Assembly (NCBI GenBank): GCA_964461505.1
Contig: CAYWUW010000003.1
Span: forward strand, 37,680-101,679
Length of the DNA: 64,000 nucleotides
DNA from: an uncultured Candidatus Saccharibacteria bacterium
Lineage (GTDB): Bacteria; Patescibacteriota; Saccharimonadia; Saccharimonadales; HK-STAS-PATE-42
Direction: 5' to 3'
The notes under the pieces were generated by a model. The model did no database searches. It saw only the letters and a list, made by a program, of their open reading frames with translations, and was not told the origin of the DNA. Of the stretch, positions 1-64,000 are shown piece after piece (positions within the stretch are counted from its first letter, which is position 1; the number at the start of each line of letters is the position of its first letter). The translations under genes were made by a program, and so were the position numbers.

Positions 1-48
1 AGCCCAGCAGAGACACTGCAAAAATTAATAATAGTTTAAGTTTTTTCA
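1..48 (-). CDS. 5' end of an unidentified gene running off the left edge (N-terminus MKKLKLLLIFAVSLLG, signal-peptide-like)
   Basis: Minus-strand ATG at 48-46 with GGAGGGGG about 10 nt upstream. Hydrophobic N-terminus. Only 16 codons are visible. Confidence 0.25.
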
Positions 49-60
49 TTGGTGGGATTG

Positions 61-96
61 CCCCCTCCGCCCTGCGGGCACCTCCCCAAGGGGAGG
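61..96. repeat. C/G-rich hairpin repeat (CCCTC...GAGGG type)
   Basis: ccccctccgccctgcgggcacctccccaaggggagg. Related copies at 3661-3720, 13591-13623 and 35889-35926. Confidence 0.5.
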
Positions 97-108
97 ATTA
101 AGTGGTGT

Positions 109-723
109 TTAGAAGTTTACGGTTGGAACGCTTTGGGCTCCTTCAGAAGCCTCGAAGTATGGTTTGGAATCGTAATTGAACAACTTGGCTAAAACTAGAG
201 TTGGGAAGCGCTTAACTTTTGTGTTGTATTCGCGAAGAACTGTGTTGTAATCTGCGCGAGAAACTTGAATGCGGTTTTCGGTTCCTTCTAGTTGAACTTG
301 CAGATCTTTAAAGTTTTGGGTAGCGGTAAGTTGTGGGTAGCTTTCGGCTACGGCAAGCAAGCGGCCTAGAGCTTGGCTAAGTTCGCCTTGGGCATTTTGG
401 TAATCTTGCAGTTGCTGCGGCGTGGCTTTTGAAGGATCGATTGTAATTTGTGTGGCTTTGGCACGAGCTTCAACAACTTGATTTAGGGTTTCTTGTTCAA
501 AATCTGCGGCTCCTTTAACTGTGTTGACTAAATTTGGAATTAGATCTGCCCGGCGCTGATATTGAGTTTGAACATTGGCGAATGAGCTATCCACCTTTTG
601 GTTGAGACCAACTAGGTTGTTGTAGCCGGCCACAAGCCAGATAATTAAAATTAGAACTATTCCGGCCAGAACTGCCCTGGTAGTTTGTTTTTTGCTGTAT
701 TCTTTGCCTTTAACTTTGACCAT
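109..723 (-). CDS. lemA: LemA family membrane protein
   Basis: N-terminal TM followed by the typical LemA block YNNLV..QKVDSSFANVQTQYQRRADLIPNLV. 204 aa. Confidence 0.85.
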   Translation of the reverse strand: MVKVKGKEYSKKQTTRAVLAGIVLILIIWLVAGYNNLVGLNQKVDSSFANVQTQYQRRADLIPNLVNTVKGAADFEQETLNQVVEARAKATQITIDPSKATPQQLQDYQNAQGELSQALGRLLAVAESYPQLTATQNFKDLQVQLEGTENRIQVSRADYNTVLREYNTKVKRFPTLVLAKLFNYDSKPYFEASEGAQSVPTVNF

Positions 724-805
724 TTTAAACTCCTTTTTTCATACAAGAACAGTTGCTTAAGCTTAAGTATAACAAAAGTTAATTTGAGAGGAGTTTTTAG
801 AATGA

Positions 806-841
806 GATCCTCGATAAATTCTTGCGTAATTTTCAAGGATC
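806..841. repeat. Hairpin repeat, GATCCTCGATAAATTC...AATTTTCAAGGATC family
   Basis: Near-identical copy at 15290-15326. Ends GATCC/GGATC can pair. Confidence 0.6.
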
Positions 842-1000
842 GGCAGCAGATGATCCTTTCTGATTTTTTCTTCTCCCTCTTTTTGAATAAATAGAGGATA
901 GGATTCCTGCGCCAGGTGATCCCCCGAGTGGTTCGGCGCAGCTAAGCGGGATCGAGGATCTTTTTAGAACTTATTATAAGATTAAGATTTGGTATTAAGT

Positions 1001-2428
1001 TTAGATTTGGGATTCGACTTTTTCGGCCCATTCTTGCAGAGATTCAATCAGCTTTTGTTGCTTTGGTTTAAGGCTCGGCAGAAGTTGGGCGAGTTCTTGT
1101 TGGTAGGTTGCAAGAGGTGGAATATCGCCAGAACCATCTTTAAGCTTAAGCTGAAGATATTCTACCCAATCTAATTTTTCGGGCTGAGAGAGAGCTTTTG
1201 GGTAATTTCTGGCTTTATAGAGCGTTAGGAGTTTGGGTAAACGCGAATCTTCAAATTCAAATTTATTAAGCTTAAGATCTTTTAAAGAGGCTACGCGAAC
1301 AGCGGCCGAGGCGTTGCGGTCGGCATCGTTTAAGAATCCATCATAAAGTTGCAAATCAGGATCTGTTTTAGCTGGCCACTTTTTATCATCTGGCTTGTAG
1401 GCCTCGTAAACTTTTTGCGAAAACGAGGTTAGGTTGGCCTTAAGTTTAGCAAGATTTTGTTGGATTTGTTTTAGATCTAAATTGATGTTTTTAGCGGTTT
1501 GCGGTGTGATTACCTCTAACGGAGCAAGAGATGGGGCTTTATTGAATTGAACCATTTTAACTGGCAGGCGCTTTTCTTGGTATTCTCCTAAATGATTTTT
1601 GTTGGTGTAGGTAAGGCGCTTAAGTTGTGCGGGGCTAAGCTTAAAGAATTCAGTTGGATCGTAGCGGAGATCGTAAACAAGAATTCCGCCTGCACGCCCT
1701 GGAGTTGGGCAAAGTGGAAAAACGATGCTTGTGTGTAAATCACCACTTGGGAATCGTGGAGTTATATGCACGACTGGTTTGGGGGATTCGAGATCTAAAT
1801 AACTTGCGGCCATGTTTTTATCTTTAAGCTTAAGGTGAAAATCAAAGAGCTTGGGCTGCTTGAGTTTGATGAGGCGGGCGATATCTAGCGTAACTTCAAC
1901 ATCGCTTAGCGCATCGTGAGCGCTGGTGTGTTCTAGCTTGTTGGCTTTGGCAAGTTCTTCGAGCGTGTTGGTTGGAGTTCCGTCGGGCTTGAATGGCCAG
2001 TTGATGCCTTCTGGCCGCAAGGCTCTGGTGGTGCGCACTAAGCTTAAGATATCCCAGCGTGATCTGCCATCCTTCCACTGCCATTCGTAAGCATCATAAA
2101 AGTTTCGCCAGAGTGTGAAGCGCATAAACTCATCGTCAAAATCTATTGTGTTGAATCCTGTGATAATTGTGTTTGGAAGAAGGAGTTCTTGATGTAATTT
2201 TTTGAGGAATTCGGGTTCGCTGATGCCTTTTTGGGTGCTTTGTGGAGTTATTGCGGTGGTTAAAATTGCCCAGGGATTTGGCAAAACCTCTGGGTTAAGT
2301 TTAATTAGCCAATTGACGCGTTTGAGTTCTTGAAGATTTTCATCTGTTAGAATGGCGGCGAATTGCATTATGCGGTGGAGGCTGGGTTTGAGGCCGGTGG
2401 TTTCGAGATCGTAAAACAGAAAGTTCAT
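1001..2428 (-). CDS. sbcB: Exodeoxyribonuclease I
   Basis: MNFLFYDLETTG (DEDD exonuclease motif I), H-x4-D near ..TSAHDALSDV.., length about 475 aa. The ORF-track start at 2491 reads through a hairpin repeat, so the start was moved to the ATG at 2428. Confidence 0.8.
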   Translation of the reverse strand: MNFLFYDLETTGLKPSLHRIMQFAAILTDENLQELKRVNWLIKLNPEVLPNPWAILTTAITPQSTQKGISEPEFLKKLHQELLLPNTIITGFNTIDFDDEFMRFTLWRNFYDAYEWQWKDGRSRWDILSLVRTTRALRPEGINWPFKPDGTPTNTLEELAKANKLEHTSAHDALSDVEVTLDIARLIKLKQPKLFDFHLKLKDKNMAASYLDLESPKPVVHITPRFPSGDLHTSIVFPLCPTPGRAGGILVYDLRYDPTEFFKLSPAQLKRLTYTNKNHLGEYQEKRLPVKMVQFNKAPSLAPLEVITPQTAKNINLDLKQIQQNLAKLKANLTSFSQKVYEAYKPDDKKWPAKTDPDLQLYDGFLNDADRNASAAVRVASLKDLKLNKFEFEDSRLPKLLTLYKARNYPKALSQPEKLDWVEYLQLKLKDGSGDIPPLATYQQELAQLLPSLKPKQQKLIESLQEWAEKVESQI

Positions 2429-2454
2429 CTTAAGTTTAGTATAGCACTCGCCTT

Positions 2455-2489
2455 CTCTGTCGTCCTGAGCAAAGTCGAAGGCTTTCTGC
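2455..2489. repeat. Hairpin repeat, GTC(A/G)TCCTGAGC...GAAGG family
   Basis: ctctgtcgtcctgagcaaagtcgaaggctttctgc. Relatives at 11639-11685, 12786-12823 and 36425-36452. Confidence 0.6.
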
Positions 2490-2499
2490 ACAATTAAGC

Positions 2500-3408
2500 T
2501 TAGGCTAAAGCTTTGCCTTCGGAGCCGAAAGCGCGGATTTTTTCTTCGATAACCTCTTGAGTTGCGTCGTTGACTTGTTCCATTAATTTCATTACAGAAA
2601 ATTCGGCCGGATTATCTGCGAGGGCTTTTTCTAAGGCTTGACGGTGCGCAATGCGCACATCGGTATTAATATTGATTTTGGAAACTCCGATTTTGGCGGC
2701 TTCTTCAAAATAGAAGAGTGGCGTTCCGGAACCTCCGTGCAGGCTAACGGAACATGGCAAAGCGTTGCAAACTTCTTGCAGTAAACTTAAGTTTAGTTGT
2801 TTTGGGGCTGGATATGAGCCGTGAAGGTTTCCAACAGAGGCGGCAAAGATGTCGATATCGGTGTCATGAACGAATTCTAGAGCCGTTTTGGGGTCTGAAA
2901 AGTTCTTTTTAACTTCTTCGTAATCAATTTGTTCATCGTGGAGGTTAGAGCTTCCGGCAAAATAATGCATCTCGCTTTCTACTATAGCGCCGGTAAACCG
3001 GGCGTATTCGGTAACTTGTTTGGTTTTTTGAATGATTTCTTCTAGCGGAGCGGAATGATCTTTTTGAGAAATATCAATATGAACAAACTCAAAGCCGATA
3101 TCGATAGCCTCTTTGGCAAGCTTGACAGAAGGGCCGTGATCTAAATTGAGATAAACTTCGACGCCATATTCATCTTTATAATTATCAACAAGATCGCGGG
3201 CGTTTTCTAGGCCAATGGAATCTGCCTCTGATTCGCTAAGATTAATTATAACTGGAGCCTTAAGCTTAGCGGCGGCTTTGATAATAGAAATGAGGATGTC
3301 TTGGGAATCGATGTTAAACGCCCCCACGGCAAATTTTTGTTGATGAGCGCGCAGCATTAGCTGTCTAGCTTTAGAGGTTGAAGCGCGAATTTGTTTTAGA
3401 CTAGCCAT
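2500..3408 (-). CDS. fba: Class II fructose-1,6-bisphosphate aldolase
   Basis: FAVGAFNI.., LNLDHG, SLHGGSG blocks typical of class II (FbaA/KbaY) aldolases. 302 aa. Confidence 0.85.
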   Translation of the reverse strand: MASLKQIRASTSKARQLMLRAHQQKFAVGAFNIDSQDILISIIKAAAKLKAPVIINLSESEADSIGLENARDLVDNYKDEYGVEVYLNLDHGPSVKLAKEAIDIGFEFVHIDISQKDHSAPLEEIIQKTKQVTEYARFTGAIVESEMHYFAGSSNLHDEQIDYEEVKKNFSDPKTALEFVHDTDIDIFAASVGNLHGSYPAPKQLNLSLLQEVCNALPCSVSLHGGSGTPLFYFEEAAKIGVSKININTDVRIAHRQALEKALADNPAEFSVMKLMEQVNDATQEVIEEKIRAFGSEGKALA

Positions 3409-3520
3409 TCTTTTTTGTGTAAAGCTTTGCCCGCCGATGTAGCTTTAAACTTTTATTAAGCTTAAGTTTAGCATATTCTTGCCTAGGCATTGAAGCTTAA
3501 TTTTTTGCTTCTGTTTTTTT

Positions 3521-3720
3521 TGCGTAGCATGGATTCTGCTCTGCAGCGGGATGACGGAGGCGGGAACTTAAATCCAATCTAAGATTTGTCATCTCGAGCC
3601 TGCCGAGAGATCTCTTGGATACAGTTAAATCTTAGAATTCATCTTAAGTCTTCTTATTCCTCCCCCAGGGGAGAGCCTGCCCCGCATTCATCGCGGGGTG
3701 GCCTGAAAGGCCTGAGGGGG
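3521..3720. repeat. Cluster of three different intergenic hairpin repeats
   Basis: Three elements: 3521-3560 tgcgtagcatggattc..gggatgacggagg (inverted homolog at 7998-8037); 3587-3619 gtcatctcgagcctgccgagagatctc; 3661-3720 C/G-rich CCCC..GGGG hairpins. Confidence 0.6.
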
Positions 3721-3840
3721 CTTTTTAGAGTTTGTTAAGTTTAGCTTTTTAAAACTCTTAAGCTTGCATAGTTATAATTTTTAGAGTTAAAATGTTTGTT
3801 AAGTTTAGTGAAAAAGTAAGATTTTAGAGGATTATCATCA

Positions 3841-4752
3841 ATGCAGTTAGAAGAACTCCAAGCAGCTAGAAGTGCGGTTACAGAAATATCTGCAACAGAA
3901 TTTGCAGAGGAATTTAGTGGTGGTAAAAATCAAGCAGAAAGGCTAAGCCAATCTTGGCGAGTTCGTGGCGAAGGAGCCGGCCAGCAGGCTGTAAACTTAT
4001 ATGCTCTAGATCCGAAAGATGTGGTTATTGGGGGTGGTAGATGTAAAGGCTGGTGCCGGGTCTGTGCCATGCAATTAGTAGGAATGAGAAACGCAGCCAA
4101 CACAGAACTAAGAAGGGATGTTACTTTGAGTGATGAACCTCAGCCTGTTGCCAAGTGGGTAACGGAATTTGTAATCGGGATTAATGACAGCATGGGTGTA
4201 GGTAAGACGGCAGATGAAAGGCGTAAAGAACTCTTCTTACCGTTTGTAGATAGCCTGACCGTAGCTAGCAACAAATCGATGAAGGTGGCCAAAAAAGGAG
4301 CTCACCAAATAGCAGATTGGGTAGTGCGAGGTTTATTGCCAGAAGTTTTTGACGATGATAAGTTCAAGCAAGTTCCTGAAATGGCCGAACAAGCTGCTGC
4401 CTTGAGAGCCTTGGGTGAGATAACGAGCGAAAGCAAAGCTAGGCGTGCTAAGTATGCGGCTAGGCATGCTGAGTATGCGGCTGGGTATACTGGGTGTGCT
4501 GGGCATGTGGCTGGGTGTGCTGGGTATGCGGCTAGGTATGCTAGGCATGCTGGGTATGCGGCTAGGTATGCTGGGTATGCGGCTAGGTATAGCACCTTAG
4601 TGCTTGGCTGGGAGAAAGTTGGGGAATTGTTAGTGCCGGCTCTGGCTAAACTAATAGCAAGTTCAGTGCCGAAAGAACAAGCTCACTTGGCTGTGGCCAG
4701 AAGTAACGCTGATGTTGCTAGAGCTTTAGAAGAAATGGGAAAAGCGGCTTAG
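3841..4752 (+). CDS. Hypothetical protein with an internal A-(R/G)-(Y/H/C) tandem repeat
   Basis: 303-aa ORF with AGAGGA about 10 nt upstream of the ATG. No family recognised. No TAAGCTTA copies inside. Confidence 0.55.
   Translation: MQLEELQAARSAVTEISATEFAEEFSGGKNQAERLSQSWRVRGEGAGQQAVNLYALDPKDVVIGGGRCKGWCRVCAMQLVGMRNAANTELRRDVTLSDEPQPVAKWVTEFVIGINDSMGVGKTADERRKELFLPFVDSLTVASNKSMKVAKKGAHQIADWVVRGLLPEVFDDDKFKQVPEMAEQAAALRALGEITSESKARRAKYAARHAEYAAGYTGCAGHVAGCAGYAARYARHAGYAARYAGYAARYSTLVLGWEKVGELLVPALAKLIASSVPKEQAHLAVARSNADVARALEEMGKAA
4438..4590 (+). repeat. Imperfect 9/12-nt tandem repeat GCT-RGG-YAT(-GCG) inside the CDS
   Basis: Read directly: gctaggtatgctgggtatgcggctaggtat.... It encodes YAARHAEYAAGYTGCAGHVAGCAGYAARYARHAGYAARYAGYAARY. 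All frames are open on both strands here. Confidence 0.85.
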
Positions 4753-4780
4753 CAAAAAAACGCTCAAAAAGAAGTTAAGC

Positions 4781-6475
4781 TTAAGAAACAATGATTACCG
4801 GCGTGCCGATATCAACAAAGTTATAAACCCACTGCGCATCGTTGTTGCTCATTCCCATGCAGCCGTGCGAGGTGTTTTCAACGCCGAATTTGTTATGCCA
4901 GTAAACTCCGTGCATGGCGTAACCTCCGGCTTTAAAGTAGGCCACCCATTCAATGTTCGGAACCGAGTAATAATCTGCCGTTCCTGGCCGGCCACCGGTC
5001 ATGGTTTTAACTCTTACTTTGCGTAAAACAGAATAATTGCCAGTTGGCGTTGGTGTAGAGCTTTTGCCAGAAGACATTGGGAATGAGTTTACCAAATTGG
5101 CTCCTTCGTAGGCGTAAACTCTAAATTTAGAAATATCGGCAAAAATCCAGCGTCCGCCACTGGCGGCAATGTTTTCGGTTGGGGCGGCTTGCTCGCTAAA
5201 TTCAAGGTTGATGGTTCCAGATTTGGCACTTAGCAACAAGCTATAAAGTTGAGATTTGGCAGAACTTAAATTGCTGACCTGTTGGCCAGAAATTCCTTCT
5301 TGCAGCAAGATTTCGCCTCCCTCAATATTGGCAACCAGGCGCTTTTCCATCTTACGATTTAGTTTTTTTGCTAGATTATCTAAATAGGCATCGCTTTTGG
5401 CTTGGCTAAACTTAACTTGATAGCTAGAATTGGCAGGTTCTGGAGTTAGAACAATCCAATCTTTAAGTTCGCTAGAACTTGGCGAATAGCTTTTTTGTGG
5501 AGTTTGAAAACTGATTTTGTTTTGCAAATAAGAATTGGCTAAACTTAGCGGCTGAGTTAAATTATCAGCCAAGATATCTGGATTGACGTTGCTAATTGTT
5601 AAGTTTAGCTGCGAGGAATCTAGCTTGCTAAGCTTAAGTTGGAGCTCAGAAGCAAGTTTTTTGGAATCGATTCCAAGCCCTGATACTTCTGGAACAACTA
5701 TAAACTTATTTTGATCTGTATTAAATTCAACTTTAGCGTCTTCTGGCAAACGCCCATCAGAATAATTGATTTTGAGAAATTCCTTAAGCTTAGGTTCGCT
5801 GTAAGAGAACTTGGCTTCGATATTGCGAGATTTAAATAGTTCAAACGGCTTTTGCCAGAATCTGTAAGAATTAAGCTTAGCGCTTAGAGCTTGCTGACTT
5901 TGTTCAATTTGGGGGCTGAAGCCGAGTTCTTGCGGGGTAAAACTCTTGCTTTGATTTTGGTAACTTAAGTTTAGTTTATAGCCATCAAGTTGGTTATTGA
6001 TTTGCTGGAAGGCCTCTTGTTTGTTGCTACTTAAAGCTTGGCCAGCAAAAGTGGTTTTAGGCAAAATCTTATTTTTAAAGATTAAATTTGGTAGCAGGAA
6101 AAAGAGAAGTAGAAGGGTGGCTGGAATTAATCCAAAAAGAATTTTTTTAGATTTAAACTTAGTAAACTGAGTGAATTTAGATAATTTAGATTTCGCAACC
6201 GGAGCTAGAATTGAATTCGGAATTGGAGTTGGGATTTGGGCTTCGGGCTTTTTTGGTGATTTTTTAGAGTTGGACTTAAGTTTAGCAGAAGCTTTAGATT
6301 TGGTCTTTTTTTTAGAGTTAGCTTGCAGAGTTGGTTTGGAGCTGGTTTTTTTGCCAGGGTTTGGATTTTGAGTAGAACTCAAATTTTGAGCCGAGCTGCT
6401 TGTTGAGCTATCTGCCCCGCTACTTTCGGCTAAGCTTAACTTACCGAGAGATTCTGAAATATGGATATGTCTCAC
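4781..6475 (-). CDS. L,D-transpeptidase (YkuD domain) with K/S-rich N-terminus and one TM
   Basis: C-terminal YAMHGVYWHNKFG..TSHGCMGM (His..Cys YkuD catalytic motif). 564 aa. Confidence 0.8.
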   Translation of the reverse strand: MRHIHISESLGKLSLAESSGADSSTSSSAQNLSSTQNPNPGKKTSSKPTLQANSKKKTKSKASAKLKSNSKKSPKKPEAQIPTPIPNSILAPVAKSKLSKFTQFTKFKSKKILFGLIPATLLLLFFLLPNLIFKNKILPKTTFAGQALSSNKQEAFQQINNQLDGYKLNLSYQNQSKSFTPQELGFSPQIEQSQQALSAKLNSYRFWQKPFELFKSRNIEAKFSYSEPKLKEFLKINYSDGRLPEDAKVEFNTDQNKFIVVPEVSGLGIDSKKLASELQLKLSKLDSSQLNLTISNVNPDILADNLTQPLSLANSYLQNKISFQTPQKSYSPSSSELKDWIVLTPEPANSSYQVKFSQAKSDAYLDNLAKKLNRKMEKRLVANIEGGEILLQEGISGQQVSNLSSAKSQLYSLLLSAKSGTINLEFSEQAAPTENIAASGGRWIFADISKFRVYAYEGANLVNSFPMSSGKSSTPTPTGNYSVLRKVRVKTMTGGRPGTADYYSVPNIEWVAYFKAGGYAMHGVYWHNKFGVENTSHGCMGMSNNDAQWVYNFVDIGTPVIIVS

Positions 6476-6533
6476 CCTGACAAAACTTAATTTTGTTTTC
6501 TATCCTAATTATACAACAAAAATTCAGAAAATT

Positions 6534-7544
6534 CTACTTCTTTTTTGATGACTTCTTAGCTTTAGATTTTACACTAGTCTTCTTTTTAACAGAAGCTTTT
6601 TTGGAATTGTTTTTTTTAGAATTAGTTTTAGGTTTGCTTTTAGCGCTTGCGGTTGGAGTGGATTTTTTGGAATTAGTGGTGGCTTGTGCTGCTTTTGGAG
6701 TTGGTTTTGAATTTTGCTTGGCCTCTTTGCCGGTTAGAACTTTAACTGTTGGCTTGGATTGTTCTTCAGTAACTTCGGCATGTTTTTCTTGTTGCAGAAT
6801 AAAATATTGTTGGAAGATGGCTACAAGAGCTCCGGCTGCAAGATAAAAGCTGATTGCACCTTCTACGCTTAATGAAATCCAGCCGAAAAGCAGAACCATG
6901 ATGTAGGGCATTGAGTTTTGCAACTTTTCGTTTGGATCGTCGGTTTGGGCTTTTTTTGGAGGTAGAGTTTGGCGAACTTGCAAAAATTGAATTAAGATTG
7001 AGGCAATTGCAACAACTAGAACTGGGATGTAGACTTCGTTATTGGCAAATGGACGCCGGGCGAGATCTGCCCAATCGGCAAAAGTTGTAATTTGATGACC
7101 TCCGCTAGAAAGTACATCTTTAACGTAACTTAAATCTTTAACAGGGCCATAAAGTAGATTAGCGAGGTTTTGGGTTCCGTTGAAGGCTGTTCTAACTGCT
7201 GAGTAAATGGCGATAAAAAGTGGGAGCTGCACAATAAGAGTTCCGATAGAAGAAAATGGGCTAATGCCATATTTTTTGTAAACTGCCACCGTTTCGCGAT
7301 TGACTTTTTCGAGTATGGCGCGATCTTTTGAGCCTTTAGATTGAGCGCGAATCTTTTTTACCTCTGGGGCAACTTTTTGCATAACACGAGTTTGGTGAAT
7401 CTGCTTTTTGATGAGCGGCCACATTAATAAGCGAACGATAATTGTGAAAACTAGAATGGCGAGGCCAAGATCTTGCCCTGGAATAAAGTTTTGAATTGTA
7501 ATAAGAAGGTTAAGAACTGGTTTTACAAAAATTGTTTGCCACAT
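6534..7544 (-). CDS. yidC: Membrane protein insertase YidC with a lysine-rich C-terminal tail
   Basis: GLAILVFTIIVRLLMWPL..K, multi-TM 60-kDa inner membrane insertase core, then an approximately 90-aa K/S/T-rich tail. Confidence 0.85.
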   Translation of the reverse strand: MWQTIFVKPVLNLLITIQNFIPGQDLGLAILVFTIIVRLLMWPLIKKQIHQTRVMQKVAPEVKKIRAQSKGSKDRAILEKVNRETVAVYKKYGISPFSSIGTLIVQLPLFIAIYSAVRTAFNGTQNLANLLYGPVKDLSYVKDVLSSGGHQITTFADWADLARRPFANNEVYIPVLVVAIASILIQFLQVRQTLPPKKAQTDDPNEKLQNSMPYIMVLLFGWISLSVEGAISFYLAAGALVAIFQQYFILQQEKHAEVTEEQSKPTVKVLTGKEAKQNSKPTPKAAQATTNSKKSTPTASAKSKPKTNSKKNNSKKASVKKKTSVKSKAKKSSKKK

Positions 7545-7769
7545 AAAATTTAGAAAAAGGTTTTTTAGATTTGGTTGTTTGTTGTTTAAAGAAGATTATA
7601 GCTTAAAACTATTCTTTGAGAAAAGTGATTAAGCTTAATTCCTTTTTTTATATCCCCAGTCAAAAGAAAGACATCAATAAGAGTAGAGCTTATTCCAGCT
7701 TGTCTGGAATATCCCTTACTTTTTATAGAAGATAGCCCGAATAAATCGAACTAAGCTTAACTCCCGCCG

Positions 7770-8037
7770 CTGTCATCCCCAGCCTGACTGGGGATCCAAT
7801 CAAAAAAGAATCCTTTATTTAATTAGATCCTGAAACAAGCACGTCATGGCGACATGCCATGGTTCGGGATGACAGAGTTGGTGGTTCGGGATGACAAAGA
7901 AAGATACGCTTACTGAAACCCAAGAGATCTCTCGTCAGGCTCGAGATGACAACTCTTAGGCTAGACTTAAGCTCCACTACTGTCATCCCCACTCCTTCCT
8001 CCGTCATCCCGGCGCAGGCCGGGATCCATGCTACGCA
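7770..8037. repeat. Cluster of GTCATCCC...GGGATCC hairpin repeats
   Basis: Four elements: 7770-7797 ctgtcatccccagcctgactggggatcc; 7861-7899 tandem ggttcgggatgaca x2; 7921-7953 gagatctctcgtcaggctcgagatgac; 7998-8037 ccgtcatcccggcgcaggccgggatccatgctacgca. Confidence 0.7.
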
Positions 8038-8084
8038 GGAATAAGAAGGCTAAGCTTAATCAAAAATGCTAGAGTAAAGAATGT

Positions 8085-8567
8085 ATGCGAATTTTAGGAA
8101 TTGACCCAGGAACGGGAATCGTTGGTTTTGGTGTAATTGATGTTCTCAATGGAAATAGTTACAAGCTGGTAGATGCGGGGGTGATTAGAACTCCGGTAAA
8201 TCAGGAACTCAGCGAAAGGTTAGAAACAATTTTTGCGGAAATTTCTGAGGTTATTAAGCAGAACAAGCCAGATTGGGTAAGTATCGAAAAGTTATTTTTT
8301 GCGCAAAATGTAACTACGGCAATTAGTGTGAGTCATGCTAGAGGAGTTTTGATGCTGGCGGCAAAGCTGGCTAGGCTTAAGGTGGCAGAATATACGCCTC
8401 TGCAAATTAAGCAGGCTCTAACTGGTTACGGCAGAGCTGATAAAAAGCAAGTTCAGGCTATGGTGCAGGTTATTTTGGAACTTGATGAGCCAATTAAGCA
8501 AGATGATTGTGCAGATGCGGTGGCAGCGGCAATTTGCCACGCGATGAGTTCTGGCTTTGAGGCTTAA
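8085..8567 (+). CDS. ruvC: Crossover junction endodeoxyribonuclease RuvC
   Basis: MRILGIDPGTGIVGFGVI.. with the acidic catalytic residue pattern. 160 aa. Confidence 0.9.
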   Translation: MRILGIDPGTGIVGFGVIDVLNGNSYKLVDAGVIRTPVNQELSERLETIFAEISEVIKQNKPDWVSIEKLFFAQNVTTAISVSHARGVLMLAAKLARLKVAEYTPLQIKQALTGYGRADKKQVQAMVQVILELDEPIKQDDCADAVAAAICHAMSSGFEA

Positions 8568-8569
8568 GT

Positions 8570-9310
8570 TTAAGCGACTTTTTTGAATATTCCTGCCTGA
8601 TATGAGAAGCTGCTACCTTGATGCTCAACATGACAATACCGTGTTTCTGCAAGGTTTAAACCTGCCTCTTCAAACGTTGATACAACTAGTTTTTCTATCG
8701 TAGACGAGCCTAGCTGAGGATTTATTTCTGTAGATAAATGAGAATCGTAAACTATTGGTATACCTAGAGGTGAGAGCCAGGCTTCACCGCCAGGAACCAA
8801 CACTCGAGAAACCTCTGATGCAGCCTGCTGGAGATCTTTTAGAATTAAGTTATCCGGAAGTGGTTTGCCTTTTACAACATGTTGCCCATGAAGAGCCTCC
8901 ACCCAAAGAAGGGGGAGACTCCAAGTTGAGATTACGGTATGGAAAGCTTCTTTTGTGAAGGGCAGTTTTTGCGCAATGCCTTTAACTTGAGCCCCATATC
9001 TTCCAAACGAAGTAGTGGGATCTAAGCTTACATAGTGGGCATCTGGAGCCAGAGCGCGGAGGTTCTGCTCGACATAACCGTTATGAGCACTACCTAAGTT
9101 GAGTATCCTTCCGCCAGATAATCTATTTCTGTACTCATCTATATCATGAACATTCCATATAAACCTACCGAAATCGGTAAAAAGAGACGCCCCTTTCGCT
9201 ACTCCCGCGCCAGTATTCTGAAAAACCAAATTCCTGCCATCCCCATATTGAGATACTGGTCTTACATTATTCATCTTGTTTATTATAGCATAAGATAGAT
9301 TGTTTTTCAA
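8570..9310 (-). CDS. Probable class I SAM-dependent methyltransferase
   Basis: GGRILNLGSA (motif I-like), LPFTKEAFHTVIS, LVPGGEA. Weak by-eye assignment. The start could be the ATG at 9274. Confidence 0.45.
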   Translation of the reverse strand: MKNNLSYAIINKMNNVRPVSQYGDGRNLVFQNTGAGVAKGASLFTDFGRFIWNVHDIDEYRNRLSGGRILNLGSAHNGYVEQNLRALAPDAHYVSLDPTTSFGRYGAQVKGIAQKLPFTKEAFHTVISTWSLPLLWVEALHGQHVVKGKPLPDNLILKDLQQAASEVSRVLVPGGEAWLSPLGIPIVYDSHLSTEINPQLGSSTIEKLVVSTFEEAGLNLAETRYCHVEHQGSSFSYQAGIFKKVA

Positions 9311-9357
9311 TGGTTGAGGGCATGCCTCAACATAGATTTGCTAAACTTAAGGTTAGT

Positions 9358-9873
9358 ATGCAGGCAAATGGACAATCTGGGCAGAAAAAGAAGGCGGCGC
9401 AAGTTGCGGCGCAGAGAAAAACTCCAACAAAAGCTGAGCACCAAGTTTTAAGCTTTATTGCAGAATTTATTAACCAGCATGGTTATGGCCCCAGTTATCG
9501 AGAGATTATGCGTGGCTGTGGCTATTCTACTTTAAGCGCAGTGAGTTTGCACGTTGATGCTTTGGTTCATTTAGGATATTTAGAAAAGAAGGAGCGCGGC
9601 GCTAGAAGCCTAAGCTTAACGGTAAAGGCGAAAGTTCCAAAAGCAAATATAGAGGTTGAAAAGCAGAAGGCGGCCAGCCCGAAAACTTATGAAAAGTGGT
9701 TGGTTGAAAAAGTGGGAAATAAGTTTAAAGAGGTTGAATTAAACTTAGATGCGGTGGCAATGGATAATTTGTATGTTCTAACTGGGGCGTTGAAGATTCT
9801 GGGTTATGATGCGGCGGCTTTGGTTTTTAAGGCAAGGCTAACAGAGCTAACCGAGAAGTTTAAGAAGCTTTAA
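9358..9873 (+). CDS. LexA-type winged-helix DNA-binding domain protein lacking the S24 peptidase domain
   Basis: QVLSFIAEFINQHGYGPSYREIMRGCGYSTLSAVSLHVDALVHLGYLEKK matches the LexA N-terminal domain. No Ser/Lys peptidase motifs. The ORF-track start at 9310 is possible, but 9358 has AAGG upstream. Confidence 0.6.
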   Translation: MQANGQSGQKKKAAQVAAQRKTPTKAEHQVLSFIAEFINQHGYGPSYREIMRGCGYSTLSAVSLHVDALVHLGYLEKKERGARSLSLTVKAKVPKANIEVEKQKAASPKTYEKWLVEKVGNKFKEVELNLDAVAMDNLYVLTGALKILGYDAAALVFKARLTELTEKFKKL

Positions 9874-9944
9874 ATCTTGCAAGTAAGATCTTGGTTTTGA
9901 CAGTTCTGTGGGTGTGTTGCTCATAGCTAATCATTCTACTCTCT

Positions 9945-10366
9945 GTCATTCCCGCGAAGGCGGGAATCTTAGATTATATTCAACCTTAGTTTCTGCCACT
10001 GCTAATCGACTAGAGTTGGGTACAAATCTATCCATTTGGGGTTATCCTTGACGATAAGATTAATCTTCCATTGGCGATTCCATTTTTTGAGTCTCTTTTC
10101 TCGGAGTATTGCAGACTCTATGTCTGGATGCTCCTCAAAATAGACCAGCCTTTTTATGTGATAGAGTCTAGTGTGGCTTTTTATATTTTCGTGTTTATGT
10201 TGCCAAGTGCGCTTTATCAAATCTGAAGTGACACCGATATATATGGCGCCGTCAGTTTTTGTGGCAAAAATGTAGATATATGCGGCCATAACGGGTATTC
10301 TGGATTAGACTTAAATTATATTTTAACAGAACCCAAATCTAAGATTCCCGCCTTCGCGGGAATGAC
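9945..10366. mobile_element. GIY-YIG gene bracketed by perfect 31-bp inverted repeats (candidate miniature mobile unit)
   Basis: 9945-9975 gtcattcccgcgaaggcgggaatcttagatt is the exact reverse complement of 10336-10366. Confidence 0.45.
10002..10289 (-). CDS. GIY-YIG nuclease family protein (small URI-domain type)
   Basis: YIYIFATKTDGAIYIGVTSDLIKRTWQHK...REKRLKKWNRQWK. 95 aa. Confidence 0.85.
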   Translation of the reverse strand: MAAYIYIFATKTDGAIYIGVTSDLIKRTWQHKHENIKSHTRLYHIKRLVYFEEHPDIESAILREKRLKKWNRQWKINLIVKDNPKWIDLYPTLVD

Positions 10367-10481
10367 GGAACTAAAGTTAAACTTAACATCCGCCAAACAG
10401 AGCCACACTTGGCGACGAGTCGCTATACCCCCCAAAAAAATGGAGAGGCGGCGGAGACCCTTATGGATTTAAAAAAGAGCT

Positions 10482-11474
10482 TTAGTTTTTTTCGAGCTTG
10501 ATTCCTGGGCCCATGGTTGGGGCAAGAGTTAAGCTTAAGATGTATTCGCCTTTGATGCTAGCCGGCTTGGCCTCGCGAACGGCTTTAAGAACTGTTTCGA
10601 TATTTTCAAGCAGTTCAGTAGGCTTAAAATCTAATTTACCGACTCCAAGGTGGATGATGCCTTGCTTATCTACACGATATTCAACTTTTCCGGATTTGGC
10701 TTCGGAAACTGCTTTGGCAATATCGGCAGAAACGGTTCCAACTTTAGGGTTTGGCATTAAGCCTTTTGGGCCAAGCAAGCGGGCATATTTGCTAAGCTTA
10801 ACCATGTTTTGTGGAGTTGAGATGAGAACGTCAAAATCTATAACCTCTTTTTCAAGTTGTTCTAAGAATGTTTCATCGCCGAAGATGTCGGCTCCGGCTT
10901 TTTTGGCAACTTCGTGTTGATCTGCTGGAGCAAAAACTGCTACTACCAATGTTTTGCCAGTTCCATACGGTAAAGAAACGGTTCCACGAAGGTTTTGATC
11001 GGCATGTTTTGGGTCTACTCCAAGCTTAATATGGAGTTCGGCACTCCCGGTAAACTTGGCGGTATTAAGCTTAGGCAAAAGTTCTACGGCTTCTTGCAAA
11101 GTGTAGAGTTTATCTTTTTGAATAAGTTCGTTGGCTTTTTTATAAGATTTTGAACGGCGCTCTAGTTTGGATCTAGTAATTGGTTTGGGGCCTTTTTTGA
11201 TAACTTCTTCAACCTCGCCAGAAGCAATTTTTTCTTTGCGTTCTTCTTTTGCGGCTTTGTCATCGGCTTCTTTTAGAGCTTTTGCAGATCTTTTGCCTGC
11301 TTTGGCGAGAGGTTTTTCTTCCCTAATTTCATCCTGATAATCCTCATCGGCAGCCTCGGAAGCTGTTTTTTGAGCATCTTCGATTGCATCTTCAAGTTCT
11401 GCAATTGTGTTTGCTTCGGTTAATGCAAGGCCGAGCTGAACGGCCTGTTCTAATAATTCGGCTTTTTTTGCCAT
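10482..11474 (-). CDS. rplA: 50S ribosomal protein L1 with an approximately 100-aa acidic/basic N-terminal extension
   Basis: The C-terminal approximately 230 aa is canonical L1 (FTGSAELHIKLGVDPK..DQNLRG..LPYGTGK). The N-terminal 100 aa is extra. Confidence 0.9.
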   Translation of the reverse strand: MAKKAELLEQAVQLGLALTEANTIAELEDAIEDAQKTASEAADEDYQDEIREEKPLAKAGKRSAKALKEADDKAAKEERKEKIASGEVEEVIKKGPKPITRSKLERRSKSYKKANELIQKDKLYTLQEAVELLPKLNTAKFTGSAELHIKLGVDPKHADQNLRGTVSLPYGTGKTLVVAVFAPADQHEVAKKAGADIFGDETFLEQLEKEVIDFDVLISTPQNMVKLSKYARLLGPKGLMPNPKVGTVSADIAKAVSEAKSGKVEYRVDKQGIIHLGVGKLDFKPTELLENIETVLKAVREAKPASIKGEYILSLTLAPTMGPGIKLEKN

Positions 11475-11638
11475 AAAGATTTTTGATCCTTTCAGTGGTG
11501 CAAACGATTAAGTTTAGTGTTTAAGATCTGGATTAGATCTTAAACTTAATCTCCCACATATTTAAGTTTAGTAGTGTTTGATATTATAACAGATTAAGAT
11601 CTAAAGAAACAGACCAGAGTTGGCAACTAAAGCTCCGG

Positions 11639-11685
11639 GCTCTGTCATCCTGAGGAACGAGCGTAGCGAGTGACGTGAGGATCTA
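11639..11685. repeat. Hairpin repeat, GTCATCCTGAG...GAGGATC family
   Basis: ctctgtcatcctgaggaacgagcgtagcgagtgacgtgaggatct. Confidence 0.6.
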
Positions 11686-11857
11686 GTAATAAGGAATTCT
11701 TTTTTTTGATTGGATCCCCGCAACAAGTGTGGGACAGGCCTTCACATACGTTCAGAATGACAGTGTCGTGAACTTAAGCTTAGTCCAAAAATCGCGGGTT
11801 CCCTGAAATATTCGATTAGAATATTATCAGGGATCTACATCTTTATTAAATTTAAGC

Positions 11858-12049
11858 TTAGGTTTTCTTTTTGCTTTTAGCTTTTTTATTGCGAGTGTAG
11901 GCGATGGCGCCGGCTCCTGCGGCTGCGCCGATAACTGCAAGTGGAGGCAGAGTTGTGGCAACAGCCAGAGCAAATGCGGCGGCACCAAGTTTTTCGGGCG
12001 TGGTTTTTAAGAATTTATTTTTTGCTGGAGGTTGATTCTTGTTGGCCAT
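11858..12049 (-). CDS. Small Ala/Gly-rich membrane protein (hypothetical)
   Basis: 63-aa ORF with one hydrophobic segment and a K-rich tail. Lies between rplK and rplA. Confidence 0.3.
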   Translation of the reverse strand: MANKNQPPAKNKFLKTTPEKLGAAAFALAVATTLPPLAVIGAAAGAGAIAYTRNKKAKSKKKT

Positions 12050-12073
12050 AAGATTTAATCTTAAGCTTTAAGC

Positions 12074-12313
12074 TTAATCTGAGTTACGGTGTTTATAAAG
12101 CCTATAGGCACATCCACCTAGGGCTGGTAGAGCTGAAACTGCTGTTACCCATCCGGTTGTTGATTCAAAAACCAAAGAGCCCAAACAAATTACTGTTATT
12201 ACTGGCGTGGCAACTCTTTCTAGCGTTGCTGCAGCCTGCTTCAAACTATCTAGATTATCTGCCATGTGATCTCTTAAGCTTAGCCTAGGAGAATCTTTGA
12301 ATGGCACTGTCAT
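12074..12313 (-). CDS. Small hypothetical membrane protein
   Basis: 79-aa ORF with two hydrophobic segments. Its start is 8 nt downstream of the rplK stop. Confidence 0.35.
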   Translation of the reverse strand: MTVPFKDSPRLSLRDHMADNLDSLKQAAATLERVATPVITVICLGSLVFESTTGWVTAVSALPALGGCAYRLYKHRNSD

Positions 12314-12321
12314 GTTCTTTT

Positions 12322-12753
12322 TTATGCTTCTACTTCGACGCCCATGCTGCGGGCAGTTCCGGCAACTTGTTTTTTGGCGGCTTCGATGTCGTTTCCGTTT
12401 GTAAACTTAAGCTTGGCTTCGGCAATTTCTGTTAGTTGTTTTTGGGTTAGTTTACCGACTTTTTCCATGTGTGGTTTGCCAGATCCTTTTTTGATTCCAA
12501 GAGCTTTGAGAATTAGATCATCAGTTGGAATTCCTGAAACGCGGAACTCGAAAGTTCTATCATCGTAAACTTTAAGCTTAACAATTACATCGGATCCGCG
12601 AAGATCTGATGTTTCTGCGTTAAATGCGTTGACAAAATCCATTGAATTAAGGCCATATTGGCCCATTACTGCTCCAACTGGAGGCCCTGCGGTTGCTCCA
12701 CCTGCGGGAACTCTCATTTTTAGATTTGCGACGATCTTTTTTTCTGCTGCCAT
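12322..12753 (-). CDS. rplK: 50S ribosomal protein L11
   Basis: KMRVPAGGATAGPPVGAVMGQYGLN..FVNAFN. 143 aa. Confidence 0.95.
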   Translation of the reverse strand: MAAEKKIVANLKMRVPAGGATAGPPVGAVMGQYGLNSMDFVNAFNAETSDLRGSDVIVKLKVYDDRTFEFRVSGIPTDDLILKALGIKKGSGKPHMEKVGKLTQKQLTEIAEAKLKFTNGNDIEAAKKQVAGTARSMGVEVEA

Positions 12754-12785
12754 AAAATTTCCTTTTTCTTAAGCTTAATTCCTTT

Positions 12786-12823
12786 CGTTATCCTGAGCGT
12801 AGTGCAGCGGAGTTGAAGGATCT
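12786..12823. repeat. Hairpin repeat, (G)TTATCCTGAGC...GAAGGATC family
   Basis: cgttatcctgagcgtagtgcagcggagttgaaggatct. Confidence 0.6.
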
Positions 12824-12899
12824 ATTTGTTATTTTTGAAGCTTTATCTTCTTAAGTTTAAGAAGATTTGTAACAAAAGATATTATAGCACAAGGAGGAA

Positions 12900-13106
12900 C
12901 TAACCCTCGAGAGTATAGTGCAATAAAGCCGCTGCACCGCTTAGGGCTAAGGCCGTTACGAAACCGGTAGCGGTTGTTGTGGTAAGATCTGTTTCGTAAA
13001 CAACTCTAGCTGCGGTAGCGCCAAGAGCTCCAGCTCCAGCACCCAGACCTAACAATCCCCTTACAGCATCTGAATTGAATGTACTCCCTAATGATCTTCT
13101 GGACAT
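12900..13106 (-). CDS. Small Gly/Ala-rich hypothetical membrane protein
   Basis: 68-aa ORF, LGLGAGAGALGATAA... Resembles the 63-aa ORF at 11858-12049 in composition. Confidence 0.3.
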   Translation of the reverse strand: MSRRSLGSTFNSDAVRGLLGLGAGAGALGATAARVVYETDLTTTTATGFVTALALSGAAALLHYTLEG

Positions 13107-13158
13107 ATGGAGTATATTCTATCAGAAAAATTATTAAGAGTCAATATCTAGACAAAGT

Positions 13159-14595
13159 CTATATTAAGCTTAGTGCTAAGCTTAATCTTTTTTCTACTCT
13201 TTCGGAACCTAGAACATTGAGCATTTCGGCTAAGGGTGGCGTAACGCGAGATCCTGAAACGGCGTTTCTGATTAAGGCAAAGAGAATTGCCGGTTTGGTA
13301 TCTTCTTCTGTAAGGAGCTCGCCCAGCTTAGTTTGCAGATCTTCAACCGAGAAATCTGAGTTCTTAAGCTTAGCAAGAGTTGCTTCAAGCAGTTTTTTGG
13401 CGAGATCTGGCTCTAGATTTTTGACATCTAGAAGTTGGGTTTTGGAAAGGTTTGGTTCTTTAAAGAAGAAGTTGGTGAGTTCTGGAATTTCGGAAAGGAG
13501 TTTTAGCCTTTCTTGTATTAAACTTAGAACTTGTTTTTTGTATTCATCAGAAGCGGAACTGGCGGAATCTGGCCAGAAATTCTTAGAAAAACCCTCACCC
13601 TGCCCTCTCCCTCGGGAGAGGAGATATAGTTTATCTAAACTTAAGTTTCGGATGTGGTGACCGTTGATCCATTTGAGACGATCTTCGTCGTAGTTGGCGC
13701 CGGATTTGCCGATTCCTGCAATTGAGAAAGTTTTGATAAGTTCATCGAGCGTGAAGATTTCTTGATTATTGCCTTTGCCGGGGTTCCAACCTAAAAGTGC
13801 TAAAAAGTTTAAGAATGCTTCAACAAGAATTCCATCTTCGAGATATTCAAGCGCGTCTTTAGCTCCATCGCGTTTGCCCAGCTTCTTTTTACCTCCGGGA
13901 GCCATAATTGGGGCTAAGGTTACAAATTTGGGATGTTTAATTTCTAAAGCTTCGTAGATATTTAAGAATCTTGGTGTTGAGGCAATAAATTCATCAGATC
14001 TAAAAATATGAGTAATTTGCATATCGTGATCATCGACAATGTGAGCGAACGGATAAGTTGCGAATCCGTCGGCTTTGATTAAAACGAGATCGTCAATTGC
14101 TTCTGGCCCGGCAGAAAGATCTCCGCGAACTTCATCATGCCACTTATGAGCTTTGGGATTTGATTTAAGCCTAAGAGAGTTTTTGCCGTATTCCCACGGA
14201 ACGATGCGATCTTCGGTGATGTAATCTCTGTACAAAAATGGTTTCTTTTGGTTTTGGGCATCTTGACGCCAAGTTTCAACTTCTTCTGGAGTGACGTTAT
14301 CTGCGTAGGCTAAACCTTTTTCATAAAGTTTTTGAGCGTACTGGCGGTGGAGTTCTTTTCTTTCGGATTGAAGGGCATATTCATCCCAATTAAGCTTAAC
14401 TGCCTGGAGAGTACGCTTGATGATTTCTACTCCGTTTTCGACTTCTCGTTTTTTATCTGTATCCTCAACTCTAAGAATAAATAGACCATCGTTCTGTTTA
14501 GCAAGAAGCCAAGCATAGAGCGCTGTGCGAACAGTTCCGATATGGATGTAGCCTGTTGGGCTCGGAGCTATTCTAGTGATTACTTTTTGTGACAT
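13159..14595 (-). CDS. gltX: Glutamate--tRNA ligase
   Basis: RIAPSPTGYIHIGTVRTALYAWL (HIGH region), KLGKRDG (KMSKS-like). 478 aa. Confidence 0.9.
   Translation of the reverse strand: MSQKVITRIAPSPTGYIHIGTVRTALYAWLLAKQNDGLFILRVEDTDKKREVENGVEIIKRTLQAVKLNWDEYALQSERKELHRQYAQKLYEKGLAYADNVTPEEVETWRQDAQNQKKPFLYRDYITEDRIVPWEYGKNSLRLKSNPKAHKWHDEVRGDLSAGPEAIDDLVLIKADGFATYPFAHIVDDHDMQITHIFRSDEFIASTPRFLNIYEALEIKHPKFVTLAPIMAPGGKKKLGKRDGAKDALEYLEDGILVEAFLNFLALLGWNPGKGNNQEIFTLDELIKTFSIAGIGKSGANYDEDRLKWINGHHIRNLSLDKLYLLSRGRGQGEGFSKNFWPDSASSASDEYKKQVLSLIQERLKLLSEIPELTNFFFKEPNLSKTQLLDVKNLEPDLAKKLLEATLAKLKNSDFSVEDLQTKLGELLTEEDTKPAILFALIRNAVSGSRVTPPLAEMLNVLGSERVEKRLSLALSLI
13591..13623. repeat. C/G-rich repeat element embedded in-frame in gltX
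   Basis: accctcaccctgccctctccctcgggagaggag. Same family as the reverse complement of 35889-35926. Translated in GltX as SRGRGQGEGFS. Confidence 0.6.
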
Positions 14596-14647
14596 TAAGC
14601 TTAATTATACCAAACATATTAAGCTTAGTTGACTATAAAGATTCAAT

Positions 14648-15208
14648 GTGTTACAGTTAGTGAGGATGATTTTAAGTTTAGTAGAAAAAGCCAATCTGAT
14701 TCTGCCAGAAGGCTACAATGAGGACTTTAGCAATCCTTTCATATCGATTAACATCGGAGAGGGTAATTGCATTGCTGCATCTTTGATACTCTACACACTA
14801 AGAGAAGGCCCTATGGATATAATTCGGTACACTACTGCGCTTGACGGTGAAGTTTCCTTCAACCATTTTCTGTGCACAGACACTCAACTTCCGATGGGTA
14901 GTATAGCGCACATGGTCTCTTGGGTGTACGCAAACCCTATGGAGGAGTACCTCCGGCACTATTGTTTCAGCGAAAATACAGCAAGAGCGGTATTAGCTGC
15001 TTGCGGGGTAAGTTTTCCGTATCTAGGACGCAATAACACTGTTACCGAAGTTGGTCAGCAAGAGGGTGGCTATACGGTTACCGAAAGGTTTGCGTGGATT
15101 GATCCTGAGGCCCTATTAGATCACGTTGCTCCAGGCCAAACTATGGATGCCTTGGCAAAAGCGGCAAATGCTGCGCTTGCGGATAAGCTTAGCGCAGCTG
15201 TGGTATAA
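14648..15208 (+). CDS. Hypothetical protein (orphan)
   Basis: 186-aa ORF followed by a clean intrinsic terminator. No family recognised. Confidence 0.5.
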   Translation: MLQLVRMILSLVEKANLILPEGYNEDFSNPFISINIGEGNCIAASLILYTLREGPMDIIRYTTALDGEVSFNHFLCTDTQLPMGSIAHMVSWVYANPMEEYLRHYCFSENTARAVLAACGVSFPYLGRNNTVTEVGQQEGGYTVTERFAWIDPEALLDHVAPGQTMDALAKAANAALADKLSAAVV

Positions 15209-15221
15209 TTAAGTTTAATTC

Positions 15222-15253
15222 GCCAGTGGTGATTTTTGCCCGCTGGCTTTTTT
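15222..15253 (+). terminator. Rho-independent terminator
   Basis: gccagtgg-(9 nt loop)-ccgctggc, an 8-bp stem with one G.U, followed by TTTTTT. Confidence 0.6.
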
Positions 15254-15289
15254 AAACCACAGAAATAATTAATTGGAGCTTGCGGATAA

Positions 15290-15326
15290 GATCCTCGATA
15301 AATTCCTTTGGAATTTTCAAGGATCC
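15290..15326. repeat. Hairpin repeat (second copy of the 806-841 element), immediately upstream of typA
   Basis: gatcctcgataaattcctttggaattttcaaggatcc. Confidence 0.6.
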
Positions 15327-15338
15327 AAAAGTTAATGT

Positions 15339-17150
15339 ATGCAAACGGAAAAAATTAGGAATCTAGCAATTATTGCGCACGTTGACCACGGTAAAACAAC
15401 TTTGGTAGACGGACTTTTGAAGCAATCTAATACATTTAGAGATAATCAGGCCGAGATGGATCAAAGCTTAATTATGGATAAGCTGGCTCAAGAACGTGAA
15501 CGCGGCATTACTATCACTGCTAAAATCACGGCTGTTAGGCATAATGATTTTAAGTTTAATATTATTGATACTCCGGGCCACGCAGATTTTGGCGGTGAAG
15601 TTGAAAGAACTTTGGGCATGGCCGATGGTTGCTTGCTAGTGGTTGATGCGCAGGAAGGCCCGATGCCGCAGACTAAGTTTGTGTTAGGAAAAGCTCTTGA
15701 TTTGGGGCTTAAGCCAATTGTGGTGATTAATAAAATTGATAAAGATAGGGCAAGAATTTCGGAGGTAGAAGATGAGTTGGCAGATTTGTTCTTAGAGCTT
15801 GCAACGGAAGAAGATCAGCTCCACTACCCTGTTTATTATGCTATTGGAAGAGATGCCAAAGCCTGGGAAGCGGTTCCAGAGAATCCTGACGCTGCGGGAG
15901 ATCTTGCTTGCATTTTTAAAGCGATTGGAGAAAAGATTCCGGCTCCAAAGGTGGAAGATGGCAAAACTCAACTCTTAATTACCAGTTTGGAATGGGATAG
16001 TTTTAAGGGTAAATCTGCGATTGGCAAAATTAATCGTGGTGGGATGAAAAAAGGCCAGAATCTAATCTTAATTAAAAAAGATGGAACGGAAGTTAAGCTT
16101 AAGGTTGGTGAGTTATTTGAATTTAAAGGGCTTGGTAAAGAGGAGGTGGCGGAAGCTCCGGCGGGCGACATTGTGGCTTTAACTGGGGCGGAAAAAGCGG
16201 AAATTGGCGAGACTCTGTGCGATGAAGATCAGATCGAAGCATTGCCAGTTTTGGAGGTTGAAGCTCCGACTTTAAAAATGTATTTGGGGCCGAACACTTC
16301 TCCGTTTAAAGGGACAGAAGGCGAATTTACGACTTCTAGGCAAATTGGAGATAGGTTGAAAAGAGAGTTAGAAACGAACGTAAGCTTAAGGTTAGAAGAA
16401 AGTGGAATTGGTTTTATTGTTTCGGGCCGCGGTGAGCTACATCTTTCTGTTTTGATAGAAGATTTAAGGCGCGAAGGTTTTGAATTGGAGGTTGGCCGAC
16501 CGCAAGTTGTTACAAAAGAGCAAGATGGTAAGGTTGTTGAACCTGTGGAAGAGCTGACAATTGAGGTTCCGCAAGAATTTGTTGGTGCTGTGCAAACGGA
16601 ACTTGGCGCTAGGCGGGCTCAGTTGCAATCTCAAGATGTAAACTTAAGGGGCGTAAGGTTGATTTATCGAATTCCGACCAGAGCTTTAATTGGGCTTAGG
16701 GGTTTGATGATGACGGCCACAAAAGGCACGGCGATTATGAGCAGCTTAACGGTTGGATACGAACCTTTAAGTGCGGCAATTCCGCAAACTCGAAACGGAG
16801 CTTTAATCAGCTTTGAAACCGGCACGGCAACTCCGTATTCTTTAGAAAATGCTCAAGATAGAGGAACAGTTTTTATACCTGCTGGCGAAAAAGTTTATGC
16901 CGGCCAAGTGATTGGCTTAAACTTAAGAAGAGAAGATTTAGAAGTTAATATTTGTAAAGAAAAGCACTTGACGAATACTCGGGCTTCGGGTTCTGATGGA
17001 GCTATTCAGTTGACTCCGCCAACTATACTAAGCTTAGAAGAAAGTTTAGATTTTTTAGAAGATGATGAGCTGCTAGAAGTTACCCCCAAGAGTTTGCGCC
17101 TCCGAAAAAGATTTTTGAGTGCGAACGAAAGAAAAAAGAATAAGAAGTAG
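15339..17150 (+). CDS. typA: Translational GTPase TypA/BipA
   Basis: [38 protein letters not shown]. 603 aa. Confidence 0.95.
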
Positions 17151-17154
17151 AATC

Positions 17155-17724
17155 TTAAGCAGCTAAACTTAAGCTGGCCTGCTCTTCAAGGGGCTTGACA
17201 AGGGGCTTGATTCCGGCAAGTTGGCCTAGCCTAGTTGAGGCGAGATGAGTTCTAATTGCAACTTGAGTTTCTGGGTTCATGCTTGCGATGGGGTTGCCTC
17301 CTGGTGTTGCAGCACGGCTTAGGGCCTGATTCATCGCCTGTAGAACTGGTGTCGTATACACTTCCCTCGCCCCCTGTATGCCTGGCCTAGCTCTCTCTGT
17401 GTCCCCGGCTAAAACTTCAGTTATATCCGTACGTGTTTTTTCAAGATCATTAACATCAGCATAGCTAAATGCACATTTTCCGACACAATACATCACACAA
17501 AAACTACTCCATTTAGCGGATGTTCCTTGGCACTCTTCAACTTGCCGAGTTAAGCTTGATTTACTAACCATACCGAGAGGTTCCCGGCCAAGAGTTAGAT
17601 CACGAGCAATAGCATCCGAAATTTCCCACCAACCAGTTTGACAGAGGCGAACTGCCATTAGACCCTCATGCTCATCCGGCTCTTTTGGAGCAATAAAAGG
17701 TTCTACGTCGAATAAAGTTTCCAC
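17155..17724 (-). CDS. Hypothetical protein (orphan, Cys-containing)
   Basis: 189-aa ORF. No family recognised. Confidence 0.45.
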   Translation of the reverse strand: METLFDVEPFIAPKEPDEHEGLMAVRLCQTGWWEISDAIARDLTLGREPLGMVSKSSLTRQVEECQGTSAKWSSFCVMYCVGKCAFSYADVNDLEKTRTDITEVLAGDTERARPGIQGAREVYTTPVLQAMNQALSRAATPGGNPIASMNPETQVAIRTHLASTRLGQLAGIKPLVKPLEEQASLSLAA

Positions 17725-17826
17725 TAAGCTTAACCCTCTTTTTTTAGTTTGTTAGAACTTTTCTACGCTTAACTATAGCACTAGATGTGGCGTGGCATGA
17801 AGACTGTTGGGCTCTCGTTGTGGAAC

Positions 17827-18477
17827 TTAAACTGCGGAATCTGCTTTTTGTTGGAGTTCGCCCAGCTTTTGGGCAGGATCTGGGCTTTTGTGAATTTCGC
17901 CCCCAACGTAGAAGATATCGACATTGGCTAAGCTTAAGTTGGAGATGTTTTTAGAGTTGATGCCACCATCCCAGGCGATTTCTAATTCTGGTTTAATTTC
18001 TTTAAGAATCTTTATTTTGGAGATTAAACTTAAGTCGGCAGAACCTCCGTGCTGGCCTAAGTTCCCAGAAAAAATTAGAACTTGATCTGCCAATTTGATA
18101 AGTTCGGAATAATCGTTTGGGGTGGAATCTTGCAGAAGAGAGATTCCAAGCAGAATGTTGGCATCTTTAATAAGCTTAATAGATTCGAGAAGGTTGTGGG
18201 AATCTGATTCGGCCTGCAGAATAATAAGTTTGGGCCGATTATTTTGAGCAAGAATAAAGTTGAGAGCTTGCAGAGGCTGGGCAAACATCAGATGCGCGCT
18301 GTAAGTTAGAACTGGATCAAAATAAATGTTGTGGTAATCGAGAGATGGCGTGGCTCCGAAGAAATCTGATGAAGAAAGATCGAGGTGGGCGAATTCAGAA
18401 ATGCTAGCAACGAGTTCGGTTTGTTGGCGGAGCTGATGCGCATCTGTAGCAGTAATTGTAGGAACAACCAGTTTCAT
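17827..18477 (-). CDS. Divergent ribulose-phosphate 3-epimerase-like TIM-barrel protein
   Basis: By-eye co-linearity with Rpe: VPTITATD, HLDLSS, SAHLMF, IILQAESD, IFSGNLGQHGG, IAWDGGI, FYVGGEI. Confidence 0.55.
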   Translation of the reverse strand: MKLVVPTITATDAHQLRQQTELVASISEFAHLDLSSSDFFGATPSLDYHNIYFDPVLTYSAHLMFAQPLQALNFILAQNNRPKLIILQAESDSHNLLESIKLIKDANILLGISLLQDSTPNDYSELIKLADQVLIFSGNLGQHGGSADLSLISKIKILKEIKPELEIAWDGGINSKNISNLSLANVDIFYVGGEIHKSPDPAQKLGELQQKADSAV

Positions 18478-18500
18478 AAACTTAAGTTTAGCAGAACGCT

Positions 18501-18533
18501 CTAGAGATCTCTCAACAGGCTCGAGGTGACAAG
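18501..18533. repeat. Hairpin repeat, GAGATCTCTC...CTCGAG(A/G)TGAC family
   Basis: ctagagatctctcaacaggctcgaggtgacaag. Relatives at 3587-3619, 7921-7953 and 36487-36519. Confidence 0.6.
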
Positions 18534-18556
18534 ATGGAAGTTTAGTTTTGTTTAGT

Positions 18557-19585
18557 TTAGTTTTGTAAGGTGCCGACTTGTTCTAGCTCTGATAAAACGG
18601 ACTTGCCGTGTGGAGATTCTTTGATGACTTCGGTAAGATCTTGCCCGCATTTGGCCTGACCGCGCGAAGGAGTGTGATAGCCGTTCTTCCATTCTGAATT
18701 ATGCGTGGCATCATAAACTGTTCCATCTACAGCAACCCAGCAATCTTGACCGTTTAAACCGTTGGCTGCGGCAAGTTCTGCCTTAGTGATAGTGCGGGAA
18801 CTTTGAGCGCTTGGAGGATTAACAGAATTATTTGAACTTGAATTTAGTGAGTTGTAATTTTTAGTAATTCCTAAGCTTAAGAAGATGAGCATCCAAACAA
18901 CTAGACCGATGATAAAAAGTTCGACGTATTTTTTAACAAGACCTTTTTTGACATATTTATCATAGTAAAAATAGAGTAAGCTTAAGCCGTAAGATAGCCA
19001 GAGGTAGCGGAACACGGTGCTGCCTCTTGTAACAAAGCCCAGCTTAAAGCCGTGAGTGATGATGAACAGCATTGCGAGATCGTTTAGACCGAGTACGGTT
19101 GACCAAATTTTGGGCCGAGATTTAAGTTCTTTTTTAAATTCAAAGGCTAGAAAAGCTAACAGAGAAAGTGTGCCGAGAGAAATAAAGAAGACGGCGCTGG
19201 TTCCAAAAAAAGTTTTAAAGCTTGCTGGAGGCCACCCGAATCCATTGTTGTTTAAGTTGAGAATAATAAAGAGCGGGTGGGCTAAAATGGCGAGCAGAAC
19301 AAAAATTTGGCTAAGCTTAAAGCTAGTTTTAAGTTGCAGCTCGGGTTCGTAATTGCTTTTAAGGAATGCTGCAAAATAGTGCACCCACATGTATCCAAAG
19401 GCTAGAACTGCAAGAAGGCTTGGAATTGAAAAGCCGCCTAAATTTCCTGCAAAAAAGTGATTCCAAGAAAAAAAGCTTAGCGAAGTTACGGCAAAGTAGG
19501 CAGCATAAACAAGATTTTTAGATTGATTAAATTCTACTTTTTTGGCGGAGTTTTTTTTGCGCACAGTTAATTTTGGAGTGGCCAT
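18557..19585 (-). CDS. Polytopic membrane protein with a C-terminal cytochrome b5-like heme/steroid-binding domain
   Basis: C-terminus TKAELAAANGLNGQDCWVAVDGTVYDAT...HGKSVL. About 6 hydrophobic segments before it. Confidence 0.6.
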   Translation of the reverse strand: MATPKLTVRKKNSAKKVEFNQSKNLVYAAYFAVTSLSFFSWNHFFAGNLGGFSIPSLLAVLAFGYMWVHYFAAFLKSNYEPELQLKTSFKLSQIFVLLAILAHPLFIILNLNNNGFGWPPASFKTFFGTSAVFFISLGTLSLLAFLAFEFKKELKSRPKIWSTVLGLNDLAMLFIITHGFKLGFVTRGSTVFRYLWLSYGLSLLYFYYDKYVKKGLVKKYVELFIIGLVVWMLIFLSLGITKNYNSLNSSSNNSVNPPSAQSSRTITKAELAAANGLNGQDCWVAVDGTVYDATHNSEWKNGYHTPSRGQAKCGQDLTEVIKESPHGKSVLSELEQVGTLQN

Positions 19586-19589
19586 AGTT

Positions 19590-21224
19590 TTATTCTAATT
19601 TAAAATTAAGTTTAGTTAAGTTTTGAGTTTTGGAACCATCATTTGAATCGCTAATAATGATACTATAATTTTTAGAATTTACAAAAGCGCTTAAGCCGAG
19701 GCTTGCTCCGCTTGAGATTAAGTTTAAGTAGTTGCCATCGTAATCTAAATAATAGATGGCGCCAGTTTTATCTTGAACTTGTAGACGGTGATGATCGAGC
19801 CAGGCAAAATCTGTAATATCAAGCTGCTCTGTAGGGTTTTGGTTGGTAATTTGCTGTGATTTGGAGGTAGTTTTTAGATTGTAAGATGTAGCCTCTTCAC
19901 TATCAAAATCATAAATAAAGAAACTACTGCCCGAGGTTTGCAGAGCTAGATAACGGCCGGGTTGAGAGGTTCCGGCTGGGCTAATTTTAAACTGAGCAGA
20001 TTTAAGTTGGTTGAAGGTTTCTAGATAGAAGGCAGATTTGGCAACAAGCTGGCCTGACTCGGTTTTATAATTTTGGAGCGGATTCTTGAAAATCTGAATT
20101 TCTTTGTTAATGCCATTAGAAATTGCCAAGTAGCCGCTGCGGCGATTGATGGTGTAGGAATAATCGAGTTGGGTTAAATCTTGAGTGTTAAGCTTAGTGA
20201 TTAAAATTGGAGTTGCGTTGTTTTGCTGCAGATAAAGTTCGGAAGATTCTGGTGAGCTGGGCGAGGTTTTAGTGTAAAGATAGGTTTGTTCTTCGAAGCT
20301 AGAAAAACTGGTGAGGTTGCTGGCAATGGTTTGTTCTAGTGCAAGATTGGTTGGGTTGTATTGGCGAAGCTCGCCTTGAATAAGTAGATTAAGCTTAGAG
20401 GCGGGGTTAAAATGGGCCTCGCTAATTGGGGCAGCAAGAGCTTTGGTGAGATTGCTAGATTGTTCGGGGTTGTTAATGCGCAAGTTGATGAGTTCTGAGG
20501 TTTGATCAAATTGATGTTCTATCAACAACGAATCTGCATCGGGGCTCCATTCTATAAACTTGAACTGGCCGTAAGTTCCAGAAGAATTCTTGCTGAATAA
20601 ATCGGCTGGAATGGAAATGGCGGCAAGGGCTTGTTCTGGATCGGAACTTAAGTTTAAGCATTCTAGAATGATTCCGCTTGCAAGAGGTTGAATGGCGATA
20701 AGTTGGTTTTTAGAGGCCGCTTTTGGCGAGTAGATTTTGGCTGGTTGAGCCGAAAGAAAAGGTTCTTGCGGAATTTGTTCTGGAATTAAATAAGGGTAAT
20801 GATACCACTTGACTGTTTCGGCGCGCATATTAAAGGCATGTTGCCAAGTTCTGTAGCCACTGGCCTGCAAACTGATTTTATGATCGCCTTCTTTAGCCTC
20901 TATTTTGGTTTCGGTTTGTTCGATTTTTTTATCATCAAAAAAAACTGTGGAATTAACTGGCGAAGAATCTATCAGAATGATTCCTCTGTGTTCGACCTCG
21001 CCGCTGGTGTTAAAGGTGTAGCCTTTTGTTCTGAAGTAAACTAAGAAGGTTAAGCTTAGGGTAAGTATTCCAAAAAGAGCGTAGAAGGCGGTTCTTTTTA
21101 AGAACTTGCCCTGCAGTTCGCTAGAGATATTAACTTTGGGTGGCTTTTTAGATTTGGCCTTTTTTTGAGCTTTTTTAGAGCTAATTGCTGTTTTGAGTGT
21201 TTTTTTTACTACGCGCTTTGCCAT
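19590..21224 (-). CDS. Membrane-anchored protein with a PEGA-like domain
   Basis: K-rich N-terminus, one TM, then IILIDSSPVNSTVFFDDKKI..EGDHKISLQASGYRTW (PEGA pattern). Confidence 0.5.
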   Translation of the reverse strand: MAKRVVKKTLKTAISSKKAQKKAKSKKPPKVNISSELQGKFLKRTAFYALFGILTLSLTFLVYFRTKGYTFNTSGEVEHRGIILIDSSPVNSTVFFDDKKIEQTETKIEAKEGDHKISLQASGYRTWQHAFNMRAETVKWYHYPYLIPEQIPQEPFLSAQPAKIYSPKAASKNQLIAIQPLASGIILECLNLSSDPEQALAAISIPADLFSKNSSGTYGQFKFIEWSPDADSLLIEHQFDQTSELINLRINNPEQSSNLTKALAAPISEAHFNPASKLNLLIQGELRQYNPTNLALEQTIASNLTSFSSFEEQTYLYTKTSPSSPESSELYLQQNNATPILITKLNTQDLTQLDYSYTINRRSGYLAISNGINKEIQIFKNPLQNYKTESGQLVAKSAFYLETFNQLKSAQFKISPAGTSQPGRYLALQTSGSSFFIYDFDSEEATSYNLKTTSKSQQITNQNPTEQLDITDFAWLDHHRLQVQDKTGAIYYLDYDGNYLNLISSGASLGLSAFVNSKNYSIIISDSNDGSKTQNLTKLNFKLE

Positions 21225-21351
21225 CTTTTAAACTTATCTTAACAAAAGTTGGCAGAAAATGATTCAACTAGCTTTAGTGTTTATGCTAAACTTAATTTTA
21301 GATAGCGCTTTAGCTTTTTTAGATTAAGCTTAACTTTAGAGTAGATTTAGA

Positions 21352-22833
21352 ATGAAACCAGTTGTTTTAACAGATGAGCGTAAAAGAAGAAGAGCAAAAA
21401 ACAACTTAGATAATTTTGATGCGGAGTTAATTCGGGCGGAACTTTCGGCTCTGGAAGGCGGAGTTCAGAAAGTAGATAGAGTTCAGAAAGTAGAGAAAAA
21501 AGAAGGTTTAGATGAAGGTTTAGATGGGGGCGGCGAGGAGCATGAAGTTTTGGATTCTGCTGAGCAGAGTTCTAATGGTGCCGCTCAAAGGGAATCTCGG
21601 GCGCAAATTAACACTATAGATTTTAATTTGGGTAATTCTAAGCTTTTGCATAAGGCGGTGAGAATGGTTGCTCAAAATCCTAAGCTTAAGGTTGAAGATA
21701 AGCCACGCTACAAGAGTGCGCCAGAAGTTAATTTAGGGGCTAATAAACTTAATAGACTTAATCCAGATGCTAAAAACAATGCTGGAATTAAGCTTAGTGC
21801 TAAAAAATATGGTGATAGGTATGGTGATCGGCAGGATGATGCTCGGAATGAGGGATCTAATCTTAAAAGTGGGAATGGGCCAAGAGGGGCGAGTTCTGGT
21901 TTAAAGAGCCCGCTAGAAAAGAAGGCTGTAAAACAGGTTTTAGCGCAGAATGATGGCTCTGGAGTTAGTTTGGGAGCTGTGGAGTCGCAAGCTAAGCTTA
22001 ATGCCGCTGGGGCCCGATCTTTTAGCGCCCAAGCTATACGACCCAGGAGTATGGATGCTTTTGCCAGAACTAGCCAGGTTAAGCCAGAGCTGGCAAGAGA
22101 GGAAGTTCGGCCAGAGCGAAGTTCTGTAGAGCTAGCCACAAGCGGGATGTATCGGGCGAATCAGTTTAATGAATTTTTGCAAAATACGCAGCGTACAAAC
22201 TTGCAAAATCAGATTGAAAAACAGCAGTTGTTTCCTAGTGAAATTAAGCCTGGAAGTGTGGTTTATGATCATGGGGTTAAATCTAGCGCGCTTAACAGGT
22301 ATAATCCTATAAAGAATAGTCATAAAATGTTAGGCGGAGTAGATCAGCACAATTTGGGTTCTGGAACTGTACGCAGGTTCTTTAGTATGCGTTCGGTTAA
22401 GTTTTTGATGCCAGTTGCGGTGGTGATGATTGCAGGAGCGTACATTTTTTATCTAAATATGCCTAAATTAAGCTTAAAGTTGGCAGAAGGTAAATCTGGA
22501 ATTTCGATTAGCGCGCCAAGTTATGTTCCGGATCATTTTAGTTTGAATAATAAGGTAGAGACCGAAACTGGAAGAGTGACGATGAACTTTGTGAACGGTG
22601 ATGATAGTTATTCTGTTAGCCAGAGTGTGAGTGATTGGGATTCGGCGGCTCTTTTGGAAGATAAGGTTTTGAAAGAAACTAAGGAATACAGCGCTTACAC
22701 CGATAGAGGTTTGACTATTTATGTTTATGGCAATAAGGCCGTTTGGATGAACCAAGGCAAGGTTAACGAGATTAGTTTGAATGGAACTAGCTTGGATGTT
22801 GAAGAGATGATCCGTATTGCGGGAAGTATGTAA
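21352..22833 (+). CDS. Membrane-anchored protein, disordered N-terminal half, DUF4367-like C-terminal domain
   Basis: TM near aa 350. C-terminus PSYVPDHF...VSQS...KAVWMNQGKVNEISLNG..SLDVEEMIRIAGSM resembles DUF4367. Confidence 0.5.
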   Translation: MKPVVLTDERKRRRAKNNLDNFDAELIRAELSALEGGVQKVDRVQKVEKKEGLDEGLDGGGEEHEVLDSAEQSSNGAAQRESRAQINTIDFNLGNSKLLHKAVRMVAQNPKLKVEDKPRYKSAPEVNLGANKLNRLNPDAKNNAGIKLSAKKYGDRYGDRQDDARNEGSNLKSGNGPRGASSGLKSPLEKKAVKQVLAQNDGSGVSLGAVESQAKLNAAGARSFSAQAIRPRSMDAFARTSQVKPELAREEVRPERSSVELATSGMYRANQFNEFLQNTQRTNLQNQIEKQQLFPSEIKPGSVVYDHGVKSSALNRYNPIKNSHKMLGGVDQHNLGSGTVRRFFSMRSVKFLMPVAVVMIAGAYIFYLNMPKLSLKLAEGKSGISISAPSYVPDHFSLNNKVETETGRVTMNFVNGDDSYSVSQSVSDWDSAALLEDKVLKETKEYSAYTDRGLTIYVYGNKAVWMNQGKVNEISLNGTSLDVEEMIRIAGSM

Positions 22834-23088
22834 GCTTAAGCTTAGTAAGGTAGATCTTGGGATTCTAGAGGCAGAGAGTTTGAGAGTTTGGTTCTAGCCC
22901 TAGATTTTATTCTTTTTTTTGAGGAGTTTGAGCTTTTTTTTGAGGGCTCTTTTTCTGGCGGCGCCATGCCATCTTTTATGTTTTGCCATAAGCTTAGTGT
23001 ATTTTTGTTTAAACTTAACTTTTTACTAGATTTTAATTATAGCATCTTTTTTGCTGGAGGTGAAGCTTGGTGGGTGTTTTTGTGGTTT

Positions 23089-23787
23089 TTAGATGGCCTT
23101 AAAACTTTGAATGACATCTTTAGTTTGATCGATTAAATCTTGCCCATAACAACTTAGATTTGGTTTTCTTACGCCAGTATCAGGATTTGCAGGTTCTGCG
23201 CATTCTTCGCTAACATCTTGCCATACGAATTCTACATAATTAGCATTAAGCTTAGCTAAGCTGATTTTTTTTGCTCCTTTTAAGTAGACTGTGCCGCTGA
23301 GTCCGCTGTAGCCCATCCTTAAGTATGCGTTATTTAAGCTTAGTAGATCTAATTCTGTTGTATTATCGAGCGGCTGGTTAAAGACTTCATCTGTAACTGG
23401 TAAATCGAATTCGCCCTCGCCGCTGTTGAAGCTCCAGTTGATTGGTGAAATCTTTATTAGGAACTTTTCGTTTTGGCTAAAGCTTATAAATGTTGTTTGT
23501 AGCGGCTCGGATTTATCTAGGTTTCTTTCGTGCTTTGCTACGCTAACACTTCCCCATTCTTGTGGGTAATCAAACGAGTAGCCAGAGTTAGTGTTTCTAT
23601 AACGAGAGAAGCCTGCTTTTGGGGAATCTTCTTGCATTTGAGCAGAGTTTTGATCTACGTTTGTTTTTGATGGCGTTGATTGGCTGTTGCTATCTTTAAG
23701 TAATATGACGACGGTTATAGAAAGGGCTATAATCAGCAAGCTAGCTAATCCGGCTAGAATTTTGAGTAGTAAGGGTTTTTTGAACAT
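23089..23787 (-). CDS. Hypothetical secreted or membrane-anchored protein
   Basis: 232-aa ORF with an N-terminal hydrophobic anchor. Confidence 0.5.
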   Translation of the reverse strand: MFKKPLLLKILAGLASLLIIALSITVVILLKDSNSQSTPSKTNVDQNSAQMQEDSPKAGFSRYRNTNSGYSFDYPQEWGSVSVAKHERNLDKSEPLQTTFISFSQNEKFLIKISPINWSFNSGEGEFDLPVTDEVFNQPLDNTTELDLLSLNNAYLRMGYSGLSGTVYLKGAKKISLAKLNANYVEFVWQDVSEECAEPANPDTGVRKPNLSCYGQDLIDQTKDVIQSFKAI

Positions 23788-24053
23788 GCGTTTTAATAGT
23801 TATTACTTTTAAGCTTAGTTTAGCATAAGCCTTGTGCAATTAGGAGTGGCAGCTGACTATAAGAATAAGATCTAGAGGATGGTAGATTAACTAAGTTGAA
23901 TATCCTTGTACAGGACGAAACCGATTCTGGTAGCTGAGGTGGCGTCGAGATGAAGCTTGTTAAGGCTGAACTGATTGGGATGGCTGGGATAGTTGCTGAG
24001 GTGAGGGTTAAGTTGCCTGTTGGTACTTAAGTTATGGGGATTGAACCATTAGG

Positions 24054-24473
24054 TTAGCCCAGTGTGTTTAAGGAGCTACTGTCACCTTCTTCCTGTGTAG
24101 GTTTTAGAGACACAGCGTTTCCGTTACCTACTGTGCCAGGTTCATCTTCTAGCGCCGCCGGATGGTCTATTGATCGATTGTCTAAATGTAGCCAGTTAGT
24201 ATAAGCTTCCTCAAATCTCTTACCATGCTCCAAGCGATTATCTAAGAACTGTACAATTCGTACTCTATTATACCTCTGAACTACCATGGCTCCCAAGTTC
24301 ACTGCGAACCACACCTTTGTAAGAGTCGGATTATCAAAGCTACCCGCTTGAACCTCAGAGGCTAGCTTGGGAAGCTCTGCCGCTACACCTATAGCATGTA
24401 ACCCCTCGTTGAATACGCTCTGTTTGGTTGCGTACTCCGCCGCTCGCTCCATACGCCCTTTGCGAGCATCCAT
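24054..24473 (-). CDS. Hypothetical protein
   Basis: 139-aa ORF in a stretch lacking TAAGCTTA. Confidence 0.4.
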   Translation of the reverse strand: MDARKGRMERAAEYATKQSVFNEGLHAIGVAAELPKLASEVQAGSFDNPTLTKVWFAVNLGAMVVQRYNRVRIVQFLDNRLEHGKRFEEAYTNWLHLDNRSIDHPAALEDEPGTVGNGNAVSLKPTQEEGDSSSLNTLG

Positions 24474-24484
24474 CTTATAATTGT

Positions 24485-24715
24485 TTAGCCCATAAAACGG
24501 TTTTTTGTTGATGGACCACCAGTGAATAGGCGGCCAATAGTACCCATTATTGCTCTACGCACTATGGGGGTACCTAACCGTCTGTGCCTACGTTCGCTCC
24601 TTGCTGGATTACTAGGGAAGAGATACATCCCCATAGCCTTCTTAGCTAAGTTTACATCGGAGTTGGCTAGAATCGCATGAGTACTTACCTCTGGTGAACT
24701 AGTTCTGTCCTTCAT
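24485..24715 (-). CDS. Hypothetical protein
   Basis: 76-aa ORF directly upstream of 24054-24473 on the same strand. Confidence 0.3.
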   Translation of the reverse strand: MKDRTSSPEVSTHAILANSDVNLAKKAMGMYLFPSNPARSERRHRRLGTPIVRRAIMGTIGRLFTGGPSTKNRFMG

Positions 24716-24879
24716 ATTAAGTATATATTATACACATATCGATATTTGATTGTCAATACATAGTAGCACTAAATATGTCACACAATGAAGATTGTACGTC
24801 CTACTCTACCCCTTTTAGGGTGGTTCTTGAGAGTGAATAGAATTGTCAAGGGCAAACTGCTACCACTGAAGAAAAGATA

Positions 24880-25332
24880 TTATGTCACCTTTTTGGCAGA
24901 CTTCTTTCTTGGCTTCTTTGCAGGCTCGACAATGCTAGGTAAAACCTCTATCGAGCTTACTCTAGGCATTAGTTGATAACGGCCATTTCTACCAATTGGC
25001 CATTCCGCGTGTGGATCCAAAATCATTGCATAGCCGCCTAGTGACATACCGCCATGGAAGATAGACATAGCGGTGGCTTGTTTCTGAACAGGATTTTGCT
25101 CTCTAGTAGTCCAATTACCGGTTCCCTCAAGGATAACGTCAGCAACTGGGGAGAGCTCTCCGTCTGGTGCTGTCTGCATAAAAAGGCACTTAGGCTTCTC
25201 TCCCGGTTCGCATACTAAGAAATCATATCTGTAAGTGTCTGAAGGGTCTGTACCAGCTAAAACTACGACTCTACTTCCTACTTGAAGCTCTTTTAAGTCC
25301 AGTGATTCTCCTCTTTCTAGTAAACCTTCCAT
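24880..25332 (-). CDS. Hypothetical protein
   Basis: 150-aa ORF. No family recognised. Confidence 0.4.
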   Translation of the reverse strand: MEGLLERGESLDLKELQVGSRVVVLAGTDPSDTYRYDFLVCEPGEKPKCLFMQTAPDGELSPVADVILEGTGNWTTREQNPVQKQATAMSIFHGGMSLGGYAMILDPHAEWPIGRNGRYQLMPRVSSIEVLPSIVEPAKKPRKKSAKKVT

Positions 25333-25550
25333 ATACGGACATTATATCAGCTTTGTACCCAAGCGCCCCTTAGAAGGGCTATAAAATAGCCTTAAAAGTG
25401 TATCTAAGTTGTGATCACGCTTCCTATAAGGAGTACTGGTTGCCCATAGAGCTAATGTGAGCTTAACAGGCTCCGCACCACAAGTAGAGTGGGCTTAGAC
25501 CCCCTACCCACCCAAATTTATGCAGGCTAGTCACGAATATTCTATTCGAA

Positions 25551-25835
25551 TTAGGTAGGGCGTATATCTAGAATATAAAAATTAAAAATCGTGATATTTT
25601 TTAAGAAATAACCTTTTGCCAAACCTTGAATCATCCACACAACTGGGTAATATATTAAGAGCGAAATAAAGCCATAGGATACGACTAGAAGGATAGCCCC
25701 TATGAAGCACAAGATGGTCCCAAAAATTTTAGGCTGCTCCTTCTTAGAGCCGTTGCCACCAGTTCCTAGGCCATACAATATAGAGCCAAGTAGTCCAAGC
25801 AAAATAACCAGTGCCCACATAAGATCAACTTTCAT
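25551..25835 (-). CDS. Small membrane protein (hypothetical)
   Basis: MKVDLMWALVILLGLLGS... with three hydrophobic segments. The ORF-track start at 25940 looks over-extended. Confidence 0.35.
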   Translation of the reverse strand: MKVDLMWALVILLGLLGSILYGLGTGGNGSKKEQPKIFGTILCFIGAILLVVSYGFISLLIYYPVVWMIQGLAKGYFLKNITIFNFYILDIRPT

Positions 25836-26102
25836 AAATATTTGAATATGGTGGTAGACACGTAAAAAGCTCGCCACAAGCTGAGATCGAAACCTCCCAT
25901 TTAGAGAGGCCGAGGTGCTTAAATACTTGGTAGCTGTCATCGGTAAAAGTTGGAACTTACTTAGAGATGAACTGATAGCTATATCTAATATAGTTACATG
26001 GGCTAGGGTAGCTAACAGTATTAATTATTAAGCGGGTGGGATTGAGCCCGTACAATTAATCTACTATATAAGATTTTTCTCAAAATTTTACAAACATATA
26101 TA

Positions 26103-26131
26103 TTGACTATAAAGTACTAAAATGCTATAGT
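26103..26131 (+). promoter_or_regulatory. Sigma-70-like promoter TTGACT-17-TATAGT
   Basis: Read directly; 20 nt upstream of the 26152 ATG. Confidence 0.5.
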
Positions 26132-26151
26132 TTATGGAAAGACATTAATTT

Positions 26152-26520
26152 ATGCCTAGAAGATCATTATTTGAGGACAGAATGCTCGTCAGTACCCTCC
26201 ATCTACATACTAATCTTGGAGTATGGGGGTTTGGTGACTTAGTTGAGACTTCTCAAGCTATTAGAGATGATGCCGAAGAATTGCCAGGACACGTAGCAAG
26301 CAGAGCATTAAGAAAGTTTAAAAAAGAAAATTGGATTGAAGCAAAGGCTGATCCCGATGCAAGTATGGGGCCACGAATGCTTTACACTCTTACAGAAGAA
26401 GAAGGTATTAGTGCGACACTGAGAGCGGCAGGTAGAGAACTGGCATTAGGAGAACGCTATCCAATTCCTATAATTGCTGAGTATTTTGGATCTTTAGCTA
26501 ATCAAGATAGAAGAGACTAA
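26152..26520 (+). CDS. Hypothetical protein (possibly winged-helix)
   Basis: 122-aa ORF behind a consensus-like promoter. Confidence 0.45.
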   Translation: MPRRSLFEDRMLVSTLHLHTNLGVWGFGDLVETSQAIRDDAEELPGHVASRALRKFKKENWIEAKADPDASMGPRMLYTLTEEEGISATLRAAGRELALGERYPIPIIAEYFGSLANQDRRD

Positions 26521-26531
26521 GCCTTCTAGAT

Positions 26532-26888
26532 TTAAGAGATTAAGTCTTCTATTTCAACTGATTCAATAGTTTTCCAGCCTAAAAACTTTGGGATTCTTTG
26601 CTTCTGAACTAAAACGCGCCTACCTTTGATAACACTGGCGAATTGACTTAACGGGTAATTGCGCCTCATTTGCTCATCAGGACTCTCTGTACCTGGTAAT
26701 ACTTGCCTATATCCTACTTCAGGTAATCCTGCGATATCTGTAGCGATATTTCCTAAAACTCCCTGTCCAGGTCTTTGATCACCAACCCAATGAACAGTTG
26801 TTTCTTTCTTACCGAAGTCGGCTGCAGGGCCGCCATCATTTAGGTATGTAGTATCTTGCGTTATAGCTCTAAAATTTGTCATACCCAC
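26532..26888 (-). CDS. Hypothetical protein
   Basis: 118-aa ORF. Confidence 0.4.
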   Translation of the reverse strand: MGMTNFRAITQDTTYLNDGGPAADFGKKETTVHWVGDQRPGQGVLGNIATDIAGLPEVGYRQVLPGTESPDEQMRRNYPLSQFASVIKGRRVLVQKQRIPKFLGWKTIESVEIEDLIS

Positions 26889-26968
26889 ATCTTATCAGAT
26901 TATTACCGTAATGTCAATATCGTTTGATCCAATACTCAATACTAGATATATTCCAAAATGCTTATGCT

Positions 26969-27045
26969 TGGTAGCGGTGACTGGAATTGAACCAGTGACC
27001 TCAGGCTTATGAGTCCTGCGCTCTAACCAACTGAGCTACACCGCC
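26969..27045 (-). tRNA. tRNA-Met (anticodon CAT; Ile2/lysidine type not excluded), CCA encoded
   Basis: The reverse complement ggcggtgtagctcagttggttagagcgcaggactcataagcctgaggtcactggttcaattccagtcaccgctacca folds as a cloverleaf by hand. Confidence 0.85.
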
Positions 27046-27137
27046 AAAAAGTAAGAATCTATCTTTAAGATGATTCAGAACTTTGAATGTTCCTTTAGAA
27101 AAAAGAGGATTCTTGTTTAATTATAACAGAGCTAAAC

Positions 27138-28352
27138 TTAAAACTTAAGCAGCCAATCTAGAATTTGGTAGATAATTGCAGCGAGACAAAGCATCGAGCC
27201 CAAAATCGGAACCAGCAGCGGAACGGTAATATATCCATCATGCTTTTTATGGCTCTTTTTTATAAAAATTAGAGAAATGTTGACAGCGCTAAAAATTGTT
27301 AAAACTAACAAGCTGGTAATTTGTGCAAGAGAAACTATAGGCAAAATTATAGTAAAAAATATCATTAAGCTTAAGATTAACAATGTGGATTTGGTTGGAG
27401 TTTGGCGCTTGGCGTGAAGTTCTGAAAGTTTTGCGGATATCCAACCTTGCTTAGAAAGGCCGTAAAGAATTCTTGAACCCATAATAATTTGGACGATGAC
27501 TCCGTTAATTGCCGCAACCAGCCCGATTAAGCTTAGTATTTGTTGGCTGCTTACTCCAGATTTGGAAAAAACTAGAGTTAATGGCGCGGAGCTTTGGGCG
27601 AGTTCTGCTGGTGCGACTATTGTTGTAGAAACTATAACAACCAGCACATAGAGCAAAGTTGAAATAATTAAAGAAAAAAGGATAGCAAGGGGCATAGATT
27701 TTTTTGGATTTTTAGCCTCTTCGGCAACGTTGACCATATCTTCAAAACCAATAAAGGCATAAAAGGCTAGAAAAGCTCCGGCTAAGAGCCCGCTGATGCC
27801 AACAGTGGAATCAATATTTACTAAGCTTAAGGGTTGAACTTGTGCAAAGGCGCTGCGTCCGAACCAAACAACCAGCACCAGCCCTAGAATTTCTACAAAA
27901 GTGAAGGCGGCGGCAGTTTTGGCGGATTCATTGATTCCCTTTAGTGCTATGAGCCCTAAGCTTAATAAAAGCAAGATGCTGGCGAGGAGTTCTGGAAAAT
28001 TAAAGAAGGTATTGAGGTATCCGGCAAAGCCGTGAGCAAGTGCGGCGGCAGAGGTGATTCCTCCAGCGACCATAGCTAAACCGATTGCCACGGAGAGGTT
28101 CTTGTTGCCAAATGCTTTATGCAAATAGACTGAAACTGATGCGCTAACTGGGTAGCGGCCGGCAAGTTCCATGTAAGAAAAAGCGGTGAGGGCGGCAATA
28201 ATCATTGCTAGTATGAAGGCCAGAGTTGTGCTTTGGCCTGCGAATCCGGCGACTTTTCCGATTAGCACGTAGATTCCGGCTCCTAAAATGTTGCCTAGCC
28301 CATAAAGTGTTAGAACTGGGAGATTGAGTGAGCGCTTAAGATGAGTGGCCAT
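27138..28352 (-). CDS. APC-family amino acid permease
   Basis: LTLYGLGNILGAGIYVLIGKVAG with about 12 TM segments. The start was moved to MATHLKR. Confidence 0.75.
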   Translation of the reverse strand: MATHLKRSLNLPVLTLYGLGNILGAGIYVLIGKVAGFAGQSTTLAFILAMIIAALTAFSYMELAGRYPVSASVSVYLHKAFGNKNLSVAIGLAMVAGGITSAAALAHGFAGYLNTFFNFPELLASILLLLSLGLIALKGINESAKTAAAFTFVEILGLVLVVWFGRSAFAQVQPLSLVNIDSTVGISGLLAGAFLAFYAFIGFEDMVNVAEEAKNPKKSMPLAILFSLIISTLLYVLVVIVSTTIVAPAELAQSSAPLTLVFSKSGVSSQQILSLIGLVAAINGVIVQIIMGSRILYGLSKQGWISAKLSELHAKRQTPTKSTLLILSLMIFFTIILPIVSLAQITSLLVLTIFSAVNISLIFIKKSHKKHDGYITVPLLVPILGSMLCLAAIIYQILDWLLKF

Positions 28353-28465
28353 AGAGTTTATATTTAAGCTTAGCAAAAAAAGCTCTTGCACAAAAATAAC
28401 TTAGAGCTTATGTTTAGCGGCTAAAAGGGTTATACTTTTAAGTTAAAGAGGTTTTTAGCTTTGTT

Positions 28466-30733
28466 ATGAAAAAGAGGTTTCCGGGTTCCAGATTTATTCC
28501 GTTTATTTCAGCTATTTTTTTTATTGCTCTTGCTGTAGGCACTGTGACGAGTTCTGTTATTGATTTAGATTTTAAGTTTAGACCTCTTGTGCTGATTCCT
28601 ATATTTTCTATGGCGACCAACTTATTCTTGCTTTGGACGATTGCCAGGCACAGAAGGCATATTAAATCTATTTTGTGGTTTGGGATATTTGTTGTAACAA
28701 CAATTTTTTGGGGTTTTGCAGATCTTATAACCTTTTTGGCAGCGAACAGAGAAACGGGGATGTTTGCAAGATCTTTTGTGCTGATTCCAGCATTAGTTGG
28801 GGTGGCCTCGGTTATTATCTTTTTTAGCGATACGACCACAGATGCGGAAGAACCTCCGATTGCGCCTAGAGCGTTCATGCTGTTTAATGCTCTCTTTTAT
28901 TTAGTTATTGGGCTTGGCACAAACTTAATTTTTGAAAGAAGGCCAGAGGCAATGATTCAGCGTTCATGGGGCTGGGAAATGCAGCTTGGGCCATTTGGAA
29001 CTCTTTATTTAATTTGGACGCAAATTACTCTTTTATTTGCCTTATGGATAGTAGTGCGTTATTACCGAACCAGGACTAGAGTTGATCAGAAAAAACAGGC
29101 AAAGATATTTTTGATTAGCGTTTTGGTTCCGATTCTTGGTAGTACAACGGTCAACATTATTCCTGCAATTTTGGGTATACCGATAATTCCGCTAGATAGC
29201 CTTTTTACAACCGGAATGGCCGTGCTTATGACCTATGGAATTAATAAATACCAGCTTTTAACAATTAGCCCTGTTCGGATATCTAACAATATTTTGCAGG
29301 CAATGTCGGAATCGGTGGTGGTTACGGATGTAGATTTTGTTATTCAATATACTAATGGGAATGCGGTAAAGATATTGGGCGCGAATGAATCTCTTGATGC
29401 TTCGGAGCAGAATATTAAAGATTTTTTTGAAGAAGATGATTTTAAACGCATCAAAGCGGTGGTTAAAGAAGGCTTAAAAAAGAATAGAGAGCTTAGCGGA
29501 TTAGAGATTGTTGCTAAAGATTCCGAAAAAGTTACGCCAGTTGATATCTCGGTGAGTGAGGTTGCTTCAGATAATAGGAACTCGGCCCCAGCTGGATATA
29601 TTTTTGTTATTTCGGATGTTTCGGCTCTGCAGCAAGCTTATGCAAAATTAGCCGAACAAGAAAAAAAGGTGGAAAGTAAGGTTATTGAAAGAACAGAGCA
29701 ATTATATGCTGAGCATGCAAAGCTAGAGGCCTCGGTAGCAGGCTTGCCAATCGGTTTTGTTATGCTGGATGAAAACATGGCAATTATTGAAAGTAACAGC
29801 GTGGCAAAAGAGCTCTTTGCGGTTAGAGGTGAAAGCAGATGGTATGTTGAAGAAACTCTCAAAGAACTAAGCTTAAGTGATAAGTTTGCAGAAATGCTTA
29901 AAAACAAGCACACTGTTGATATTGATGAAGTTATGGTTGGAGGTAAAACACTACACTTAATTTTTTCTCCGATTATTACCTCTAAAGATGTGATGATTGG
30001 TAGTGTAATTATTATCGAAGATATTTCTAGCAGAAAAGCTGCGGAGGTTGAACGCAATGAATTTATTGTTACGGCATCGCACGAAATTAGAACTCCTTTA
30101 ACGGTGATTCAAGGGAACTTAGCGAATGTGATTGATGAAGAAAAGAAGATTGATAAAAAGTTGGTTCCGCTGGTTAAAAATGCCTACGGCGCATCTGGCC
30201 AGATTTCTAGCCTTTTTAATGATGTTTTAATTATTGCGGATATTGAAAGTGAGGCCAGGCCCAAAAAGCTTTATACAACACGTTTTGATGTGCAAGATCT
30301 TGCTTTTGAAGTTCTGGAAAAATACCGGCCTCGAGCCAACGAGAAGAAGATTAAGCTTAGTATAAAAGGTGCGGCTAAAAATCTTAAAATTAAGGCAGAT
30401 AGAGATGAGATTAAAGAATCTTTGAGTAAATTGGTGGATAATGGAATTAAGTTTACAGAAAAAGGTTTTGTAAAATTAAGCTTAGCTAAAAGTGGTAAAG
30501 ATGTGGTGATTAGAGTTGAAGATTCTGGCAGAGGAATTGCTAAAAAAGAGGTTGATAGATTATTTAAGAAGTTTGTGCGTTTGGATAATAGCTTAAAGCG
30601 AGATCTTGGCGGAACCGGCCTAGGGCTTTATATTGCTAGAGCTCTAGCCGAAAGGAATGGTGGAGATTTAAGCTTAGAAGAATCTAGCAAAACGGGAAGT
30701 ACATTTAAGCTTAAGCTGCCTTTATCAAATTAG
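28466..30733 (+). CDS. Sensor histidine kinase (multi-TM N-terminus, PAS-like region, HisKA, HATPase_c)
   Basis: H-box FIVTASHEIRTPLT; N/G boxes LVDNGIKFT, DSGRGI, GGTGLGLYIA. No response regulator nearby. Confidence 0.85.
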   Translation: MKKRFPGSRFIPFISAIFFIALAVGTVTSSVIDLDFKFRPLVLIPIFSMATNLFLLWTIARHRRHIKSILWFGIFVVTTIFWGFADLITFLAANRETGMFARSFVLIPALVGVASVIIFFSDTTTDAEEPPIAPRAFMLFNALFYLVIGLGTNLIFERRPEAMIQRSWGWEMQLGPFGTLYLIWTQITLLFALWIVVRYYRTRTRVDQKKQAKIFLISVLVPILGSTTVNIIPAILGIPIIPLDSLFTTGMAVLMTYGINKYQLLTISPVRISNNILQAMSESVVVTDVDFVIQYTNGNAVKILGANESLDASEQNIKDFFEEDDFKRIKAVVKEGLKKNRELSGLEIVAKDSEKVTPVDISVSEVASDNRNSAPAGYIFVISDVSALQQAYAKLAEQEKKVESKVIERTEQLYAEHAKLEASVAGLPIGFVMLDENMAIIESNSVAKELFAVRGESRWYVEETLKELSLSDKFAEMLKNKHTVDIDEVMVGGKTLHLIFSPIITSKDVMIGSVIIIEDISSRKAAEVERNEFIVTASHEIRTPLTVIQGNLANVIDEEKKIDKKLVPLVKNAYGASGQISSLFNDVLIIADIESEARPKKLYTTRFDVQDLAFEVLEKYRPRANEKKIKLSIKGAAKNLKIKADRDEIKESLSKLVDNGIKFTEKGFVKLSLAKSGKDVVIRVEDSGRGIAKKEVDRLFKKFVRLDNSLKRDLGGTGLGLYIARALAERNGGDLSLEESSKTGSTFKLKLPLSN

Positions 30734-30941
30734 GTAGGTTTGAAAAGAAAGTAAGTTAAGCGGAACCGGCTCGCTGGAGGGACTGTTTAATTCTGCTTTA
30801 AAAAACTTGAAGATACTAGTTTGGTGGCTGAGCGTCGCGGTCTGGAACCTGTGGGCTGGCCTTTAAGAATGAACTATAGCAAAACAAGACGAATGAGACA
30901 GTGTCTGGTTGATTGTTGAGTTGTGTGGCGAATGATAAGTT

Positions 30942-31490
30942 CTAGCTAGCCCTTATTCTATCAATCATGTATTTCATGTACGGAATGTCTTTAGCTCCTT
31001 CACCCCAATAGTTATCTATTTCTTTGAAAGGTACAAATCTTATTTCGGAGACTTCACGATTTTCGGTAAAATTATCCGCTCCGTTTATGTCTGCTACTCC
31101 AGTGAGGTGAGCTACGTGACTTTTGTCTGGATATCTGGAGTTATGGTCGCAGTGACAAAGTTTTTCCATAACCATGGCACCTTGAAGCTTAACATTATCG
31201 ATGACGATACCACTTTCTTCTAGAGTTTCCCTTGCCGCACACTCTTCGGGGGTTTCGCCTTCATCTTTGTGTCCTCCTGGAAGCTCCCAATTTCTTCCTT
31301 TGCCATTTTGCTTGATTAGAAGGAGTTCGGTTTTAGTCTGATCTGTTACAAATACTTCGCAGCCGGTCATCTCATCTTCGTTGAATATAGGCTGTTCGCT
31401 TATAGTTACGAACGTACCTTTTGAACATCCGGGATTGCCATTTGAGCAGCTTTTATACCAGTATTTTGGTTTGAAGTTGTAGTTTGTCAT
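30942..31490 (-). CDS. NUDIX hydrolase
   Basis: Nudix box GGHKDEGETPEECAARETLEESGI. Confidence 0.8.
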   Translation of the reverse strand: MTNYNFKPKYWYKSCSNGNPGCSKGTFVTISEQPIFNEDEMTGCEVFVTDQTKTELLLIKQNGKGRNWELPGGHKDEGETPEECAARETLEESGIVIDNVKLQGAMVMEKLCHCDHNSRYPDKSHVAHLTGVADINGADNFTENREVSEIRFVPFKEIDNYWGEGAKDIPYMKYMIDRIRAS

Positions 31491-31819
31491 AGTTTAAGTA
31501 CTAAATCTTAATAAAAAGTCACCCTCAAGAAAAAAATCGCAGAGGCAAGGATTTGAATTTGTATTGTAGCATAGATGATCGGCATCGTACTTCTCGATAT
31601 CGTAAACTTACAGGATTAGCTTAATTGACATACAGTACTGATCATACTATAATCTACTCGATATTACATATTGAGATTAGACTAATAAGAAAGATTATCG
31701 CAATAGGAGGAGGAGAAATAGGTAGGACCAAGAAAGGCATATCTAAGCTTCATCTGGAATAGAGACAGTATTAATGCGTCCAAACATAAAGATAATTGAT
31801 GGAATGAAAAGTTTATTTA

Positions 31820-32491
31820 CTAATCTAAAACTACTTCTGCAAGGTCATCGACTATGAATAAGTCTCTATTTTTATCCTCCTGTAAGTGAGGTATACTCTT
31901 GTTTCTTTTTACTAGCAGGGCTTTTGCTCCTACGTTTTTGGCCAACTGAGCGTCAACAAATTGATCACCAACAACTAAAAGATTATCGGGCTTAATATCG
32001 TTCCGCTTCATCCATTCTGTAAGTGAGCGACCATCTGGTTTTCTAAATTCTGATTCATCGCCACATATAATATCATCCAGATAATCTTTCAGCACACTTG
32101 CTGAGACAATTGCTCTGGGACTCGCAGATCCTCTACCTTTATGGTCTCTATTAGTAATAAGAAGCTGGATAATACCTTTATTGTGAGCTTGCCTACATAG
32201 CATTAGGGCGTCTTTGTAAAGGTGTCCCTCAATATCAACTTTATATAACTCGTCTTGTTTCTTTAGGAAGCTATCAAGAATCGGTATAAGTTCCTTTTCA
32301 TCTAATCTTAGAGTGTTTTTTAGGGTGTCCTGTAATGAACCATGGTAGTGCCTTAAGCGTGTTTCTAGGCTTGGCATTTCCCGTCCAGTTTCATCAGTGA
32401 TCTCTTCCATAATCTTTTCACTAATATGGAAGCTATCTAGCAGAGTACCGTCAAGATCCCAGACTATTGCCTTTACGTTTTTTATATTCAT
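31820..32491 (-). CDS. HAD-superfamily hydrolase
   Basis: AIVWDLDGTLLDS (motif I), ..ITNR.., VVGDQFVDAQ (motif IV). Confidence 0.75.
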   Translation of the reverse strand: MNIKNVKAIVWDLDGTLLDSFHISEKIMEEITDETGREMPSLETRLRHYHGSLQDTLKNTLRLDEKELIPILDSFLKKQDELYKVDIEGHLYKDALMLCRQAHNKGIIQLLITNRDHKGRGSASPRAIVSASVLKDYLDDIICGDESEFRKPDGRSLTEWMKRNDIKPDNLLVVGDQFVDAQLAKNVGAKALLVKRNKSIPHLQEDKNRDLFIVDDLAEVVLD

Positions 32492-32578
32492 ATATTAATC
32501 ATAACAAAGGCACCCGTATAAGGTGCCAGGTGGAAAATATTACTTTAATGGTTTTACGGTCACCTTTGGTGTACAACT

Positions 32579-32653
32579 TGGCTGGGGCGGTAGGATTCGA
32601 ACCTACGATCTGCGGCACCAAAAACCGTTGCCCTACCACTAGGCCACGCCCCA
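32579..32653 (-). tRNA. tRNA-Gln (anticodon TTG), CCA encoded
   Basis: The reverse complement tggggcgtggcctagtggtagggcaacggtttttggtgccgcagatcgtaggttcgaatcctaccgccccagcca has a U1-A72 pair and the T-loop ttcgaat. Confidence 0.85.
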
Positions 32654-32746
32654 ATAAAACTACACCTTAAGTTTAGCAAAAATAGAGCTCTTATTCAATT
32701 TAACATCAGCTATTTTAGGGCCGCTAAGCTTAAAATAAGATAAAGT

Positions 32747-33853
32747 ATGGATAAAAGCGGCTCAAAAAGAATTGTTTCACTTGATTTAATTCGTGGTTAT
32801 TTTTTGTTTGTGATTTTGATAGATCATTTGGGTAGGTTCTTTGGTTTTTGGGAGCTTTTTACAGGGAGAGGTGCACAATGGGTTTCAGCGGCGGAAGGGT
32901 TCTTTTTTGTTTCTGGAATCATGATTGGCCTGGTGCGCGGCAGAAAGATGGAAGGCAGGCCGATGAGCGAGGTTTTAGAAAAGTGCTGGTCGCGAGCTCT
33001 GGTTTTGTATTTTTGGGCACTTGGGCTTTCTCTATTCTTTAGTTTTATTGCTATTAATTTTTCGGGGCTAGCTGGGTTGAAGGCTGGTATTTATTCTGAT
33101 GGTTCAAACTGGAATTTGGTCAGAGATACTTTCAGTTTGTATTTTAGTTATGGCTGGGCAGATTTTTTAAGATACTACGCAGTTTATTTATTTTTTGCTC
33201 CTTTGGCAATTTGGTTATTTAGAATTCGTGCTTGGTGGGTGGTTTTGCTGCTAAGCTTAAGCGTTTGGCTGGGGACTGAATCTATGATGAATTCCTGGCA
33301 GATTCTATTTTTTAGTGGAGCTCTTGTTGGTTATTATCATCAAGAAATTTGGGCTAAGTTTTCTAATTTAAAGATGAAGTGGCAGCGGCTAATTAGAAGA
33401 TCTATTTTTGCGGTATCTTTAATAACCTTAAGCTTAAGTATTTGGTTTACAACCATTGTAGAGGAATACGGCAAGAATGTGGGGAGCAGTTTTTTAGGTT
33501 TGGATTTAGGCGGCGCGCGGAATTATTCTATTGAAACATTGAGAGTTGTTTTTGATAAAACTTCTCTTGCTCCTGCCAGATTGGCTCTGTTTTATTTGTG
33601 GTTTATGGCGCTATATTTGTTGGTTCGTAAATATGAGAATTTTTTAGAAGAGAAGCTTGGTTGGCTGCTGATTACTTTGGGGCAAAATTCTTTGTACGTT
33701 TATATTATGCACGCCATCATTCTGTTCTGCTTAAACTTAATTGTTCCGGAAGGTTTAGCTTGGCCGCTTAATGTTTTAATTGCAACTAGTTTTGTGGGTG
33801 GAATTTGGTGGTTAACAAAAAAGAGATTTCTTTTTAGAATTGTTCCGAGGTAA
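32747..33853 (+). CDS. OpgC/acyltransferase-3-like polytopic membrane protein
   Basis: RIVSLDLIRGYFLFVILIDHL at the N-terminus and about 10 TM segments. Confidence 0.5.
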   Translation: MDKSGSKRIVSLDLIRGYFLFVILIDHLGRFFGFWELFTGRGAQWVSAAEGFFFVSGIMIGLVRGRKMEGRPMSEVLEKCWSRALVLYFWALGLSLFFSFIAINFSGLAGLKAGIYSDGSNWNLVRDTFSLYFSYGWADFLRYYAVYLFFAPLAIWLFRIRAWWVVLLLSLSVWLGTESMMNSWQILFFSGALVGYYHQEIWAKFSNLKMKWQRLIRRSIFAVSLITLSLSIWFTTIVEEYGKNVGSSFLGLDLGGARNYSIETLRVVFDKTSLAPARLALFYLWFMALYLLVRKYENFLEEKLGWLLITLGQNSLYVYIMHAIILFCLNLIVPEGLAWPLNVLIATSFVGGIWWLTKKRFLFRIVPR

Positions 33854-33869
33854 ACTTTTTAACTTAAGC

Positions 33870-34418
33870 TTAAGAGCTTATCCCAACAAGTTCTATTTCA
33901 AAAACTAGATCGGCATTTGGCGGAATATCAGAACCTGCACCTTCGGCTCCGTAGCCTTTTTCGGATGGAATGATAAGTTTACGTTTTCCGCCAACCTTCA
34001 TGCCTGGAACTCCTTCTATCCAGCCAGAAATTAGACCTCCTTCTGTTAGCGGGAATTCAACGCCTTGATCATTGCTGTCAAAAACGGCTCCGGTGGAAGC
34101 CAATGCTCCTTTATATTTAACTTTGACCTTATCGCCAAGTTTGGCCTCTTGGCCGGTTCCGGTGGTTATATCGATAATTTGCAAGTTGGTCACATCGCCA
34201 TCTACTTTTAGATTTGAGTCGATTTCGGCAGCAGGCTGATCTGCAGAATCTTGCTGCTTTTGGAGTTCTTCGAGCTGTTTAGCAATGTCATCTTGCTGGC
34301 TCTGAGTTTGATCCTTCTTCATAAACGGAACTATAAAACTTGCCGCAAGCGATCCAACAAAAATTATTAAAATAGCAATTGAAAGAATTTGTGTGCTGTT
34401 CATCTTTTTTTTAGCCAA
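33870..34418 (-). CDS. FKBP-type peptidyl-prolyl cis-trans isomerase, membrane-anchored
   Basis: FDSN..FPL..GGLISGWIEGVPGMKVGGKRKLIIPSEKGYG...DLVFEIELV. Confidence 0.85.
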   Translation of the reverse strand: MAKKKMNSTQILSIAILIIFVGSLAASFIVPFMKKDQTQSQQDDIAKQLEELQKQQDSADQPAAEIDSNLKVDGDVTNLQIIDITTGTGQEAKLGDKVKVKYKGALASTGAVFDSNDQGVEFPLTEGGLISGWIEGVPGMKVGGKRKLIIPSEKGYGAEGAGSDIPPNADLVFEIELVGISS

Positions 34419-34500
34419 AGCGTTTTACCCTCTTTTTAAATCTTGAAATTACAGAGCTTAATTATAGCAGAAAGATAAAGAAGATTAAGCTTAGCAAAAT

Positions 34501-34509
34501 TGGTATAAT
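34501..34509 (+). promoter_or_regulatory. Extended -10 element TGgTATAAT upstream of obg
   Basis: Read directly; about 60 nt upstream of the obg ATG. Confidence 0.35.
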
Positions 34510-34559
34510 TAGAATTGTCTAAAAGAATAAGGTGGATGCTGAATTCGGTGTGAGATTGA

Positions 34560-35879
<1,320 letters not shown>

Positions 35880-35888
35880 AACCGATTG

Positions 35889-35926
35889 CTCCCTCGCCCT
35901 TGCAGGGAGAGGGCTGGGGTGAGGGT
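35889..35926. repeat. C/G-rich repeat (same family as 13591-13623, opposite orientation)
   Basis: ctccctcgcccttgcagggagagggctggggtgagggt. Confidence 0.6.
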
Positions 35927-35948
35927 GATTAGTGTTAAGCTTAAGATT

Positions 35949-36389
35949 ATGCTAGATAAAATTTTGAATCACTTTGAGGATTTTGAACCGAAATGGAGGT
36001 TTAAGCTTAATGTTGTTGGCTTGGTGTTCTGCTTTGTGGTGTTCTGGCTAATTCATCAGGCTAAGCTTAAAATAGATATGAAGTTGCCAGAGTTTATTAA
36101 CCTGCCAAACTTTATTGGTAATGTAGATTCGGTGATTTTGGCTCTGGCTGGCGGATTTTTGGTTGGTTGGATTCTGGCTCGATTTACTAAGCTTAATGGT
36201 TCTAGAATTTTTAGAATTGGAGTTTTTGCCGGAACCTTAATTGGCCTGATGCAAAATGTTCTAATTGAAACTAGCTTTGGCATGAAGCTTTTGAATCAAC
36301 CAAATGTTTCGGATCCGCTGGATGTTTTTTGGGGAACGGTTTTTTGCCTTATTGCCTGTTTTGTAAGCTTTAAAACTGAGCAGATTTAA
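35949..36389 (+). CDS. Hypothetical membrane protein
   Basis: MLDKILNHFE... with four hydrophobic segments. The ORF-track N-terminus (35886) is translated repeat sequence. Confidence 0.45.
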   Translation: MLDKILNHFEDFEPKWRFKLNVVGLVFCFVVFWLIHQAKLKIDMKLPEFINLPNFIGNVDSVILALAGGFLVGWILARFTKLNGSRIFRIGVFAGTLIGLMQNVLIETSFGMKLLNQPNVSDPLDVFWGTVFCLIACFVSFKTEQI

Positions 36390-36424
36390 GCTTAATCTAA
36401 ATTAATTGAACTGAAACAAGATTA

Positions 36425-36519
36425 TGTCATCCTGAGCGAAGCTGAAGGATCTTGATCTTCTGTTCAGACTAGACCTGTACTAAAATGGAGATCTCTCGAC
36501 ATAAGCTCGAGATGACAAA
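36425..36519. repeat. Two adjacent hairpin repeats downstream of trpS
   Basis: 36425-36452 tgtcatcctgagcgaagctgaaggatct; 36487-36519 ggagatctctcgacataagctcgagatgacaaa. Confidence 0.65.
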
Positions 36520-36522
36520 TTA

Positions 36523-37548
36523 TTAGTCTCTTAGCCCAACGGCTTTTTGAACTTTTTGTAGTGTTTGATCTGCAACTTCTCGCATTTTTTGTTCGGAAGA
36601 TTTAAGCTTAGCTTCCAGAACATTCTGATCTACCTTTTGAAAATTATCTTGGAGTTCTGTAAGAGTTTTTTCTACGGCAGCAGCAACTCTTTTTTTAAGT
36701 TCGCCATACTGAGTTTGGCCGACGAATTCTTGATTAACTTGAGCTTGAGTTTTTTGTTCGAGAAGAGCTAAGAGCACGAGCAGATTGGTGATTCCGGGTT
36801 GGTTAAGCTTATCAAAATTGATTTTGCCAACACTGTCGGTTGTGGCGGAGATGACTTTTTTGGCAGCGAGTTTTGGATCGTCAAATAAAAGAATGGTTCC
36901 GTTTGGATCTTTTACGGATTTGCTCATCTTTTTTTGAGGATTGGTTAAGCTCATGATTCTAATTGAATCTTGCTGCCCGGCGAATTCAACTTGTTCTTTA
37001 ATTTCTGCCGGAGCTTGAAAGACATCTCCGAATTTATTGTTAAACCTTTCGGCAAGATCTCGTGTGAATTCTAGATGTTGGCGCTGATCTTCGCCCACGG
37101 GAACGTATTTTGCGCCGTAAAGCAGCATATCTGCCGCCATTAAAACTGGGTAATCAAAGAGCCCGGCTGAGACGAACTCTACGTCTTTTCGCTCGGCTTT
37201 ATCTTTAAATTCAGTCATTCTAGAAAGAACTCCAAAACTGGCAAAGTTATTTAAGATTATGGCCAGCTCGGAATGTGTGGAGATTCTGCTTTGGCGGTAA
37301 AGTTCAACGTTTTTTAAATCAATTGGTAATCCGGCCGCCACAAAAAGCCGCAGATTCTTGATGCTGTTTGCGTAAAGATTGTTGTGATCAACGGGAGTTG
37401 TGAATGAATGGAGATCGGGCACAAAAAGTGCGACCTGGTAATCTTTTGATTTTTGATGAGCCATCTTAATTAGAGGTTGAATCGCGCCAAGGTAATTTCC
37501 GAGAGTTAGCTCATCATTACAGCGGATTCCAGTTAAAATAGTTTGCAT
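36523..37548 (-). CDS. trpS: Tryptophan--tRNA ligase (core copy)
   Basis: MQTILTGIR..LTLGNYLG (HIGH-like), KMSKS present. An alternative start at 37575 would add 9 aa. Confidence 0.9.
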   Translation of the reverse strand: MQTILTGIRCNDELTLGNYLGAIQPLIKMAHQKSKDYQVALFVPDLHSFTTPVDHNNLYANSIKNLRLFVAAGLPIDLKNVELYRQSRISTHSELAIILNNFASFGVLSRMTEFKDKAERKDVEFVSAGLFDYPVLMAADMLLYGAKYVPVGEDQRQHLEFTRDLAERFNNKFGDVFQAPAEIKEQVEFAGQQDSIRIMSLTNPQKKMSKSVKDPNGTILLFDDPKLAAKKVISATTDSVGKINFDKLNQPGITNLLVLLALLEQKTQAQVNQEFVGQTQYGELKKRVAAAVEKTLTELQDNFQKVDQNVLEAKLKSSEQKMREVADQTLQKVQKAVGLRD

Positions 37549-37622
37549 AGTATTTTTTCTTTCTAATCCATCCATGGCCCTGGCAAAGATGGATCTTAAT
37601 TATTTAAGTTTGATTATAGACT

Positions 37623-37650
37623 AAAAAACCTCCGTGGTAAGTAGCGGAGG
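37623..37650 (-). terminator. Intrinsic terminator within the trpS leader (attenuator)
   Basis: Minus strand CCUCCG-CUACUUACCA-CGGAGG followed by UUUUUU, about 50-75 nt upstream of trpS. Confidence 0.65.
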
Positions 37651-37680
37651 TTAAAATTAAGATTTTATTTAATACAAAAA

Positions 37681-37743
37681 CTAAGAGCTACTTACCAAAA
37701 GCCAAGTAGTGTTCCAGTATAGAGCTGTATTAAAAATTAACAT
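37681..37743 (-). CDS. Candidate 20-aa leader peptide MLIFNTALYWNTTWLLVSSS (two Trp codons)
   Basis: ATG 7 nt downstream of a TATACT -10 box. TGG codons at 37716-37714 and 37704-37702. The ORF covers the antiterminator arm. Confidence 0.55.
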   Translation of the reverse strand: MLIFNTALYWNTTWLLVSSS

Positions 37744-37750
37744 GATTTAA

Positions 37751-37779
37751 AGTATATCAGCTTATTAAGCTTAAGTCAA
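37751..37779 (-). promoter_or_regulatory. Sigma-70-like promoter TTGACT-17-TATACT for the trpS leader
   Basis: Read directly on the minus strand. The -35 overlaps the tyrA stop codon. Confidence 0.6.
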
Positions 37780-38496
37780 ACCATCTAGTTTATCTCGGAG
37801 TTTATCTACGTGGTTGGCGAATTCATCACGAACTTTTTGGGCGTATGGGTTATCTTTATGAACAGAATCTATGAGTTCCCTGCTTTCGATTTCGGCAACC
37901 TTGCTTAAGCTTAGTAATTTTGTAAAAGATGGAGTCGTAATGCCATGTTCTTCGAGTTTAAACGGAGCGAGAGTTTCGGAAACAAAGAAGGTTAGAGCAT
38001 GCGTGTAGGCCATAGCTTGATCATGCTCTGCGGCCGTCATCTGAATGATGTTCAACTTAAGTTTAGCGCCACAGTATTCAAGAAGACTTTCGGCGAGAGC
38101 TCCATTGAATTCGCAAACGATTAATTTAAGATTTTTTGTGGATTTTTTGGCGGATTGTGGGCCAAATAGCGGATGCGTAATAAGCAAGTTATGGTGAGCC
38201 GGAAGTGCATTTTTGATGAGTTCTAGCGGTTTAAGCTTAATAGAACAAACATCTACCAAAAGAGATTCTTTTTTAAGATATGGTTTAAGTTCTTTAAGAA
38301 CTTTTGGGTAAGCATTAAAAGTGACGGAAAGAATTACAATATCTGATTTAAAAACTTTAAGACGCTCTTCTTCGCTAGAATCTCGCCCAATCATCTTAAT
38401 TTCAGAAGCGTAACTTTTAAAAAGCTTTGCTAAGAGCTTGGCAAAGCTCCCTCTTACGATTATTCCAATGGTTGGTTTTTTATCTTTTTTTAACAC
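37771..38496 (-). CDS. tyrA: Prephenate/arogenate dehydrogenase family protein
   Basis: N-terminal Rossmann-like IGIIVRGSFAKLL, LITHPLFGPQS (THPMFGP motif). GTG start. Confidence 0.7.
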   Translation of the reverse strand: MLKKDKKPTIGIIVRGSFAKLLAKLFKSYASEIKMIGRDSSEEERLKVFKSDIVILSVTFNAYPKVLKELKPYLKKESLLVDVCSIKLKPLELIKNALPAHHNLLITHPLFGPQSAKKSTKNLKLIVCEFNGALAESLLEYCGAKLKLNIIQMTAAEHDQAMAYTHALTFFVSETLAPFKLEEHGITTPSFTKLLSLSKVAEIESRELIDSVHKDNPYAQKVRDEFANHVDKLRDKLDGLT

Positions 38497-38660
38497 TTTT
38501 GATTATTATTTATTGCTTATTGTTGATTTTTGCTTGTCTTGCTTGATTGGTGTAAGGTCTAACTCGTTCTGAATCTTTTCTAATATTATATAAGAAAGGC
38601 CCGGAGATTGCGCGCCTCTTGCTTAAGCTTAGAGGATGAGCGTAAAGAAGTTTGTTAAGC

Positions 38661-39242
38661 TTAAGTTAAACTTGGGGCGAGACTTGGGGCAAGTTCTTCT
38701 GCGCCGACAATTCTACATGTTACTGGGCCGAGCAGCACTGCCGGGGCTTGGCTAGGATTAACATTAGGTAGAGTCGTGCCTGAGAATTTAAGGAACGGTG
38801 CCTCTTCAGCGGGTACGAAAGAGCAGCCTAGAGGATCAGCTTCTCTTCTAGTTAAGCCCAGACCATTAAGCTGCCCAGAATCTTGTCTCCCGAGTACTAA
38901 TGTACCAAAGCCACGGCTTAGCTTAAGTTTAGTTGCCGGAAATAGAACTTCGCCACGAGCACGAACAAGTTCGAAAGCAGATACGATGGCTCCTAACATG
39001 TCTTCTAGGTCGACATGGGCACCACGAGATGACATTATCTTCAAAAAGCGTTCGCGATCTTGCTCTCCTCTAACCACTCCCATTAGAAACTCAACGGGAG
39101 GTTTTTTGAAAACCTGACCTAGAGATCTTGCGCGTCCTTTTTGACCATGCGGATATTGATAGTGTTCTGGTAACTCTAGAACTGGCCTAGAAATTACTAG
39201 ATCTTTTGGTTCGAGTGTTTTTGGTGCTGAGTTTCTTGCCAT
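38661..39242 (-). CDS. Hypothetical protein (orphan inside a direct-repeat-flanked insertion)
   Basis: 193-aa ORF. No family recognised. A 113-aa antisense ORF also exists. Confidence 0.4.
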   Translation of the reverse strand: MARNSAPKTLEPKDLVISRPVLELPEHYQYPHGQKGRARSLGQVFKKPPVEFLMGVVRGEQDRERFLKIMSSRGAHVDLEDMLGAIVSAFELVRARGEVLFPATKLKLSRGFGTLVLGRQDSGQLNGLGLTRREADPLGCSFVPAEEAPFLKFSGTTLPNVNPSQAPAVLLGPVTCRIVGAEELAPSLAPSLT

Positions 39243-39298
39243 AAAGATATAATTATAGCAGATATATACTCTCTAGTCTAGCTTAAGCTTAGGTGATG

Positions 39299-40555
39299 CT
39301 AGAGGATGAGCGTGGCGAGACCGAGGAATGCCATAAAGCCTAGAACGTCGGTTCCAGTTGTAATAAAGATTGTGGCGGAGCTGGCCGGATCTTTGCCGAG
39401 GCGCTTCATAACAAGCGGAACGATTGTTCCGAACAAGGCGGCAACAATTAAGTTTATGACCATAGCCAGAGCCAAAACGATGGCTAATCTAACATCGTGA
39501 TCTTTAGCCAAGACGATAGCGGCGACCAAAAAGCCGTTGATAAAACCGTTGATTAAGCTGGCTCCAACCTCATTTTTGAGGGTTTTGAAAAATGATTTTA
39601 AGCTAACTTGGCCAAGAGCGATTCCACGAACCATAACAGCCATAGTTTGAGTGGCGGCGTTTCCACCCATTCCGGCAACTATTGGCATGTAGACTGCGAG
39701 CAAAACAAATTTAGAGATTGTTCCTTCAAAAAGCCCGACTGTGAAGGCTGCTAAAAATGCTGTTGCAAGATTAATAATTAACCATTTGTAACGGAACGAA
39801 ACTTTGGCTTTGATAGGATCTTTAACGCCTTCTTCTTGGCGAACTCCGGCAAAATCGTAAAGGGAGGCGGATTCACTTTTTTCCATAGCTTGCAGAACAT
39901 CATCAGAATAGATTATTCCCGCAACTCCATTATCATCCATCACAACAACTTTGTTATGCGGGTGAGTTTGAAAAAGTTCTTCAACCTCTTTTTGGGTTGC
40001 TGTTTTATGGATGGTGGCGATTTTTTTAACAAGCTTGCCAACTTTTTCGGATGATCGATTTAAGCCTAGTGCAGCGCCAGGAAGGTGCCCAACAAGTTGG
40101 CCTTCTTTTAGAACTAGCGTTACAGGAATTTTTCCGGTTCGCCTTTCGTGAAGCTTAATTTTTTTAGCGGTATGTTCGATGTTGTCGCCATCATCAACCT
40201 GAACATAGTTCACACTCATCAAAGCAGCGGCAGAATCTGATTCTAAGTAAAGCAGATCTTTAACTGCGTTTTGTAAATCTTTACTAAGTTTTTTGATGAT
40301 TGTTTTGCGGCGGCGCGGGCCAAAAAGATGGAGGATGTCGGTGGCATCATCAGGATCTAGCTTTTCGAGAATAGCCATCAAAGAATCTTCTGAAAGATTG
40401 GTAACGATATCTTTTTTTGTGGGCTTAGTTTGGCTGGCTAGAATTGCAATCTGCGTTTCAAGATCTTGTTCTTTAAAAATTTTGAGGCGATGTTTGGAAT
40501 TTATTGCAACCTCTTTACTAATTGCAAAAAGCTCGGCCGATTCTTTAAAGTTCAT
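39299..40555 (-). CDS. mgtE: Magnesium transporter MgtE
   Basis: MgtE N-domain, CBS pair, C-terminal TM domain ...MGGNAATQT..., TDVLGFMAFLGLA. Confidence 0.9.
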   Translation of the reverse strand: MNFKESAELFAISKEVAINSKHRLKIFKEQDLETQIAILASQTKPTKKDIVTNLSEDSLMAILEKLDPDDATDILHLFGPRRRKTIIKKLSKDLQNAVKDLLYLESDSAAALMSVNYVQVDDGDNIEHTAKKIKLHERRTGKIPVTLVLKEGQLVGHLPGAALGLNRSSEKVGKLVKKIATIHKTATQKEVEELFQTHPHNKVVVMDDNGVAGIIYSDDVLQAMEKSESASLYDFAGVRQEEGVKDPIKAKVSFRYKWLIINLATAFLAAFTVGLFEGTISKFVLLAVYMPIVAGMGGNAATQTMAVMVRGIALGQVSLKSFFKTLKNEVGASLINGFINGFLVAAIVLAKDHDVRLAIVLALAMVINLIVAALFGTIVPLVMKRLGKDPASSATIFITTGTDVLGFMAFLGLATLIL

Positions 40556-40609
40556 GTTTGTTTTTTAGATTAAACTTAAGTTCTTTAAGCTTAATAATAG
40601 CATATATGC

Positions 40610-40798
40610 TTACACGGTGCCTTGTTCTTCGATTACTATTCTGACAGTCAGACCTAATTGCTCTGCAACCATTATAGTCCATGAAAGATCTGGGAGTTTG
40701 TTTGCGCGATAGGCAGCAGGTAGGGGGATATTTGGAGATGCTTCTGTAGCACTGACCAAAGCAGCTTTAGCCTGTTCTTTAATTTGATCGATTGGCAT
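40610..40798 (-). CDS. Small hypothetical protein
   Basis: 62-aa ORF next to tRNA-Gln. Confidence 0.3.
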   Translation of the reverse strand: MPIDQIKEQAKAALVSATEASPNIPLPAAYRANKLPDLSWTIMVAEQLGLTVRIVIEEQGTV

Positions 40799-40871
40799 AG
40801 CTTGATGAAGTATAACTTTATGACGTATATCCTGAATGATTAGGTCTAAGAGGTGGATCTCGTAAGTTGAA

Positions 40872-40946
40872 TGGCTGGGGCGGTAGGGGTCGAACCTACG
40901 ATCTTCGGTACCAGAAACCGCTGCCGTACCACTTGGCCACGCCCCA
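40872..40946 (-). tRNA. tRNA-Gln (anticodon CTG), CCA encoded
   Basis: Reverse complement tggggcgtggccaagtggtacggcagcggtttctggtaccgaagatcgtaggttcgacccctaccgccccagcca. Confidence 0.85.
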
Positions 40947-40968
40947 TTTCCTGCTATAATTTTAACAT

Positions 40969-41739
40969 ATGAAGATAAGAAAAATCTTGCGGATAGTTGC
41001 TTTAAGTTTAATAGTTCTGCTGGCTGCGGTTTTGGTTGGCGGAATTAGTGTTTTTAGAGCTAATGAGGTGCAGGCTCCAAAAGTTAGGGATGAAGCAGCG
41101 CATAAAGAATCTGGTGAAAAAGAGACGGAAGCGACTAAGCTTAATATTACAGATCCGCAAAGTGTGTATGTTTTAGTTAATAAGAACAATCCTTTGAATC
41201 CTTTAGAATATCGGCCGGCAGATTTGGTGGCAGATGTTGTGCCAACCACGGCGAGTGATTCTAAAGATGAAAGATCGGTGCGCGAACTAGTGAAGGCAGA
41301 TTTGGTGCAAATGTTTGCGGATGCTAAAAGTTCTAAGCTTAATTTGGTTATGAACAGCGGATTCCGTTCTAGCACCGAGCAGGCTTTTTATTACAATAAT
41401 TATGTTCGGCAAAGTGGTGAGCTGGCGGCAAATAAGTTTTCTGCTAGGCCAGGTTATAGTGAACATCAAACTGGGTTAAGCTTAGATATTAGCTACGCCG
41501 ATCGAAGTTGTTATCTAGAAGAATGCTTTGGCGAAACGGAAGCTGGCAAATGGTTGGCAGCAAATGCTCATAAATATGGCTTTATTTTGCGTTATCCAAA
41601 AGAAAAGGAAGACATTACTGGCTATCAATATGAGCCTTGGCACTTTAGGTATGTTGGCAAAGATGTTGCTAGTAAGATTTTTGGGCAGAATCTAACTTAT
41701 GAAGAATATTTGGCTAAGCTTAATTTAATCAAGATATAA
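40969..41739 (+). CDS. D-alanyl-D-alanine carboxypeptidase (VanY/M15 family)
   Basis: SGFRS..EQ, SEHQTGLSLDI, EPWHFRYVG. Confidence 0.85.
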   Translation: MKIRKILRIVALSLIVLLAAVLVGGISVFRANEVQAPKVRDEAAHKESGEKETEATKLNITDPQSVYVLVNKNNPLNPLEYRPADLVADVVPTTASDSKDERSVRELVKADLVQMFADAKSSKLNLVMNSGFRSSTEQAFYYNNYVRQSGELAANKFSARPGYSEHQTGLSLDISYADRSCYLEECFGETEAGKWLAANAHKYGFILRYPKEKEDITGYQYEPWHFRYVGKDVASKIFGQNLTYEEYLAKLNLIKI

Positions 41740-41850
41740 AAGAGCTGGAATTGAATTCCACAAAGCGGGAAGAAAAAGGCTATTGACTGAGCTTAAGCTT
41801 AAGCGTAATATCTTAAGGTAAAGTACTAAGTTTTTAAGAAGGAGAGAAAT

Positions 41851-42180
41851 ATGGTACCAAGCTTAAGAAAATACATTAAACAACAAGAGATTCTAGTTAT
41901 TGCGATTGGAATTGTTCTGGGTTTTGCGCTAAAAGATTTTGTGGAAAGCTTTATTAGATCTTTTATAACTCCACTTTTAGATAAGCTTTATGGCGGAGCT
42001 GGAAGTTTAACTGCCAAAACAGTTGATGTTGGTGGAGTAAGGTTTAAACCAGGCGATTTTGCAGATGCAACAATAACTTTTGCGGCAATTATTTTGGTAG
42101 CCTATGTTGCTGTTTACACTTATAACACCGCAACTCATCAACTTCGCCCTAAAGAAGAAAAATCTAAAACTAAAAAATAG
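41851..42180 (+). CDS. mscL: Large-conductance mechanosensitive channel
   Basis: FIKQQEILVIAIGIVLGFALKDFVESFIRSFITPLL. 109 aa with two TMs. Confidence 0.75.
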   Translation: MVPSLRKYIKQQEILVIAIGIVLGFALKDFVESFIRSFITPLLDKLYGGAGSLTAKTVDVGGVRFKPGDFADATITFAAIILVAYVAVYTYNTATHQLRPKEEKSKTKK

Positions 42181-42200
42181 ATTTAAGCTTAGTTTTTTAT

Positions 42201-42238
42201 AATCTCTCTTAAATTATTCAATTTTGGAGAGATTTTTT
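42201..42238. terminator. Bidirectional hairpin terminator between mscL and the M50 protease gene
   Basis: aatctctc-(loop)-gagagatt followed by TTTT. Confidence 0.5.
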
Positions 42239-42851
42239 AGAATAGATTTAAAATGTATTGATTGATGCTCTTTAAGATTTGATTGATATTCGGGTAAATT
42301 ATTACCATAAAAAAGATGATCGAGGCAAAACCAAAAGATTCAATTTTATCCATAATGCTGCGTAAAGAATCTGGCGCAATTGCGTATAGAACACGAGAAC
42401 CATCAAGAGGTGGAAATGGGATTAAGTTAAAAACAGCTAGGCCGACATTAACACTGGTAAGGTAGGCTAAGAAAATAGAGAGGTAACCTGCTTGATAACC
42501 GACTACCGAAAGTATTAGGCCGGCTAAAATTGCAAGAAGCAAATTAGAAAGTGGGCCTACAACAGCAACTAGAGCCATGCCGTATTCTTGCCCTTTTAGA
42601 GCCCATGGCGTAACTTGAACTGGCTTGGCGGCTCCAAAAGGCTGAGCTCCAACGAGATTTAAGATTAGCGCTAAGGCAATGGTTGTGAGTGGATCTATAT
42701 GGTGCAAAGGATTTAAGCTTACGCGTCTGTTGACTCTTGAGCTGCCATCTCCTAAAAAGTAGGCCACTAGACTGTGCATGCTTTCGTGCACACTAATTGA
42801 AAGTGCTAGAGCGGTTATGACGATTGCGATTTCGGCTAGATCTAAATTCAT
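42237..42851 (-). CDS. Site-2 protease family (M50) zinc metalloprotease
   Basis: HESMHSLVA (HExxH) within a polytopic membrane protein. Confidence 0.7.
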   Translation of the reverse strand: MNLDLAEIAIVITALALSISVHESMHSLVAYFLGDGSSRVNRRVSLNPLHHIDPLTTIALALILNLVGAQPFGAAKPVQVTPWALKGQEYGMALVAVVGPLSNLLLAILAGLILSVVGYQAGYLSIFLAYLTSVNVGLAVFNLIPFPPLDGSRVLYAIAPDSLRSIMDKIESFGFASIIFFMVIIYPNINQILKSINQYILNLF

Positions 42852-43026
42852 GCTTTTGGGTTTAATTTTAGCAGATAAGTTTAATGCTGATCTAGCTATT
42901 AAGCTTAAGATTTTTGGGTTGGGATTTTAAGCTTAAGATTATTGTACTTAAGCTTAGCGTGGTTTTTGTGGGAAGCTTTATCTGAAGTTATCCAGAGATT
43001 GGCTGGGTAAGAACTGCACTAGGTTT

Positions 43027-43491
43027 TTATTTATAATCCGCAATGATTATCTTTTTTTGATTCATCATTATTTTGTAGGCATCTGGCTTATTCATTAGTT
43101 CGTTCATGTTTTTGGGAACAATTTGCCAGCTTAGATCAAACTTATCTTTACACCAACCACACTGTTCGGATTCTTTTACGCTTGAGAGCTTCTTCCAGAA
43201 ATAGTCGATCTCTGCTTGATCTGCACAGCTAACGGCAAAAGAGATTGCTTCGCTAAACTTAAATTCTGGCCCTGCGTTAATTGCTGTAAAGTGGGTGCCT
43301 TCAAGTTCAAACTCTACTACCAAGGGTTTGCCCGCTAAGCTTAATTGAAAATCTGCCAAGCCCTCTTCTACGCTGTTGGGGTAGTATTGAATGGAGAGTA
43401 TCTTGCTGTTTGTAAAAACTGATGTATAGAACTCGGCTGCCTCTAGAGCATTGCCATCAAACCATAAGTTTGGGACTATTTTTTGTAACAT
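43027..43491 (-). CDS. VOC/PhnB-like (3-demethylubiquinone-9 3-methyltransferase domain) protein
   Basis: MLQKIVPNLWFDGNALEAAEFYTSVF... typical N-terminus of this family. Confidence 0.6.
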   Translation of the reverse strand: MLQKIVPNLWFDGNALEAAEFYTSVFTNSKILSIQYYPNSVEEGLADFQLSLAGKPLVVEFELEGTHFTAINAGPEFKFSEAISFAVSCADQAEIDYFWKKLSSVKESEQCGWCKDKFDLSWQIVPKNMNELMNKPDAYKIMMNQKKIIIADYK

Positions 43492-43532
43492 ATGAACTCC
43501 TCTTATCTTTTAGGTAACTATCTTTAATATTA

Positions 43533-44399
43533 CTACAAAAAAAGAGTTGTTGAATTATTATTTTTTAGCGCATTCTGCGCACAAGGTTTGAGCCGAATGC
43601 CGCTATAATTAAAGCGGTTGCTAAAGATGCTCGGATTGAACCGCTTATATGGGCTACGACCAACATAGAACTTAAAACAGCTAGACAGCCGACTTGCCAG
43701 GTTAATTCTGCGGAAAATAAGTAGGATAATCTTTTTTCTTCGTTGGCATTTTTGTAAAAAGCGGTTGTGTAAGCAGTACCGCTTAGAGAGTTCACTGCTC
43801 CAGCGAGCTTGGTATAACTTCCAAACGGTCTGAAATGCAATTGTGGTCTTTCCGGTTCCTGTGGCTAGAGTCAGTAGAACTCTTTGCTCACCAGCAGAGA
43901 TAGCCTCAACAGCATGGTTAACTGCGTTTTCTTGGTAGTAGCGAGGACTATACTTACTTCTTTGAAAAGGCTCGGTTAGAACTTCTTTTTGAATATCGGT
44001 TCGATCACCAAGTGTCATAGAGAATAACTCTTCGGGCGTATGGTAGCTGGAGACCTCTTCACCTCTTCCGTTCTTCATATCGAAGAAGTAAATGCCGTGC
44101 CCGTTAGTGCTATACACAAAACGAATATTCAAAGTTTCGGCATATGCCTTTACTTGCTCAAGTCCATCGGTGATTTCTTTATCTTCTGACTTTGCTTCTA
44201 CTATAGCTAGCTTCTGGTTTTGGTATGCTAAGACATAATCTGCTTTTTTCTTCTTTCCTCTTTGGCCAGCACCGATTAGACGACCGTCCGTGAATGCGTA
44301 CTCAGCTATAACTTGAGAACCTAGAGTTTCGTTAATGCCCCACTTTGCAGACTGTATCTGAGGATCTATTAGTTCAAGGCGCGTGGTAGCTTCGTTCAT
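43533..44399 (-). pseudogene. hsdR: Truncated type I restriction endonuclease subunit R (N-terminal about 200 aa only)
   Basis: HsdR N-terminal domain plus helicase motif I (LLTLATGTGKT). Similarity then stops near 43810 and the frame continues as junk. Confidence 0.7.
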
Positions 44400-44411
44400 A
44401 TGTCTATTATT

Positions 44412-45611
44412 CTACATCACTTCCATGAATGCCTGGTGAAGCATGGATTGCTTAAGTTCGCCTATCTTCAGAAGTTTACGTTCCATAAATTCTAGAATAG
44501 CGGCTTCTTTACCCTTAAGTGAATTTACTTTTTCAACAACGGCCTCCTGGATTGTTAGCGGAGGGAGTGAAATAGGTAATCCTTTCAGAACCTTGACCGA
44601 CGCGACATTCTGAATTGCAGCACCACCAGTGTTTACAGCAAGCATTTCTTGGAAAACACTGCTCTCGATCCAGTGCTTCAAGTATAGGCCGTTCAACTTA
44701 TGCCCTATGGGAGAAAACTTCAGAAGAGCTTGATTAATAATTCCATCTTTAACGCCAGGTGGAATGACAGCAATTCTCCCGATCGTTCCTGAGCAGCTCA
44801 TTATTAGATCGAAGGGCCGAACCTGAAATCTCTGCATTTCATCAAACTTTTCTTTATCTACAAAATATCTGATGTTTGTAAAGTCACCATAAATCGCATG
44901 TCTTTGTTCATAAACTGCGTATCCACTTTTTTTGAAGGTATCCTTCTTAAGACTCCCCCCAAAAGGACCCCTAACAAAGTCGCATACGCTACCCAGCGGA
45001 AGGGCAGCGTAATTCTGACTACTGATGATCTGCTCGTTAGTGACTTTCTTGAACATATTGCGGAAGTTACTGTATTCCATTTGAGTGAGATCAGTTATTC
45101 GGTCGATTTGCTTAAAAGCAGCATCTAGTTTTGCCACAACTCTTCGTTGCTCACTAATTGAAGGTGGGGTTGGCAGGTCTATATTTCGAATGATAATCAT
45201 ATTTAACCCTCGTCGGTCATTCCCCGAGTCACCGGTTATCTTGCGGAGCTCATGGTATCTTCCTTTTAGGTTCCAATAAATCCATTCGGGCAGAACTTTC
45301 GATTGGTCTTTGGGGATTATACTTACCAAGGATTGATTGCAAGTGGCTTCGGTACGTAAGATTGCAACCGTTGCTCGTGTCTTACCCTGACCATTTAATG
45401 CAATCATGACTGAGTTGACGGGAAGAATTCGTGCGTTCGAGTTTTTGAGAGCTTCTTCTGTTATCCTGCCATCACAATCGTGTATCTCGCCTTTGTGTAT
45501 ATCTCCAGAAACAAGCCATTTAATGTTACCCCCTTGGAAATATTCCTTATGTGACCGACTCGGTGTACCCCCTGTCATCAGATTACATATGTCACCAAGT
45601 TTGACTGCCAT
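44412..45611 (-). CDS. hsdS: Type I R-M specificity subunit
   Basis: Two target-recognition-domain halves with conserved central and C-terminal helices. Adjacent to hsdM. Confidence 0.85.
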   Translation of the reverse strand: MAVKLGDICNLMTGGTPSRSHKEYFQGGNIKWLVSGDIHKGEIHDCDGRITEEALKNSNARILPVNSVMIALNGQGKTRATVAILRTEATCNQSLVSIIPKDQSKVLPEWIYWNLKGRYHELRKITGDSGNDRRGLNMIIIRNIDLPTPPSISEQRRVVAKLDAAFKQIDRITDLTQMEYSNFRNMFKKVTNEQIISSQNYAALPLGSVCDFVRGPFGGSLKKDTFKKSGYAVYEQRHAIYGDFTNIRYFVDKEKFDEMQRFQVRPFDLIMSCSGTIGRIAVIPPGVKDGIINQALLKFSPIGHKLNGLYLKHWIESSVFQEMLAVNTGGAAIQNVASVKVLKGLPISLPPLTIQEAVVEKVNSLKGKEAAILEFMERKLLKIGELKQSMLHQAFMEVM

Positions 45612-45613
45612 AC

Positions 45614-47074
45614 CTATAACTCAATCTCGTCTAGTAATTTTGATATTTCTAAATCAATTTCCTTGATGTCTTGCAAAATTTCTTTCGGTGACTTCAGCTG
45701 TTCAACTTCAGGTTCATTGGGATTCTTGACGCCTAGCTCAAATGTTGTTTTATCAATATCATCAATCTGTACAGTCCAGCTATTTTGACTATTCTCCCGG
45801 CTGCGTAACTTCTTTAGGAAATCAGCCATGTCACTAATGTTGAGAGGTGTGGTTTTACCTAAGTTACGCCCCACATCTAGCTGATAATAAAATATCTCTT
45901 TTGTAGGCTCTCCCTTCCTAAAGAAAAGTACGACCGTTTTTACCCCTGTTGAACCAGTCGCGCTAAAGATTCCCCCATGTAGATCAAGGATAGTGTGGAG
46001 ATTGAAGTTTTCCAGCAACTGTTTGCGGATTGCACCAGTAGCACCATTTGGTTCGTTTGTTAAGAATGTATTCTTGATTACAATTGCTGCTTCCCCGCCA
46101 ACACGAAGCTTCTTCATAAAGTGTTGAAGGAATAAGTTAGCAGTCTCACGGGTTTTAACATCAAAGTTGCGTTGAATCTCAGAATGCTCGCTTCCTCCAA
46201 AGGGTGGATTAGCAAGGATGTAATCATACCTGTCCTTTTCCTGGATATCATGAGTGTCTTCAGCTAGAGTATTCGTGTGAATCATGTTTGGAGATTCAAT
46301 TCCGTGAAGAATCATGTTCATCGTGCCTAGTAAATACGGCTCCGGTTTCTTATTCTTTCCAAAGAAAGTACTTTCTTTTAAGAACTTAAGTTCAGACGGT
46401 GTTTTGGTTTTCTCTCTGAGGTAGGAGTAGGCTTCTGTTAAGAATCCTGCAGAACCAGCAGCTCCGTCATAGATAGTTTTACCAAGCTCAGGATCAACAG
46501 CTTGTACTATGGCCTGGATCAAAGGACGAGGGGTATAGTATTCACCGCTTCTACCTGCACCACCCATGAGCTTTAATCTATCTTCGTAAAGTGCAGAAAG
46601 GTCGTCGAGTTCATCCTGAGTCTTAAACTCAAGCTTATCAATGATGTCTATTACCTCTCGCAGATTACGTCCACTCTGAATTTTATTTGTGACTTCACCG
46701 AATATCTCTCCTATCTTATAGAGAAGAGATTTTGGATCTACAGTTATATTCTTAAACTCTTTTAGGTAGGGAAAAAGTTTATTATTAACGAACTCAATTA
46801 GATCATCGCCTACTAGCTGTGCTGATATGTCGGCAGAGCCATCTGCTTTTTTAGGCGCTGCCCAATTGTCCCACTGGAACTCCTCTTTAAATAATGGCTC
46901 ATATGGCTTATCTGTGAATACCGCCTCTTGCTTACGAATATCTTCTAGGTCGTCAAGATACTTAAGAAAGAGGATCCAGGACATTTGCGCCATGTAGTCG
47001 TTGGCACCATTGGTACCAGCATCCTCGTGGAGGATATTATCGATCTTTTTAAACTCTGTTTGTATGTTTGTCAT
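45614..47074 (-). CDS. hsdM: Type I R-M N6-adenine DNA methyltransferase subunit
   Basis: HsdM N-terminal domain, ..DGAAGSAGFL.., ILANPPFGG. Confidence 0.9.
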   Translation of the reverse strand: MTNIQTEFKKIDNILHEDAGTNGANDYMAQMSWILFLKYLDDLEDIRKQEAVFTDKPYEPLFKEEFQWDNWAAPKKADGSADISAQLVGDDLIEFVNNKLFPYLKEFKNITVDPKSLLYKIGEIFGEVTNKIQSGRNLREVIDIIDKLEFKTQDELDDLSALYEDRLKLMGGAGRSGEYYTPRPLIQAIVQAVDPELGKTIYDGAAGSAGFLTEAYSYLREKTKTPSELKFLKESTFFGKNKKPEPYLLGTMNMILHGIESPNMIHTNTLAEDTHDIQEKDRYDYILANPPFGGSEHSEIQRNFDVKTRETANLFLQHFMKKLRVGGEAAIVIKNTFLTNEPNGATGAIRKQLLENFNLHTILDLHGGIFSATGSTGVKTVVLFFRKGEPTKEIFYYQLDVGRNLGKTTPLNISDMADFLKKLRSRENSQNSWTVQIDDIDKTTFELGVKNPNEPEVEQLKSPKEILQDIKEIDLEISKLLDEIEL

Positions 47075-47351
47075 TACTAGATATTAGTATGCCTTACAAA
47101 ATACTATTCAAAATAGCTGACACTGTGTTATCCTTATGTTTATATACAGATTAATTATATCTGCTGAACATGCCAGCTGTTAGGCAGTAACAGAAAATAC
47201 AATGAAATTATAGAGTGCGACGGCACAAGCAGATAAATACGTCCAAATACAAAAACAATACAAATTAATTACTTATAAACCTGGATACCCTAAATAGGTA
47301 TTTCTTAGGTGTTTTAGATGCGACCAAAATCGTATTGTTTTAACGTTCTTA

Positions 47352-48719
47352 ATGAAAGGAACAAGTATGGACGAGAAAATAAAGGTGGAGCACGTCGCTA
47401 TAGACGTGCTAAAACCAGCAACATATAACCCACGCAAGTGGAGTGAAGAAAAGATTCAGCAACTGAGTGAAAGTATTAGTAGCTTTGGCTTGGTGGATCC
47501 AATTTTGGTGAATGGAGCTGAGACAAGAAAGAATATAGTTATTGGAGGTCATTTTAGGCTGAAAGTAGCTAAAGACTTGGGATATGAAAAGGTTCCAGTC
47601 GTCTACATCAATATAGATGATGAAGCTAAAGAGAAGGAGCTAAACTTAAGACTTAATAAGAACTTAGGTGATTGGGACTTTGAACTTCTTAAAGACTTCG
47701 ACCAAGAGCTACTTCTAGATATTGGTTTTGATAGTGTAGAGCTTGATGAGATCTATACAGAGGATCTTTTGAGAGAAGATACTTTTGATCTAGCTAAAGA
47801 GCTAGAGAAATTGGATATTAAGAAGATCACCGTGAAGAAGGGAGATGTGTACGCACTTGGTGACTCAAGACTAATGTGCGGAGACTCAACTGTTGAGCAA
47901 GACTTCTCTACTCTAATGGGAGAGGATAAAGCGGATATGTGTATGACCGATCCTCCGTATATTCTTGATTATCTAAATGCTAAGCGGCATGGAAAGCCGA
48001 CGGAAGGATTTGGGAATAAGAGGAATAGAAAGTACTTAGAAACAGATGAGATCCCAGAAGACTTCACTGAACTATGGATGGCAAATGTTGCTAAGGCTGC
48101 AAAGCCAGACTTTTCAATTATCTGCTATGAGAATTGGAAGAATGTTCGAACCATCTGGAATGAGATGGAGAAGTATTGGAAAGTTAAGAATATGATTGTT
48201 TGGCACCTGGCGAATCGTCACCAGAACTTTGCTGCAAAGTATAAGTTCTTTTCGAAGCATGATATTGCTATGGTAGGTGGAAGTGGGACTGTGGAGTACA
48301 ACCACGAAGAAGAACCAGATGGCTTGCAGGAGGAATTTGAAACAGCACTTTATGCAATCTCTGGAAGACCTCAGTGGGAAGGTTATGCTAAAGGAAAAGA
48401 TAAGATGTTCCAGCCCACAGACTTTATTGATTTCAATGCAGATGATGAGAAGCACTCAGGGCAAGGAATTATCTTTGGGACTAAACCGCTGCAGATATTA
48501 ATACCTTATATAAAGGTATTAACTAAACGAGGAGATTTAGTGGTGGAGCCGTTTTGTGGATCTGGCTCTACTTTGATTGCCTCAACAAAATTGAAGCGGA
48601 GATGCTTCATTATGGAAAAGTCGCCTGTTTATGCAGAAGTGGCACTTAGACGCTGGGAAAAGGAAACTGGACTGAAGCGTAGATTAATATCAAGGTTAAG
48701 TGAAAATGAGGAGAACTAA
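47352..48719 (+). CDS. ParB-like nuclease domain fused to a DNA methyltransferase
   Basis: N-terminus YNPRKW..FGLVDPILVNG..GGHFRL (ParB/Srx fold), then CMTDPPY and FCGSGSTLIAS. The start may be the ATG at 47367. Confidence 0.85.
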   Translation: MKGTSMDEKIKVEHVAIDVLKPATYNPRKWSEEKIQQLSESISSFGLVDPILVNGAETRKNIVIGGHFRLKVAKDLGYEKVPVVYINIDDEAKEKELNLRLNKNLGDWDFELLKDFDQELLLDIGFDSVELDEIYTEDLLREDTFDLAKELEKLDIKKITVKKGDVYALGDSRLMCGDSTVEQDFSTLMGEDKADMCMTDPPYILDYLNAKRHGKPTEGFGNKRNRKYLETDEIPEDFTELWMANVAKAAKPDFSIICYENWKNVRTIWNEMEKYWKVKNMIVWHLANRHQNFAAKYKFFSKHDIAMVGGSGTVEYNHEEEPDGLQEEFETALYAISGRPQWEGYAKGKDKMFQPTDFIDFNADDEKHSGQGIIFGTKPLQILIPYIKVLTKRGDLVVEPFCGSGSTLIASTKLKRRCFIMEKSPVYAEVALRRWEKETGLKRRLISRLSENEEN

Positions 48720-49242
48720 AAAGTTAGAAAAAGGGCTAATAGAAGAACTGGAAAAGACTGGCAATGTATTTATAGCTTGCAATAAGGTTGCACTATCGCG
48801 CGCCACATACTATAGATGGAAAAATGATGACTTAGACTTCCGAAATAGAACTGACGAGGCCATAGAGATTGGTCGTGCGAATATGGCAGAGTTTGGAGAA
48901 TCTAAGCTTCTTAGAAACGTTGAGAATGGAGACCAGAGGGCAATTGAATTTCTGTTAAGGCATAATGATCCCCGCTATCGAAATATGAATGGCCGTGAAC
49001 TTCAGGAGCAAATAGATATAATTGAAGATAAGTATAGAAAAGATTTTGGCTTCTTATCTCAAATAACTACTGCTATATTTGATGCACTACCGGAAGAACT
49101 AATAGTTAAGATATTTAAGCTTGGTGATGGTATGAAAACACTCGATGAAGGACTGAGCGCTGCTGAACAGAAAAAAGTCAATGAAGTTTTGGCAAGCGCG
49201 TACCTATCTTCGGTTCTTAAAAGCCATAAAAAGAAGGACTAG
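48700..49242 (+). CDS. HTH protein resembling phage terminase small subunit / homeodomain-like regulators
   Basis: ACNKVALSRATYYRWKNDDLDFRNR... Confidence 0.5.
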   Translation: MKMRRTKKLEKGLIEELEKTGNVFIACNKVALSRATYYRWKNDDLDFRNRTDEAIEIGRANMAEFGESKLLRNVENGDQRAIEFLLRHNDPRYRNMNGRELQEQIDIIEDKYRKDFGFLSQITTAIFDALPEELIVKIFKLGDGMKTLDEGLSAAEQKKVNEVLASAYLSSVLKSHKKKD

Positions 49243-49297
49243 TGTTGTAACCTTTGATATTGAAACCTCAAGCTTATGGATGTTATTAATTATAGTA

Positions 49298-49867
49298 ATG
49301 AGCGTCTCTAGTTATAGACGTAATGTCGCCAATGGACACACTGGGCCAACAACCTCGACTTGCTTTCCTGCGGCACTTGAACAGCTCTCACCAAGACATG
49401 CATTTAGTGGAGACGTGTATCAAAGATACAGGGAGACTGTAGATGTAGTCTGCTCTCTTGAAGGTCAAGGACTTAGAAGAGTTAACCCCTTGTTGAAAGA
49501 TTTGTATGGGTATTTAGCTACAGAACTAGGATATTCATATGGTGACATATCTTTTGAGAGGCTTAGATCAATTGAAGAGTTTAGGGATAGAGTATGTGAT
49601 TTGCTCGCATCTTCTAGCAGGGTGGTAGTAGACATAATGACAGAGGGGTGCCATGGAGGTGCTCAAGGATATGTCCATTCGGTAGGTATATCTGCAGTAG
49701 GTGGCCTGTGCAATCAGATGGTTAGGCTCAGGAGCACATGGCTACCATCTGAGCTTACTGGTGTAATACCACTTGATTCAGTATTCCCCCACCTCGCTCA
49801 GCTCAAAGATCCGCCAAGGCAAAGATATGAATTTAATGATGCTAACTTAGCCGCCCTACCATCTTAG
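49298..49867 (+). CDS. Hypothetical protein
   Basis: ORF-track 49181-49867. The first part overlaps the previous gene, so an internal ATG was chosen. Confidence 0.35.
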   Translation: MSVSSYRRNVANGHTGPTTSTCFPAALEQLSPRHAFSGDVYQRYRETVDVVCSLEGQGLRRVNPLLKDLYGYLATELGYSYGDISFERLRSIEEFRDRVCDLLASSSRVVVDIMTEGCHGGAQGYVHSVGISAVGGLCNQMVRLRSTWLPSELTGVIPLDSVFPHLAQLKDPPRQRYEFNDANLAALPS

Positions 49868-49920
49868 GTTTTGCTTCTAGCGCTAGCTTAGCTCAAAACC
49901 TTTGCGGTATACTCTAAAAT

Positions 49921-50054
49921 GTCTAGGACATCCAAACAAACAGAGTGACTCGATCATTTATGTAGTTGTGCCATTAAAAGGGCAGCTACGTAAAAAAGAA
50001 TAGGCATAACTGCTTGTTTGGGTCCTAGACAGTCCAGCGTGGCTGTCCTTTTTT
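49921..50054 (+). ncRNA. Candidate structured small RNA or leader (about 134 nt)
   Basis: TATACT at 49908-49913. A 20-bp closing helix pairs 49921-49943 with 50010-30, with inner hairpins. Terminator hairpin at 50028-50047 followed by CTTTTTT. Confidence 0.35.
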
Positions 50055-50122
50055 ATATATAGAAAATAGATATAGCCTCCTGGAAGTTAATTAATAAAAG
50101 TTAATAACCAAAGGGAGGTTAT

Positions 50123-50419
50123 ATGGATCAAAGGTTAGCATCAGAGAAGGTGGTTGTTGCAGCACCAATGTCACTGGCTGGTTCTGCTGCTAGAATATGG
50201 AAGATTACAGACTTAGTGCCAAATGTATTTGTTAAATGGATGCTTTTAGTACCTATTGCACTCATGCTGATTATGATGGCATGGATGGTAGTGGCAGTGT
50301 GGTACATAATATTTGGCATACTATTAGTACCTTACAGACTTATTAGGAGGTCCGGGAGAAAGGGCAAAAGACAGGCTTTGCAGCACAGGGAGCTTTTAGA
50401 AAAGATAGGGGCAAAATAA
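50123..50419 (+). CDS. Small two-TM membrane protein
   Basis: 98-aa ORF with AAGGGAGG upstream. Confidence 0.5.
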   Translation: MDQRLASEKVVVAAPMSLAGSAARIWKITDLVPNVFVKWMLLVPIALMLIMMAWMVVAVWYIIFGILLVPYRLIRRSGRKGKRQALQHRELLEKIGAK

Positions 50420-50473
50420 TAGAAAGTGGTTATGTTTGGAGTAGCTGCTTCCAGCAGCTAGAATACTCTAATA

Positions 50474-51892
50474 ATGAGTGATACGTTCAGAAGCCCACTT
50501 TCTAGATACCCTAACATAGACGAGAGTAATTCCTTGCGAGTTAACGTAGCCGGCTTCTCTAAGCTAGACACGTCTAACGAACAGCTACAACAAGCCATCA
50601 GAGAACTTGTTGAGTTACGACAAGTTCTTTTAGTGGCCGAATCTACAGACCTAATCAACAGCTTCATTGAAGTAAGGAGGCTATACACTGAAGCCATTAG
50701 GTGGCTAGGTCTTGACCACCAAATCAATGACCTTGTAGTTGTACCCCCATCAACTGACTACCAGTCGATTGATCCAAACTCCGTTTCTTTATTTCAACAG
50801 TTTGTTAACTCAATTAAGTCTACCTATTTAAACACTCCCCAGTACTACGCCATACAGGCACAAATTGGGTTAGAAAAGAGTAGCAGGATACTACAGCTAG
50901 ACCTTGAGGCAGACAAACTATCGGACGAATTTAAGACTTCTTTACGAGAAGCCCAGAAGAGGTTGGCAGAGTCTACTGATAGCGATAAGAACGAGTTGCT
51001 TAGACAGCTGAACGATCTTGTCTCTACACAGAAGGCCTCTACCCAAGAGGCCACCACGGAAGCACTTAACTCCATCAAGCAAGCAAAGGCTCTAGAGATA
51101 TGGCATGAAGAGTACAAAAAGAATATAGAGCTTTACGAGTTGAAGCTAGACGGTCCACGGTGGAAGGCTCTTTCATTACGTGCTCGGCTGACTAACCTTA
51201 GGATAAGAACACAGGAACTAAAGTATGAACTAATTAAATTTAAGGAATCTGAACTTAGCCCCATAGATAACAAGTCTAGTAGGCCTGGCTTGAGGCAGGT
51301 TATGAAGCTACTGATAATCAATATAAAGTACCTTTGCTACCTAGGCTTTGTATCTATTAGATTTGCCATTCTAGCGGTTGTGGGGTCTGTCTCCTATCTA
51401 TACGGCAAGACCATTAGATCTGCAAGGGGCCAAAGGATAGTCTGGTTTGTTATATTGGGTTCTGTTCTTATAGGTCAGTCCTTGATATTTACCAGTGTGT
51501 TGCTGAACGGCAAGCTACATGATTTCCCCATACAGGACTTCATAAGAAGCCATAACCTGAACCTTCTTGTGAGCAATGAGTATGTATTGGCAAAGATAAG
51601 TATCTTCCTGGGCTTTATCCTAGTTCCCTCTCTTGGTTACACTTTTTCTAATAGAAACTTTAGGATTTACTCAAACTTGCTGGAACAATACAGACATAGA
51701 TACACGGTAGCCACCACCCTGCAGGGAGTACTCAGTAATATTACAGAGTCTGAAGACAATAAAGATGTAAGGACTCAGTTAGCCGGAGTAGCTGCCTTGG
51801 CAATGTTTGAAATGAAAAATGTAGGCCACCTATCCAAGAAGGATGGTGACTCTGTGCCACTTATGGGCGCCATACAGGGTATTTTCAAATAG
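50474..51892 (+). CDS. Hypothetical protein: N-terminal coiled-coil half, C-terminal multi-TM half
   Basis: 472-aa ORF. No family recognised. Confidence 0.5.
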   Translation: MSDTFRSPLSRYPNIDESNSLRVNVAGFSKLDTSNEQLQQAIRELVELRQVLLVAESTDLINSFIEVRRLYTEAIRWLGLDHQINDLVVVPPSTDYQSIDPNSVSLFQQFVNSIKSTYLNTPQYYAIQAQIGLEKSSRILQLDLEADKLSDEFKTSLREAQKRLAESTDSDKNELLRQLNDLVSTQKASTQEATTEALNSIKQAKALEIWHEEYKKNIELYELKLDGPRWKALSLRARLTNLRIRTQELKYELIKFKESELSPIDNKSSRPGLRQVMKLLIINIKYLCYLGFVSIRFAILAVVGSVSYLYGKTIRSARGQRIVWFVILGSVLIGQSLIFTSVLLNGKLHDFPIQDFIRSHNLNLLVSNEYVLAKISIFLGFILVPSLGYTFSNRNFRIYSNLLEQYRHRYTVATTLQGVLSNITESEDNKDVRTQLAGVAALAMFEMKNVGHLSKKDGDSVPLMGAIQGIFK

Positions 51893-51936
51893 CTAGCTTT
51901 CCTAAAACCTTCGCGGTATGATTGTTCGTTGCAGCC

Positions 51937-53238
51937 ATGCTGGACAATAATACTCAACAATTAAAATATTGCCTGTACGCAAGAAAATCATCTGAATCGG
52001 ATGAACGTCAGGCAATGAGTATTGATTCACAACTTGCCGAGATGAGATCTATGGCTGAGAGTGAAGGACTTAGCGTTGTATCAGAGCTGCAAGAAAGTCA
52101 TTCTGCTAAAGATTCTGGCCAAAGACCGTTATATAACAAGCTACTACAGGGCTTGAGAGACGATGAGTACAACGCAATCTTAACTTGGGCACCAGATAGA
52201 CTCTCAAGAAACGCAGGGGATCTAGGGGCAGTTGTAGACCTAATGGATCAAGGTAAACTTCTGCATATCAGAACCTACTCCCAGACATTCACTAACAACC
52301 CGAACGAAAAATTCCTCCTGATGATTCTCTGCTCTCAGGCCAAGCTAGAGAACGATAATAAAAGTGTAAATGTTAAGAGAGGAATTAGATCTAAATGCGA
52401 GATGGGCTGGCGACCAGGAGTTGCGCCTCTTGGGTATATTAATAGAGCCTTTGGAGGAGTTAAAGATATTATTCCAGACCCAGAGCGTGCAGAGATTATA
52501 ACCGAGATGTTTAGGAGGGCTGGGCAAGAGAATTGGAGTAGCAGGAGATTGAAAGTCTGGATGGATGAACAGAATCTTACGAGCAGAGCAGGTAAAACAG
52601 TTGCCGTAAGCCAAATCCTTAAGATGTTAAAGAACCCATTTTACTACGGTGAGTTTCAATACCCAGAAGAACCTGATGGTAAATGGTATAAGGGTGCGCA
52701 CGAACCTCTCATATCTAAGGAGTTATTCGACCTAGTACAAGAGACAAGAGGATTAGTTAAAGGCAAGTGGGGGCTAAAACAGTTTGCATTCCGAGGACTA
52801 CTTGAATGTGGAACTTGTGGGGCTGGAGTAACGGGAGAGGATAAATACAAGAAAATTAAAAGTGATGGATCTATCCGAAGGTATGTCTACTACAGGTGCA
52901 CTAAGAAGAAGGATGCCAAGTGTCCAGAAAAGTACATTGGAGAACCCGAATTAACTAGAGCGATCCTAGAACACATTGAAACTTCCGGTAAGGATATTAA
53001 AATATCCAGCGCATTAAGAGCTTCTTCAGAACGCTACACTGCGATGATGAAGACTATGTATGAATACCACAAAGTCAAGACAGAATTTGATGCCCCACTT
53101 ATCGAGTATGCTCGCTATGTTCTAGGAAAGGGTACCGAAGATGAGAAGAGAGCCCTGGCCAAAGGAATTGTGAGCAAGCTTGTTTTTAAGAATGGAAGAG
53201 TTAATAAGGTTCGGGAACCACTCGAAGACTTAATCTAA
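51937..53238 (+). CDS. Large serine recombinase
   Basis: YCLYARKSSESDERQAMSIDSQ (catalytic Ser region), resolvase, recombinase and zinc-ribbon (CGTCG...CTKKKDAKC) architecture. Confidence 0.9.
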   Translation: MLDNNTQQLKYCLYARKSSESDERQAMSIDSQLAEMRSMAESEGLSVVSELQESHSAKDSGQRPLYNKLLQGLRDDEYNAILTWAPDRLSRNAGDLGAVVDLMDQGKLLHIRTYSQTFTNNPNEKFLLMILCSQAKLENDNKSVNVKRGIRSKCEMGWRPGVAPLGYINRAFGGVKDIIPDPERAEIITEMFRRAGQENWSSRRLKVWMDEQNLTSRAGKTVAVSQILKMLKNPFYYGEFQYPEEPDGKWYKGAHEPLISKELFDLVQETRGLVKGKWGLKQFAFRGLLECGTCGAGVTGEDKYKKIKSDGSIRRYVYYRCTKKKDAKCPEKYIGEPELTRAILEHIETSGKDIKISSALRASSERYTAMMKTMYEYHKVKTEFDAPLIEYARYVLGKGTEDEKRALAKGIVSKLVFKNGRVNKVREPLEDLI

Positions 53239-53853
53239 ATAATTAGTATATTCTTTTATCAGAGCTGTTTCGTTAAGCCTCTTTTCCGATACGACTCTAT
53301 CGTATTTATGCCAGCCATTAAGGTCTTTAAGCTTAAACCTTACAGCACCTTCAGATAAATATTTGATAGCCCCGTCTCGAAGACGACCACTCATTTCTAT
53401 AAAATCAGGTCGGACCGATACGCTGAGTTCCTCGACTTTATTCTCGTCTAATTTTGACATTATTATACTCAAATTAACTGTATAGTCCTGGATGAAGTTG
53501 AGCTCCTTGAGACATTTCGTTGATAGCCAAACATGCTTTTTATAACAACTATGGAAAGTTTCGCCCCACCATTTTTCAAAGATGATTTTATTATTTACTA
53601 CGGCTACACCCCTAACCGGTCTTTCCACCTTGCTTGAATAGTGTTCTGTATTTTCAGGCATTACTACCGTCATCATAGTATCAGCAAGGTCTAGAGCACT
53701 CTCATGAGCATCTATTCGCCTATCAATAATCTTTGCCTTCTGCTGCTTCTTGAAACCGAGATTCTGCCGGAAAATCTCAAGGATTTGAGAAACTACTACC
53801 CCGAACAGAGTGCCTACCGCGGCAATGATACCAATATTATATTCACTACTCAT
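53230..53853 (-). CDS. Hypothetical protein with an N-terminal TM
   Basis: 207-aa ORF, convergent with the recombinase and overlapping it by 9 nt. Confidence 0.45.
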   Translation of the reverse strand: MSSEYNIGIIAAVGTLFGVVVSQILEIFRQNLGFKKQQKAKIIDRRIDAHESALDLADTMMTVVMPENTEHYSSKVERPVRGVAVVNNKIIFEKWWGETFHSCYKKHVWLSTKCLKELNFIQDYTVNLSIIMSKLDENKVEELSVSVRPDFIEMSGRLRDGAIKYLSEGAVRFKLKDLNGWHKYDRVVSEKRLNETALIKEYTNYLD

Positions 53854-54077
53854 GTAAGAATATTGTAACTCAACAATGCACTGCTAGAAACAGGTCTAGG
53901 AACTCGGTCAGCTTAGCTCCTACTTGATTGCGGTATGGCTTGTGTAAACTTCTGGGACTAAACAACAGGGATGTTCTAGATATTACTATACTTTTGTTGG
54001 TTCGAGTGTAATTTGAAGCCTTGTCGCAATAGAGGGATAGGTCACGAACTTTTATAACAGTGTTCGGGGTGATCTAG

Positions 54078-54108
54078 GGAAAAAGAAAAACCGATCATAG
54101 GGATCGGT
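54078..54108 (-). terminator. Rho-independent terminator downstream of trpS2
   Basis: Minus strand ACCGAUC-CCUAU-GAUCGGU followed by UUUUUCUUUUUCCC. Confidence 0.6.
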
Positions 54109-54225
54109 CTGTATCTGTTAGCTGCTGTGTTTGGCTCCGCATACGGGTCACGAACCATTTAACTGATAAAAACGAGACAAATGAGACACATTGAAGCAAT
54201 ATTTGATTTTAATTTTGTTTGTAGT

Positions 54226-55227
54226 TTACGAACCGTATAACCGCATTGCTTTTCTTACTTCTGCCATAGTTTCATTGACTACTTGTCTTGCCTTAGTGGT
54301 TCCGTCTTCTAGAATATTTTTTACTAGATCTGGCTGTAGCTCATATTCTTCTCGCCTTACACGGATTGGTTCTAAAAACGTATTAAGTACGTCCACCAGG
54401 TACTGTTTGACCTCAATGTCACCAACTTGACCATTGCGATAACGTTGCTTAAGAGCCTCGGTGGTTTTTTTATCAGTACCAAAAGCGTCGAGATATATAA
54501 ATACTGGGTTACCTTCTACCTTACCAGGATCAGTTGTGCGTTGACGTGTTGGATCGGTATACATTTTCATGACCTTTGTCTCAACTTCATCATGACTATC
54601 TGATAAGTAGATAACGTTGCCTAGACTTTTACTCATTTTTGCACTACCATCTGTACCCACCAACCGTGCAATACGTCCAGTCAGGATTTCTGGCATATTG
54701 AAAGTATGGCCATATATTGTATTAAACCTATTAACGACTTCACGAGTTAATTCAACCATTGGCGCCTGGTCATCACCAGCCGGAACTAAGTCAGCGTTAA
54801 AGCCTAATATGTCTGCTGCTTCAGATAATGGGTAATTTACAAAGCCTACGGGAACATTTGCACCAAATCCCTTTTGCTTCATCTCCGATTTAACAGTAGG
54901 ATTACGTTGCAAACGCGCAAGACTGACTAAATTCATAAAATATACAGTAAGCTCAGCGAGCTCTGGAATTTGTGATTGCACAAATAGAACTGCTTTACTT
55001 GGATCTAATCCAACCGCTAGGTTGTCCAGGGCAACTTGATAGACACTTTCACGAACTTTATCAGGATTGTCAAAATTGTCCGTAAGGGCTTGAACATCAG
55101 CCTGCATGATAAATGTTTCGTATTCATCTTGTAGCTTCACTCGGTTCTCCAGCGTCCCTATATAGTGGCCGAGGTGCAATTTACCCGATGGTCGGTCACC
55201 AGTTAAAATTCTCTTTCTCGTATTCAT
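54226..55227 (-). CDS. trpS: Tryptophan--tRNA ligase, second (auxiliary) copy
   Basis: ILTGDRPSGKLHLGHYIG (HIGH), KMSKS. 333 aa with AGGAG SD. Confidence 0.9.
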   Translation of the reverse strand: MNTRKRILTGDRPSGKLHLGHYIGTLENRVKLQDEYETFIMQADVQALTDNFDNPDKVRESVYQVALDNLAVGLDPSKAVLFVQSQIPELAELTVYFMNLVSLARLQRNPTVKSEMKQKGFGANVPVGFVNYPLSEAADILGFNADLVPAGDDQAPMVELTREVVNRFNTIYGHTFNMPEILTGRIARLVGTDGSAKMSKSLGNVIYLSDSHDEVETKVMKMYTDPTRQRTTDPGKVEGNPVFIYLDAFGTDKKTTEALKQRYRNGQVGDIEVKQYLVDVLNTFLEPIRVRREEYELQPDLVKNILEDGTTKARQVVNETMAEVRKAMRLYGS

Positions 55228-55826
55228 TTCTTTTCTCCTAATTTAGTTTGTAATTGCGTAATTGTTTGTAAAAGTAGTTCTTTACTTTTAATGCTAGTTA
55301 TTTGAGAGCATCCAAAACTTAGGACAGCCACTTCCTGTGAATCCGGTTTCAACTTACCTAAATAAGAACTTCTGATTCCCAGAATACCTAATATGCCCTT
55401 CTCGGTCACAGCAATAATTGAATGTGGCTTTATTGGCGTAGAGCCATTTTTAGTTTTCAGGTATTCGCCTTTGACTGAAAAACGAATTTCAACTGAATTA
55501 AACTCATCAACCGAGAATACAGTGATTGGTATATCTGTATAGTAACTTGCTTTAATTATGAGACCAGTCAGCGGATCAGGGACAGGTAAATCTTTGATTG
55601 TAGGGTAGCTTTTGAGTCTTTCGACTGCAAGCAAGCTGCTCTCTGCAAACTTCTCTCGAAATTTGCTATATGAAGCTTTTTCTTGCCTACTCAACCTTAA
55701 GCCGTCTAAGGCTTTAAGGTTTAAAGAACCTATGTCGTCTGAAATCTCACGAACTTGAATCACTTTATAAAAAACTTCAAGCTCAGGAATCACTTTACGG
55801 ACGGAAGCGTCAAGCACTACTTTCAT
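55224..55826 (-). CDS. Hypothetical protein, possibly B3/4 (PheRS-beta editing-domain-like) fold
   Basis: By-eye resemblance to stand-alone B3/4 proteins (MKVVLDASV..IPELEV...; ..VTEKGILGILGIRSS..). ATGA overlaps with both neighbours. Confidence 0.35.
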   Translation of the reverse strand: MKVVLDASVRKVIPELEVFYKVIQVREISDDIGSLNLKALDGLRLSRQEKASYSKFREKFAESSLLAVERLKSYPTIKDLPVPDPLTGLIIKASYYTDIPITVFSVDEFNSVEIRFSVKGEYLKTKNGSTPIKPHSIIAVTEKGILGILGIRSSYLGKLKPDSQEVAVLSFGCSQITSIKSKELLLQTITQLQTKLGEKK

Positions 55827-57406
55827 GGTTCACTCCTAACATACATTGGTCGAAATGCTGCAAGACGTTTGCCCTTGTCATCTCCAAATACAGCTGCGTC
55901 CCTATTAAAAGGCACTGCTCGTAAGTATATGCTCGACACATCTATTCCAGCTTTTCGGCTCCTTTCCACAGCATTTGATAACTGGGCAAAGCTGTGTAGT
56001 GAATAGCGAAAAAGTGGCACTGGTGTTTTTTGGCCAGGTACAAATGCATACAAAATATCGGTATCCGACGGAACCTTGCCTAGTTCCAACATCCTGAACA
56101 ATTCTTCGTGAATCCTTGGTGCATTATCTTTATCGATTTTCTTAGGACGAATCAAGTTCAGTAATTTATCCAAATGTCGCCCTGCTACTTGGAACGTTGG
56201 AAGTGTTGTTGCCTCGTGTTCAAATACTTTTAACAGCGGGTCTGGGAATGTGGAAATATCGGCTCTCACTACTTTTTCTGTAAACGCAGCATACCCTCCT
56301 GATTCAATGTCAGGGTTTAGTACGATTACACTTGTATCGTCTGTAATTGCATCGTATTGAGAAATACCAAGAACAGTAACTTTGAAGCCAATTTTTTCTA
56401 ACATTGAGGTTAGTGATTTTGTCTCATTTACCTCAAGCATATCGGTAGAACTTTCCAGTGACTCGTCTTTAACAATAATGGTTATATGGTCTGTTGCTAT
56501 ATGCTTTTCGATGGCTACCCCCACCTGTGCCTTTAGCTTTTCTACTATCTGAGCAACTTGTTCAAGTGGCCGATTTTTAGCTCTCTCTATCTCAGTCAAA
56601 AAGAATCCAACATCAGGCATGTTTATCCTTTCGATAGCAACATTTTCGTCAGTATCAACGAAGCAGTCTGGCTGAAAATATAGTAAATCATCAGCTATGC
56701 CTTGAGGGGACTGAGGGTCTCGAGCAGCAAGAGCAATAGCCTGCCGAAATGGTACTCCTGCTTTGATATGCTGGCGTGCCACAAAAGCATAGGATCTCAC
56801 ACGCATCAAAGCCTCTTGCACGGCTGGTTGAGTATCGGCAGAAAGCACTGCTCCAGTTTCAACTGGATTAATCAGGAAAAAACCACTTCTGCTACCAACA
56901 GCTGTATCCGGTAGTTTGACACCTTTTTCTTCAGCTTGTTCCACAAACTCATTCATAAGGCCAAATGTTTTTCCTAAATTATTTTCTGCATAAGCTGCTG
57001 TTACAGACATTGCTAACACACCAAGTTCTGGGTGTTCAGCTATACCCTCTTTGACGCTCTCTTCTAACAAAGCATGTGGAACTGGCGCTGATACCTCAAA
57101 CGAGCCTTGTTGAGCAACAGATCTATCAACAGTAAAAGCTGTAAAATTACCACCAGGACCTTGGTCCATTCTCAGGAACCGATATAATCCTGCGCCTCGT
57201 AACCTTTGCTTAAGTTCAGGTCCAACGCTCGGAAAGAATGCTGCCCTTAGCTCAGCAGGTGAGTTTTCACGAAGTGACATAAAATTTTCGTATGCCTTAA
57301 ATTCATCATTACCATTTATCATCGGATCTGCCGCTTCATAATATGTATCCATACTGCCTGCAGCCATTTTTACTCTTCCACCTTCTGCTATTTCAAATTC
57401 ACTCAT
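55823..57406 (-). CDS. Hypothetical 527-aa protein, no recognisable family
   Basis: Long ORF with GGAG SD; first gene after the attenuator. Confidence 0.6.
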   Translation of the reverse strand: MSEFEIAEGGRVKMAAGSMDTYYEAADPMINGNDEFKAYENFMSLRENSPAELRAAFFPSVGPELKQRLRGAGLYRFLRMDQGPGGNFTAFTVDRSVAQQGSFEVSAPVPHALLEESVKEGIAEHPELGVLAMSVTAAYAENNLGKTFGLMNEFVEQAEEKGVKLPDTAVGSRSGFFLINPVETGAVLSADTQPAVQEALMRVRSYAFVARQHIKAGVPFRQAIALAARDPQSPQGIADDLLYFQPDCFVDTDENVAIERINMPDVGFFLTEIERAKNRPLEQVAQIVEKLKAQVGVAIEKHIATDHITIIVKDESLESSTDMLEVNETKSLTSMLEKIGFKVTVLGISQYDAITDDTSVIVLNPDIESGGYAAFTEKVVRADISTFPDPLLKVFEHEATTLPTFQVAGRHLDKLLNLIRPKKIDKDNAPRIHEELFRMLELGKVPSDTDILYAFVPGQKTPVPLFRYSLHSFAQLSNAVERSRKAGIDVSSIYLRAVPFNRDAAVFGDDKGKRLAAFRPMYVRSEP

Positions 57407-57420
57407 AATATTTCTCCTTT

Positions 57421-57451
57421 AAAAATTAAAAGACTCCCTTCCCGGGAGCCC
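57421..57451 (-). terminator. Intrinsic terminator in the operon leader (attenuator)
   Basis: Minus strand GGCUCCC-GGGAA-GGGAGUC followed by UUUUAAUUUUU, immediately before the AAAGGAG SD of the 527-aa gene. Confidence 0.65.
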
Positions 57452-57480
57452 TAAGTTACATTTATTCAAAATTTTACAAC

Positions 57481-57561
57481 CTAAATAGACTCCCGTGTGT
57501 AATGAGAGCTACGCCAAGCACCTAGTTCACCACAACTAACTAATAATTCAATATGACTCAT
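57481..57561 (-). CDS. Candidate 26-aa leader peptide MSHIELLVSCGELGAWRSSHYTRESI (one Trp codon)
   Basis: The ATG overlaps the trpR-like stop (ATGA) with GAGGA 7 nt upstream. TGG at 57516-57514. The last codons cover the antiterminator arm CGGGAGUC. Confidence 0.5.
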   Translation of the reverse strand: MSHIELLVSCGELGAWRSSHYTRESI

Positions 57562-57815
57562 AATTGCTTCCTCAAAACTTTGAAACGATCCTGACTTAGT
57601 TCTTTCGAGCCACGGGTAACCGTAGCAACTCCTACCCCAAGATCACTAGCAATTCTAGCCTGTGGTTCACCGGCAATTAATCGCTTGATAATCTCTACTC
57701 GTTGAGCTATTTCAGCACGTTCTTTATCGGTTGTCACACCAATTAGAAAGTCCTCAAGCAGCGCTCTATCTCGAGTAGCGTATATAATATTGATTACGTC
57801 ACCAAAATTTGACAT
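57558..57815 (-). CDS. Trp repressor family protein (TrpR / YerC-YecD type)
   Basis: ..TTDKERAEIAQRVEIIKRLIAGEPQARIASDLGVGVATVTRGSKEL aligns with the E. coli TrpR helix-turn-helix (..GIATITRGSNSL). Confidence 0.8.
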   Translation of the reverse strand: MSNFGDVINIIYATRDRALLEDFLIGVTTDKERAEIAQRVEIIKRLIAGEPQARIASDLGVGVATVTRGSKELSQDRFKVLRKQL

Positions 57816-57821
57816 AGCTAT

Positions 57822-57850
57822 ATACTAGCATACTAGTACGTTAGTGTCAA
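57822..57850 (-). promoter_or_regulatory. Promoter TTGACA-17-TAGTAT overlapped by a TrpR-operator-like palindrome
   Basis: Minus strand GTACTAGTATGCTAGTAT matches the E. coli trp operator GTACTAGTTAACTAGTAC at 14/18 positions with the same CTAG-N4-CTAG spacing. The ATG is 6 nt after the -10. Confidence 0.55.
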
Positions 57851-57893
57851 TACATTTCTAGATTTTTGTGATTATTTATTTGCTGTTCTTGAG

Positions 57894-59342
57894 TCAGATA
57901 CGTCGTATCTCGCGACCTTGACTATCTTTTTGGACTTTTGGAACTTTATTTTTGTCTCCAAATTTAAAGTCAAAATCTCTGATGAACTTTGGAACCGAAG
58001 TATCGCCTTCACGCATTGGTACGAATACCCGAAGCAGTGGATTCATTTCCCCGCTTAGTACCGGTATGCTAGTTTTCTTAACTTTGCCACTCTTAAGTGT
58101 TACTTCTGCTGGCACACTGCCGAGCATGAGCTTATCGAAGTAGACCTGTACAGATTCACGCATGTTACGGGCATTCTGCTGAGTACTTGGCTTTTCGGTT
58201 TGCTGGGTGGGTTCTTTAGGCTCTACTTTTGGAACATAGCCTTTTTTTATACGCTGTTCAACTAATTTCTTTAGGTCTTCTTCACTTTCGTAAGCCCTGA
58301 GGCTGCCTGACAGAAATCCGAGCCGGTAGCTCACGCCTGCACTCATGACTCGCCAGTTAGTGTCTTCGAGTACTTTTTCAATTGCCTTATGTAAAGTTTT
58401 CTTGCTTTGATATTCCTCGCGATCATCTTTGGTATCCAGACAGTTGAAGCTCAGTGTGACCTCACGGCCAAGCTGTGGGTCACCGAGCTTAAAGTCACTG
58501 TAACCGTTTTTGGTAAAGACTGGTTCAAGTAATTCTTTGAGCTGAGCAATTTTGAGTTTCTTAACTTGCTTAATGCCGTCATAGACATCGGCATGTTGAA
58601 CCTTATCTTCAACTGATGCATTGAGGTTAGCCAGACGTTCGAAGTGTTTGAGCTTCTGGTCATATCTAAACATCATGTCGCTTCCGAATATGAAGCGTTT
58701 GCGATCTAACTCTAAGTACGGGTCAACTGGTTCAGGTTCACTTTCAGTGTCGCTTAAATCTAGGGTTTCGGTTTTAATGTGCCCGCATTTCTCGCAGGTT
58801 TCAGTCCAGGTGATGATGTCCTGCTTTTTGGTGTGTTTTGAAATAGTTTTGCTACCACACTTTTCACACTCGCGTTTGGCGCCCTCCCATTCAGTGTCAT
58901 CTTCCCAAAGCGCCCTGCGTTTATTACAAGCTTCGCATTCGAACATTATGAGAATGTTATCTTCTTTATGATTATCACGGTGCAGGTAGTCTTTACTCAC
59001 CACTTTCATATCTTTACCGCAGGCTCGGCAGAATGTTCCACCTGCGATATGAGCTGAAGCAAGACGTTCATCTTTTTTCTGGTCTTCTGCCATCCACTTG
59101 GCAATAGTAGCTCCCCGATTTGCGGCTCGTTCGGCAGCGGCAGACTCAACAAACAAGAAGTAGTACTGGCTGTAGTGCAGATACCAACCTGTTAGCCTAT
59201 CTGTTAACTCCTTCTTGCCGAGCTTCTTCTCCATTGTAGTGAAAGTTTCGTTGACGAGGCTTTCACCTGATCGGCACTTGGAAACAGTGGCATCGTCATA
59301 ACGTTCTTCGTAATATTCACGACTTTTGAGATACGTGTACAT
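57894..59342 (-). CDS. Hypothetical protein with two CxxC...CxxC zinc-ribbon pairs
   Basis: FCRACG...CEACN...CEKCG...CEKCG. 482 aa. Confidence 0.55.
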   Translation of the reverse strand: MYTYLKSREYYEERYDDATVSKCRSGESLVNETFTTMEKKLGKKELTDRLTGWYLHYSQYYFLFVESAAAERAANRGATIAKWMAEDQKKDERLASAHIAGGTFCRACGKDMKVVSKDYLHRDNHKEDNILIMFECEACNKRRALWEDDTEWEGAKRECEKCGSKTISKHTKKQDIITWTETCEKCGHIKTETLDLSDTESEPEPVDPYLELDRKRFIFGSDMMFRYDQKLKHFERLANLNASVEDKVQHADVYDGIKQVKKLKIAQLKELLEPVFTKNGYSDFKLGDPQLGREVTLSFNCLDTKDDREEYQSKKTLHKAIEKVLEDTNWRVMSAGVSYRLGFLSGSLRAYESEEDLKKLVEQRIKKGYVPKVEPKEPTQQTEKPSTQQNARNMRESVQVYFDKLMLGSVPAEVTLKSGKVKKTSIPVLSGEMNPLLRVFVPMREGDTSVPKFIRDFDFKFGDKNKVPKVQKDSQGREIRRI

Positions 59343-59384
59343 ACATTAATGATAAGCCTGTTCACTATTTTTCAACACCATGTA

Positions 59385-59407
59385 CTAAAAAGGCCCTCCG
59401 TAGAGAG
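59385..59407 (-). terminator. Rho-independent terminator after the DUF2188-like gene
   Basis: Minus strand GGCUCUC-UACG-GAGGGCC followed by UUUUU. Confidence 0.5.
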
Positions 59408-59431
59408 CCCTTCTAACGCTACTGTTTGCGA

Positions 59432-59692
59432 TTACCCACGCGGTGGGAACGGATCATTACCGTAAGTTTCGCGTTCAGCAATAGTGCCGTCAGCGTTGTG
59501 AATTATTAGTTCACTCGGCTGGTTTGCCTGTGCTATGCGTCGTCCTTCTGCAATAGCGGTGGCCTTGAGGCTATAATTACCAAGAATTCTACCCTCAAAC
59601 TTTAGCTGCCAGTTAGTACCGATCGGGACTACATGAAACATTTTACGTGCCATATCTGTTTTAACAGTTCCTTTCCGCGGCGGAATTACCAC
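59432..59692 (-). CDS. DUF2188-like small protein
   Basis: FHVVP..WQLK.EG....Y..K..AI..GR.IA. pattern. The real start is probably an internal ATG (59653 or 59641). Confidence 0.6.
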   Translation of the reverse strand: MVIPPRKGTVKTDMARKMFHVVPIGTNWQLKFEGRILGNYSLKATAIAEGRRIAQANQPSELIIHNADGTIAERETYGNDPFPPRG

Positions 59693-59898
59693 TCAATGAT
59701 ATTGTGGTATCATAGGAACTATACAATTCGTTCAGGAACTTTTTGTATAAGGAAGCGCTGTACAGGCGCTTTTCCTATTTCTACCCTCAGGGTTCCTGCC
59801 CCGATTACCTCTAGAATACACCCATTTGTTGGTAATTGCAACATTGTACTGTGTCCCAGATTATTGTTTTTGCGTCCCAGCTATGTTACTATAGAACC

Positions 59899-60942
59899 AT
59901 GAAGGAACAAATGCGCAAAAAAAACATACTCAACCTCATTAAGTACTACGCCGAACACAATGACGCGGGCTTTCGTGATGAAGCGTATAATATTGCTCGC
60001 CTATTTGACCAGAGCGGAGATCCGCAATTGGCCGAATACATCATGGCCCTGCTCTCAGGCGCTAATACGTTCGTACCGCAAAACCATGAATATGAATCTC
60101 CCTATTTTCATAAGGTAAACCTGGCTGGTGATTCACTACCACTCCCCACCTCCATAAAGAACGACGTGTTCGGTGCGATCAGTGCGGTTAACCATCATGC
60201 TGGAATAAATAAATTTCTATTTGAAGGTGATCCCGGGACCGGAAAGACTGAAACCGCAAAGCAAATGGCACGCATATTAGAGCGTGACTTGTATTTGGTA
60301 GATTTTGATAGCGTTATTGATAGCAAGCTTGGCCAGACCTCCAAGAATATAGCATCAGTATTTCAAGAGATACGTGCTCTGCCTAATCCAGATAAGGCGA
60401 TAATTCTGTTTGACGAGATTGATGCTATCGCCCTAGACAGAGTTAACTCAAACGATCTGCGAGAAATGGGTCGCGTTACTTCTTCGGTTCTTAAAGGGCT
60501 CGATGGGCTAGGAGATACTGTCGTATTTATAGCAACTACCAACCTATTCGGTCAATTTGATAAGGCCTTGACGAGAAGATTTGATTCAATTATTAACTTT
60601 AACCGATATAGCAAAGATGAATTAATTGATGTAGCCGAAATAATCTTGAATGAGCTTCTGGGTAGGTTTAAGTTTGCCGGAAGGAGTATGCGCCTCTTTA
60701 GAAAAATCGTAGCAACTATGAAGCACATTCCCTACCCTGGTGAGATGAAGAACATAATCAAGACAGCTATTGCTTTTAGTGACCCCTCAAACGAGTATGA
60801 CTACCTTAAAAAGCTCTATGAAACCGTTCACGGTGGTGTCAGTGACCTGAAACAACTACAAGAAGAAGGCTTCACCATTCGGGAGATCGAAATTCTTACG
60901 GGAGTATCAAAGAGTAGAGTTGCCAGGGAGCTGCAGGAATAG
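59899..60942 (+). CDS. AAA+ ATPase (IetA-like)
   Basis: Walker A GDPGTGKTE, Walker B ILFDEIDAI. Directly followed by an S8 protease gene. Confidence 0.75.
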   Translation: MKEQMRKKNILNLIKYYAEHNDAGFRDEAYNIARLFDQSGDPQLAEYIMALLSGANTFVPQNHEYESPYFHKVNLAGDSLPLPTSIKNDVFGAISAVNHHAGINKFLFEGDPGTGKTETAKQMARILERDLYLVDFDSVIDSKLGQTSKNIASVFQEIRALPNPDKAIILFDEIDAIALDRVNSNDLREMGRVTSSVLKGLDGLGDTVVFIATTNLFGQFDKALTRRFDSIINFNRYSKDELIDVAEIILNELLGRFKFAGRSMRLFRKIVATMKHIPYPGEMKNIIKTAIAFSDPSNEYDYLKKLYETVHGGVSDLKQLQEEGFTIREIEILTGVSKSRVARELQE

Positions 60943-60945
60943 ATA

Positions 60946-63234
60946 ATGAACAATATACTGCAGCTTAAAGGCAACCTTAATAAGCGAAAAAGTGGTGGTA
61001 GACCTGGACCGCCAAACATGCCCAAAAGTAAAAGTGCGTCTGTCGATGCTAAGCACTTGGATAAACTTATTTCTGAGTTGAATACCTTGGGCGAATTCTG
61101 GCGAAAAGAGACTGTGATTGGTGGTGCGCTGGTGGACGTGCACTATATTACGGTCGTTGCGAAAAGCAATAGAATTAGCAGGATTTTTTATAATGGCGAG
61201 AATCAAAAATCTAATGACTCAATTGTGGGGGCTCATTTTGTTGATGCTGACACGTCAAAACCAAAACACGTGATTACTCACTATGTTACTGAGGCTATCA
61301 TTCAAGATTCTGTTGATAAGTTAGCCATTAGTAAGAAAGTTCTTAATGATGAGTTCGGCGGTACTATCAACCATGATGATATAAGCAAAATCAAAGATAA
61401 AAATATAAACTTCAAAAAGTATGGCATTAGCGAAAATGTCTTTTTGAATATAGTTGTTGATTCCCATTATGTCAGTAGTTTTGATATTCCTAGAAACAGC
61501 GCCAACGCCACAGGAGAGCAGTTAGTTACCATATATCGAACCGACGAGGACGCATCTGATATTCTCAGTAAGATCGGCATTGATACTCTGGGCAAGAACT
61601 TAAACAAAACTACTCTACTCTTGTATCCAGATGATGTAAAAACTTTGCAAGAAAAGGCCCCCTACTTGATAGCGATGGCGGTAGAAAATATCTCAGAGCT
61701 AGATCTAGAAGATATTGTTGGTAGCAGTAATAAAAGTCGGGAAACTCCATACATACCCACGCCGCAAAATGAACCAACAATTGGGGTTATTGATACATTG
61801 TTTGACGACAATGTGTACTTCTCTGAATGGGTTGAATATGTACCTATGGTAAGTTCTGAAATTATTGACCCGAAAGATCATAAAGATCCGGCAGATTACA
61901 GCCACGGAACTGCCGTAACTTCAATTATTGTTGATGGTCATAACATAAACCCAGATCTAAATGACGGCTGTGGCAGGTTCAAGGTCAAACATTTTGGCGT
62001 AGTTGGTAGTAAGCCTTTCAGTTCGTTCACCGTCATCAAGGACATACAGGAGATAGTGAAAAAGAACCCTAACATCAAAGTGTGGAACCTATCACTGGGA
62101 TCAACAAAGGAAGTTCATGGAAACTTTATCTCTCCTGAAGCGGCAGCATTAGATCAAATACAATGTGACAGCAATGTTATTTTTGTAGTTGCGGGCACCA
62201 ACAAGCCTGATGACCGCAAGGAGCCAATGCGTATAGGTGCACCAGCAGATTCAATAAACTCAATTGTAGTAAACTCTGTGAACAAATCTCGCGATCAAGC
62301 TTCCTATTCTAGAACAGGAAGAGTTCTTTCCTTTTTTAACAAACCAGACGTCAGCGCAATAGGTGGTGATGTCGGTGGTAACGACGAAAAGATACGCGTT
62401 TGTGAGCCAAATGGAGAGGCTTTCGTTTCAGGAACATCATTTGCAGCTCCATGGATAGCAAGAAAACTGGCCTATTTGATTGAAGTTTTGGGCCTGAGTC
62501 GCGAAGTCGCAAAAGCCTTAATTGTTGATGCTGCAGCAGACTGGGATGATACCGTAAACAATCAAGCTCTTGCTCCCTTAATTGGCCATGGTGTTGTACC
62601 AATAAAAATTGATGATATCGTGAAATCAAAAAACGACGAGATTAAGTTTATCATGAGCGGTACTTCAGAGTTGTACGATACCTACGCATATAACTTACCA
62701 GTACCCATAAACAAAGGTATGCACCCCTTCGTAGCAAAAGCTACTCTATGCTACATCCCCGAATGTTCTGCCAATCAAGGCGTTGACTACACAGACACAG
62801 AGCTAGATGTTTCTATAGGTAGAATCGCGAAGCTTAGAACTAAAGATGGTGTGCCACAATACGGCATAAATACTATTAATAAAAATGTGCAGACCGTAAG
62901 TGGCTCTTGGACCTTAGAAGGAGATGCCAGAAAGCTCTTCCGTAAATGGGATAACACGAAGCACATCCGTGAAAAGTTTGGAGATGACCTAAGACCCAGA
63001 AAGTCGTATGAAAGTGGAATGTGGGGAGTAAGCGTTAAGCGGAAAGAGCGTCTGGAGAAGAAAAAGCCTGTAAGATTTGGGCTAGTTGTTACTCTGAAAG
63101 AGGTAAATGGCGTTAATAGGATCAACGATTTTATACAGAAAGCCCGTCTAGCCAACTGGGTTGTTAGTGAAGTAAACGTAGACGCTCAAGTTGACATATA
63201 CCAGAAGCTCCAAGAAGAAGTTAAGTTCGAGTAA
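60946..63234 (+). CDS. Subtilisin-like S8 serine peptidase (IetS-like)
   Basis: Catalytic triad motifs IGVIDT (Asp), HGTAVTSII (His), GTSFAAPWIA (Ser). 762 aa. Confidence 0.8.
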   Translation: MNNILQLKGNLNKRKSGGRPGPPNMPKSKSASVDAKHLDKLISELNTLGEFWRKETVIGGALVDVHYITVVAKSNRISRIFYNGENQKSNDSIVGAHFVDADTSKPKHVITHYVTEAIIQDSVDKLAISKKVLNDEFGGTINHDDISKIKDKNINFKKYGISENVFLNIVVDSHYVSSFDIPRNSANATGEQLVTIYRTDEDASDILSKIGIDTLGKNLNKTTLLLYPDDVKTLQEKAPYLIAMAVENISELDLEDIVGSSNKSRETPYIPTPQNEPTIGVIDTLFDDNVYFSEWVEYVPMVSSEIIDPKDHKDPADYSHGTAVTSIIVDGHNINPDLNDGCGRFKVKHFGVVGSKPFSSFTVIKDIQEIVKKNPNIKVWNLSLGSTKEVHGNFISPEAAALDQIQCDSNVIFVVAGTNKPDDRKEPMRIGAPADSINSIVVNSVNKSRDQASYSRTGRVLSFFNKPDVSAIGGDVGGNDEKIRVCEPNGEAFVSGTSFAAPWIARKLAYLIEVLGLSREVAKALIVDAAADWDDTVNNQALAPLIGHGVVPIKIDDIVKSKNDEIKFIMSGTSELYDTYAYNLPVPINKGMHPFVAKATLCYIPECSANQGVDYTDTELDVSIGRIAKLRTKDGVPQYGINTINKNVQTVSGSWTLEGDARKLFRKWDNTKHIREKFGDDLRPRKSYESGMWGVSVKRKERLEKKKPVRFGLVVTLKEVNGVNRINDFIQKARLANWVVSEVNVDAQVDIYQKLQEEVKFE

Positions 63235-63241
63235 CGAGGTT

Positions 63242-63778
63242 ATGCCGACGCCAAAAGTTCAGAAAATATTAAAAAGACTCTTGCTTGACCCTGAGTTTCA
63301 AAAGCTGTGTGCCGAAGCACAGGCAGATCAGAAAAACCTGAAATTGTATGTTGCCCAGGCTCGTAAACAGTTTAATCTTTCACTGTACTGGGAGATTTTA
63401 CTGCAGCATATCCTAATGCTTGGAAAGTTTGACGAGAAAGTCCTGCATAGCGGACTTACAATTGACATCGAGCAAGACCCAGTTACTAAGCAGAATTATT
63501 ATAAGATTGCCGTCTATCCTGAGACTACTCAACGAGAGGTGATCGAAACATATGGCAGAATTACTAGATTCTATAAGCAGGCAGATCAAACAAGGAATGT
63601 CCGATCTGCGAAACGTGATGAGATTGATTACAGAGCTTTCAGCCTTCACCAAAATGGCAAGAGCTATAAAGAGATCGCCGATATTCTATCTAGCGAATCT
63701 GGAGAGAACGGTGATGTCTTCGAAGCCAGCGAAATACCAAATTTAATCAAAAGAGCGAAACAAAAGTCACTGCGTTAA
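63242..63778 (+). CDS. Hypothetical protein with a C-terminal HTH-like segment
   Basis: MPTPKVQ... start with GAGG upstream. ..GKSYKEIADILS.. resembles a sigma-70 region 4 / LuxR-type HTH. Confidence 0.45.
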   Translation: MPTPKVQKILKRLLLDPEFQKLCAEAQADQKNLKLYVAQARKQFNLSLYWEILLQHILMLGKFDEKVLHSGLTIDIEQDPVTKQNYYKIAVYPETTQREVIETYGRITRFYKQADQTRNVRSAKRDEIDYRAFSLHQNGKSYKEIADILSSESGENGDVFEASEIPNLIKRAKQKSLR

Positions 63779-63851
63779 GCGATATCAGTTAGCGCAGTGT
63801 AAGCTACTACGCTTTTTGTCACAATCCTTCTTATTAAACAAGGAGGATGGT

Positions 63852-64000
63852 ATGACGGAGATGGATATTAAACAAGTTAGTGTGGGCTCACTTAAGGCCA
63901 GCACCTATAACCCGAGAAAATGGGATCAATCGGCAACTGAGGGTTTGACCGAGAGTATCAAACGCTTCGGCTTAGTCGATCCCCTACTAGTCAACGGCTC
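63852..64000 (+). CDS. Second ParB-like nuclease domain protein (5' part only; runs off the right edge)
   Basis: AAGGAGG SD. MTEMDIKQVSVGSLKASTYNPRKWDQSATEGLTESIKRFGLVDPLLVNG parallels the N-terminus of the 47352 gene. Confidence 0.7.
   Translation, partial: MTEMDIKQVSVGSLKASTYNPRKWDQSATEGLTESIKRFGLVDPLLVNG

Follow-up and report, generated by a model that had tools for sequence, protein, structure and literature searches.

A highly iterated palindrome in the core chromosome

The genome of this Saccharibacteria bacterium contains a highly iterated palindrome of the HIP type, YTAAGCTTAR, which accumulated in the vertically inherited genome by point substitution without spread by transposition. 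Orthologous positions preferentially retain the palindrome, recently acquired DNA lacks it, and it is common enough to have changed protein sequences. It resembles HIP1 and the DNA-uptake sequences and may mark "self" DNA.

In the window, i.e., the whole 64-kb stretch of DNA that was analysed, the exact octamer TAAGCTTA occurs 102 times, with 101 copies between 758 and 43,343 and a single one at 53,328. An earlier inspection of the letters alone, called here the sequence-only reading, had assigned the organism to the CPR/Saccharibacteria, counted by hand roughly 100 copies in the first 43.5 kb and spoken of an extreme over-representation. All three statements held up. TAAGCTTA is the top 8-mer of positions 1–43,500 with z = 54 in a third-order Markov model. 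Dinucleotide-preserving shuffles of the whole window (n = 100) gave a mean of 3.57 copies and a maximum of 12, and synonymous-codon shuffling of the 36 core genes 3.1 ± 1.8 copies (maximum 10) versus 67 seen in coding sequence, an excess of ~28-fold and ~22-fold, respectively. In core DNA the density is ~1 per 400 bp, or about 2,300–2,500 per Mb. We are thus dealing with a palindromic octamer that is at least 15-fold over-represented and present at hundreds to thousands of copies per Mb, as is characteristic of HIP-type words.

The full word is the 10-base palindrome YTAAGCTTAR in 92 of the 101 copies, with T (68) or C (28) at position −1 and A (63) or G (36) at position +8. Beyond ±1 we observed no base preference around the copies of the window, and regular spacing within the ~40 kb of core was not significant (CV 0.90 vs 0.99, p = 0.18).

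Native and acquired segments of the window

The enrichment had been described as extending across the first 43.5 kb. This is correct for the core, but there is a hole at 23.8–27.1 kb and an abrupt stop at 43.5 kb, and both coincide with compositionally foreign DNA. Altogether 101 copies are found in 40.2 kb of core DNA versus one in 23.8 kb of compositionally foreign DNA.

The motif-rich core segment 1..23817 carries 58 copies of TAAGCTTA (758 to 23,810) plus central C-to-T variants and encodes, according to Pfam, LemA, SbcB, FBA, YkuD, YidC, RuvC, a LexA-like protein, L1, L11, GltX, TypA, Rpe, PEGA and others. Its GC skew is ~+0.16 and its tetranucleotide correlation with the other core segments 0.85–0.94. 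The core segment 27138..43500 has 43 copies (27,366 to 43,336) and contains the genes of an amino-acid permease, a histidine kinase, OpgC, FKBP, Obg, the native class-Ib aminoacyl-tRNA synthetase, PDH, MgtE, VanY, MscL, M50 and others. Between them lies a motif-free islet of 3.3 kb (23818..27137) with no perfect copy and one T variant, which adjoins a tRNA-Met at 26,969–27,045 and has five small ORFs without Pfam or PHROG match, a GC skew of ~0 and a tetranucleotide correlation with the core of 0.39–0.51. No direct repeats were found flanking the islet. Three tRNAs are the only RNA families in the window, and an RNA family is rejected as an explanation of the word.

The acquired island B1 (43501..54128, 10.6 kb, with the single copy at 53,328) carries a type I restriction–modification system consisting of a truncated hsdR (288 aa), hsdS and hsdM, a ParB-N6/N4 DNA methylase (47,352–48,719) and a large serine recombinase (51,922–53,238), all by Pfam, along with an HTH protein and several unknowns; its tetranucleotide correlation with the core is ~0.5. 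The left junction is reproduced in the independent assembly L001 from another sample, 99.94% identical over 42,659–44,310. The right limit was set by contig L002, which matches 59,062–54,128 and then diverges. A second motif-free foreign segment, B2, follows at 54129..64000 (9.9 kb, no perfect copy, tetranucleotide correlation with the core ~0.55, GC skew −0.03) and encodes an extra TrpS-type synthetase (54,226–55,227), a Trp-repressor-like protein (about 57,558–57,815, minus strand), an AAA ATPase, a subtilase and unknown proteins; in L002 this DNA sits at 99.96% identity in a different downstream context. Islet, B1 and B2 share a distinct tetranucleotide signature and the absence of the core's GC skew, and the PHROG search of island and islet ORFs gave no match. 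The island-like stretches of the related loci L004, L364 and L365 follow the pattern of islet, B1 and B2. In horizontally acquired DNA TAAGCTTA is therefore under-represented.

Position in genes and effect on proteins

The sequence-only reading had reported copies inside conserved genes, confined to stop-free frames, and this was borne out. There are 67 copies in coding sequence, 7 that provide the stop codon of a gene and 27 intergenic ones; 25 of the 36 core genes carry the word. Every coding copy uses a stop-free frame, either as L-S-L (30) or as K-L (37), and the peptides VKLKVG and VSLRLE of TypA and LSLTLA of L1 are all present as had been claimed. The trpS with copies is the class-Ib synthetase gene at 36,523–37,575; the second such gene, in B2, has none. 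The coding density is one per 530 bp and the intergenic density about twice as high. At 22831..22844 (plus strand) two copies overlap in TAAGCTTAAGCTTA, the first giving the TAA stop of a 493-aa gene (21,352–22,833).

The tripeptide Leu-Ser-Leu occurs 37 times in the core genes versus 10.4 expected, a 3.6-fold excess, and 35 of these 37 are encoded by YTAAG[C/T]TTA. In the foreign genes of the window LSL is found 3 times versus 4.0 expected. In TypA amino-acid replacements follow the word, as can be seen from a codon alignment with relatives. The copy at 16381..16388 (plus strand, frame 1, V-S-L, column 1051) is perfect in the window, L004 and L007, is the T variant in lineage L011 and has decayed in motif-poor relatives; outgroups encode V-G-L, so that VGL was replaced by VSL in the clade. 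The copy at 16094..16101 (plus strand, frame 2, V-K-L, column 764) reads TAAGTTTA (K-F) in most relatives, and outgroups have K-A or K-T.

The central C-to-T variant

Only about 12 copies with one mismatch had been noted by hand; the actual number is 115, and 61 of them belong to one class, TAAGTTTA/TAAACTTA, in which the central C is changed to T. With 61 sites versus 3.4 expected this is the sole strongly enriched one-base variant (18-fold). The next most frequent class has 12 sites, and the double variant TAAATTTA is at background with 2. The T variants show no strand bias (34 vs 27).

Perfect word and T form interconvert more frequently than any other change occurs at the sites, and in column 764 of TypA a return from T to C seems to have taken place in the window. 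The variant TAAGTTTA at 15551..15558 (plus strand, TypA column 218) is kept at the same codon position in 6 of the 7 clade members compared. Some T variants, such as those in columns 218 and 1591, are old and stable across lineages, and half of those in coding sequence encode a different amino acid from that of the perfect word. Instead of being a deamination product, the T form may therefore be a variant that still functions and is tolerated.

Distribution and conservation among relatives

The loci L004, L007/L366, L364 and L365 are motif-rich. Among 60-odd Saccharibacteria loci with a TypA identity of 71% or less, which measure up to about 22 kb each, no locus has more than 2 copies. The word is thus confined to a narrow clade, and Saccharibacteria beyond that clade lack it. 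Within the clade the subclade L006, L009 and L010 has lost the word and kept the same genes and gene order, and in L011 the T variant has largely replaced the perfect word. In the TypA tree motif-rich lineages fall on both sides of the motif-poor ones and motif richness is therefore ancestral.

Out of 42 aligned perfect sites, which lie in alignable blocks that are mostly coding with non-coding DNA barely sampled, 21 are identical in motif-rich relatives, compared with 13.5% for control 8-mers of the same composition (p = 1.6e-8), and 5 further sites are the T variant there. Motif-poor relatives show no excess conservation at these sites. Like HIPs, TAAGCTTA is hence conserved above control octamers. 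The TypA codon positions of the word are shared by relatives that come from other samples.

The sequence-only reading had also considered a spreading palindromic micro-element. This has to be abandoned: nothing is conserved beyond the 10 bp, and the copies are in frame and have arisen by substitution. A repeat family, REP or MITE-like element was likewise rejected, since the flanks are random beyond ±1, and an origin by insertion was rejected because the TypA alignment shows the coding copies in frame and the sites free of indels. Codon bias or dinucleotide/dipeptide bias is rejected as the cause, as shuffles that keep dinucleotides or codons give only ~3 copies. We also scanned public collections for pairs or triplets of TAAGCTTA within 30 bp. 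Among the matches listed there was no dispersed motif-dense contig and no motif-rich phage; the viral matches were chance pairs and the metagenome matches mostly local tandem repeats. The HIP1 precedent, the dominant central variant, the island boundaries and the distribution across relatives are not part of the sequence-only reading.

Comparison with known systems

The closest known system is the cyanobacterial HIP1, followed by the DUS of Neisseriaceae and the USS of Pasteurellaceae. HIP1 (GCGATCGC) and the alternative HIPs are likewise 8-bp palindromes that are often palindromically extended to 10 bp, and the density of our word in core DNA falls inside the range of 300–2,700 per Mb given by Elhai (PMC4390886). 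Both words lie inside and between genes, arise by substitution, are conserved at orthologous sites above controls (for HIP1 see Xu 2018, PMC5861425) and have disappeared or given way to a variant word in some lineages, and in both single-mismatch forms are conserved as well. Unlike HIP1 of cyanobacteria, TAAGCTTA is AT-rich, contains stop codons and occurs in the phylum Patescibacteria. Its favoured one-base deviation affects the palindrome centre, that of HIP1 the outer bases. The HIP story is defined by a tie to cognate methyltransferases; gene tables and Pfam annotation of ~190 kb of core clade DNA showed no methylase.

DUS and USS occur at about one per kb, and YTAAGCTTAR is two to three times denser, in agreement with the sequence-only reading. 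It shares with them that it is a short, lineage-specific word, within the 9–12-mer range and present at one per kb or more, running in both orientations through core genes, that it is scarce in recently acquired DNA and has a measurable effect on proteins, and that it varies between related lineages like a "dialect" (here the T form in L011). The host phylum, too, is naturally competent (PMC10633639). In contrast to DUS and USS the word is palindromic, and for their receptors ComP or the proposed PpdA/ComN no candidate was seen among the ~190 kb of clade sequence.

In Campylobacter jejuni the methylated state of RAATTY (CtsM) determines by which DNA the cell is transformed. The mechanism suggested below for YTAAGCTTAR would be of this kind, with a short AT-rich palindrome that is read when methylated. 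RAATTY is abundant simply because the C. jejuni genome is AT-rich and is not known to be 30-fold over-represented, whereas YTAAGCTTAR is strongly over-represented and its methylation is only predicted. Chi and the very-short-patch words of Escherichia coli (CCWGG/CTAG) are over-represented genome-wide, tied to recombination or repair and under-represented in foreign DNA, and YTAAGCTTAR is alike in its over-representation and its scarcity in foreign DNA. Chi is far rarer, and very-short-patch repair depletes the T-containing form, whereas the T form of YTAAGCTTAR is also enriched. Chi is non-palindromic and strand-biased (PMC5861425). A replication-oriented hotspot of the Chi type was rejected, as our word is its own reverse complement and its T variants lack a strand bias.

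Possible function

Tentatively, at somewhat less than an even chance, we infer from these sequence comparisons that YTAAGCTTAR tags the DNA of kin in natural transformation or recombination and that a site-specific methyltransferase or a binding protein probably reads it. The activity recognising the word would be specific to the clade and would bind or modify DNA; a methyltransferase with the AAGCTT/AGCT core as its target is the most plausible candidate. Motif-bearing DNA would be favoured at uptake, or in survival and recombination after uptake, and every motif-bearing allele would have a transmission advantage, so that copies would both build up and stay in place. If the central cytosine is methylated, its deamination would yield TAAGTTTA/TAAACTTA, which would account for the sole strongly enriched variant, and the double variant would lack enrichment, since after the first hit the methylation site is gone. 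From composition we estimate that high-GC DNA, for instance of the Actinobacteria hosting cultivated Saccharibacteria, would contain the word only very seldom (~one per several hundred kb), and this rarity would allow good discrimination of self from host DNA.

An uptake signal and a recombination/repair site, the two other roles considered in the sequence-only reading, are inseparable by sequence alone, and both have indirect support. They gain it because the word is absent from acquired islands, clade-restricted and conserved at orthologous sites, and because ComEC-dependent natural transformation has been shown in Saccharibacteria (PMC10633639) and HIP1 raises transformation efficiency in a methylation-dependent manner (bioRxiv 10.1101/2024.09.10.611283); a role of HIP1 as uptake signal has been proposed as well (10.64898/2026.06.24.733823). 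A repair-driven bias or a structural binding site would predict the absence from islands, the clade restriction and the site conservation just as well. The gene tables and Pfam results for ~190 kb of clade sequence showed neither a cognate methyltransferase nor a Vsr-type nuclease, a receptor pilin or a competence gene, and the 64-kb window has no com or pilus gene. Across Saccharibacteria, ComEC, DprA, ComFC and type IV pili are reported to be conserved (PMC10633639). The methylases found, i.e., HsdM, the ParB-N6/N4 enzyme and a DPPY-motif N6/N4 methylase that we read as type III Mod-like, are all located in motif-free islands. Among the core ORFs without annotation none showed a DNA-methylase signal; hyp246, judged by eye, resembles a class I SAM methyltransferase of small molecules.

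An artefactual enrichment, be it through a repeat family or miniature mobile element, through biased codons or dinucleotides or through two organisms joined in a chimeric assembly at 43.5 kb, is practically excluded and already refuted by the results above. Taken alone, the abrupt end at 43.5 kb could hint at a chimeric contig, yet the junction recurs in L001; the shuffles, the unrelated flanks, the spread over 25 core genes and the codon positions shared with relatives speak against the remaining artefacts. We think it unlikely that the copies are a purposeless, neutral by-product of sequence-specific repair, in which a methyltransferase together with very-short-patch-type or methyl-directed mismatch repair would resolve mismatches towards the word. 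Such a mechanism has been proposed for HIPs (Elhai 2015, PMC4390886), and it would fit a palindrome containing a classical type II site, a dominant C-to-T variant that points to a modified central cytosine, the prevalence of perfect/T interconversion and the apparent change back to C at TypA column 764. A T:G-to-C:G repair bias, however, covers this interconversion only and leaves the recruitment of ~160 sites from unrelated sequence unexplained; it predicts a depleted rather than an 18-fold enriched T variant, the core DNA that was read yielded neither a Vsr nor a methylase gene, and the site conservation of HIP1 has been argued to favour selection over repair bias (PMC5861425).

Selection for chromosome structure, with the word bound by an abundant protein that is nucleoid-associated or organises the chromosome, appears improbable to us. 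In its favour, a 10-bp palindrome is a fitting target for a DNA-binding dimer, a mismatch in one half-site is tolerated, the intergenic density is about twofold higher and copies are conserved in coding and in the barely sampled non-coding DNA, and such a role was proposed for HIP1 by Xu et al. 2018 (PMC5861425). Against this, there is no regular spacing within 40 kb, the subclade L006, L009 and L010 lost the sites and kept genes and gene order, and no candidate protein was found. We give very little credence to an epigenetic or defence self mark unrelated to transformation, that is, the site of an orphan or restriction-linked methyltransferase serving gene regulation or Chi-like self protection. 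Restriction enzyme sites are normally avoided in genomes, not enriched 30-fold, a palindrome lacks the orientation information used by Chi, and one coding copy per 530 bp is hard to account for as regulatory. In favour of such a mark, the core is a HindIII-type site, foreign DNA is without the word, and a Chi-like role was raised in the HIP1 study (10.1101/2024.09.10.611283).

Returning to the kin-DNA tag, we regard it as possible, if rather doubtful, that with YTAAGCTTAR the Candidate Phyla Radiation has its first sequence-specific signal of kin recognition for natural transformation. These epibionts would use it as a palindromic uptake or recombination signal, read through its methylation, to tell DNA of their own clade from that of the host cells on which they feed, and L011 would have switched its "dialect" to TAAGTTTA. 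A literature search found no published report of the word and none joining Saccharibacteria or Patescibacteria with an uptake sequence. To our knowledge DNA-uptake specificity has been proven in only two bacterial families, and what HIP1 does is only beginning to emerge. An independent word that is just as extreme, in a phylum that is naturally competent, genome-reduced and host-dependent, offers a second system for how such words arise and what reads them, with a built-in comparative panel of motif-rich lineages, a T-dominated lineage and lineages without the word. If the word enhances transformation, adding it together with its methylation to constructs could greatly ease the genetics of this Saccharibacteria clade. 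YTAAGCTTAR is also a sharp marker of native versus acquired DNA in these genomes.

Abundance and coding context of the palindrome

An exact count of the palindrome TAAGCTTA in the window gives 102 copies, of which 101 lie within positions 758–43,343 and a single one is found at 53,328. When the whole window was shuffled with its dinucleotides preserved, 3.6 copies were obtained on average and 12 at most, and under a third-order Markov model the word is the top-ranked 8-mer of the region 1–43,500 (z = 54). Synonymous codons were also shuffled across the 36 core genes so that neither the protein sequences nor the codon usage changed; 3.1 ± 1.8 coding copies are expected in this way as compared with 67 observed. 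The extreme over-representation claimed in the sequence-only reading is therefore confirmed, the observed counts being far above all three null models, and the word-encoded peptides cited there are present in the window proteins. Its figure of about 12 copies with one mismatch was wrong, since 115 were counted.

The word is part of the 10-bp palindrome YTAAGCTTAR, which is matched by 92 of the 101 core copies. Outside this palindrome the sole flank bias is a mild preference for C at position −2, which explains the excess of CTTAAG. A repeat family is ruled out because the flanks of separate copies share no sequence. The spacing between copies could not be distinguished from random (CV 0.90 vs 0.99, p = 0.18).

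Genes contain 67 of the 101 copies, and every one of these is read in one of the two stop-free frames (30 as xTA-AGC-TTA, encoding Leu-Ser-Leu, and 37 as xxT-AAG-CTT-A, encoding Lys-Leu), exactly as had been claimed for coding sequence. Seven copies supply the TAA stop of a gene and 27 are intergenic, the intergenic density being about twice the coding density. A perfect copy is present in 25 of the 36 core genes, and 31 carry either a perfect copy or the T variant TAAGTTTA/TAAACTTA, in which the central C is changed to T on one strand. The carriers include L1, L11, TypA, GltX, Obg and SbcB, so that the reported occurrence inside conserved genes also stands. The proteins are affected: the core proteins contain 37 Leu-Ser-Leu tripeptides vs 10.4 expected from composition, 35 of them encoded by YTAAG[C/T]TTA, and in the foreign genes of the window there are 3 vs 4.0 expected.

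Conservation and origin of the sites

Searches with TypA and Obg place the window in the Saccharibacteria, and close relatives share the word to very different degrees. Motif-rich loci are L004 (TypA 90% identical), with 22 perfect copies in 11.9 kb, 21 of these within the first 5.8 kb; L007/L366 from one JGI contig (TypA 78%), with 38 perfect copies plus 17 T variants and 38 plus 20, each per about 21 kb; L364 on a 744-kb contig (20 plus 9); and L365 of the complete genome CP060233.1 (assembly GCA_023898665.1; 10 plus 10). The loci L006, L009 and L010 (TypA 84–85%) are motif-poor, with 5 plus 6, 0 plus 3 and 1 plus 2 sites, respectively, and L011 (TypA 83%) is dominated by T variants. Outside this clade 60-odd Saccharibacteria loci with a TypA identity of 71% or less have 0–2 copies each. 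In a neighbour-joining tree of TypA L007 branches first and the window together with L004 is sister to (L011, (L010, (L009, L006))). From this branching order we conclude that the clade's ancestor was already rich in the word, that one subclade has lost this richness and that it was transformed in L011.

We compared the sites with those of the motif-rich relatives in alignable orthologous blocks of 69–79% nucleotide identity. Of 42 perfect sites 21 are identical and a further 5 are T variants, as compared with 13.5% identity for control 8-mers of the same composition (p = 1.6e-8). With the motif-poor relatives the sites are conserved at background level (1 of 12 and 0 of 11). The word is lineage-specific, preferentially retained, protein-changing and absent from acquired DNA. 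Moreover, the copies are born by substitution: in the codon alignment of TypA they occupy fixed codon positions with zero indels and coincide with residue changes relative to the outgroups (VGL to VSL and K-A/T to K-L/F).

Two core ORFs, at window positions 3,841–4,752 and 8,570–9,310, are missing at the equivalent positions in motif-poor L006. One of the two missing ORFs, of 246 aa and located between ruvC and a lexA-like gene, resembles by eye a class I SAM-dependent methyltransferase and has zero Pfam matches; the other codes for 303 aa and contains iterations of an AARYAGY-like peptide repeat.

The T variant

One-base variants of the word fall into twelve classes, and strong enrichment is confined to the T variant, with 61 core sites vs 3.4 expected and 3 in foreign DNA; the second-commonest class has 12 sites. 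The double variant TAAATTTA is found at 2 sites, which is background. The T variants have a flank preference identical to that of the perfect word, show no strand bias (34 vs 27), and in coding sequence amino-acid-changing and synonymous instances are about equally frequent (21 vs 18). In the orthologue comparisons the interchange between perfect word and T variant is the most frequent change at sites of the word. At columns 218 and 1591 of TypA T variants are common to lineages diverging at the base of the clade, and at column 764 parsimony favours a gain by T to C change in the window lineage. These old shared sites and the gain at column 764 argue that T variants are not merely decay products. 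As an alternative to deamination of a methylated central cytosine (see below), the T form could be one imperfect half-site which is simply tolerated, a reading that old, stable T sites permit.

In the L011 locus (CALMQB010000002.1; 21.8 kb) the T variant, which is not a palindrome, is the commonest 8-mer class of the whole locus with 33 sites; the perfect palindrome is rare (5 sites) and there are 6 double variants. This dominance may reflect either C-to-T erosion or the switch to another "dialect".

Motif-free stretches

Apart from the copy at 53,328 the word is absent from two stretches of the window, at 23.8–27.1 kb and from 43.5 kb to the window end. With the word masked, tetranucleotide correlations are 0.85–0.94 among the core segments and 0.35–0.57 between the motif-free stretches and the core, and the GC skew is about +0.15 in the core vs about 0 in the motif-free stretches. 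The junction at 43.5 kb is not an assembly artefact because a contig from a separate sequencing run covers 42,659–44,310 at 99.94% identity. A second independent contig, L002, is 99.96% identical over 59,062–54,128, beyond which unrelated sequence follows that contains a 170-aa gene (L002 4,937–5,550). A genuine module boundary thus lies at 54.1 kb, and the 54–59 kb module is present in at least two genomic contexts. Since the word is absent from compositionally foreign stretches with genuine junctions, we conclude that it marks long-resident DNA. Island-like stretches of the motif-rich relatives also lack the word; these carry a Glug protein and a DPPY-motif methylase, a helicase and TerB, or a serine recombinase.

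Throughout the core 1–43,500 the GC skew is strongly and uniformly positive and the AT skew negative, independent of gene orientation, and therefore the whole core stretch probably lies on one replichore.

Possible role of the word

The anatomy of the word appears to be that of HIP1, the highly iterated palindrome of cyanobacteria. HIP1 has been tied to cognate methyltransferases by Elhai (PMC4390886) and is conserved beyond control palindromes (Xu et al., PMC5861425). According to a recent report it makes natural transformation more efficient, an effect that depends on methylation (10.1101/2024.09.10.611283), and HIP1 has therefore been proposed as an uptake signal (10.64898/2026.06.24.733823). 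Saccharibacteria undergo natural transformation via ComEC (PMC10633639). For these reasons we tentatively favour a tag for kin DNA, acting at uptake or in recombination after uptake, for which a site-specific methyltransferase or binding protein is the probable reader. A preference for motif-bearing DNA would give motif-bearing alleles a transmission advantage, by which copies would both accumulate and persist. If the central cytosine were methylated, a single enriched variant, the T variant, would be expected, and double variants would be lacking since the site is already destroyed by the first hit. In the core DNA examined we found neither a methylase nor a nuclease, receptor or competence gene. 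The word may work like both HIP1 and the DNA uptake sequences of Neisseriaceae and Pasteurellaceae (DUS/USS), but it differs from HIP1 proper in sequence and phylum and from DUS/USS in being palindromic. A full-text literature search returned no paper in which an uptake sequence is linked to Saccharibacteria or Patescibacteria, or this word to Saccharibacteria.

A neutral repair bias is an unlikely source of the word, as it leaves both the recruitment of new sites and the enrichment of the T form unexplained. We regard a binding site for a nucleoid protein as distinctly improbable and a regulatory or defence self mark as more improbable still. An artefact or a mobile element is refuted by the shuffles, the unrelated flanks, the junction in the independent contig and the TypA codon alignment.

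Gene content of the motif-free stretches

The islet at 23,818–27,137 adjoins tRNA-Met (26,969–27,045) and contains five small ORFs of 118–150 aa with zero Pfam or PHROG matches; direct repeats flanking it were looked for and not found.

In the segment 54.1–64 kb there are a further TrpS-type class-Ib synthetase gene (54,226–55,227), an AAA ATPase and a subtilase, with a Trp-repressor-like gene near the synthetase at about 57,558–57,815 (Pfam PF01371, gene table of L002). The native class-Ib paralogue at 36,523–37,575 contains two copies of the word. As an additional copy on acquired DNA, the synthetase gene at 54,226–55,227 could serve in resistance or regulation.

The island at 43.5–54.1 kb encodes a type I restriction-modification operon of hsdM, hsdS and a truncated hsdR (43,533–47,074, minus strand), a ParB-fused N6/N4 methylase, an HTH protein and a large serine recombinase. 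The hsdR product of 288 aa retains no more than the N-terminal domain and the beginning of ResIII and is cut off exactly at the junction to the core DNA, which points to deletion or rearrangement at this edge of the island. Both in the window, from 43,501 onward, and in L004 (5,860–11,883) a motif-free island starts a short way downstream of the genes for MscL and the M50 peptidase. The cargo differs, comprising in L004 a Glug protein, a DPPY-motif N6/N4 methylase (read as type III Mod-like) and a cation-efflux gene. The site downstream of MscL/M50 is a possible hotspot of integration. CP060233.1 (L365, about 3,613–4,884) has a related large serine recombinase as well as a short stretch resembling the window island (49,905–50,056 and 51,932–52,506), and therefore related mobile elements circulate in this clade.

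What the first reader, a model, noticed from the sequence alone, without database searches (positions are those of the whole stretch)
9945..10366. GIY-YIG nuclease gene framed by perfect 31-bp inverted hairpin repeats, resembling a REPtron with a GIY-YIG enzyme
**Observation.** 9945-9975 (gtcattcccgcgaaggcgggaatcttagatt) is the exact reverse complement of 10336-10366. The two copies bracket a 95-aa GIY-YIG (URI-domain) gene in a 422-bp unit.

**Link to the dispersed repeats.** Each arm is itself a hairpin (attcccgc-gaa-gcgggaat). Each starts with the CTGTCATYCC head shared by the dozens of hairpin repeats scattered through the intergenic regions of this window.

**Analogy.** This layout parallels REPtrons, where a RAYT transposase gene sits between inverted REP sequences that it is thought to mobilise. 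Here the enzyme would be a small GIY-YIG nuclease. I am not aware of an established link between this nuclease family and REP-like repeat spread.

**Caveat.** No target-site duplication is visible outside the arms.
Basis: partly seen in the sequence, partly recalled or inferred. Interest (0 to 1): 0.68.

Follow-up and report, generated by a model that had tools for sequence, protein, structure and literature searches.

The report
Ssn hairpin-cutting nuclease cassette, already described

Summary
Arms 9942-9975 and 10336-10369 are a 34-nt inverted repeat (31 nt exact). Each arm is a stable hairpin. Together they bracket a 95-aa single-domain GIY-YIG gene (10002-10289, minus strand).

The claim of "dozens" of related hairpins does not hold: about ten lie in the window, all between 3.5 and 11.7 kb.

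The gene-hairpin link is general. In 76 homologous loci from more than ten phyla, 45 have correctly oriented YGTCAT-hairpin-CCAG motifs on both sides (control: 5 of 533).

This is the published Ssn/SRM system (Chenal et al. 2025, PMC11893778). Neisseria SsnA binds this hairpin only as ssDNA, cuts just 5' of it and restricts transformation. That paper already notes the IS-like and RAYT/REP-like layout. The window protein is 49% identical to the N. gonorrhoeae orthologue and keeps Y6, Y17 and E64.

New here:
- The host is a Saccharibacteria-like CPR bacterium.
- The cassette sits in a hypervariable lexA-rplA spot that is empty, or filled with other genes, in relatives, and it is inverted in one relative.
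- The gene is under purifying selection and the arms evolve in concert.
- No target-site duplication or multi-copy spread was found.

Mobilisation by Ssn remains unproven.

The parts
9942..9975 (+). Left arm. SRM/NTS-like hairpin read 5'->3' on the + strand: TCTGTCATTCCCGCGAAGGCGGGAATCTTAGATT. Stem 9948-9955 / 9960-9967, loop GAAG. It lies 26 nt beyond the ssn stop codon.
   Evidence: Matches the NTS consensus CGTCATTCCCGCGMAVGCGGGAATCYRG with 1 substitution and 1 inserted T. Matches the relaxed SRM pattern.
9976..10001 (-). 26-nt spacer between the ssn stop codon and the left arm.
   Evidence: In 76 homologous loci the median distance from stop codon to hairpin is 10 nt.
10002..10289 (-). ssn gene: a 95-aa single-domain GIY-YIG nuclease of the Ssn (cd10448-type) family.
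   Evidence: - ORF.
- Pfam PF01541, E = 1e-14.
- 49% identity, ungapped over 90 aa, E = 7e-33 to the N. gonorrhoeae SsnA orthologue.
- Y6, Y17 and E64 invariant.
- AF2 model pLDDT 89 with GIY-YIG structures as best PDB matches.
- Purifying selection.
10290..10335 (-). 46-nt leader between the right arm and the ATG. It contains a TATAAT hexamer (10320-10315 on the minus strand). Promoter function is not established.
   Evidence: The consensus promoter scan did not call a promoter here. The median hairpin-to-ATG distance in homologues is 29 nt.
10336..10369 (-). Right arm. SRM/NTS-like hairpin read 5'->3' on the minus strand: TCCGTCATTCCCGCGAAGGCGGGAATCTTAGATT.
   Evidence: Two substitutions (or one inserted T) relative to the NTS consensus.
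7771..7799 (+). Dispersed SRM-like hairpin TGTCATCCCCAGCCTGACTGGGGATCCAA. The stem differs from the ssn arms by compensatory changes; the tail is the canonical ATCCA.
7826..7874 (-). Degenerate SRM-like element with a 28-nt insertion in the loop. With 7771-7799 it forms a heads-out pair.
7862..7900 (-). Two tandem 'head-only' half motifs (TGTCATCCCGAAC, twice).
7926..7950 (-). SRM-like variant GTCATCTCGAGCCTGACGAGAGATC.
7980..8029 (+). A head-only fragment (CTGTCATCCCCAC...) followed by a full SRM, CGTCATCCCGGCGCAGGCCGGGATCCAT. The full SRM is a strict match to the published SRM pattern.
3529..3556 (-). Decayed SRM, CGTCATCCCGCTGCAGAGCAGAATCCAT. It matches the strict pattern but no longer forms a stable hairpin.
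   Evidence: z = -0.2.
3588..3612 (+). SRM-like variant GTCATCTCGAGCCTGCCGAGAGATC, preceded by AATCTAAGATT, the same tail as in the ssn arms.
11643..11686 (+). Weak SRM-like element beyond rplA: a TGTCATCC head and a GGATCTAG tail. It does not form a stable hairpin.
   Evidence: (z = +1.2).

Best explanation
The 422-428-bp unit is an SRM-ssn-SRM module: a member of the published Ssn family of single-domain GIY-YIG nucleases, flanked by two copies of its cognate hairpin motif with the heads facing outwards.

Shown for the Neisseria and Wolbachia homologues, and inferred here: the 95-aa protein recognises the motif only when the DNA is single-stranded. The motif is a Y-GTCAT head, an 8-bp stem and the C just after the stem. 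The protein cuts that strand a few nucleotides 5' of the head. The complementary strand, dsDNA and RNA are not substrates.

Because the two arms are inverted, each strand of the unit carries one cleavable site at its own 5' border, at roughly 9940 on the + strand and 10371 on the minus strand.

Inferred role in the cell: the enzyme cuts motif-bearing ssDNA, such as incoming transforming strands or replication and recombination intermediates. That trims the homology available for recombination and makes motif-rich intergenic spots recombinogenic.

Shown here: the module behaves as a horizontally acquired, single-copy cassette in a hypervariable lexA-rplA spot of a Saccharibacteria-like CPR genome. 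Since acquisition it has been inherited vertically under purifying selection. Its two arms are kept identical by selection and by arm-to-arm recombination, which also explains the inversion seen in one relative.
For: Family membership
- Pfam GIY-YIG, E = 1e-14, single domain, 95 aa.
- 49% identity without gaps over 90 aa, E = 7e-33, to the 94-aa N. gonorrhoeae SsnA orthologue, which itself sits among NTS repeats.
- Y6, Y17 and E64, the residues whose mutation kills Nm SsnA, are invariant in 27 homologues.
- The AF2 model has pLDDT 89 and its best PDB matches are GIY-YIG proteins.
- The arms match the NTS consensus apart from one inserted T, or two substitutions.

Generality of the pairing
- Of 76 homologous loci from more than ten phyla, including CPR, 45 have correctly oriented hairpins within 120 nt on both sides and 68 on at least one side.
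- At shifted control positions only 5 of 533 have both.
- In 118 arms, position -1 is Y in 112, and after the stem +1 is C in 103 and +2 is A in 112.

Function of the arms
- Between the window and L085 synonymous sites are saturated (pS 0.76), yet the arms differ at only 2 positions. Both arms of a genome carry the same variant.

Selection on the gene
- pN is 0.13-0.20 against pS of 0.76-0.93; dN/dS between L085 and L089 is 0.14.

Cassette behaviour at the lexA-rplA spot
- Holds the unit in the window and in L089-L093.
- Holds the unit inverted in L085.
- Holds unrelated ORFs of 263 aa and 287 aa in L135-L137.
- Holds nothing in L094 and L095.

Biochemistry and role in transformation come from PMC11893778. 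Saccharibacteria are naturally competent (PMC10633639).
Against: - No biochemistry exists for this protein or for any CPR homologue.
- The arms carry a minority tail, ATCTTAG instead of ATCCAG. They fail the last positions of the published strict SRM pattern.
- Whether the roughly eight other hairpins in the window are substrates is unknown. They have different stems and ATCCA tails; Nm SsnA lost activity when the stem sequence was changed with the structure kept.
- I compared with the N. gonorrhoeae orthologue, not with the N. meningitidis protein CAX49033.1 itself.
- The CDD assignment to cd10448 could not be run.
- The direction of the presence/absence difference (gain or loss) is not polarised by an outgroup.
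- A role in transformation is an extrapolation from Neisseria.
Confidence: 0.8

Rival explanations
1. REPtron-like autonomous mobile element. SRM-ssn-SRM transposes or 'homes', and Ssn cleavage is what multiplies the hairpins. Single hairpins and gene-less heads-out doublets would be its non-autonomous, REPIN/MITE-like derivatives.
For: - The IS-like layout is conserved across phyla.
- The unit is compact: median 379 bp, range 350-522.
- It is present, absent or inverted at one locus in relatives.
- About 50 related Rhizobium plasmids share the neighbouring prc gene, but the ssn unit of pRheCIAT894e did not match in them at megablast sensitivity.
- Protein similarity does not follow taxonomy: 55-65% identity between CPR, Proteobacteria and Cyanobacteria.
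- Adjacent gene-less hairpin pairs favour heads-out: 46, against 22 heads-in and 9 tandem.
- Two 98.6%-identical copies occur in one Desulfacyla MAG.
- 81% of genomes with more than 200 motifs have ssn (PMC11893778).
- Lack of a target-site duplication is also typical of ssDNA transposons (established knowledge of IS200/IS605).
Against: - GIY-YIG nucleases hydrolyse DNA and form no covalent 5'-phosphotyrosine intermediate, so they cannot rejoin strands as HUH/Y1 enzymes do (established knowledge).
- The two cleavable sites lie on opposite strands, unlike the left and right ends of IS200/IS605.
- There is one copy in the window. The locus is the same in relatives with saturated synonymous sites and strong purifying selection.
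- Identical proteins seen on many contigs are the same locus in many samples.
- In the only recent intragenomic duplication found, homology ends about 65 nt outside the hairpins, at a separate 20-23-bp terminal inverted repeat.
- Only about ten motifs occur in 64 kb.
- No empty site close enough in sequence to show exact borders was found.
Confidence: 0.2
2. Classical free-standing GIY-YIG homing endonuclease gene. Its double-strand cut at an intact target is repaired by copying the gene in, and the hairpins are the two halves of the former target.
For: - Weak PHROG and TIGR matches to homing and group I intron endonucleases.
- Presence/absence at one locus.
Against: - The protein has no DNA-binding domain; it is 95 aa with a single domain.
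- Characterised family members do not cut dsDNA.
- Each arm is a complete hairpin rather than a half site.
- The empty sites in L094 and L095 contain no hairpin or target-like sequence.
- The gene is not in an intron, an intein or a phage.
Confidence: 0.04
3. The hairpins are ordinary transcription terminators or regulatory palindromes, unrelated to the nuclease, and merely happen to flank a small housekeeping UPF0213/YhbQ-like gene.
For: - The consensus scan lists the right arm as terminator-like.
- In homologues the downstream hairpin lies a median of 10 nt after the stop codon.
Against: - The non-palindromic flanks (YGTCAT and C-CAG) and a fixed orientation rule are conserved at the DNA level across phyla.
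- There is also a hairpin upstream of the gene.
- There is no proper T-run.
- Similarity to UPF0213 is marginal: E = 0.009 by sequence, TM 0.59 by structure.
- Published direct binding and cleavage data exist for the family.
Confidence: 0.03

Closest known systems
Ssn family / SsnA-NTS (SRM) system of Neisseria meningitidis and other bacteria (Chenal et al. 2025, Nat Commun 16:2388, PMC11893778)
   Same: - A single-domain GIY-YIG protein of about 95 aa with Y6, Y17 and E64.
- 49% identity to the gonococcal orthologue.
- The hairpin motif is YGTCATTCCCGCG-loop-GCGGGAATC.
- The motif-gene-motif layout.
- Motifs confined to intergenic DNA.
   Different: - The host is a Saccharibacteria-like CPR bacterium with few motifs, about ten in 64 kb, against hundreds per Neisseria genome.
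- The tail is ATCTTAG rather than ATCYRG.
- The arms are a perfect heads-out inverted pair. In N. gonorrhoeae the motif downstream of ssnA has the same orientation as the gene rather than being inverted.
- No biochemistry or genetics exists for this member.
REPtrons / RAYT-REP-REPIN systems (IS200/IS605-related Y1 HUH transposases with repetitive extragenic palindromes)
   Same: - A single-copy enzyme gene flanked by inverted hairpin repeats.
- Dispersed singlets and inverted doublets of the same hairpin in intergenic DNA.
- A conserved short head 5' of the hairpin gives it polarity.
- Recognition of ssDNA hairpins.
- No target-site duplication.
   Different: - The enzyme is a hydrolytic GIY-YIG nuclease, not an HUH/Y1 transposase.
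- The head is YGTCAT, not GTAG.
- Strand rejoining has no known catalyst here.
- Mobilisation has not been demonstrated.
Neisseria dRS3 repeats and intergenic mosaic elements (NIMEs)
   Same: The core ATTCCC-N8-GGGAAT is present in both arms. The mosaic intergenic clusters at 7.6-8.03 kb, with full, partial and head-only copies, resemble NIMEs.
   Different: A different phylum. The filamentous-phage integration described for dRS3 is not seen here.
UPF0213 / YhbQ-type small GIY-YIG proteins (PDB 1zg2, BH0048)
   Same: A stand-alone GIY-YIG domain of about 100 aa. It is the best structural match (TM 0.59).
   Different: Sequence similarity is only marginal (E = 0.009). In my reading and searches I found no report of a hairpin association for that family.

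Membership tests
[quoted passage not shown] | Single-domain GIY-YIG protein of about 94-100 aa with no extra DNA-binding domain | tested here: met
   95 aa. Pfam GIY-YIG covers residues 3-77. The AF2 model is one compact domain with pLDDT 89. Best PDB matches are GIY-YIG domains.
[quoted passage not shown] | Homology to Neisseria SsnA at the paper's criterion (E < 1e-10 over more than 75% of the length) | tested here: met
   tblastn E = 1e-22 with 95% coverage. BLASTP gives 49% identity over 90 ungapped aa, E = 7e-33, against the 94-aa N. gonorrhoeae ORF (L116 1501-1785). The N. meningitidis sequence CAX49033.1 itself was not available.
[quoted passage not shown] | Catalytic Tyr6 and Tyr17 and metal-binding Glu64 (mutants inactive in Nm SsnA) | tested here: met
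   Y6, Y17 and E64 are invariant in alignment A1 and align with the gonococcal protein.
[quoted passage not shown] | Gene flanked by Ssn-related hairpin motifs (NTS/SRM) | tested here: met
   Both arms match the NTS consensus apart from one inserted T, or two substitutions. Both match the SRM pattern without its last three positions. The strict SRM pattern is not matched because of the ATCTTA tail.
[quoted passage not shown] | Best CDD hit is cd10448 | not testable with these tools
   No CDD library was available. Pfam and NCBIfam have no subfamily model for it.
[quoted passage not shown] | Strand-specific binding of the hairpin as ssDNA, with cleavage a few nt 5' of it and no activity on dsDNA or RNA | not testable with these tools
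   This needs purified protein. It has been shown only for the Nm, N. elongata, N. wadsworthii and Wolbachia proteins.
REPtron (RAYT gene flanked by REPs) | Enzyme is an HUH/Y1 (IS200/IS605-like) transposase | tested here: not met
   The only Pfam families hit are GIY-YIG and T5orf172.
REPtron (RAYT gene flanked by REPs) | Gene bracketed by inverted copies of the genome's dispersed hairpin repeat | tested here: met
   This is a match of architecture only.
REPtron (RAYT gene flanked by REPs) | Conserved GTAG tetranucleotide at the 5' foot of the hairpin | tested here: not met
   The head is YGTCAT in 118 arms.
Insertion sequence with terminal inverted repeats | Target-site duplication and several copies per genome | tested here: not met
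   A duplication of 3 nt or more occurs in 1 of 47 units, the same rate as in permuted flanks. One copy in the window. Whole-genome copy number is not visible from a 64-kb window.
GIY-YIG homing endonucleases (I-TevI type) | N-terminal GIY-YIG domain plus a linker and a C-terminal DNA-binding domain; located in an intron or a phage | tested here: not met
   95 aa and a single domain. TIGR01453 scores 18 bits against a cut-off of 56. The neighbours are chromosomal genes, lexA-like and rplA.
   The solved UPF0213 protein BH0048 matches only at E = 0.009 and 19 bits; by structure 30% identity and TM 0.59. No COG library was available.

The most novel reading that the evidence does not exclude
SRM-ssn-SRM is, or recently was, an autonomous mobile cassette that moves without a transposase. 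A purely hydrolytic ssDNA-hairpin nuclease would make strand-specific nicks at the outer foot of each arm. Host replication-restart or recombination, or natural transformation with recombination in conserved flanking genes, would then copy the unit and its gene-less heads-out doublets into new intergenic sites.

That would make it a GIY-YIG analogue of the RAYT/REPIN system, and a third chemistry for hairpin-repeat spread in bacteria.

The hypervariable lexA-rplA spot, the inversion, the concerted evolution of the arms, the head-only tandem arrays next to full hairpins and the excess of heads-out doublets would all be footprints of this process.
Probability: 0.2. Interest if true: 0.75.

Novelty: new member of a known kind. 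Interest (0 to 1): 0.3.

Why it matters
The gene-hairpin pairing is real but published, so its discovery value is low.

What remains open, here and in the literature, is whether Ssn nucleases only police single-stranded DNA or also generate and spread the hairpin repeats. That second role would explain the origin of dRS3/NIME-type repeats in many bacteria.

This CPR locus adds three things:
- A natural series of filled, inverted, differently filled and empty alleles of one intergenic spot.
- Evidence that the arms are kept identical while the gene drifts at synonymous sites.
- An Ssn member in a lineage shown elsewhere to be naturally competent.

A further Ssn/hairpin pair with a variant tail (ATCTTAG) could also serve as an additional ssDNA-cutting specificity.

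Tried and rejected
- **Exact look-up of the window protein's contig** found nothing, and cluster look-up gave no names. The organism was placed through L1 homologues instead.
- **Rfam** found no RNA family at the hairpins, only three tRNAs in the window.
- **PADLOC** gave no defence-system match.
- **PDB sequence search** found no solved Ssn. The top hit, a WD40 protein, is a repeat artefact.
- **Identical proteins on many contigs** (P0078, P0052, P0066) were checked as a sign of recent transposition. All turned out to be one locus sampled many times, or variable-number-repeat and assembly variants of it.
- **The Desulfacyla pair** is a real intragenomic duplication, but its borders lie outside the hairpins, so it does not show Ssn-driven movement.
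- **Rhizobium plasmids** show presence/absence of the unit next to prc, but at about 84% identity the borders cannot be placed.
- **Target-site duplications and extension of the inverted repeat** beyond the heads: none beyond the conserved Y at position -1.
- **Protein clade against stem type:** a small but significant excess similarity (58.6% against 55.6%, permutation p about 0.001). It is confounded by phylogeny, so it is weak evidence only.
- **A promoter inside the unit:** a TATAAT hexamer is present, but the scan does not call a promoter.
- **Supplementary files of the paper** are not held, so the Nm SsnA sequence and the genome lists could not be used.
Full report
**1. The observation**

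The sequence is as described. Bases 9945-9975 are the exact reverse complement of 10336-10366. The repeat extends to 34 nt with one mismatch (9942-9975 / 10336-10369). The 23-nt core occurs exactly twice in the window and never in 100 shuffles. Each arm folds as single-stranded DNA into an 8-bp stem with a 4-nt loop (-8.9 kcal/mol, z = -4.3 and -3.3). The two arms can alternatively pair with each other over 34 bp.

Between them lies one ORF, 10002-10289 on the minus strand, 95 aa, matching Pfam GIY-YIG at E = 1e-14. No second copy of the gene is in the window.

The statement that the CTGTCATYCC head is shared by "dozens" of hairpins in the window is not borne out.
- That pattern has 5 matches and GTCATYCC has 10.
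- The published motif pattern has 2 strict and 4 relaxed matches, against 0.1 and 0.4 in random sequence.
- Inspection gives about ten full, decayed or head-only elements. All lie in four intergenic spots between 3.5 and 11.7 kb.

**2. The pairing is general**

The protein has hundreds of close relatives (55-76% identity) in very different bacteria. I fetched 80 loci from one-genome-per-species contigs. They cover Alpha-, Beta-, Gamma- and Deltaproteobacteria, Cyanobacteria, Planctomycetota, Bacteroidota, Chloroflexota, Omnitrophota, Ignavibacteriota and several CPR groups.

Printing the flanks shows the same picture almost everywhere: GTCAT-stem-loop-stem-ATCCAG shortly before the start codon, and its reverse complement just after the stop codon.

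Quantified with a simple hairpin detector:

| Measure | Result |
|---|---|
| Loci with correctly oriented hairpins within 120 nt on both sides | 45 of 76 |
| Loci with a hairpin on at least one side | 68 of 76 |
| Shifted control positions with both | 5 of 533 |
| Median unit length | 379 bp |
| Arms with Y at position -1 | 112 of 118 |
| Arms with C at +1 after the stem | 103 of 118 |
| Arms with A at +2 | 112 of 118 |

Stems vary by compensatory changes. Some annotated homologues have C-terminal tails such as RLRGNDR. These are simply translations of the hairpin.

**3. It is already described**

A literature search found Chenal et al. 2025 (Nat Commun 16:2388, PMC11893778). Its main points:
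- It defines the Ssn family: single-domain GIY-YIG proteins of CDD family cd10448.
- N. meningitidis SsnA (94 aa) binds the hairpin repeat NTS, CGTCATTCCCGCGMAVGCGGGAATCYRG, which contains dRS3.
- Binding occurs only on single-stranded DNA. The protein cuts a few nucleotides upstream of the motif.
- The complementary strand, dsDNA and RNA are not cut.
- Y6A, Y17A and E64A abolish cleavage.
- 71% of homologous genes have at least one Ssn-related motif nearby and 42% have one on both sides.
- 81% of genomes with more than 200 motifs encode Ssn.
- In Neisseria the enzyme lowers transformation by NTS-bearing DNA.

The discussion states that NTS-ssnA-NTS looks like an insertion sequence. It compares it with IS200/IS605 and with RAYT/REP/BIME, and proposes domestication and repeat expansion. 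It is the only paper in the searchable library on SsnA or cd10448.

**4. Membership**

Two N. gonorrhoeae chromosomes mislabelled as plasmids gave me the gonococcal orthologue, a 94-aa ORF among NTS repeats. The window protein is 49% identical to it over 90 ungapped residues (E = 7e-33), with Y6, Y17 and E64 aligned. These residues are invariant in 27 homologues.

An AlphaFold model (pLDDT 89) is a single compact domain. Its best PDB matches are GIY-YIG proteins: UPF0213 BH0048, Slx1 and UvrC-N. No Ssn structure has been solved.

The arms equal the NTS consensus apart from one inserted T, or two substitutions. The ATCTTAG tail is a minority variant. It is shared by the closest homologues I looked at (L085, L089; GTCTTAA/GTCTTGT in L086) and also by L013.

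I could not run CDD and there is no biochemistry for this member.

**5. What the locus adds**

L1 homologues place the window in Patescibacteria (CPR), near Saccharibacteria. The same lexA-like/rplA intergenic spot exists in relatives in several states:

| Relative | Similarity to the window | Content of the lexA-rplA spot |
|---|---|---|
| L089-L093 | LexA 90%, Ssn 70% | The unit in the same orientation; the arm after the stop codon is a different hairpin type |
| L085 | L1 83%, Ssn 76% | The unit inverted relative to rplA, with an unrelated neighbour on the other side |
| L135, L136 | L1 80% | An unrelated 263-aa ORF |
| L137 | L1 77% | An unrelated 287-aa ORF |
| L094, L095 | L1 67-71% | Nothing: spacers of about 97 and 50 nt with no hairpin |

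So the unit is one of several alternative cargos of a hypervariable spot. Whether it was gained or lost is not polarised.

Among the three filled genomes synonymous sites are saturated (pS 0.67-0.93) while pN is 0.13-0.20, and dN/dS between L085 and L089 is 0.14. The gene is therefore maintained by selection. Over the same divergence the arms changed at only two positions, and both arms of a genome carry the same variant. That indicates selection on the DNA motif plus arm-to-arm homogenisation. The inversion in L085 fits recombination between the arms.

**6. Is it mobile?**

For mobility:
- The layout is conserved and the cassette is present or absent at one locus.
- Its taxonomic distribution is patchy.
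- Gene-less adjacent hairpin pairs favour heads-out (46, against 22 heads-in and 9 tandem).
- About 50 related Rhizobium plasmids share the neighbouring prc gene, but the ssn unit of pRheCIAT894e did not match in them at megablast sensitivity.
- One MAG holds two 98.6%-identical copies.

Against mobility:
- No target-site duplication.
- A single copy and long vertical inheritance.
- Proteins seen on many contigs are one locus in many samples.
- In the one recent duplication, homology ends about 65 nt outside the hairpins, at a separate 20-23-bp terminal inverted repeat.
- GIY-YIG chemistry cannot rejoin strands (established knowledge).
- The two cleavable sites are on opposite strands.

I rate active Ssn-driven mobilisation at about 0.2.

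**7. Most likely mechanism**

Shown by homology only: the protein binds each arm when that strand is single-stranded and nicks a few nucleotides 5' of YGTCAT, at about 9940 on the + strand and about 10371 on the minus strand.

Inferred: in a naturally competent CPR lineage (PMC10633639) it trims motif-bearing incoming or replicative ssDNA. That modulates recombination and makes motif-rich spacers recombinogenic. The cassette itself was probably acquired by recombination in the conserved flanking genes.

**8. Verdict**

The feature is real, and it is a new CPR member of a known and recently published system. The mobilisation hypothesis remains open.

Noticed in passing
window 758-43336 (101 copies) and 53328 (1 copy): - The palindrome TAAGCTTA (consensus YTAAGCTTAR) is the commonest 8-mer in the window: 102 copies against 1.7 expected from base composition. 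TTAAGCTTAA has 33 against 0.1.
- About two thirds of the copies lie inside ORFs. Density is about one per 420 bp up to 43.3 kb.
- It is practically absent from 43.4-64 kb, which may be foreign DNA or a mis-join.
- Among relatives it is denser in L085, L089 and L137 than in L094, L095 and L135.
- It looks like a DNA-uptake-sequence-like or restriction-modification-related signature. No paper linking Saccharibacteria and uptake sequences was found.
   Followed up: partly
window 9874-10481; L085, L089-L095, L135-L137: The lexA-like/rplA spacer is a hypervariable spot in this CPR lineage. It holds the ssn unit, the unit inverted, two unrelated ORFs without Pfam hits (263 aa and 287 aa), or nothing. 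The methyltransferase-like gene between ruvC and lexA (window 8570-9310) is also missing in L094 and L095.
   Followed up: partly
window 7862-7900 and 7980-8001; L063, L072, L125-L129: Tandem arrays of 'head-only' half motifs (GTCATYCCSNN... without the return strand) sit next to full hairpins. In L125-L129 their number varies between samples, like a variable-number tandem repeat. This may be a footprint of repeated cutting and repair, or of slippage at the hairpin.
   Followed up: partly
L035 2853-3369 and L056 2853-3369 (Candidatus Desulfacyla euxinica, two contigs of one MAG): Two 98.6%-identical copies of an ssn unit are nested in a 517-bp element bounded by a separate 20-23-bp terminal inverted repeat, GGAGCATTACCAGTTTGTTAAAG. 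No clear target-site duplication is visible. The ssn module may be riding inside another miniature element.
   Followed up: partly
window 10482-11474 (minus strand): Ribosomal protein L1 is 330 aa. The Pfam L1 domain covers only residues 135-323. The Lys/Glu/Ala-rich N-terminal extension of about 130 aa is kept in relatives, which are 313-356 aa long.
   Followed up: no
L116 (NZ_CP119140.1) and NZ_CP119142.1 in the plasmid collection: Two records of about 2.17 Mb labelled as N. gonorrhoeae plasmids are evidently chromosomes. They were useful here as a source of the gonococcal ssnA locus.
   Followed up: no
L010, L017, L031 (Burkholderiales), about 2900-3400: By eye, the ssn unit sits between what look like the end of sucC and the start of sucD (MSILINKDTKV...) in three different families. 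Either the insertion is old or the site is preferred. The gene identities were not checked with a tool.
   Followed up: no
P0002, P0045, P0068, P0070 (alignment A1): Database proteins of this family carry N- or C-terminal tails such as HNLRFPPARE and SRLRGNDRMS. These are read-through translations of the flanking hairpin, an annotation artefact that could be used to find such units.
   Followed up: no

Follow-up and report, generated by a model that had tools for sequence, protein, structure and literature searches.

We identified, upstream of the housekeeping tryptophanyl-tRNA synthetase gene trpS of a Saccharibacteria genome, an element that is very likely a ribosome-mediated (leader-peptide) transcription attenuator sensing charged tRNA-Trp. 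It most likely lets transcription continue only when charged tRNA-Trp is scarce. Judged by its sequence, it is a real and new representative of the leader-peptide attenuator class. The element lies on the minus strand of the 64,000-nucleotide stretch of DNA analyzed here (the window), between a PDH-like gene and trpS, and comprises the following features.

37779-37774, minus strand: -35 hexamer TTGACT of promoter P1, overlapping the stop codon of the upstream PDH-like gene
37759-37751, minus strand: extended -10 element TGaTATACT of P1 (promoter scan 10/12, TG present)
37743-37681, minus strand: leader ORF MLIFNTALYWNTTWLLVSSS with its stop codon, 20 codons, Trp at codons 10 and 14
37716-37714, minus strand: Trp codon 10, UGG invariant with varying flanking codons, the proposed sensing codon
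37709-37703, minus strand: region 1, CUACUUG, which pairs with region 2 as anti-antiterminator
37704-37702, minus strand: Trp codon 14, partly inside region 1
37697-37687, minus strand: region 2, UGGUAAGUAGC, partner of either region 1 or region 3
37652-37623, minus strand: intrinsic terminator, AACCUCCG, 10-nt loop, CGGAGGUU, ending in a U6 tract
37645-37635, minus strand: region 3, GCUACUUACCA, the last base of the terminator 5′ arm and the entire loop, the antiterminator partner
37640-37613, minus strand: P2, the proximal trpS promoter, TTACCA-16-TATAAT (promoter scan 10/12)
37594-37566, minus strand: stem-loop AUCCAUC-N15-GAUGGAU in the trpS 5′ UTR, not part of the switch
37548-36523, minus strand: trpS, encoding the 341-aa housekeeping TrpRS (Pfam tRNA-synt_1b, E = 4e-51)

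The two hexamers of P1 are separated by 17 nt, and the ATG of the leader ORF (37743) is placed exactly 7 nt 3′ of the -10 element. Among relatives, TTGAC is invariant in 11 aligned copies of the element and the extended -10 is conserved as TGnTAnnnT. The ATG follows the -10 by 7 nt in all of the 12 copies but that of L001, where the distance is 6 nt. We found the same geometry (an ATG 6 nt past an equally good promoter) at two ordinary long genes of the 64-kb window, at 57815 and 26882. The leader mRNA is predicted to be leaderless, with its start at or beside the AUG.

Against a background of 1.03% Trp (20 genes of the window), two Trp among the 19 non-start codons of the leader ORF have a probability of about 0.016. 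Met1, Trp10 and Trp14 are invariant in 12 of 12 lineages and Thr13 in 11 of 12, whereas the remaining residues and the position of the stop codon vary (length 14-20 codons), and the reading frame over region 2 differs among the copies. Because only Met1 and the Trp codons (plus Thr13) are fixed and the rest is free, this pattern of conservation, as far as sequence comparison goes, marks the ORF as regulatory and not as the gene of a functional peptide.

Regions 2 and 3 are complementary at 11 of 11 positions (100%). The terminator stem is formed by (AA)CCUCCG and CGGAGG(UU), with the U6 tract at 37628-37623. The competing hairpin between regions 1 and 2 (CUACUU/AAGUAG) has 6 bp, or 7 bp with a G-U pair (7-8 bp over the copies), overlaps the Trp14 codon and uses the same region 2 as the 2:3 helix. 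An earlier note, made from the letters of the window, had described this promoter and its distance to the ATG, the 20-codon ORF with two Trp, the 11-bp complementarity, a CCUCCG-N10-CGGAGG-U6 terminator with the target in its loop plus one stem base, and the 6-bp competing pairing around the second Trp codon, and all of these were recovered as described. The terminator was not reported by a consensus terminator scan of the window because that scan allows only loops of 3-8 nt and the loop here has 10. The 121-nt leader transcript has a folding energy of -27.8 kcal/mol (z = -3.6), and 0 of 200 shuffled sequences were as stable.

Informative relatives were obtained by protein search and contig look-ups. 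The element was found in 12 lineages, including the window, of the clade with at least 69% TrpRS identity, with covariance-model scores of 98-130 bits. It is located directly before trpS in the window, L001, L012 and L016, and before a gene that we refer to as geneX, followed by trpS, in L011, L024, L018, L020 and L027. In L015 it precedes a racemase-like fragment and trpS, and in L007 a PDH-like gene and trpS. In L025 it is followed by geneX and the contig ends right past this gene, so trpS is beyond view. Apart from that lineage, the common downstream gene is trpS, at most one gene away, and the upstream genes differ (a membrane protein in L001, a divergent PDT gene in L012, and MgtE in L018, L020 and L007). 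Each locus has one copy, and no further copy occurs inside the window. The clade member L009 is without the element, as are outgroup TrpRS loci at 55-58% identity (most of the few loci, from genome and metagenome contig scans). We looked at whether the ORF and the pairings are missing before trpS of close relatives; both are kept in the 12 lineages. This conservation is the decisive argument against chance, and on sequence grounds we consider that the element is not a chance product. The element is also intact in at least three subclades without geneX, at 75-87% TrpRS identity.

The 2:3 helix (10 bp) is 99.1% paired in 11 copies, and only 4 of 500 shuffles score as high. Across the same number of copies the 1:2 helix is 96.6% paired, with all changes wobble-compatible, and the terminator helix 92% paired. 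No covariation was detected in the first seven copies, in which all helices are invariant. In L025, however, region 2 is altered at two positions, both of which are compensated in region 3 (U-A to C-G and A-U to G-C), and region 1 keeps its pairing via G-C and G-U, giving a three-way consistent substitution pattern. The covariation comes from this one divergent lineage; the helices are invariant in the remaining 10 copies, which are uninformative either way. The folding and covariation analyses suggested in the earlier note thus returned compensatory changes in L025 only, and a minimum-free-energy fold consisting of the 1:2 hairpin plus the terminator in all seven copies folded.

From these sequence elements, their conservation, pairing potential and thermodynamics, we infer where transcription starts, that the ORF is translated, that the 2:3 helix and the terminator exclude each other sterically, and that the switch responds to Trp, as follows. 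RNA polymerase would start at P1, the transcript would open at or next to the AUG, and a 70S ribosome would load at once. When Trp-tRNA is plentiful, the ribosome would pass Trp10 and Trp14 to the stop codon, covering region 2, and after its release region 1 would pair with region 2. With region 2 either covered or paired with region 1, the CCUCCG/CGGAGG-U6 hairpin would form and transcription would end at about 37623. When Trp-tRNA is scarce, the ribosome would stall with Trp codon 10 in the A site, and its footprint would hide region 1 and leave region 2 free to form 10-11 bp with region 3 in the terminator loop once the loop is transcribed. The 2:3 helix, lacking linker nucleotides, would be incompatible with a closed terminator stem, and the polymerase would continue into trpS, adding to the transcripts from P2.

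The effect of ribosome position was modeled by masked folding of seven leader copies, in silico only and with a folding program that excludes pseudoknots by construction. With a mask at Trp10, the 2:3 helix was the minimum-free-energy fold in five of seven full-length leaders and in seven of seven nascent transcripts, and with a mask at Trp14 the terminator fold was obtained in all seven. In L012 and L018, which have 7-bp stems, the terminator was still thermodynamically favored under the Trp10 mask. The second Trp codon follows the first at a distance of four codons. In this model the sensor is Trp10 and not Trp14, because a ribosome standing at Trp14 would hide half of region 2 and favor termination. 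That Trp14 is conserved could also reflect its part in helix 1:2.

Three mutually exclusive structures had been proposed in the earlier note. This holds for 1:2 and 2:3, which share region 2. For 2:3 and the terminator it holds directly in L025 only, where region 3 overlaps the 5′ arm of the terminator; because the 2:3 helix overlaps the terminator stem by just 1-2 nt in most copies, exclusivity elsewhere would be steric. The broader proposal, that the logic of the E. coli trp attenuator is applied here to an aminoacyl-tRNA synthetase gene, gains support from the fixed ATG spacing, the invariant Trp10 and Trp14, the conserved helices and the mask folding. The features of the class found here are an ORF with cognate codons, a terminator, an antiterminator and an anti-antiterminator, and stall-dependent refolding (the last in silico only).

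The true start of trpS is MQTILTG at 37548, and 341-aa homologues begin at the same Met. P2 has its -35 inside the terminator loop and its -10 (37618-37613) downstream of the terminator. Conservation of the sequence (TG)TATAAT-CAAACTTAA before trpS extends to all clade members, even to L009, in which the element is missing. Because the conserved P2 sits downstream of the terminator, the attenuator would be an additional, conditional input on top of a basal trpS level and not the sole promoter, and the share of read-through in trpS expression could be small. We detected nothing between the terminator and trpS that would halt read-through. A stem-loop at the same place as that in the trpS 5′ UTR occurs in L012 (UCCUCC/GGAGGA) and L015 (AUCCAUC/GAUGGAC), and the other relatives are without it. 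The genome also encodes a second, divergent TrpRS (54226-55227, 27% identity). The earlier note had extended sensing by ribosome stalling to both TrpRS genes of the window; the comparative evidence presented here concerns the housekeeping gene.

In the basal relatives the first regulated gene is geneX, an orphan gene, and trpS is behind it. By eye, though not by a scan, no promoter-like sequence was seen between the terminator and the ribosome-binding site of geneX, so geneX would depend on read-through. No geneX was found in the window by tblastn, and the gene has no Pfam match. Its profile had only five matches among 1.84 billion representatives, a sequence-profile search against PDB gave nothing meaningful, and comparison with the TrpRS profile by hhalign gave a probability of 0.4%. 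The predicted structure (pLDDT 74, pTM 0.77) had weak but consistent matches to TyrRS/TrpRS, cyclodipeptide synthases and isonitrile synthases (E about 1e-3, TM 0.43-0.57), and the modeled fold of geneX may thus weakly resemble those of class-Ic aminoacyl-tRNA synthetases and the two other enzyme groups. The leader and geneX moved laterally as a cassette, as indicated by 96% DNA identity vs 75.5% for the adjacent trpS, and the copy in the window could be a leftover of that cassette.

Moreover, geneX appears from its sequence to need a prfB-like +1 frameshift at CUU_UGG_C, as the body of the gene is accessible by no other route. The candidate stretch is GGGAGGUCACUUUGGCGA, with the site GGGAGG-NNN-CUU_UGG_C, in which GGGAGG is Shine-Dalgarno-like. 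It follows the pattern of the prfB site (CUU_UGA_C) and of the yeast Ty1 site (CUU_AGG_C); in geneX the slow A-site codon would be a Trp codon. The site belongs to geneX of the relatives and is absent from the window. Tentatively, and with somewhat less than even confidence, we suggest a two-tier, ribosome-based sensing of Trp-tRNA of which the window has one half, the attenuator, joined in sister lineages by the geneX +1 frameshift. If the frameshift is real and Trp-responsive, bacteria would here have a natural programmed frameshift serving as a readout of an aminoacyl-tRNA level. A 2016 review on recoding considers it unclear whether hungry-codon frameshifting has a natural regulatory use (PMC5009743).

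The arrangement element-geneX-trpS in the basal branches also allows for the possibility that the element evolved for geneX, and that with geneX since deleted it yields only a short terminated transcript, P2 alone driving trpS. The remnants of the geneX 3′ end (TCTACTGTATAA) that follow the terminator in L012 and L016 fit such a history, as do the conservation of P2 everywhere and the lateral exchange of the leader and geneX independently of trpS. We nevertheless consider it unlikely, as P1, the ATG spacing, W10, W14, regions 1-3 and the terminator are whole in every copy without geneX, although the peptides have diverged at most other positions. The geneX-less sister pairs window/L007 and L001/L016 each retain the element, L007 and L015 kept it before other genes that precede trpS, and read-through from the terminator into trpS meets no barrier. 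Having its own promoter and terminator, and being followed by a gene with its own promoter, the element might instead be an independent gene whose product, a small RNA and/or a small peptide, acts in trans (cf. the liberated attenuator RNA rnTrpL/peTrpL of Sinorhizobium) while trpS is unaffected in cis. Regions 2 and 3, with their invariant 10-nt sequences, could then provide seeds, and attenuator-derived sRNAs offer a precedent (PMC6614838). This is quite improbable given that the element always lies just upstream of trpS or of the gene preceding it, in a single copy per locus and with none elsewhere in the window, that the peptide is unconserved save for the Trp codons, and that the conserved sequences are mutually complementary and not conserved alone. 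A trans role would, in any case, be compatible with a cis role.

The unusual conservation of the terminator loop, which in the window ends in CCA (the Trp anticodon), and the UGG in region 2 would fit sensing via uncharged tRNA as in a T-box, via a TRAP-like protein, or via TrpRS binding the loop as an anticodon-arm mimic (thrS-type autoregulation). The CCA is not conserved, however, relatives having ACCG, ACUG, ACUC or UGUG, and we rejected the tRNA-mimic reading of the loop. Its conservation is fully accounted for by the pairing of region 3 with region 2, including the compensatory changes. TRAP needs 9-11 spaced (G/U)AG repeats, and the few such triplets in the leader fall short of this. 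At the gathering threshold, Rfam models found only three tRNAs in the 64-kb window, and neither a T-box (RF00230) nor a Trp_leader (RF00513). At E ≤ 10 the leader had four sub-threshold chance matches only (ohsC, CRISPR direct repeat, PsrR1 and Phe_leader, the last with 17 bits vs a gathering score of 55). Membership in the T-box and Trp_leader families was rejected, as neither covariance model matched at either threshold; the absence of T-box features reported in the earlier note is borne out by these scans. Sensing without the ribosome, which would leave the fixed ATG and W10 unexplained, is very improbable. Finally, the hairpin, 120 nt past the stop codon of the PDH-like gene, could be the ordinary terminator of that gene, with the ORF and the complementarities arising by chance in an AT-rich spacer, and a lone 20-codon ORF with two Trp is indeed only mildly surprising by the probability given above (about 0.016). 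The whole unit, however, has its own promoter, recurs behind unrelated or divergent upstream genes (L001, L012, L018/L020/L007), and scores 98-130 bits in 12 lineages with W10 and W14 invariant. We regard this explanation as refuted by the comparative data and give it practically no weight.

Saccharibacteria live as ultra-small episymbionts; most amino-acid biosynthesis is missing from them, and they rely on their hosts. To our knowledge, little has been reported on how these bacteria sense nutrient supply. The Trp attenuator proposed here would represent classical attenuation in a bacterial group (Saccharibacteria/TM7) in which it has not yet been described; a literature search on attenuators in Saccharibacteria returned nothing relevant. 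If the interpretation is true, no leader-peptide attenuator would have been described earlier from the Candidate Phyla Radiation. The presence of a conserved Trp attenuator ahead of the housekeeping trpS would mean that the translating ribosome monitors charged tRNA-Trp, on a leaderless transcript and with an antiterminator directed at the loop of the terminator. Being short and sharply delimited, the element lends itself to tests in heterologous systems, and a covariance model of it now exists; its relatives point to a candidate Trp “hungry-codon” +1 frameshift.

In Firmicutes, trpS is usually controlled by a T-box riboswitch (RF00230), with which the Saccharibacteria element has in common the gene controlled, the proposed signal (tRNA-Trp charging) and the terminator/antiterminator output. 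In contrast to the T-box, the element has no specifier loop and no T-box sequence, and sensing would go via translation and not by direct tRNA binding.

In S. coelicolor, Vecchione and Sello (J Bacteriol 2010) reportedly showed by experiment that the auxiliary trpRS1 is under ribosome-mediated attenuation. Synthetase genes with a leader-peptide attenuator also include pheST, with pheM, in gamma-proteobacteria, and further attenuators were predicted upstream of trpS/trpS2 and leuS in Streptomyces (PMC1262725). As in these systems, classical attenuation would act here on the synthetase of the sensed amino acid, in a genome that also has a second TrpRS. The Saccharibacteria element differs in its phylum (Saccharibacteria/Patescibacteria), its unrelated sequence, its apparent leaderless start and its loop-directed antiterminator, and its target is the housekeeping TrpRS, a copy that has broad orthologues. 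The leaderless polycysteine short ORFs of mycobacteria (the Cys “ribulon”) control translation by unmasking a ribosome-binding site (bioRxiv 10.1101/834739). Their short ORF is leaderless and lies at the 5′ end, and pausing at the codons of one amino acid reshapes the downstream RNA, as is predicted for our element; because our element has a canonical intrinsic terminator, control is here most likely at the level of transcription.

In the E. coli trp attenuator (trpL; RF00513), as in the Saccharibacteria element, codon 10 of a short ORF is the first of two Trp codons, the RNA can form a 2:3 antiterminator, a 1:2 anti-antiterminator and an intrinsic terminator followed by a U tract, and the fold is set by where the ribosome stands. 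The two are not similar in sequence or by covariance model. An aminoacyl-tRNA synthetase gene is the target here and a biosynthetic operon in E. coli, and the Trp codons, four codons apart in the apparently leaderless Saccharibacteria transcript, are adjacent in trpL. A second promoter lies between terminator and gene in the Saccharibacteria element, and its region 3 takes in the terminator loop and 1-2 bases of the stem, whereas in E. coli region 3 is the 5′ arm of the terminator.

The candidate attenuator lies between a PDH-like gene and trpS, in a window of 41% G+C most closely related to metagenome-assembled Saccharimonadales (Candidatus Saccharibacteria, TM7). It comprises a promoter (P1), a leader ORF, an intrinsic terminator and three pairing regions: region 1 around the Trp14 codon, region 2 in the 3′ part of the ORF, and region 3, the terminator loop plus the last base of its 5′ arm. 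Helix 1:2 would be the anti-antiterminator and helix 2:3 the antiterminator. P2 is the proximal promoter of trpS itself.

37771-38496, minus strand: PDH-like gene (prephenate dehydrogenase N domain)
37779-37623, minus strand: candidate attenuator element
37779-37774 and 37759-37751, minus strand: P1, TTGACT, 17-nt spacer, TGaTATACT (promoter scan 10/12, extended -10 TG)
ATG at 37743 (7 nt past the -10) to 37681, minus strand: leader ORF, MLIFNTALYWNTTWLLVSSS and stop
37697-37687 against 37645-37635, minus strand: region 2/region 3 complementarity (repeat finder, 11/11)
Minus strand: terminator, stem AACCUCCG/CGGAGGUU, 10-nt loop, then U6 (repeat finder)
Minus strand: competing pairing CUACUU/AAGUAG (repeat finder)
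37635-37640 (-35, in the terminator loop) and 37618-37613 (-10), minus strand: P2, TTACCA-16-TATAAT (promoter scan)
37548, minus strand: real start of trpS, MQTILTG (Pfam tRNA-synt_1b, E = 4e-51)
54226-55227, minus strand: second, divergent TrpRS (27% identity)

The promoter scan and ORF reading placed P1, the 7-nt spacing to the ATG and the two-Trp ORF exactly where the earlier note had described them, and the repeat finder recovered the 11-bp complementarity, the terminator and the CUACUU/AAGUAG pairing that it had proposed. The terminator scan allows loops of up to 8 nt, the sole reason why the hairpin with its 10-nt loop went unlisted there. For the leader RNA, the predicted fold has an energy of -27.8 kcal/mol (z = -3.6). 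No Rfam family, including T-box and Trp_leader, matched at threshold, in line with the reported absence of T-box features.

In a protein search, TrpRS orthologues formed a compact clade (69-98% identity), separated by a gap from the next at 62%. Clade DNA was fetched by contig look-up (loci designated L), and a covariance model of 11 copies was then run against all loci. It detected the element in 12 distinct lineages, scoring 98-130 bits, with one copy only in the window. Thus the small ORF and pairings, on whose presence upstream of trpS in relatives the original proposal depended, are conserved and not a chance arrangement. The genes upstream of the element vary (PDH-like, MgtE, membrane protein, divergent prephenate dehydratase, recombinase region), and the common feature is a downstream trpS, with no more than one gene in between. 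In some relatives an orphan gene (geneX) intervenes.

Gene order at the trpS loci compared
Element immediately before trpS: window, L001, L012/13, L016/17
Element, geneX, trpS: L011, L024, L018/19, L020, L027/28
Element, geneX, contig stops just past geneX with trpS out of view: L025/26
Element, racemase-like fragment, trpS: L015
Element, PDH-like gene, trpS: L007
Without element: L009/10 (82% identity); outgroups at 55-58%

The consensus fold of seven copies (RNAalifold) consists of the 1:2 hairpin and the terminator. Comparison of folding and covariation among relatives, as the earlier note had suggested, showed that all three helices are kept.

Pairing in the 11-copy alignment
Helix 1:2: 7-8 bp, 96.6% of cells paired
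Terminator helix: 6-7 bp, 92% of cells paired
Helix 2:3: 10 bp, 99.1% of cells paired

For helix 2:3, only 4 of 500 column shuffles matched the observed pairing values. Regions 2 and 3 are almost invariant in 10 of the 11 aligned copies, save G-C/G-U changes; such near-invariance is uninformative on pairing, yet unusual for a terminator loop. The informative copy is the divergent L025, where region 2 reads GGCAAGUGGC rather than GGUAAGUAGC and region 3 is altered at two matching positions (U-A to C-G and A-U to G-C), giving two compensatory pairs. Its region 1, whose sequence is constrained by the ACU UGG codons, remains able to pair with the altered region 2 via G-C and G-U. Region 3 of L025 also overlaps the 5′ arm of the terminator (CUCCGCCA-CUUG-UGGCGGAG), so that antiterminator and terminator are predicted to compete directly there. 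In the window the two have only one base in common, and we infer that their exclusivity is stereochemical, as a fully paired, linker-less 10-nt loop cannot close a 6-bp stem.

We modeled ribosome position by keeping all bases unpaired to 12 nt past the first base of the A-site codon. Unmasked, the minimum-free-energy fold was 1:2 plus terminator in all seven leaders tested. With Trp10 in the A site, helix 2:3 became the minimum-free-energy fold in five of seven full-length leaders (the exceptions, L012 and L018, both have 7-bp stems) and in 7/7 transcripts ending at the loop. Placing Trp14 in the A site instead covers half of region 2, and the terminator forms in 7/7. Given these opposite outcomes, Trp10 is the codon predicted to be positioned as the sensor. 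The Trp14 codon belongs to helix 1:2, and stalling at it would not be expected to help antitermination except in L007, whose loop is 12 nt longer and leaves region 2 clear of the footprint. In the window, the 2:3 duplex has an energy of -16.3 kcal/mol, compared with -8.1 for the terminator hairpin and -6.9 for 1:2.

Met1, Trp10 and Trp14 are invariant in all 12 leader peptides and Thr13 is found in 11; the remaining positions all vary. The peptides are 14 to 20 codons long; the stop codon lies immediately past Trp14 in L018 and up to six codons further in others, and one extra base in L012 alters the frame through region 2. Because the codons beside Trp10 differ (UAC UGG AAC, ACU UGG CGU, AAC UGG CAA and others), UGG10 appears to be kept as a codon rather than as part of a helix. 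TTGAC and ATG are 36 nt apart in 11 copies and 35 nt apart in L001, which puts the ATG 7 nt past the -10 (6 nt in L001). Two ordinary window genes, the TrpR/YerC-like gene at 57815 and a 116-aa gene at 26882, share this -10/ATG geometry, which makes leaderless initiation in this organism plausible.

The attenuator elements of the earlier trpS picture stand; its main correction is P2, past the terminator. The sequence (TG)TATAAT-CAAACTTAA precedes trpS in every aligned clade member, including L009, which lacks the element, and overlaps the geneX stop codon at some loci; in outgroups, too, a -10 box stands a few bases ahead of the trpS start. As trpS has this conserved promoter of its own, the attenuator would be a second, conditional input added to P2. 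Between P2 and the ribosome-binding site, the trpS 5′ UTR carries a stem-loop, AUCCAUC-N15-GAUGGAU (37566-37594, minus strand). At this site L012 has UCCUCC/GGAGGA and L015 AUCCAUC/GAUGGAC, and L011, L016, L018 and L020 have no insert.

The strongest rival explanation also builds on P2: the window element would be a leftover upstream of a gene with its own promoter. Yet the sister pairs window/L007 and L001/L016, which lack geneX, keep all functional features despite diverged leader peptides, and this argues for selection on the element before trpS. In a neighbour-joining tree of TrpRS proteins, the order element-geneX-trpS occupies the basal branches and orders without geneX occur in at least three subclades. 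The final geneX codons (TCTACTGTATAA) persist past the terminator in L012 and L016. Between L011:431-2526 and L024:696-2790, DNA identity is 96% over leader plus geneX, versus only 75.5% over the adjoining trpS, which indicates recent lateral exchange of a leader-geneX cassette between lineages.

Location of geneX in related loci
L011:620-1469
L024:886-1735
L018:651-1470
L020:1469-2309
L027:~2462-3310
L025:~2432-3265

GeneX is split over two frames in L011, L024, L018, L020 and L025, with a conserved head in frame 0 and the body in +1. The frame-0 ORF has a ribosome-binding site and ATG, comprises 28 to 36 codons, and ends in ...YEVP..PSGR(S/L)LWRx and stop at four loci and in ...DYRTAPSPSGKLLWRR and stop in L025. 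No start codon precedes the conserved residues in the +1 frame of L011. By our own reading, L027 is alike in start, frame-0 sequence and junction, and frame 0 continues seven codons further to its stop. The junction is CUU_UGG_CGA in all six loci, with GGGAGG 3 nt ahead of it (GGGAGA in L020, none in L025). L018 and L020 differ immediately upstream of the junction (CCA/CCC, AGG/AGA), and these changes are silent when read in frame 0 and alter the encoded residues when read in +1. The prfB frameshift site is CUU_UGA_C with an internal Shine-Dalgarno sequence. The yeast Ty1/ABP140 site is CUU_AGG_C (PMC5009743). CUU_UGG_C resembles both, with a Trp codon taking the slow A-site position, and the junction looks like a +1 programmed frameshift of this type, a lead rather than a result, and one for the relatives rather than for the window. 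The family is an orphan (7 clusters among 5.8 billion proteins; 5 matches among 1.84 billion representatives) with no Pfam family and no sequence similarity to TrpRS. In Foldseek its AlphaFold model (pLDDT 74, pTM 0.77) drew weak yet consistent matches to TyrRS/TrpRS catalytic domains and to cyclodipeptide and isonitrile synthases (E about 1e-3, TM 0.43-0.57); the predicted fold weakly resembles class-Ic aaRS and these synthases.

In these reduced genomes trpS clusters with homologues of aromatic-amino-acid enzymes (PDH-like, prephenate dehydratase; window 37771-38496; L007:790-1494; L012:158-1213; L016:1-843), and in L007 the Trp attenuator sits ahead of the PDH-like gene itself. An unannotated 193-aa gene (38661-39242) lies between MgtE and the PDH-like gene, and a homologue adjoins the PDH-like gene in L015. 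It is bracketed by a near-repeat, ACGCTCATCCTCTA...AAGCTTAAGC (38620-38665 and 39275-39320, minus strand), which could represent either a regulatory motif or the scar of an insertion. Motifs of the CTTAAGC type are found repeatedly at gene ends and promoters in this region.

The operon ending in the second TrpRS (54226-55227) has several features upstream (57406-57860, minus strand). An 85-aa TrpR/YerC-like gene begins 6 nt past TTGACA-17-TAGTAT, a leaderless-type geometry, and is followed by a 26-codon ORF with one Trp and the hairpin GGCUCCC-GGGAA-GGGAGUC-U4, for whose 5′ arm the upstream CGGGAGUCU could compete. As a single sequence, this region has the terminator in its minimum-free-energy fold and the alternative in its centroid fold (z = -0.98).

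Overall, comparison and folding support the Trp-attenuator interpretation, amended by P2 and by Trp10 as sensor: the element is probably a Trp-sensing, ribosome-mediated attenuator, and we consider it likely, with somewhat less confidence, that it still adds materially to trpS expression in this genome. A full-text literature search for Saccharibacteria and attenuator found nothing relevant, and we would file the element as a previously undescribed example of the leader-peptide attenuator class. Features worth noting are its predicted leaderless start, spaced Trp codons, loop-directed antiterminator and internal promoter. The element follows the logic of the E. coli trp attenuator; for synthetase genes the parallel is pheM-pheST. 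In S. coelicolor, a trpRS1 attenuator was reportedly demonstrated experimentally by Vecchione and Sello in 2010. Attenuators have also been predicted upstream of Streptomyces trpS and leuS (PMC1262725), and the leaderless sensory short ORFs of mycobacteria act on translation (bioRxiv 10.1101/834739).
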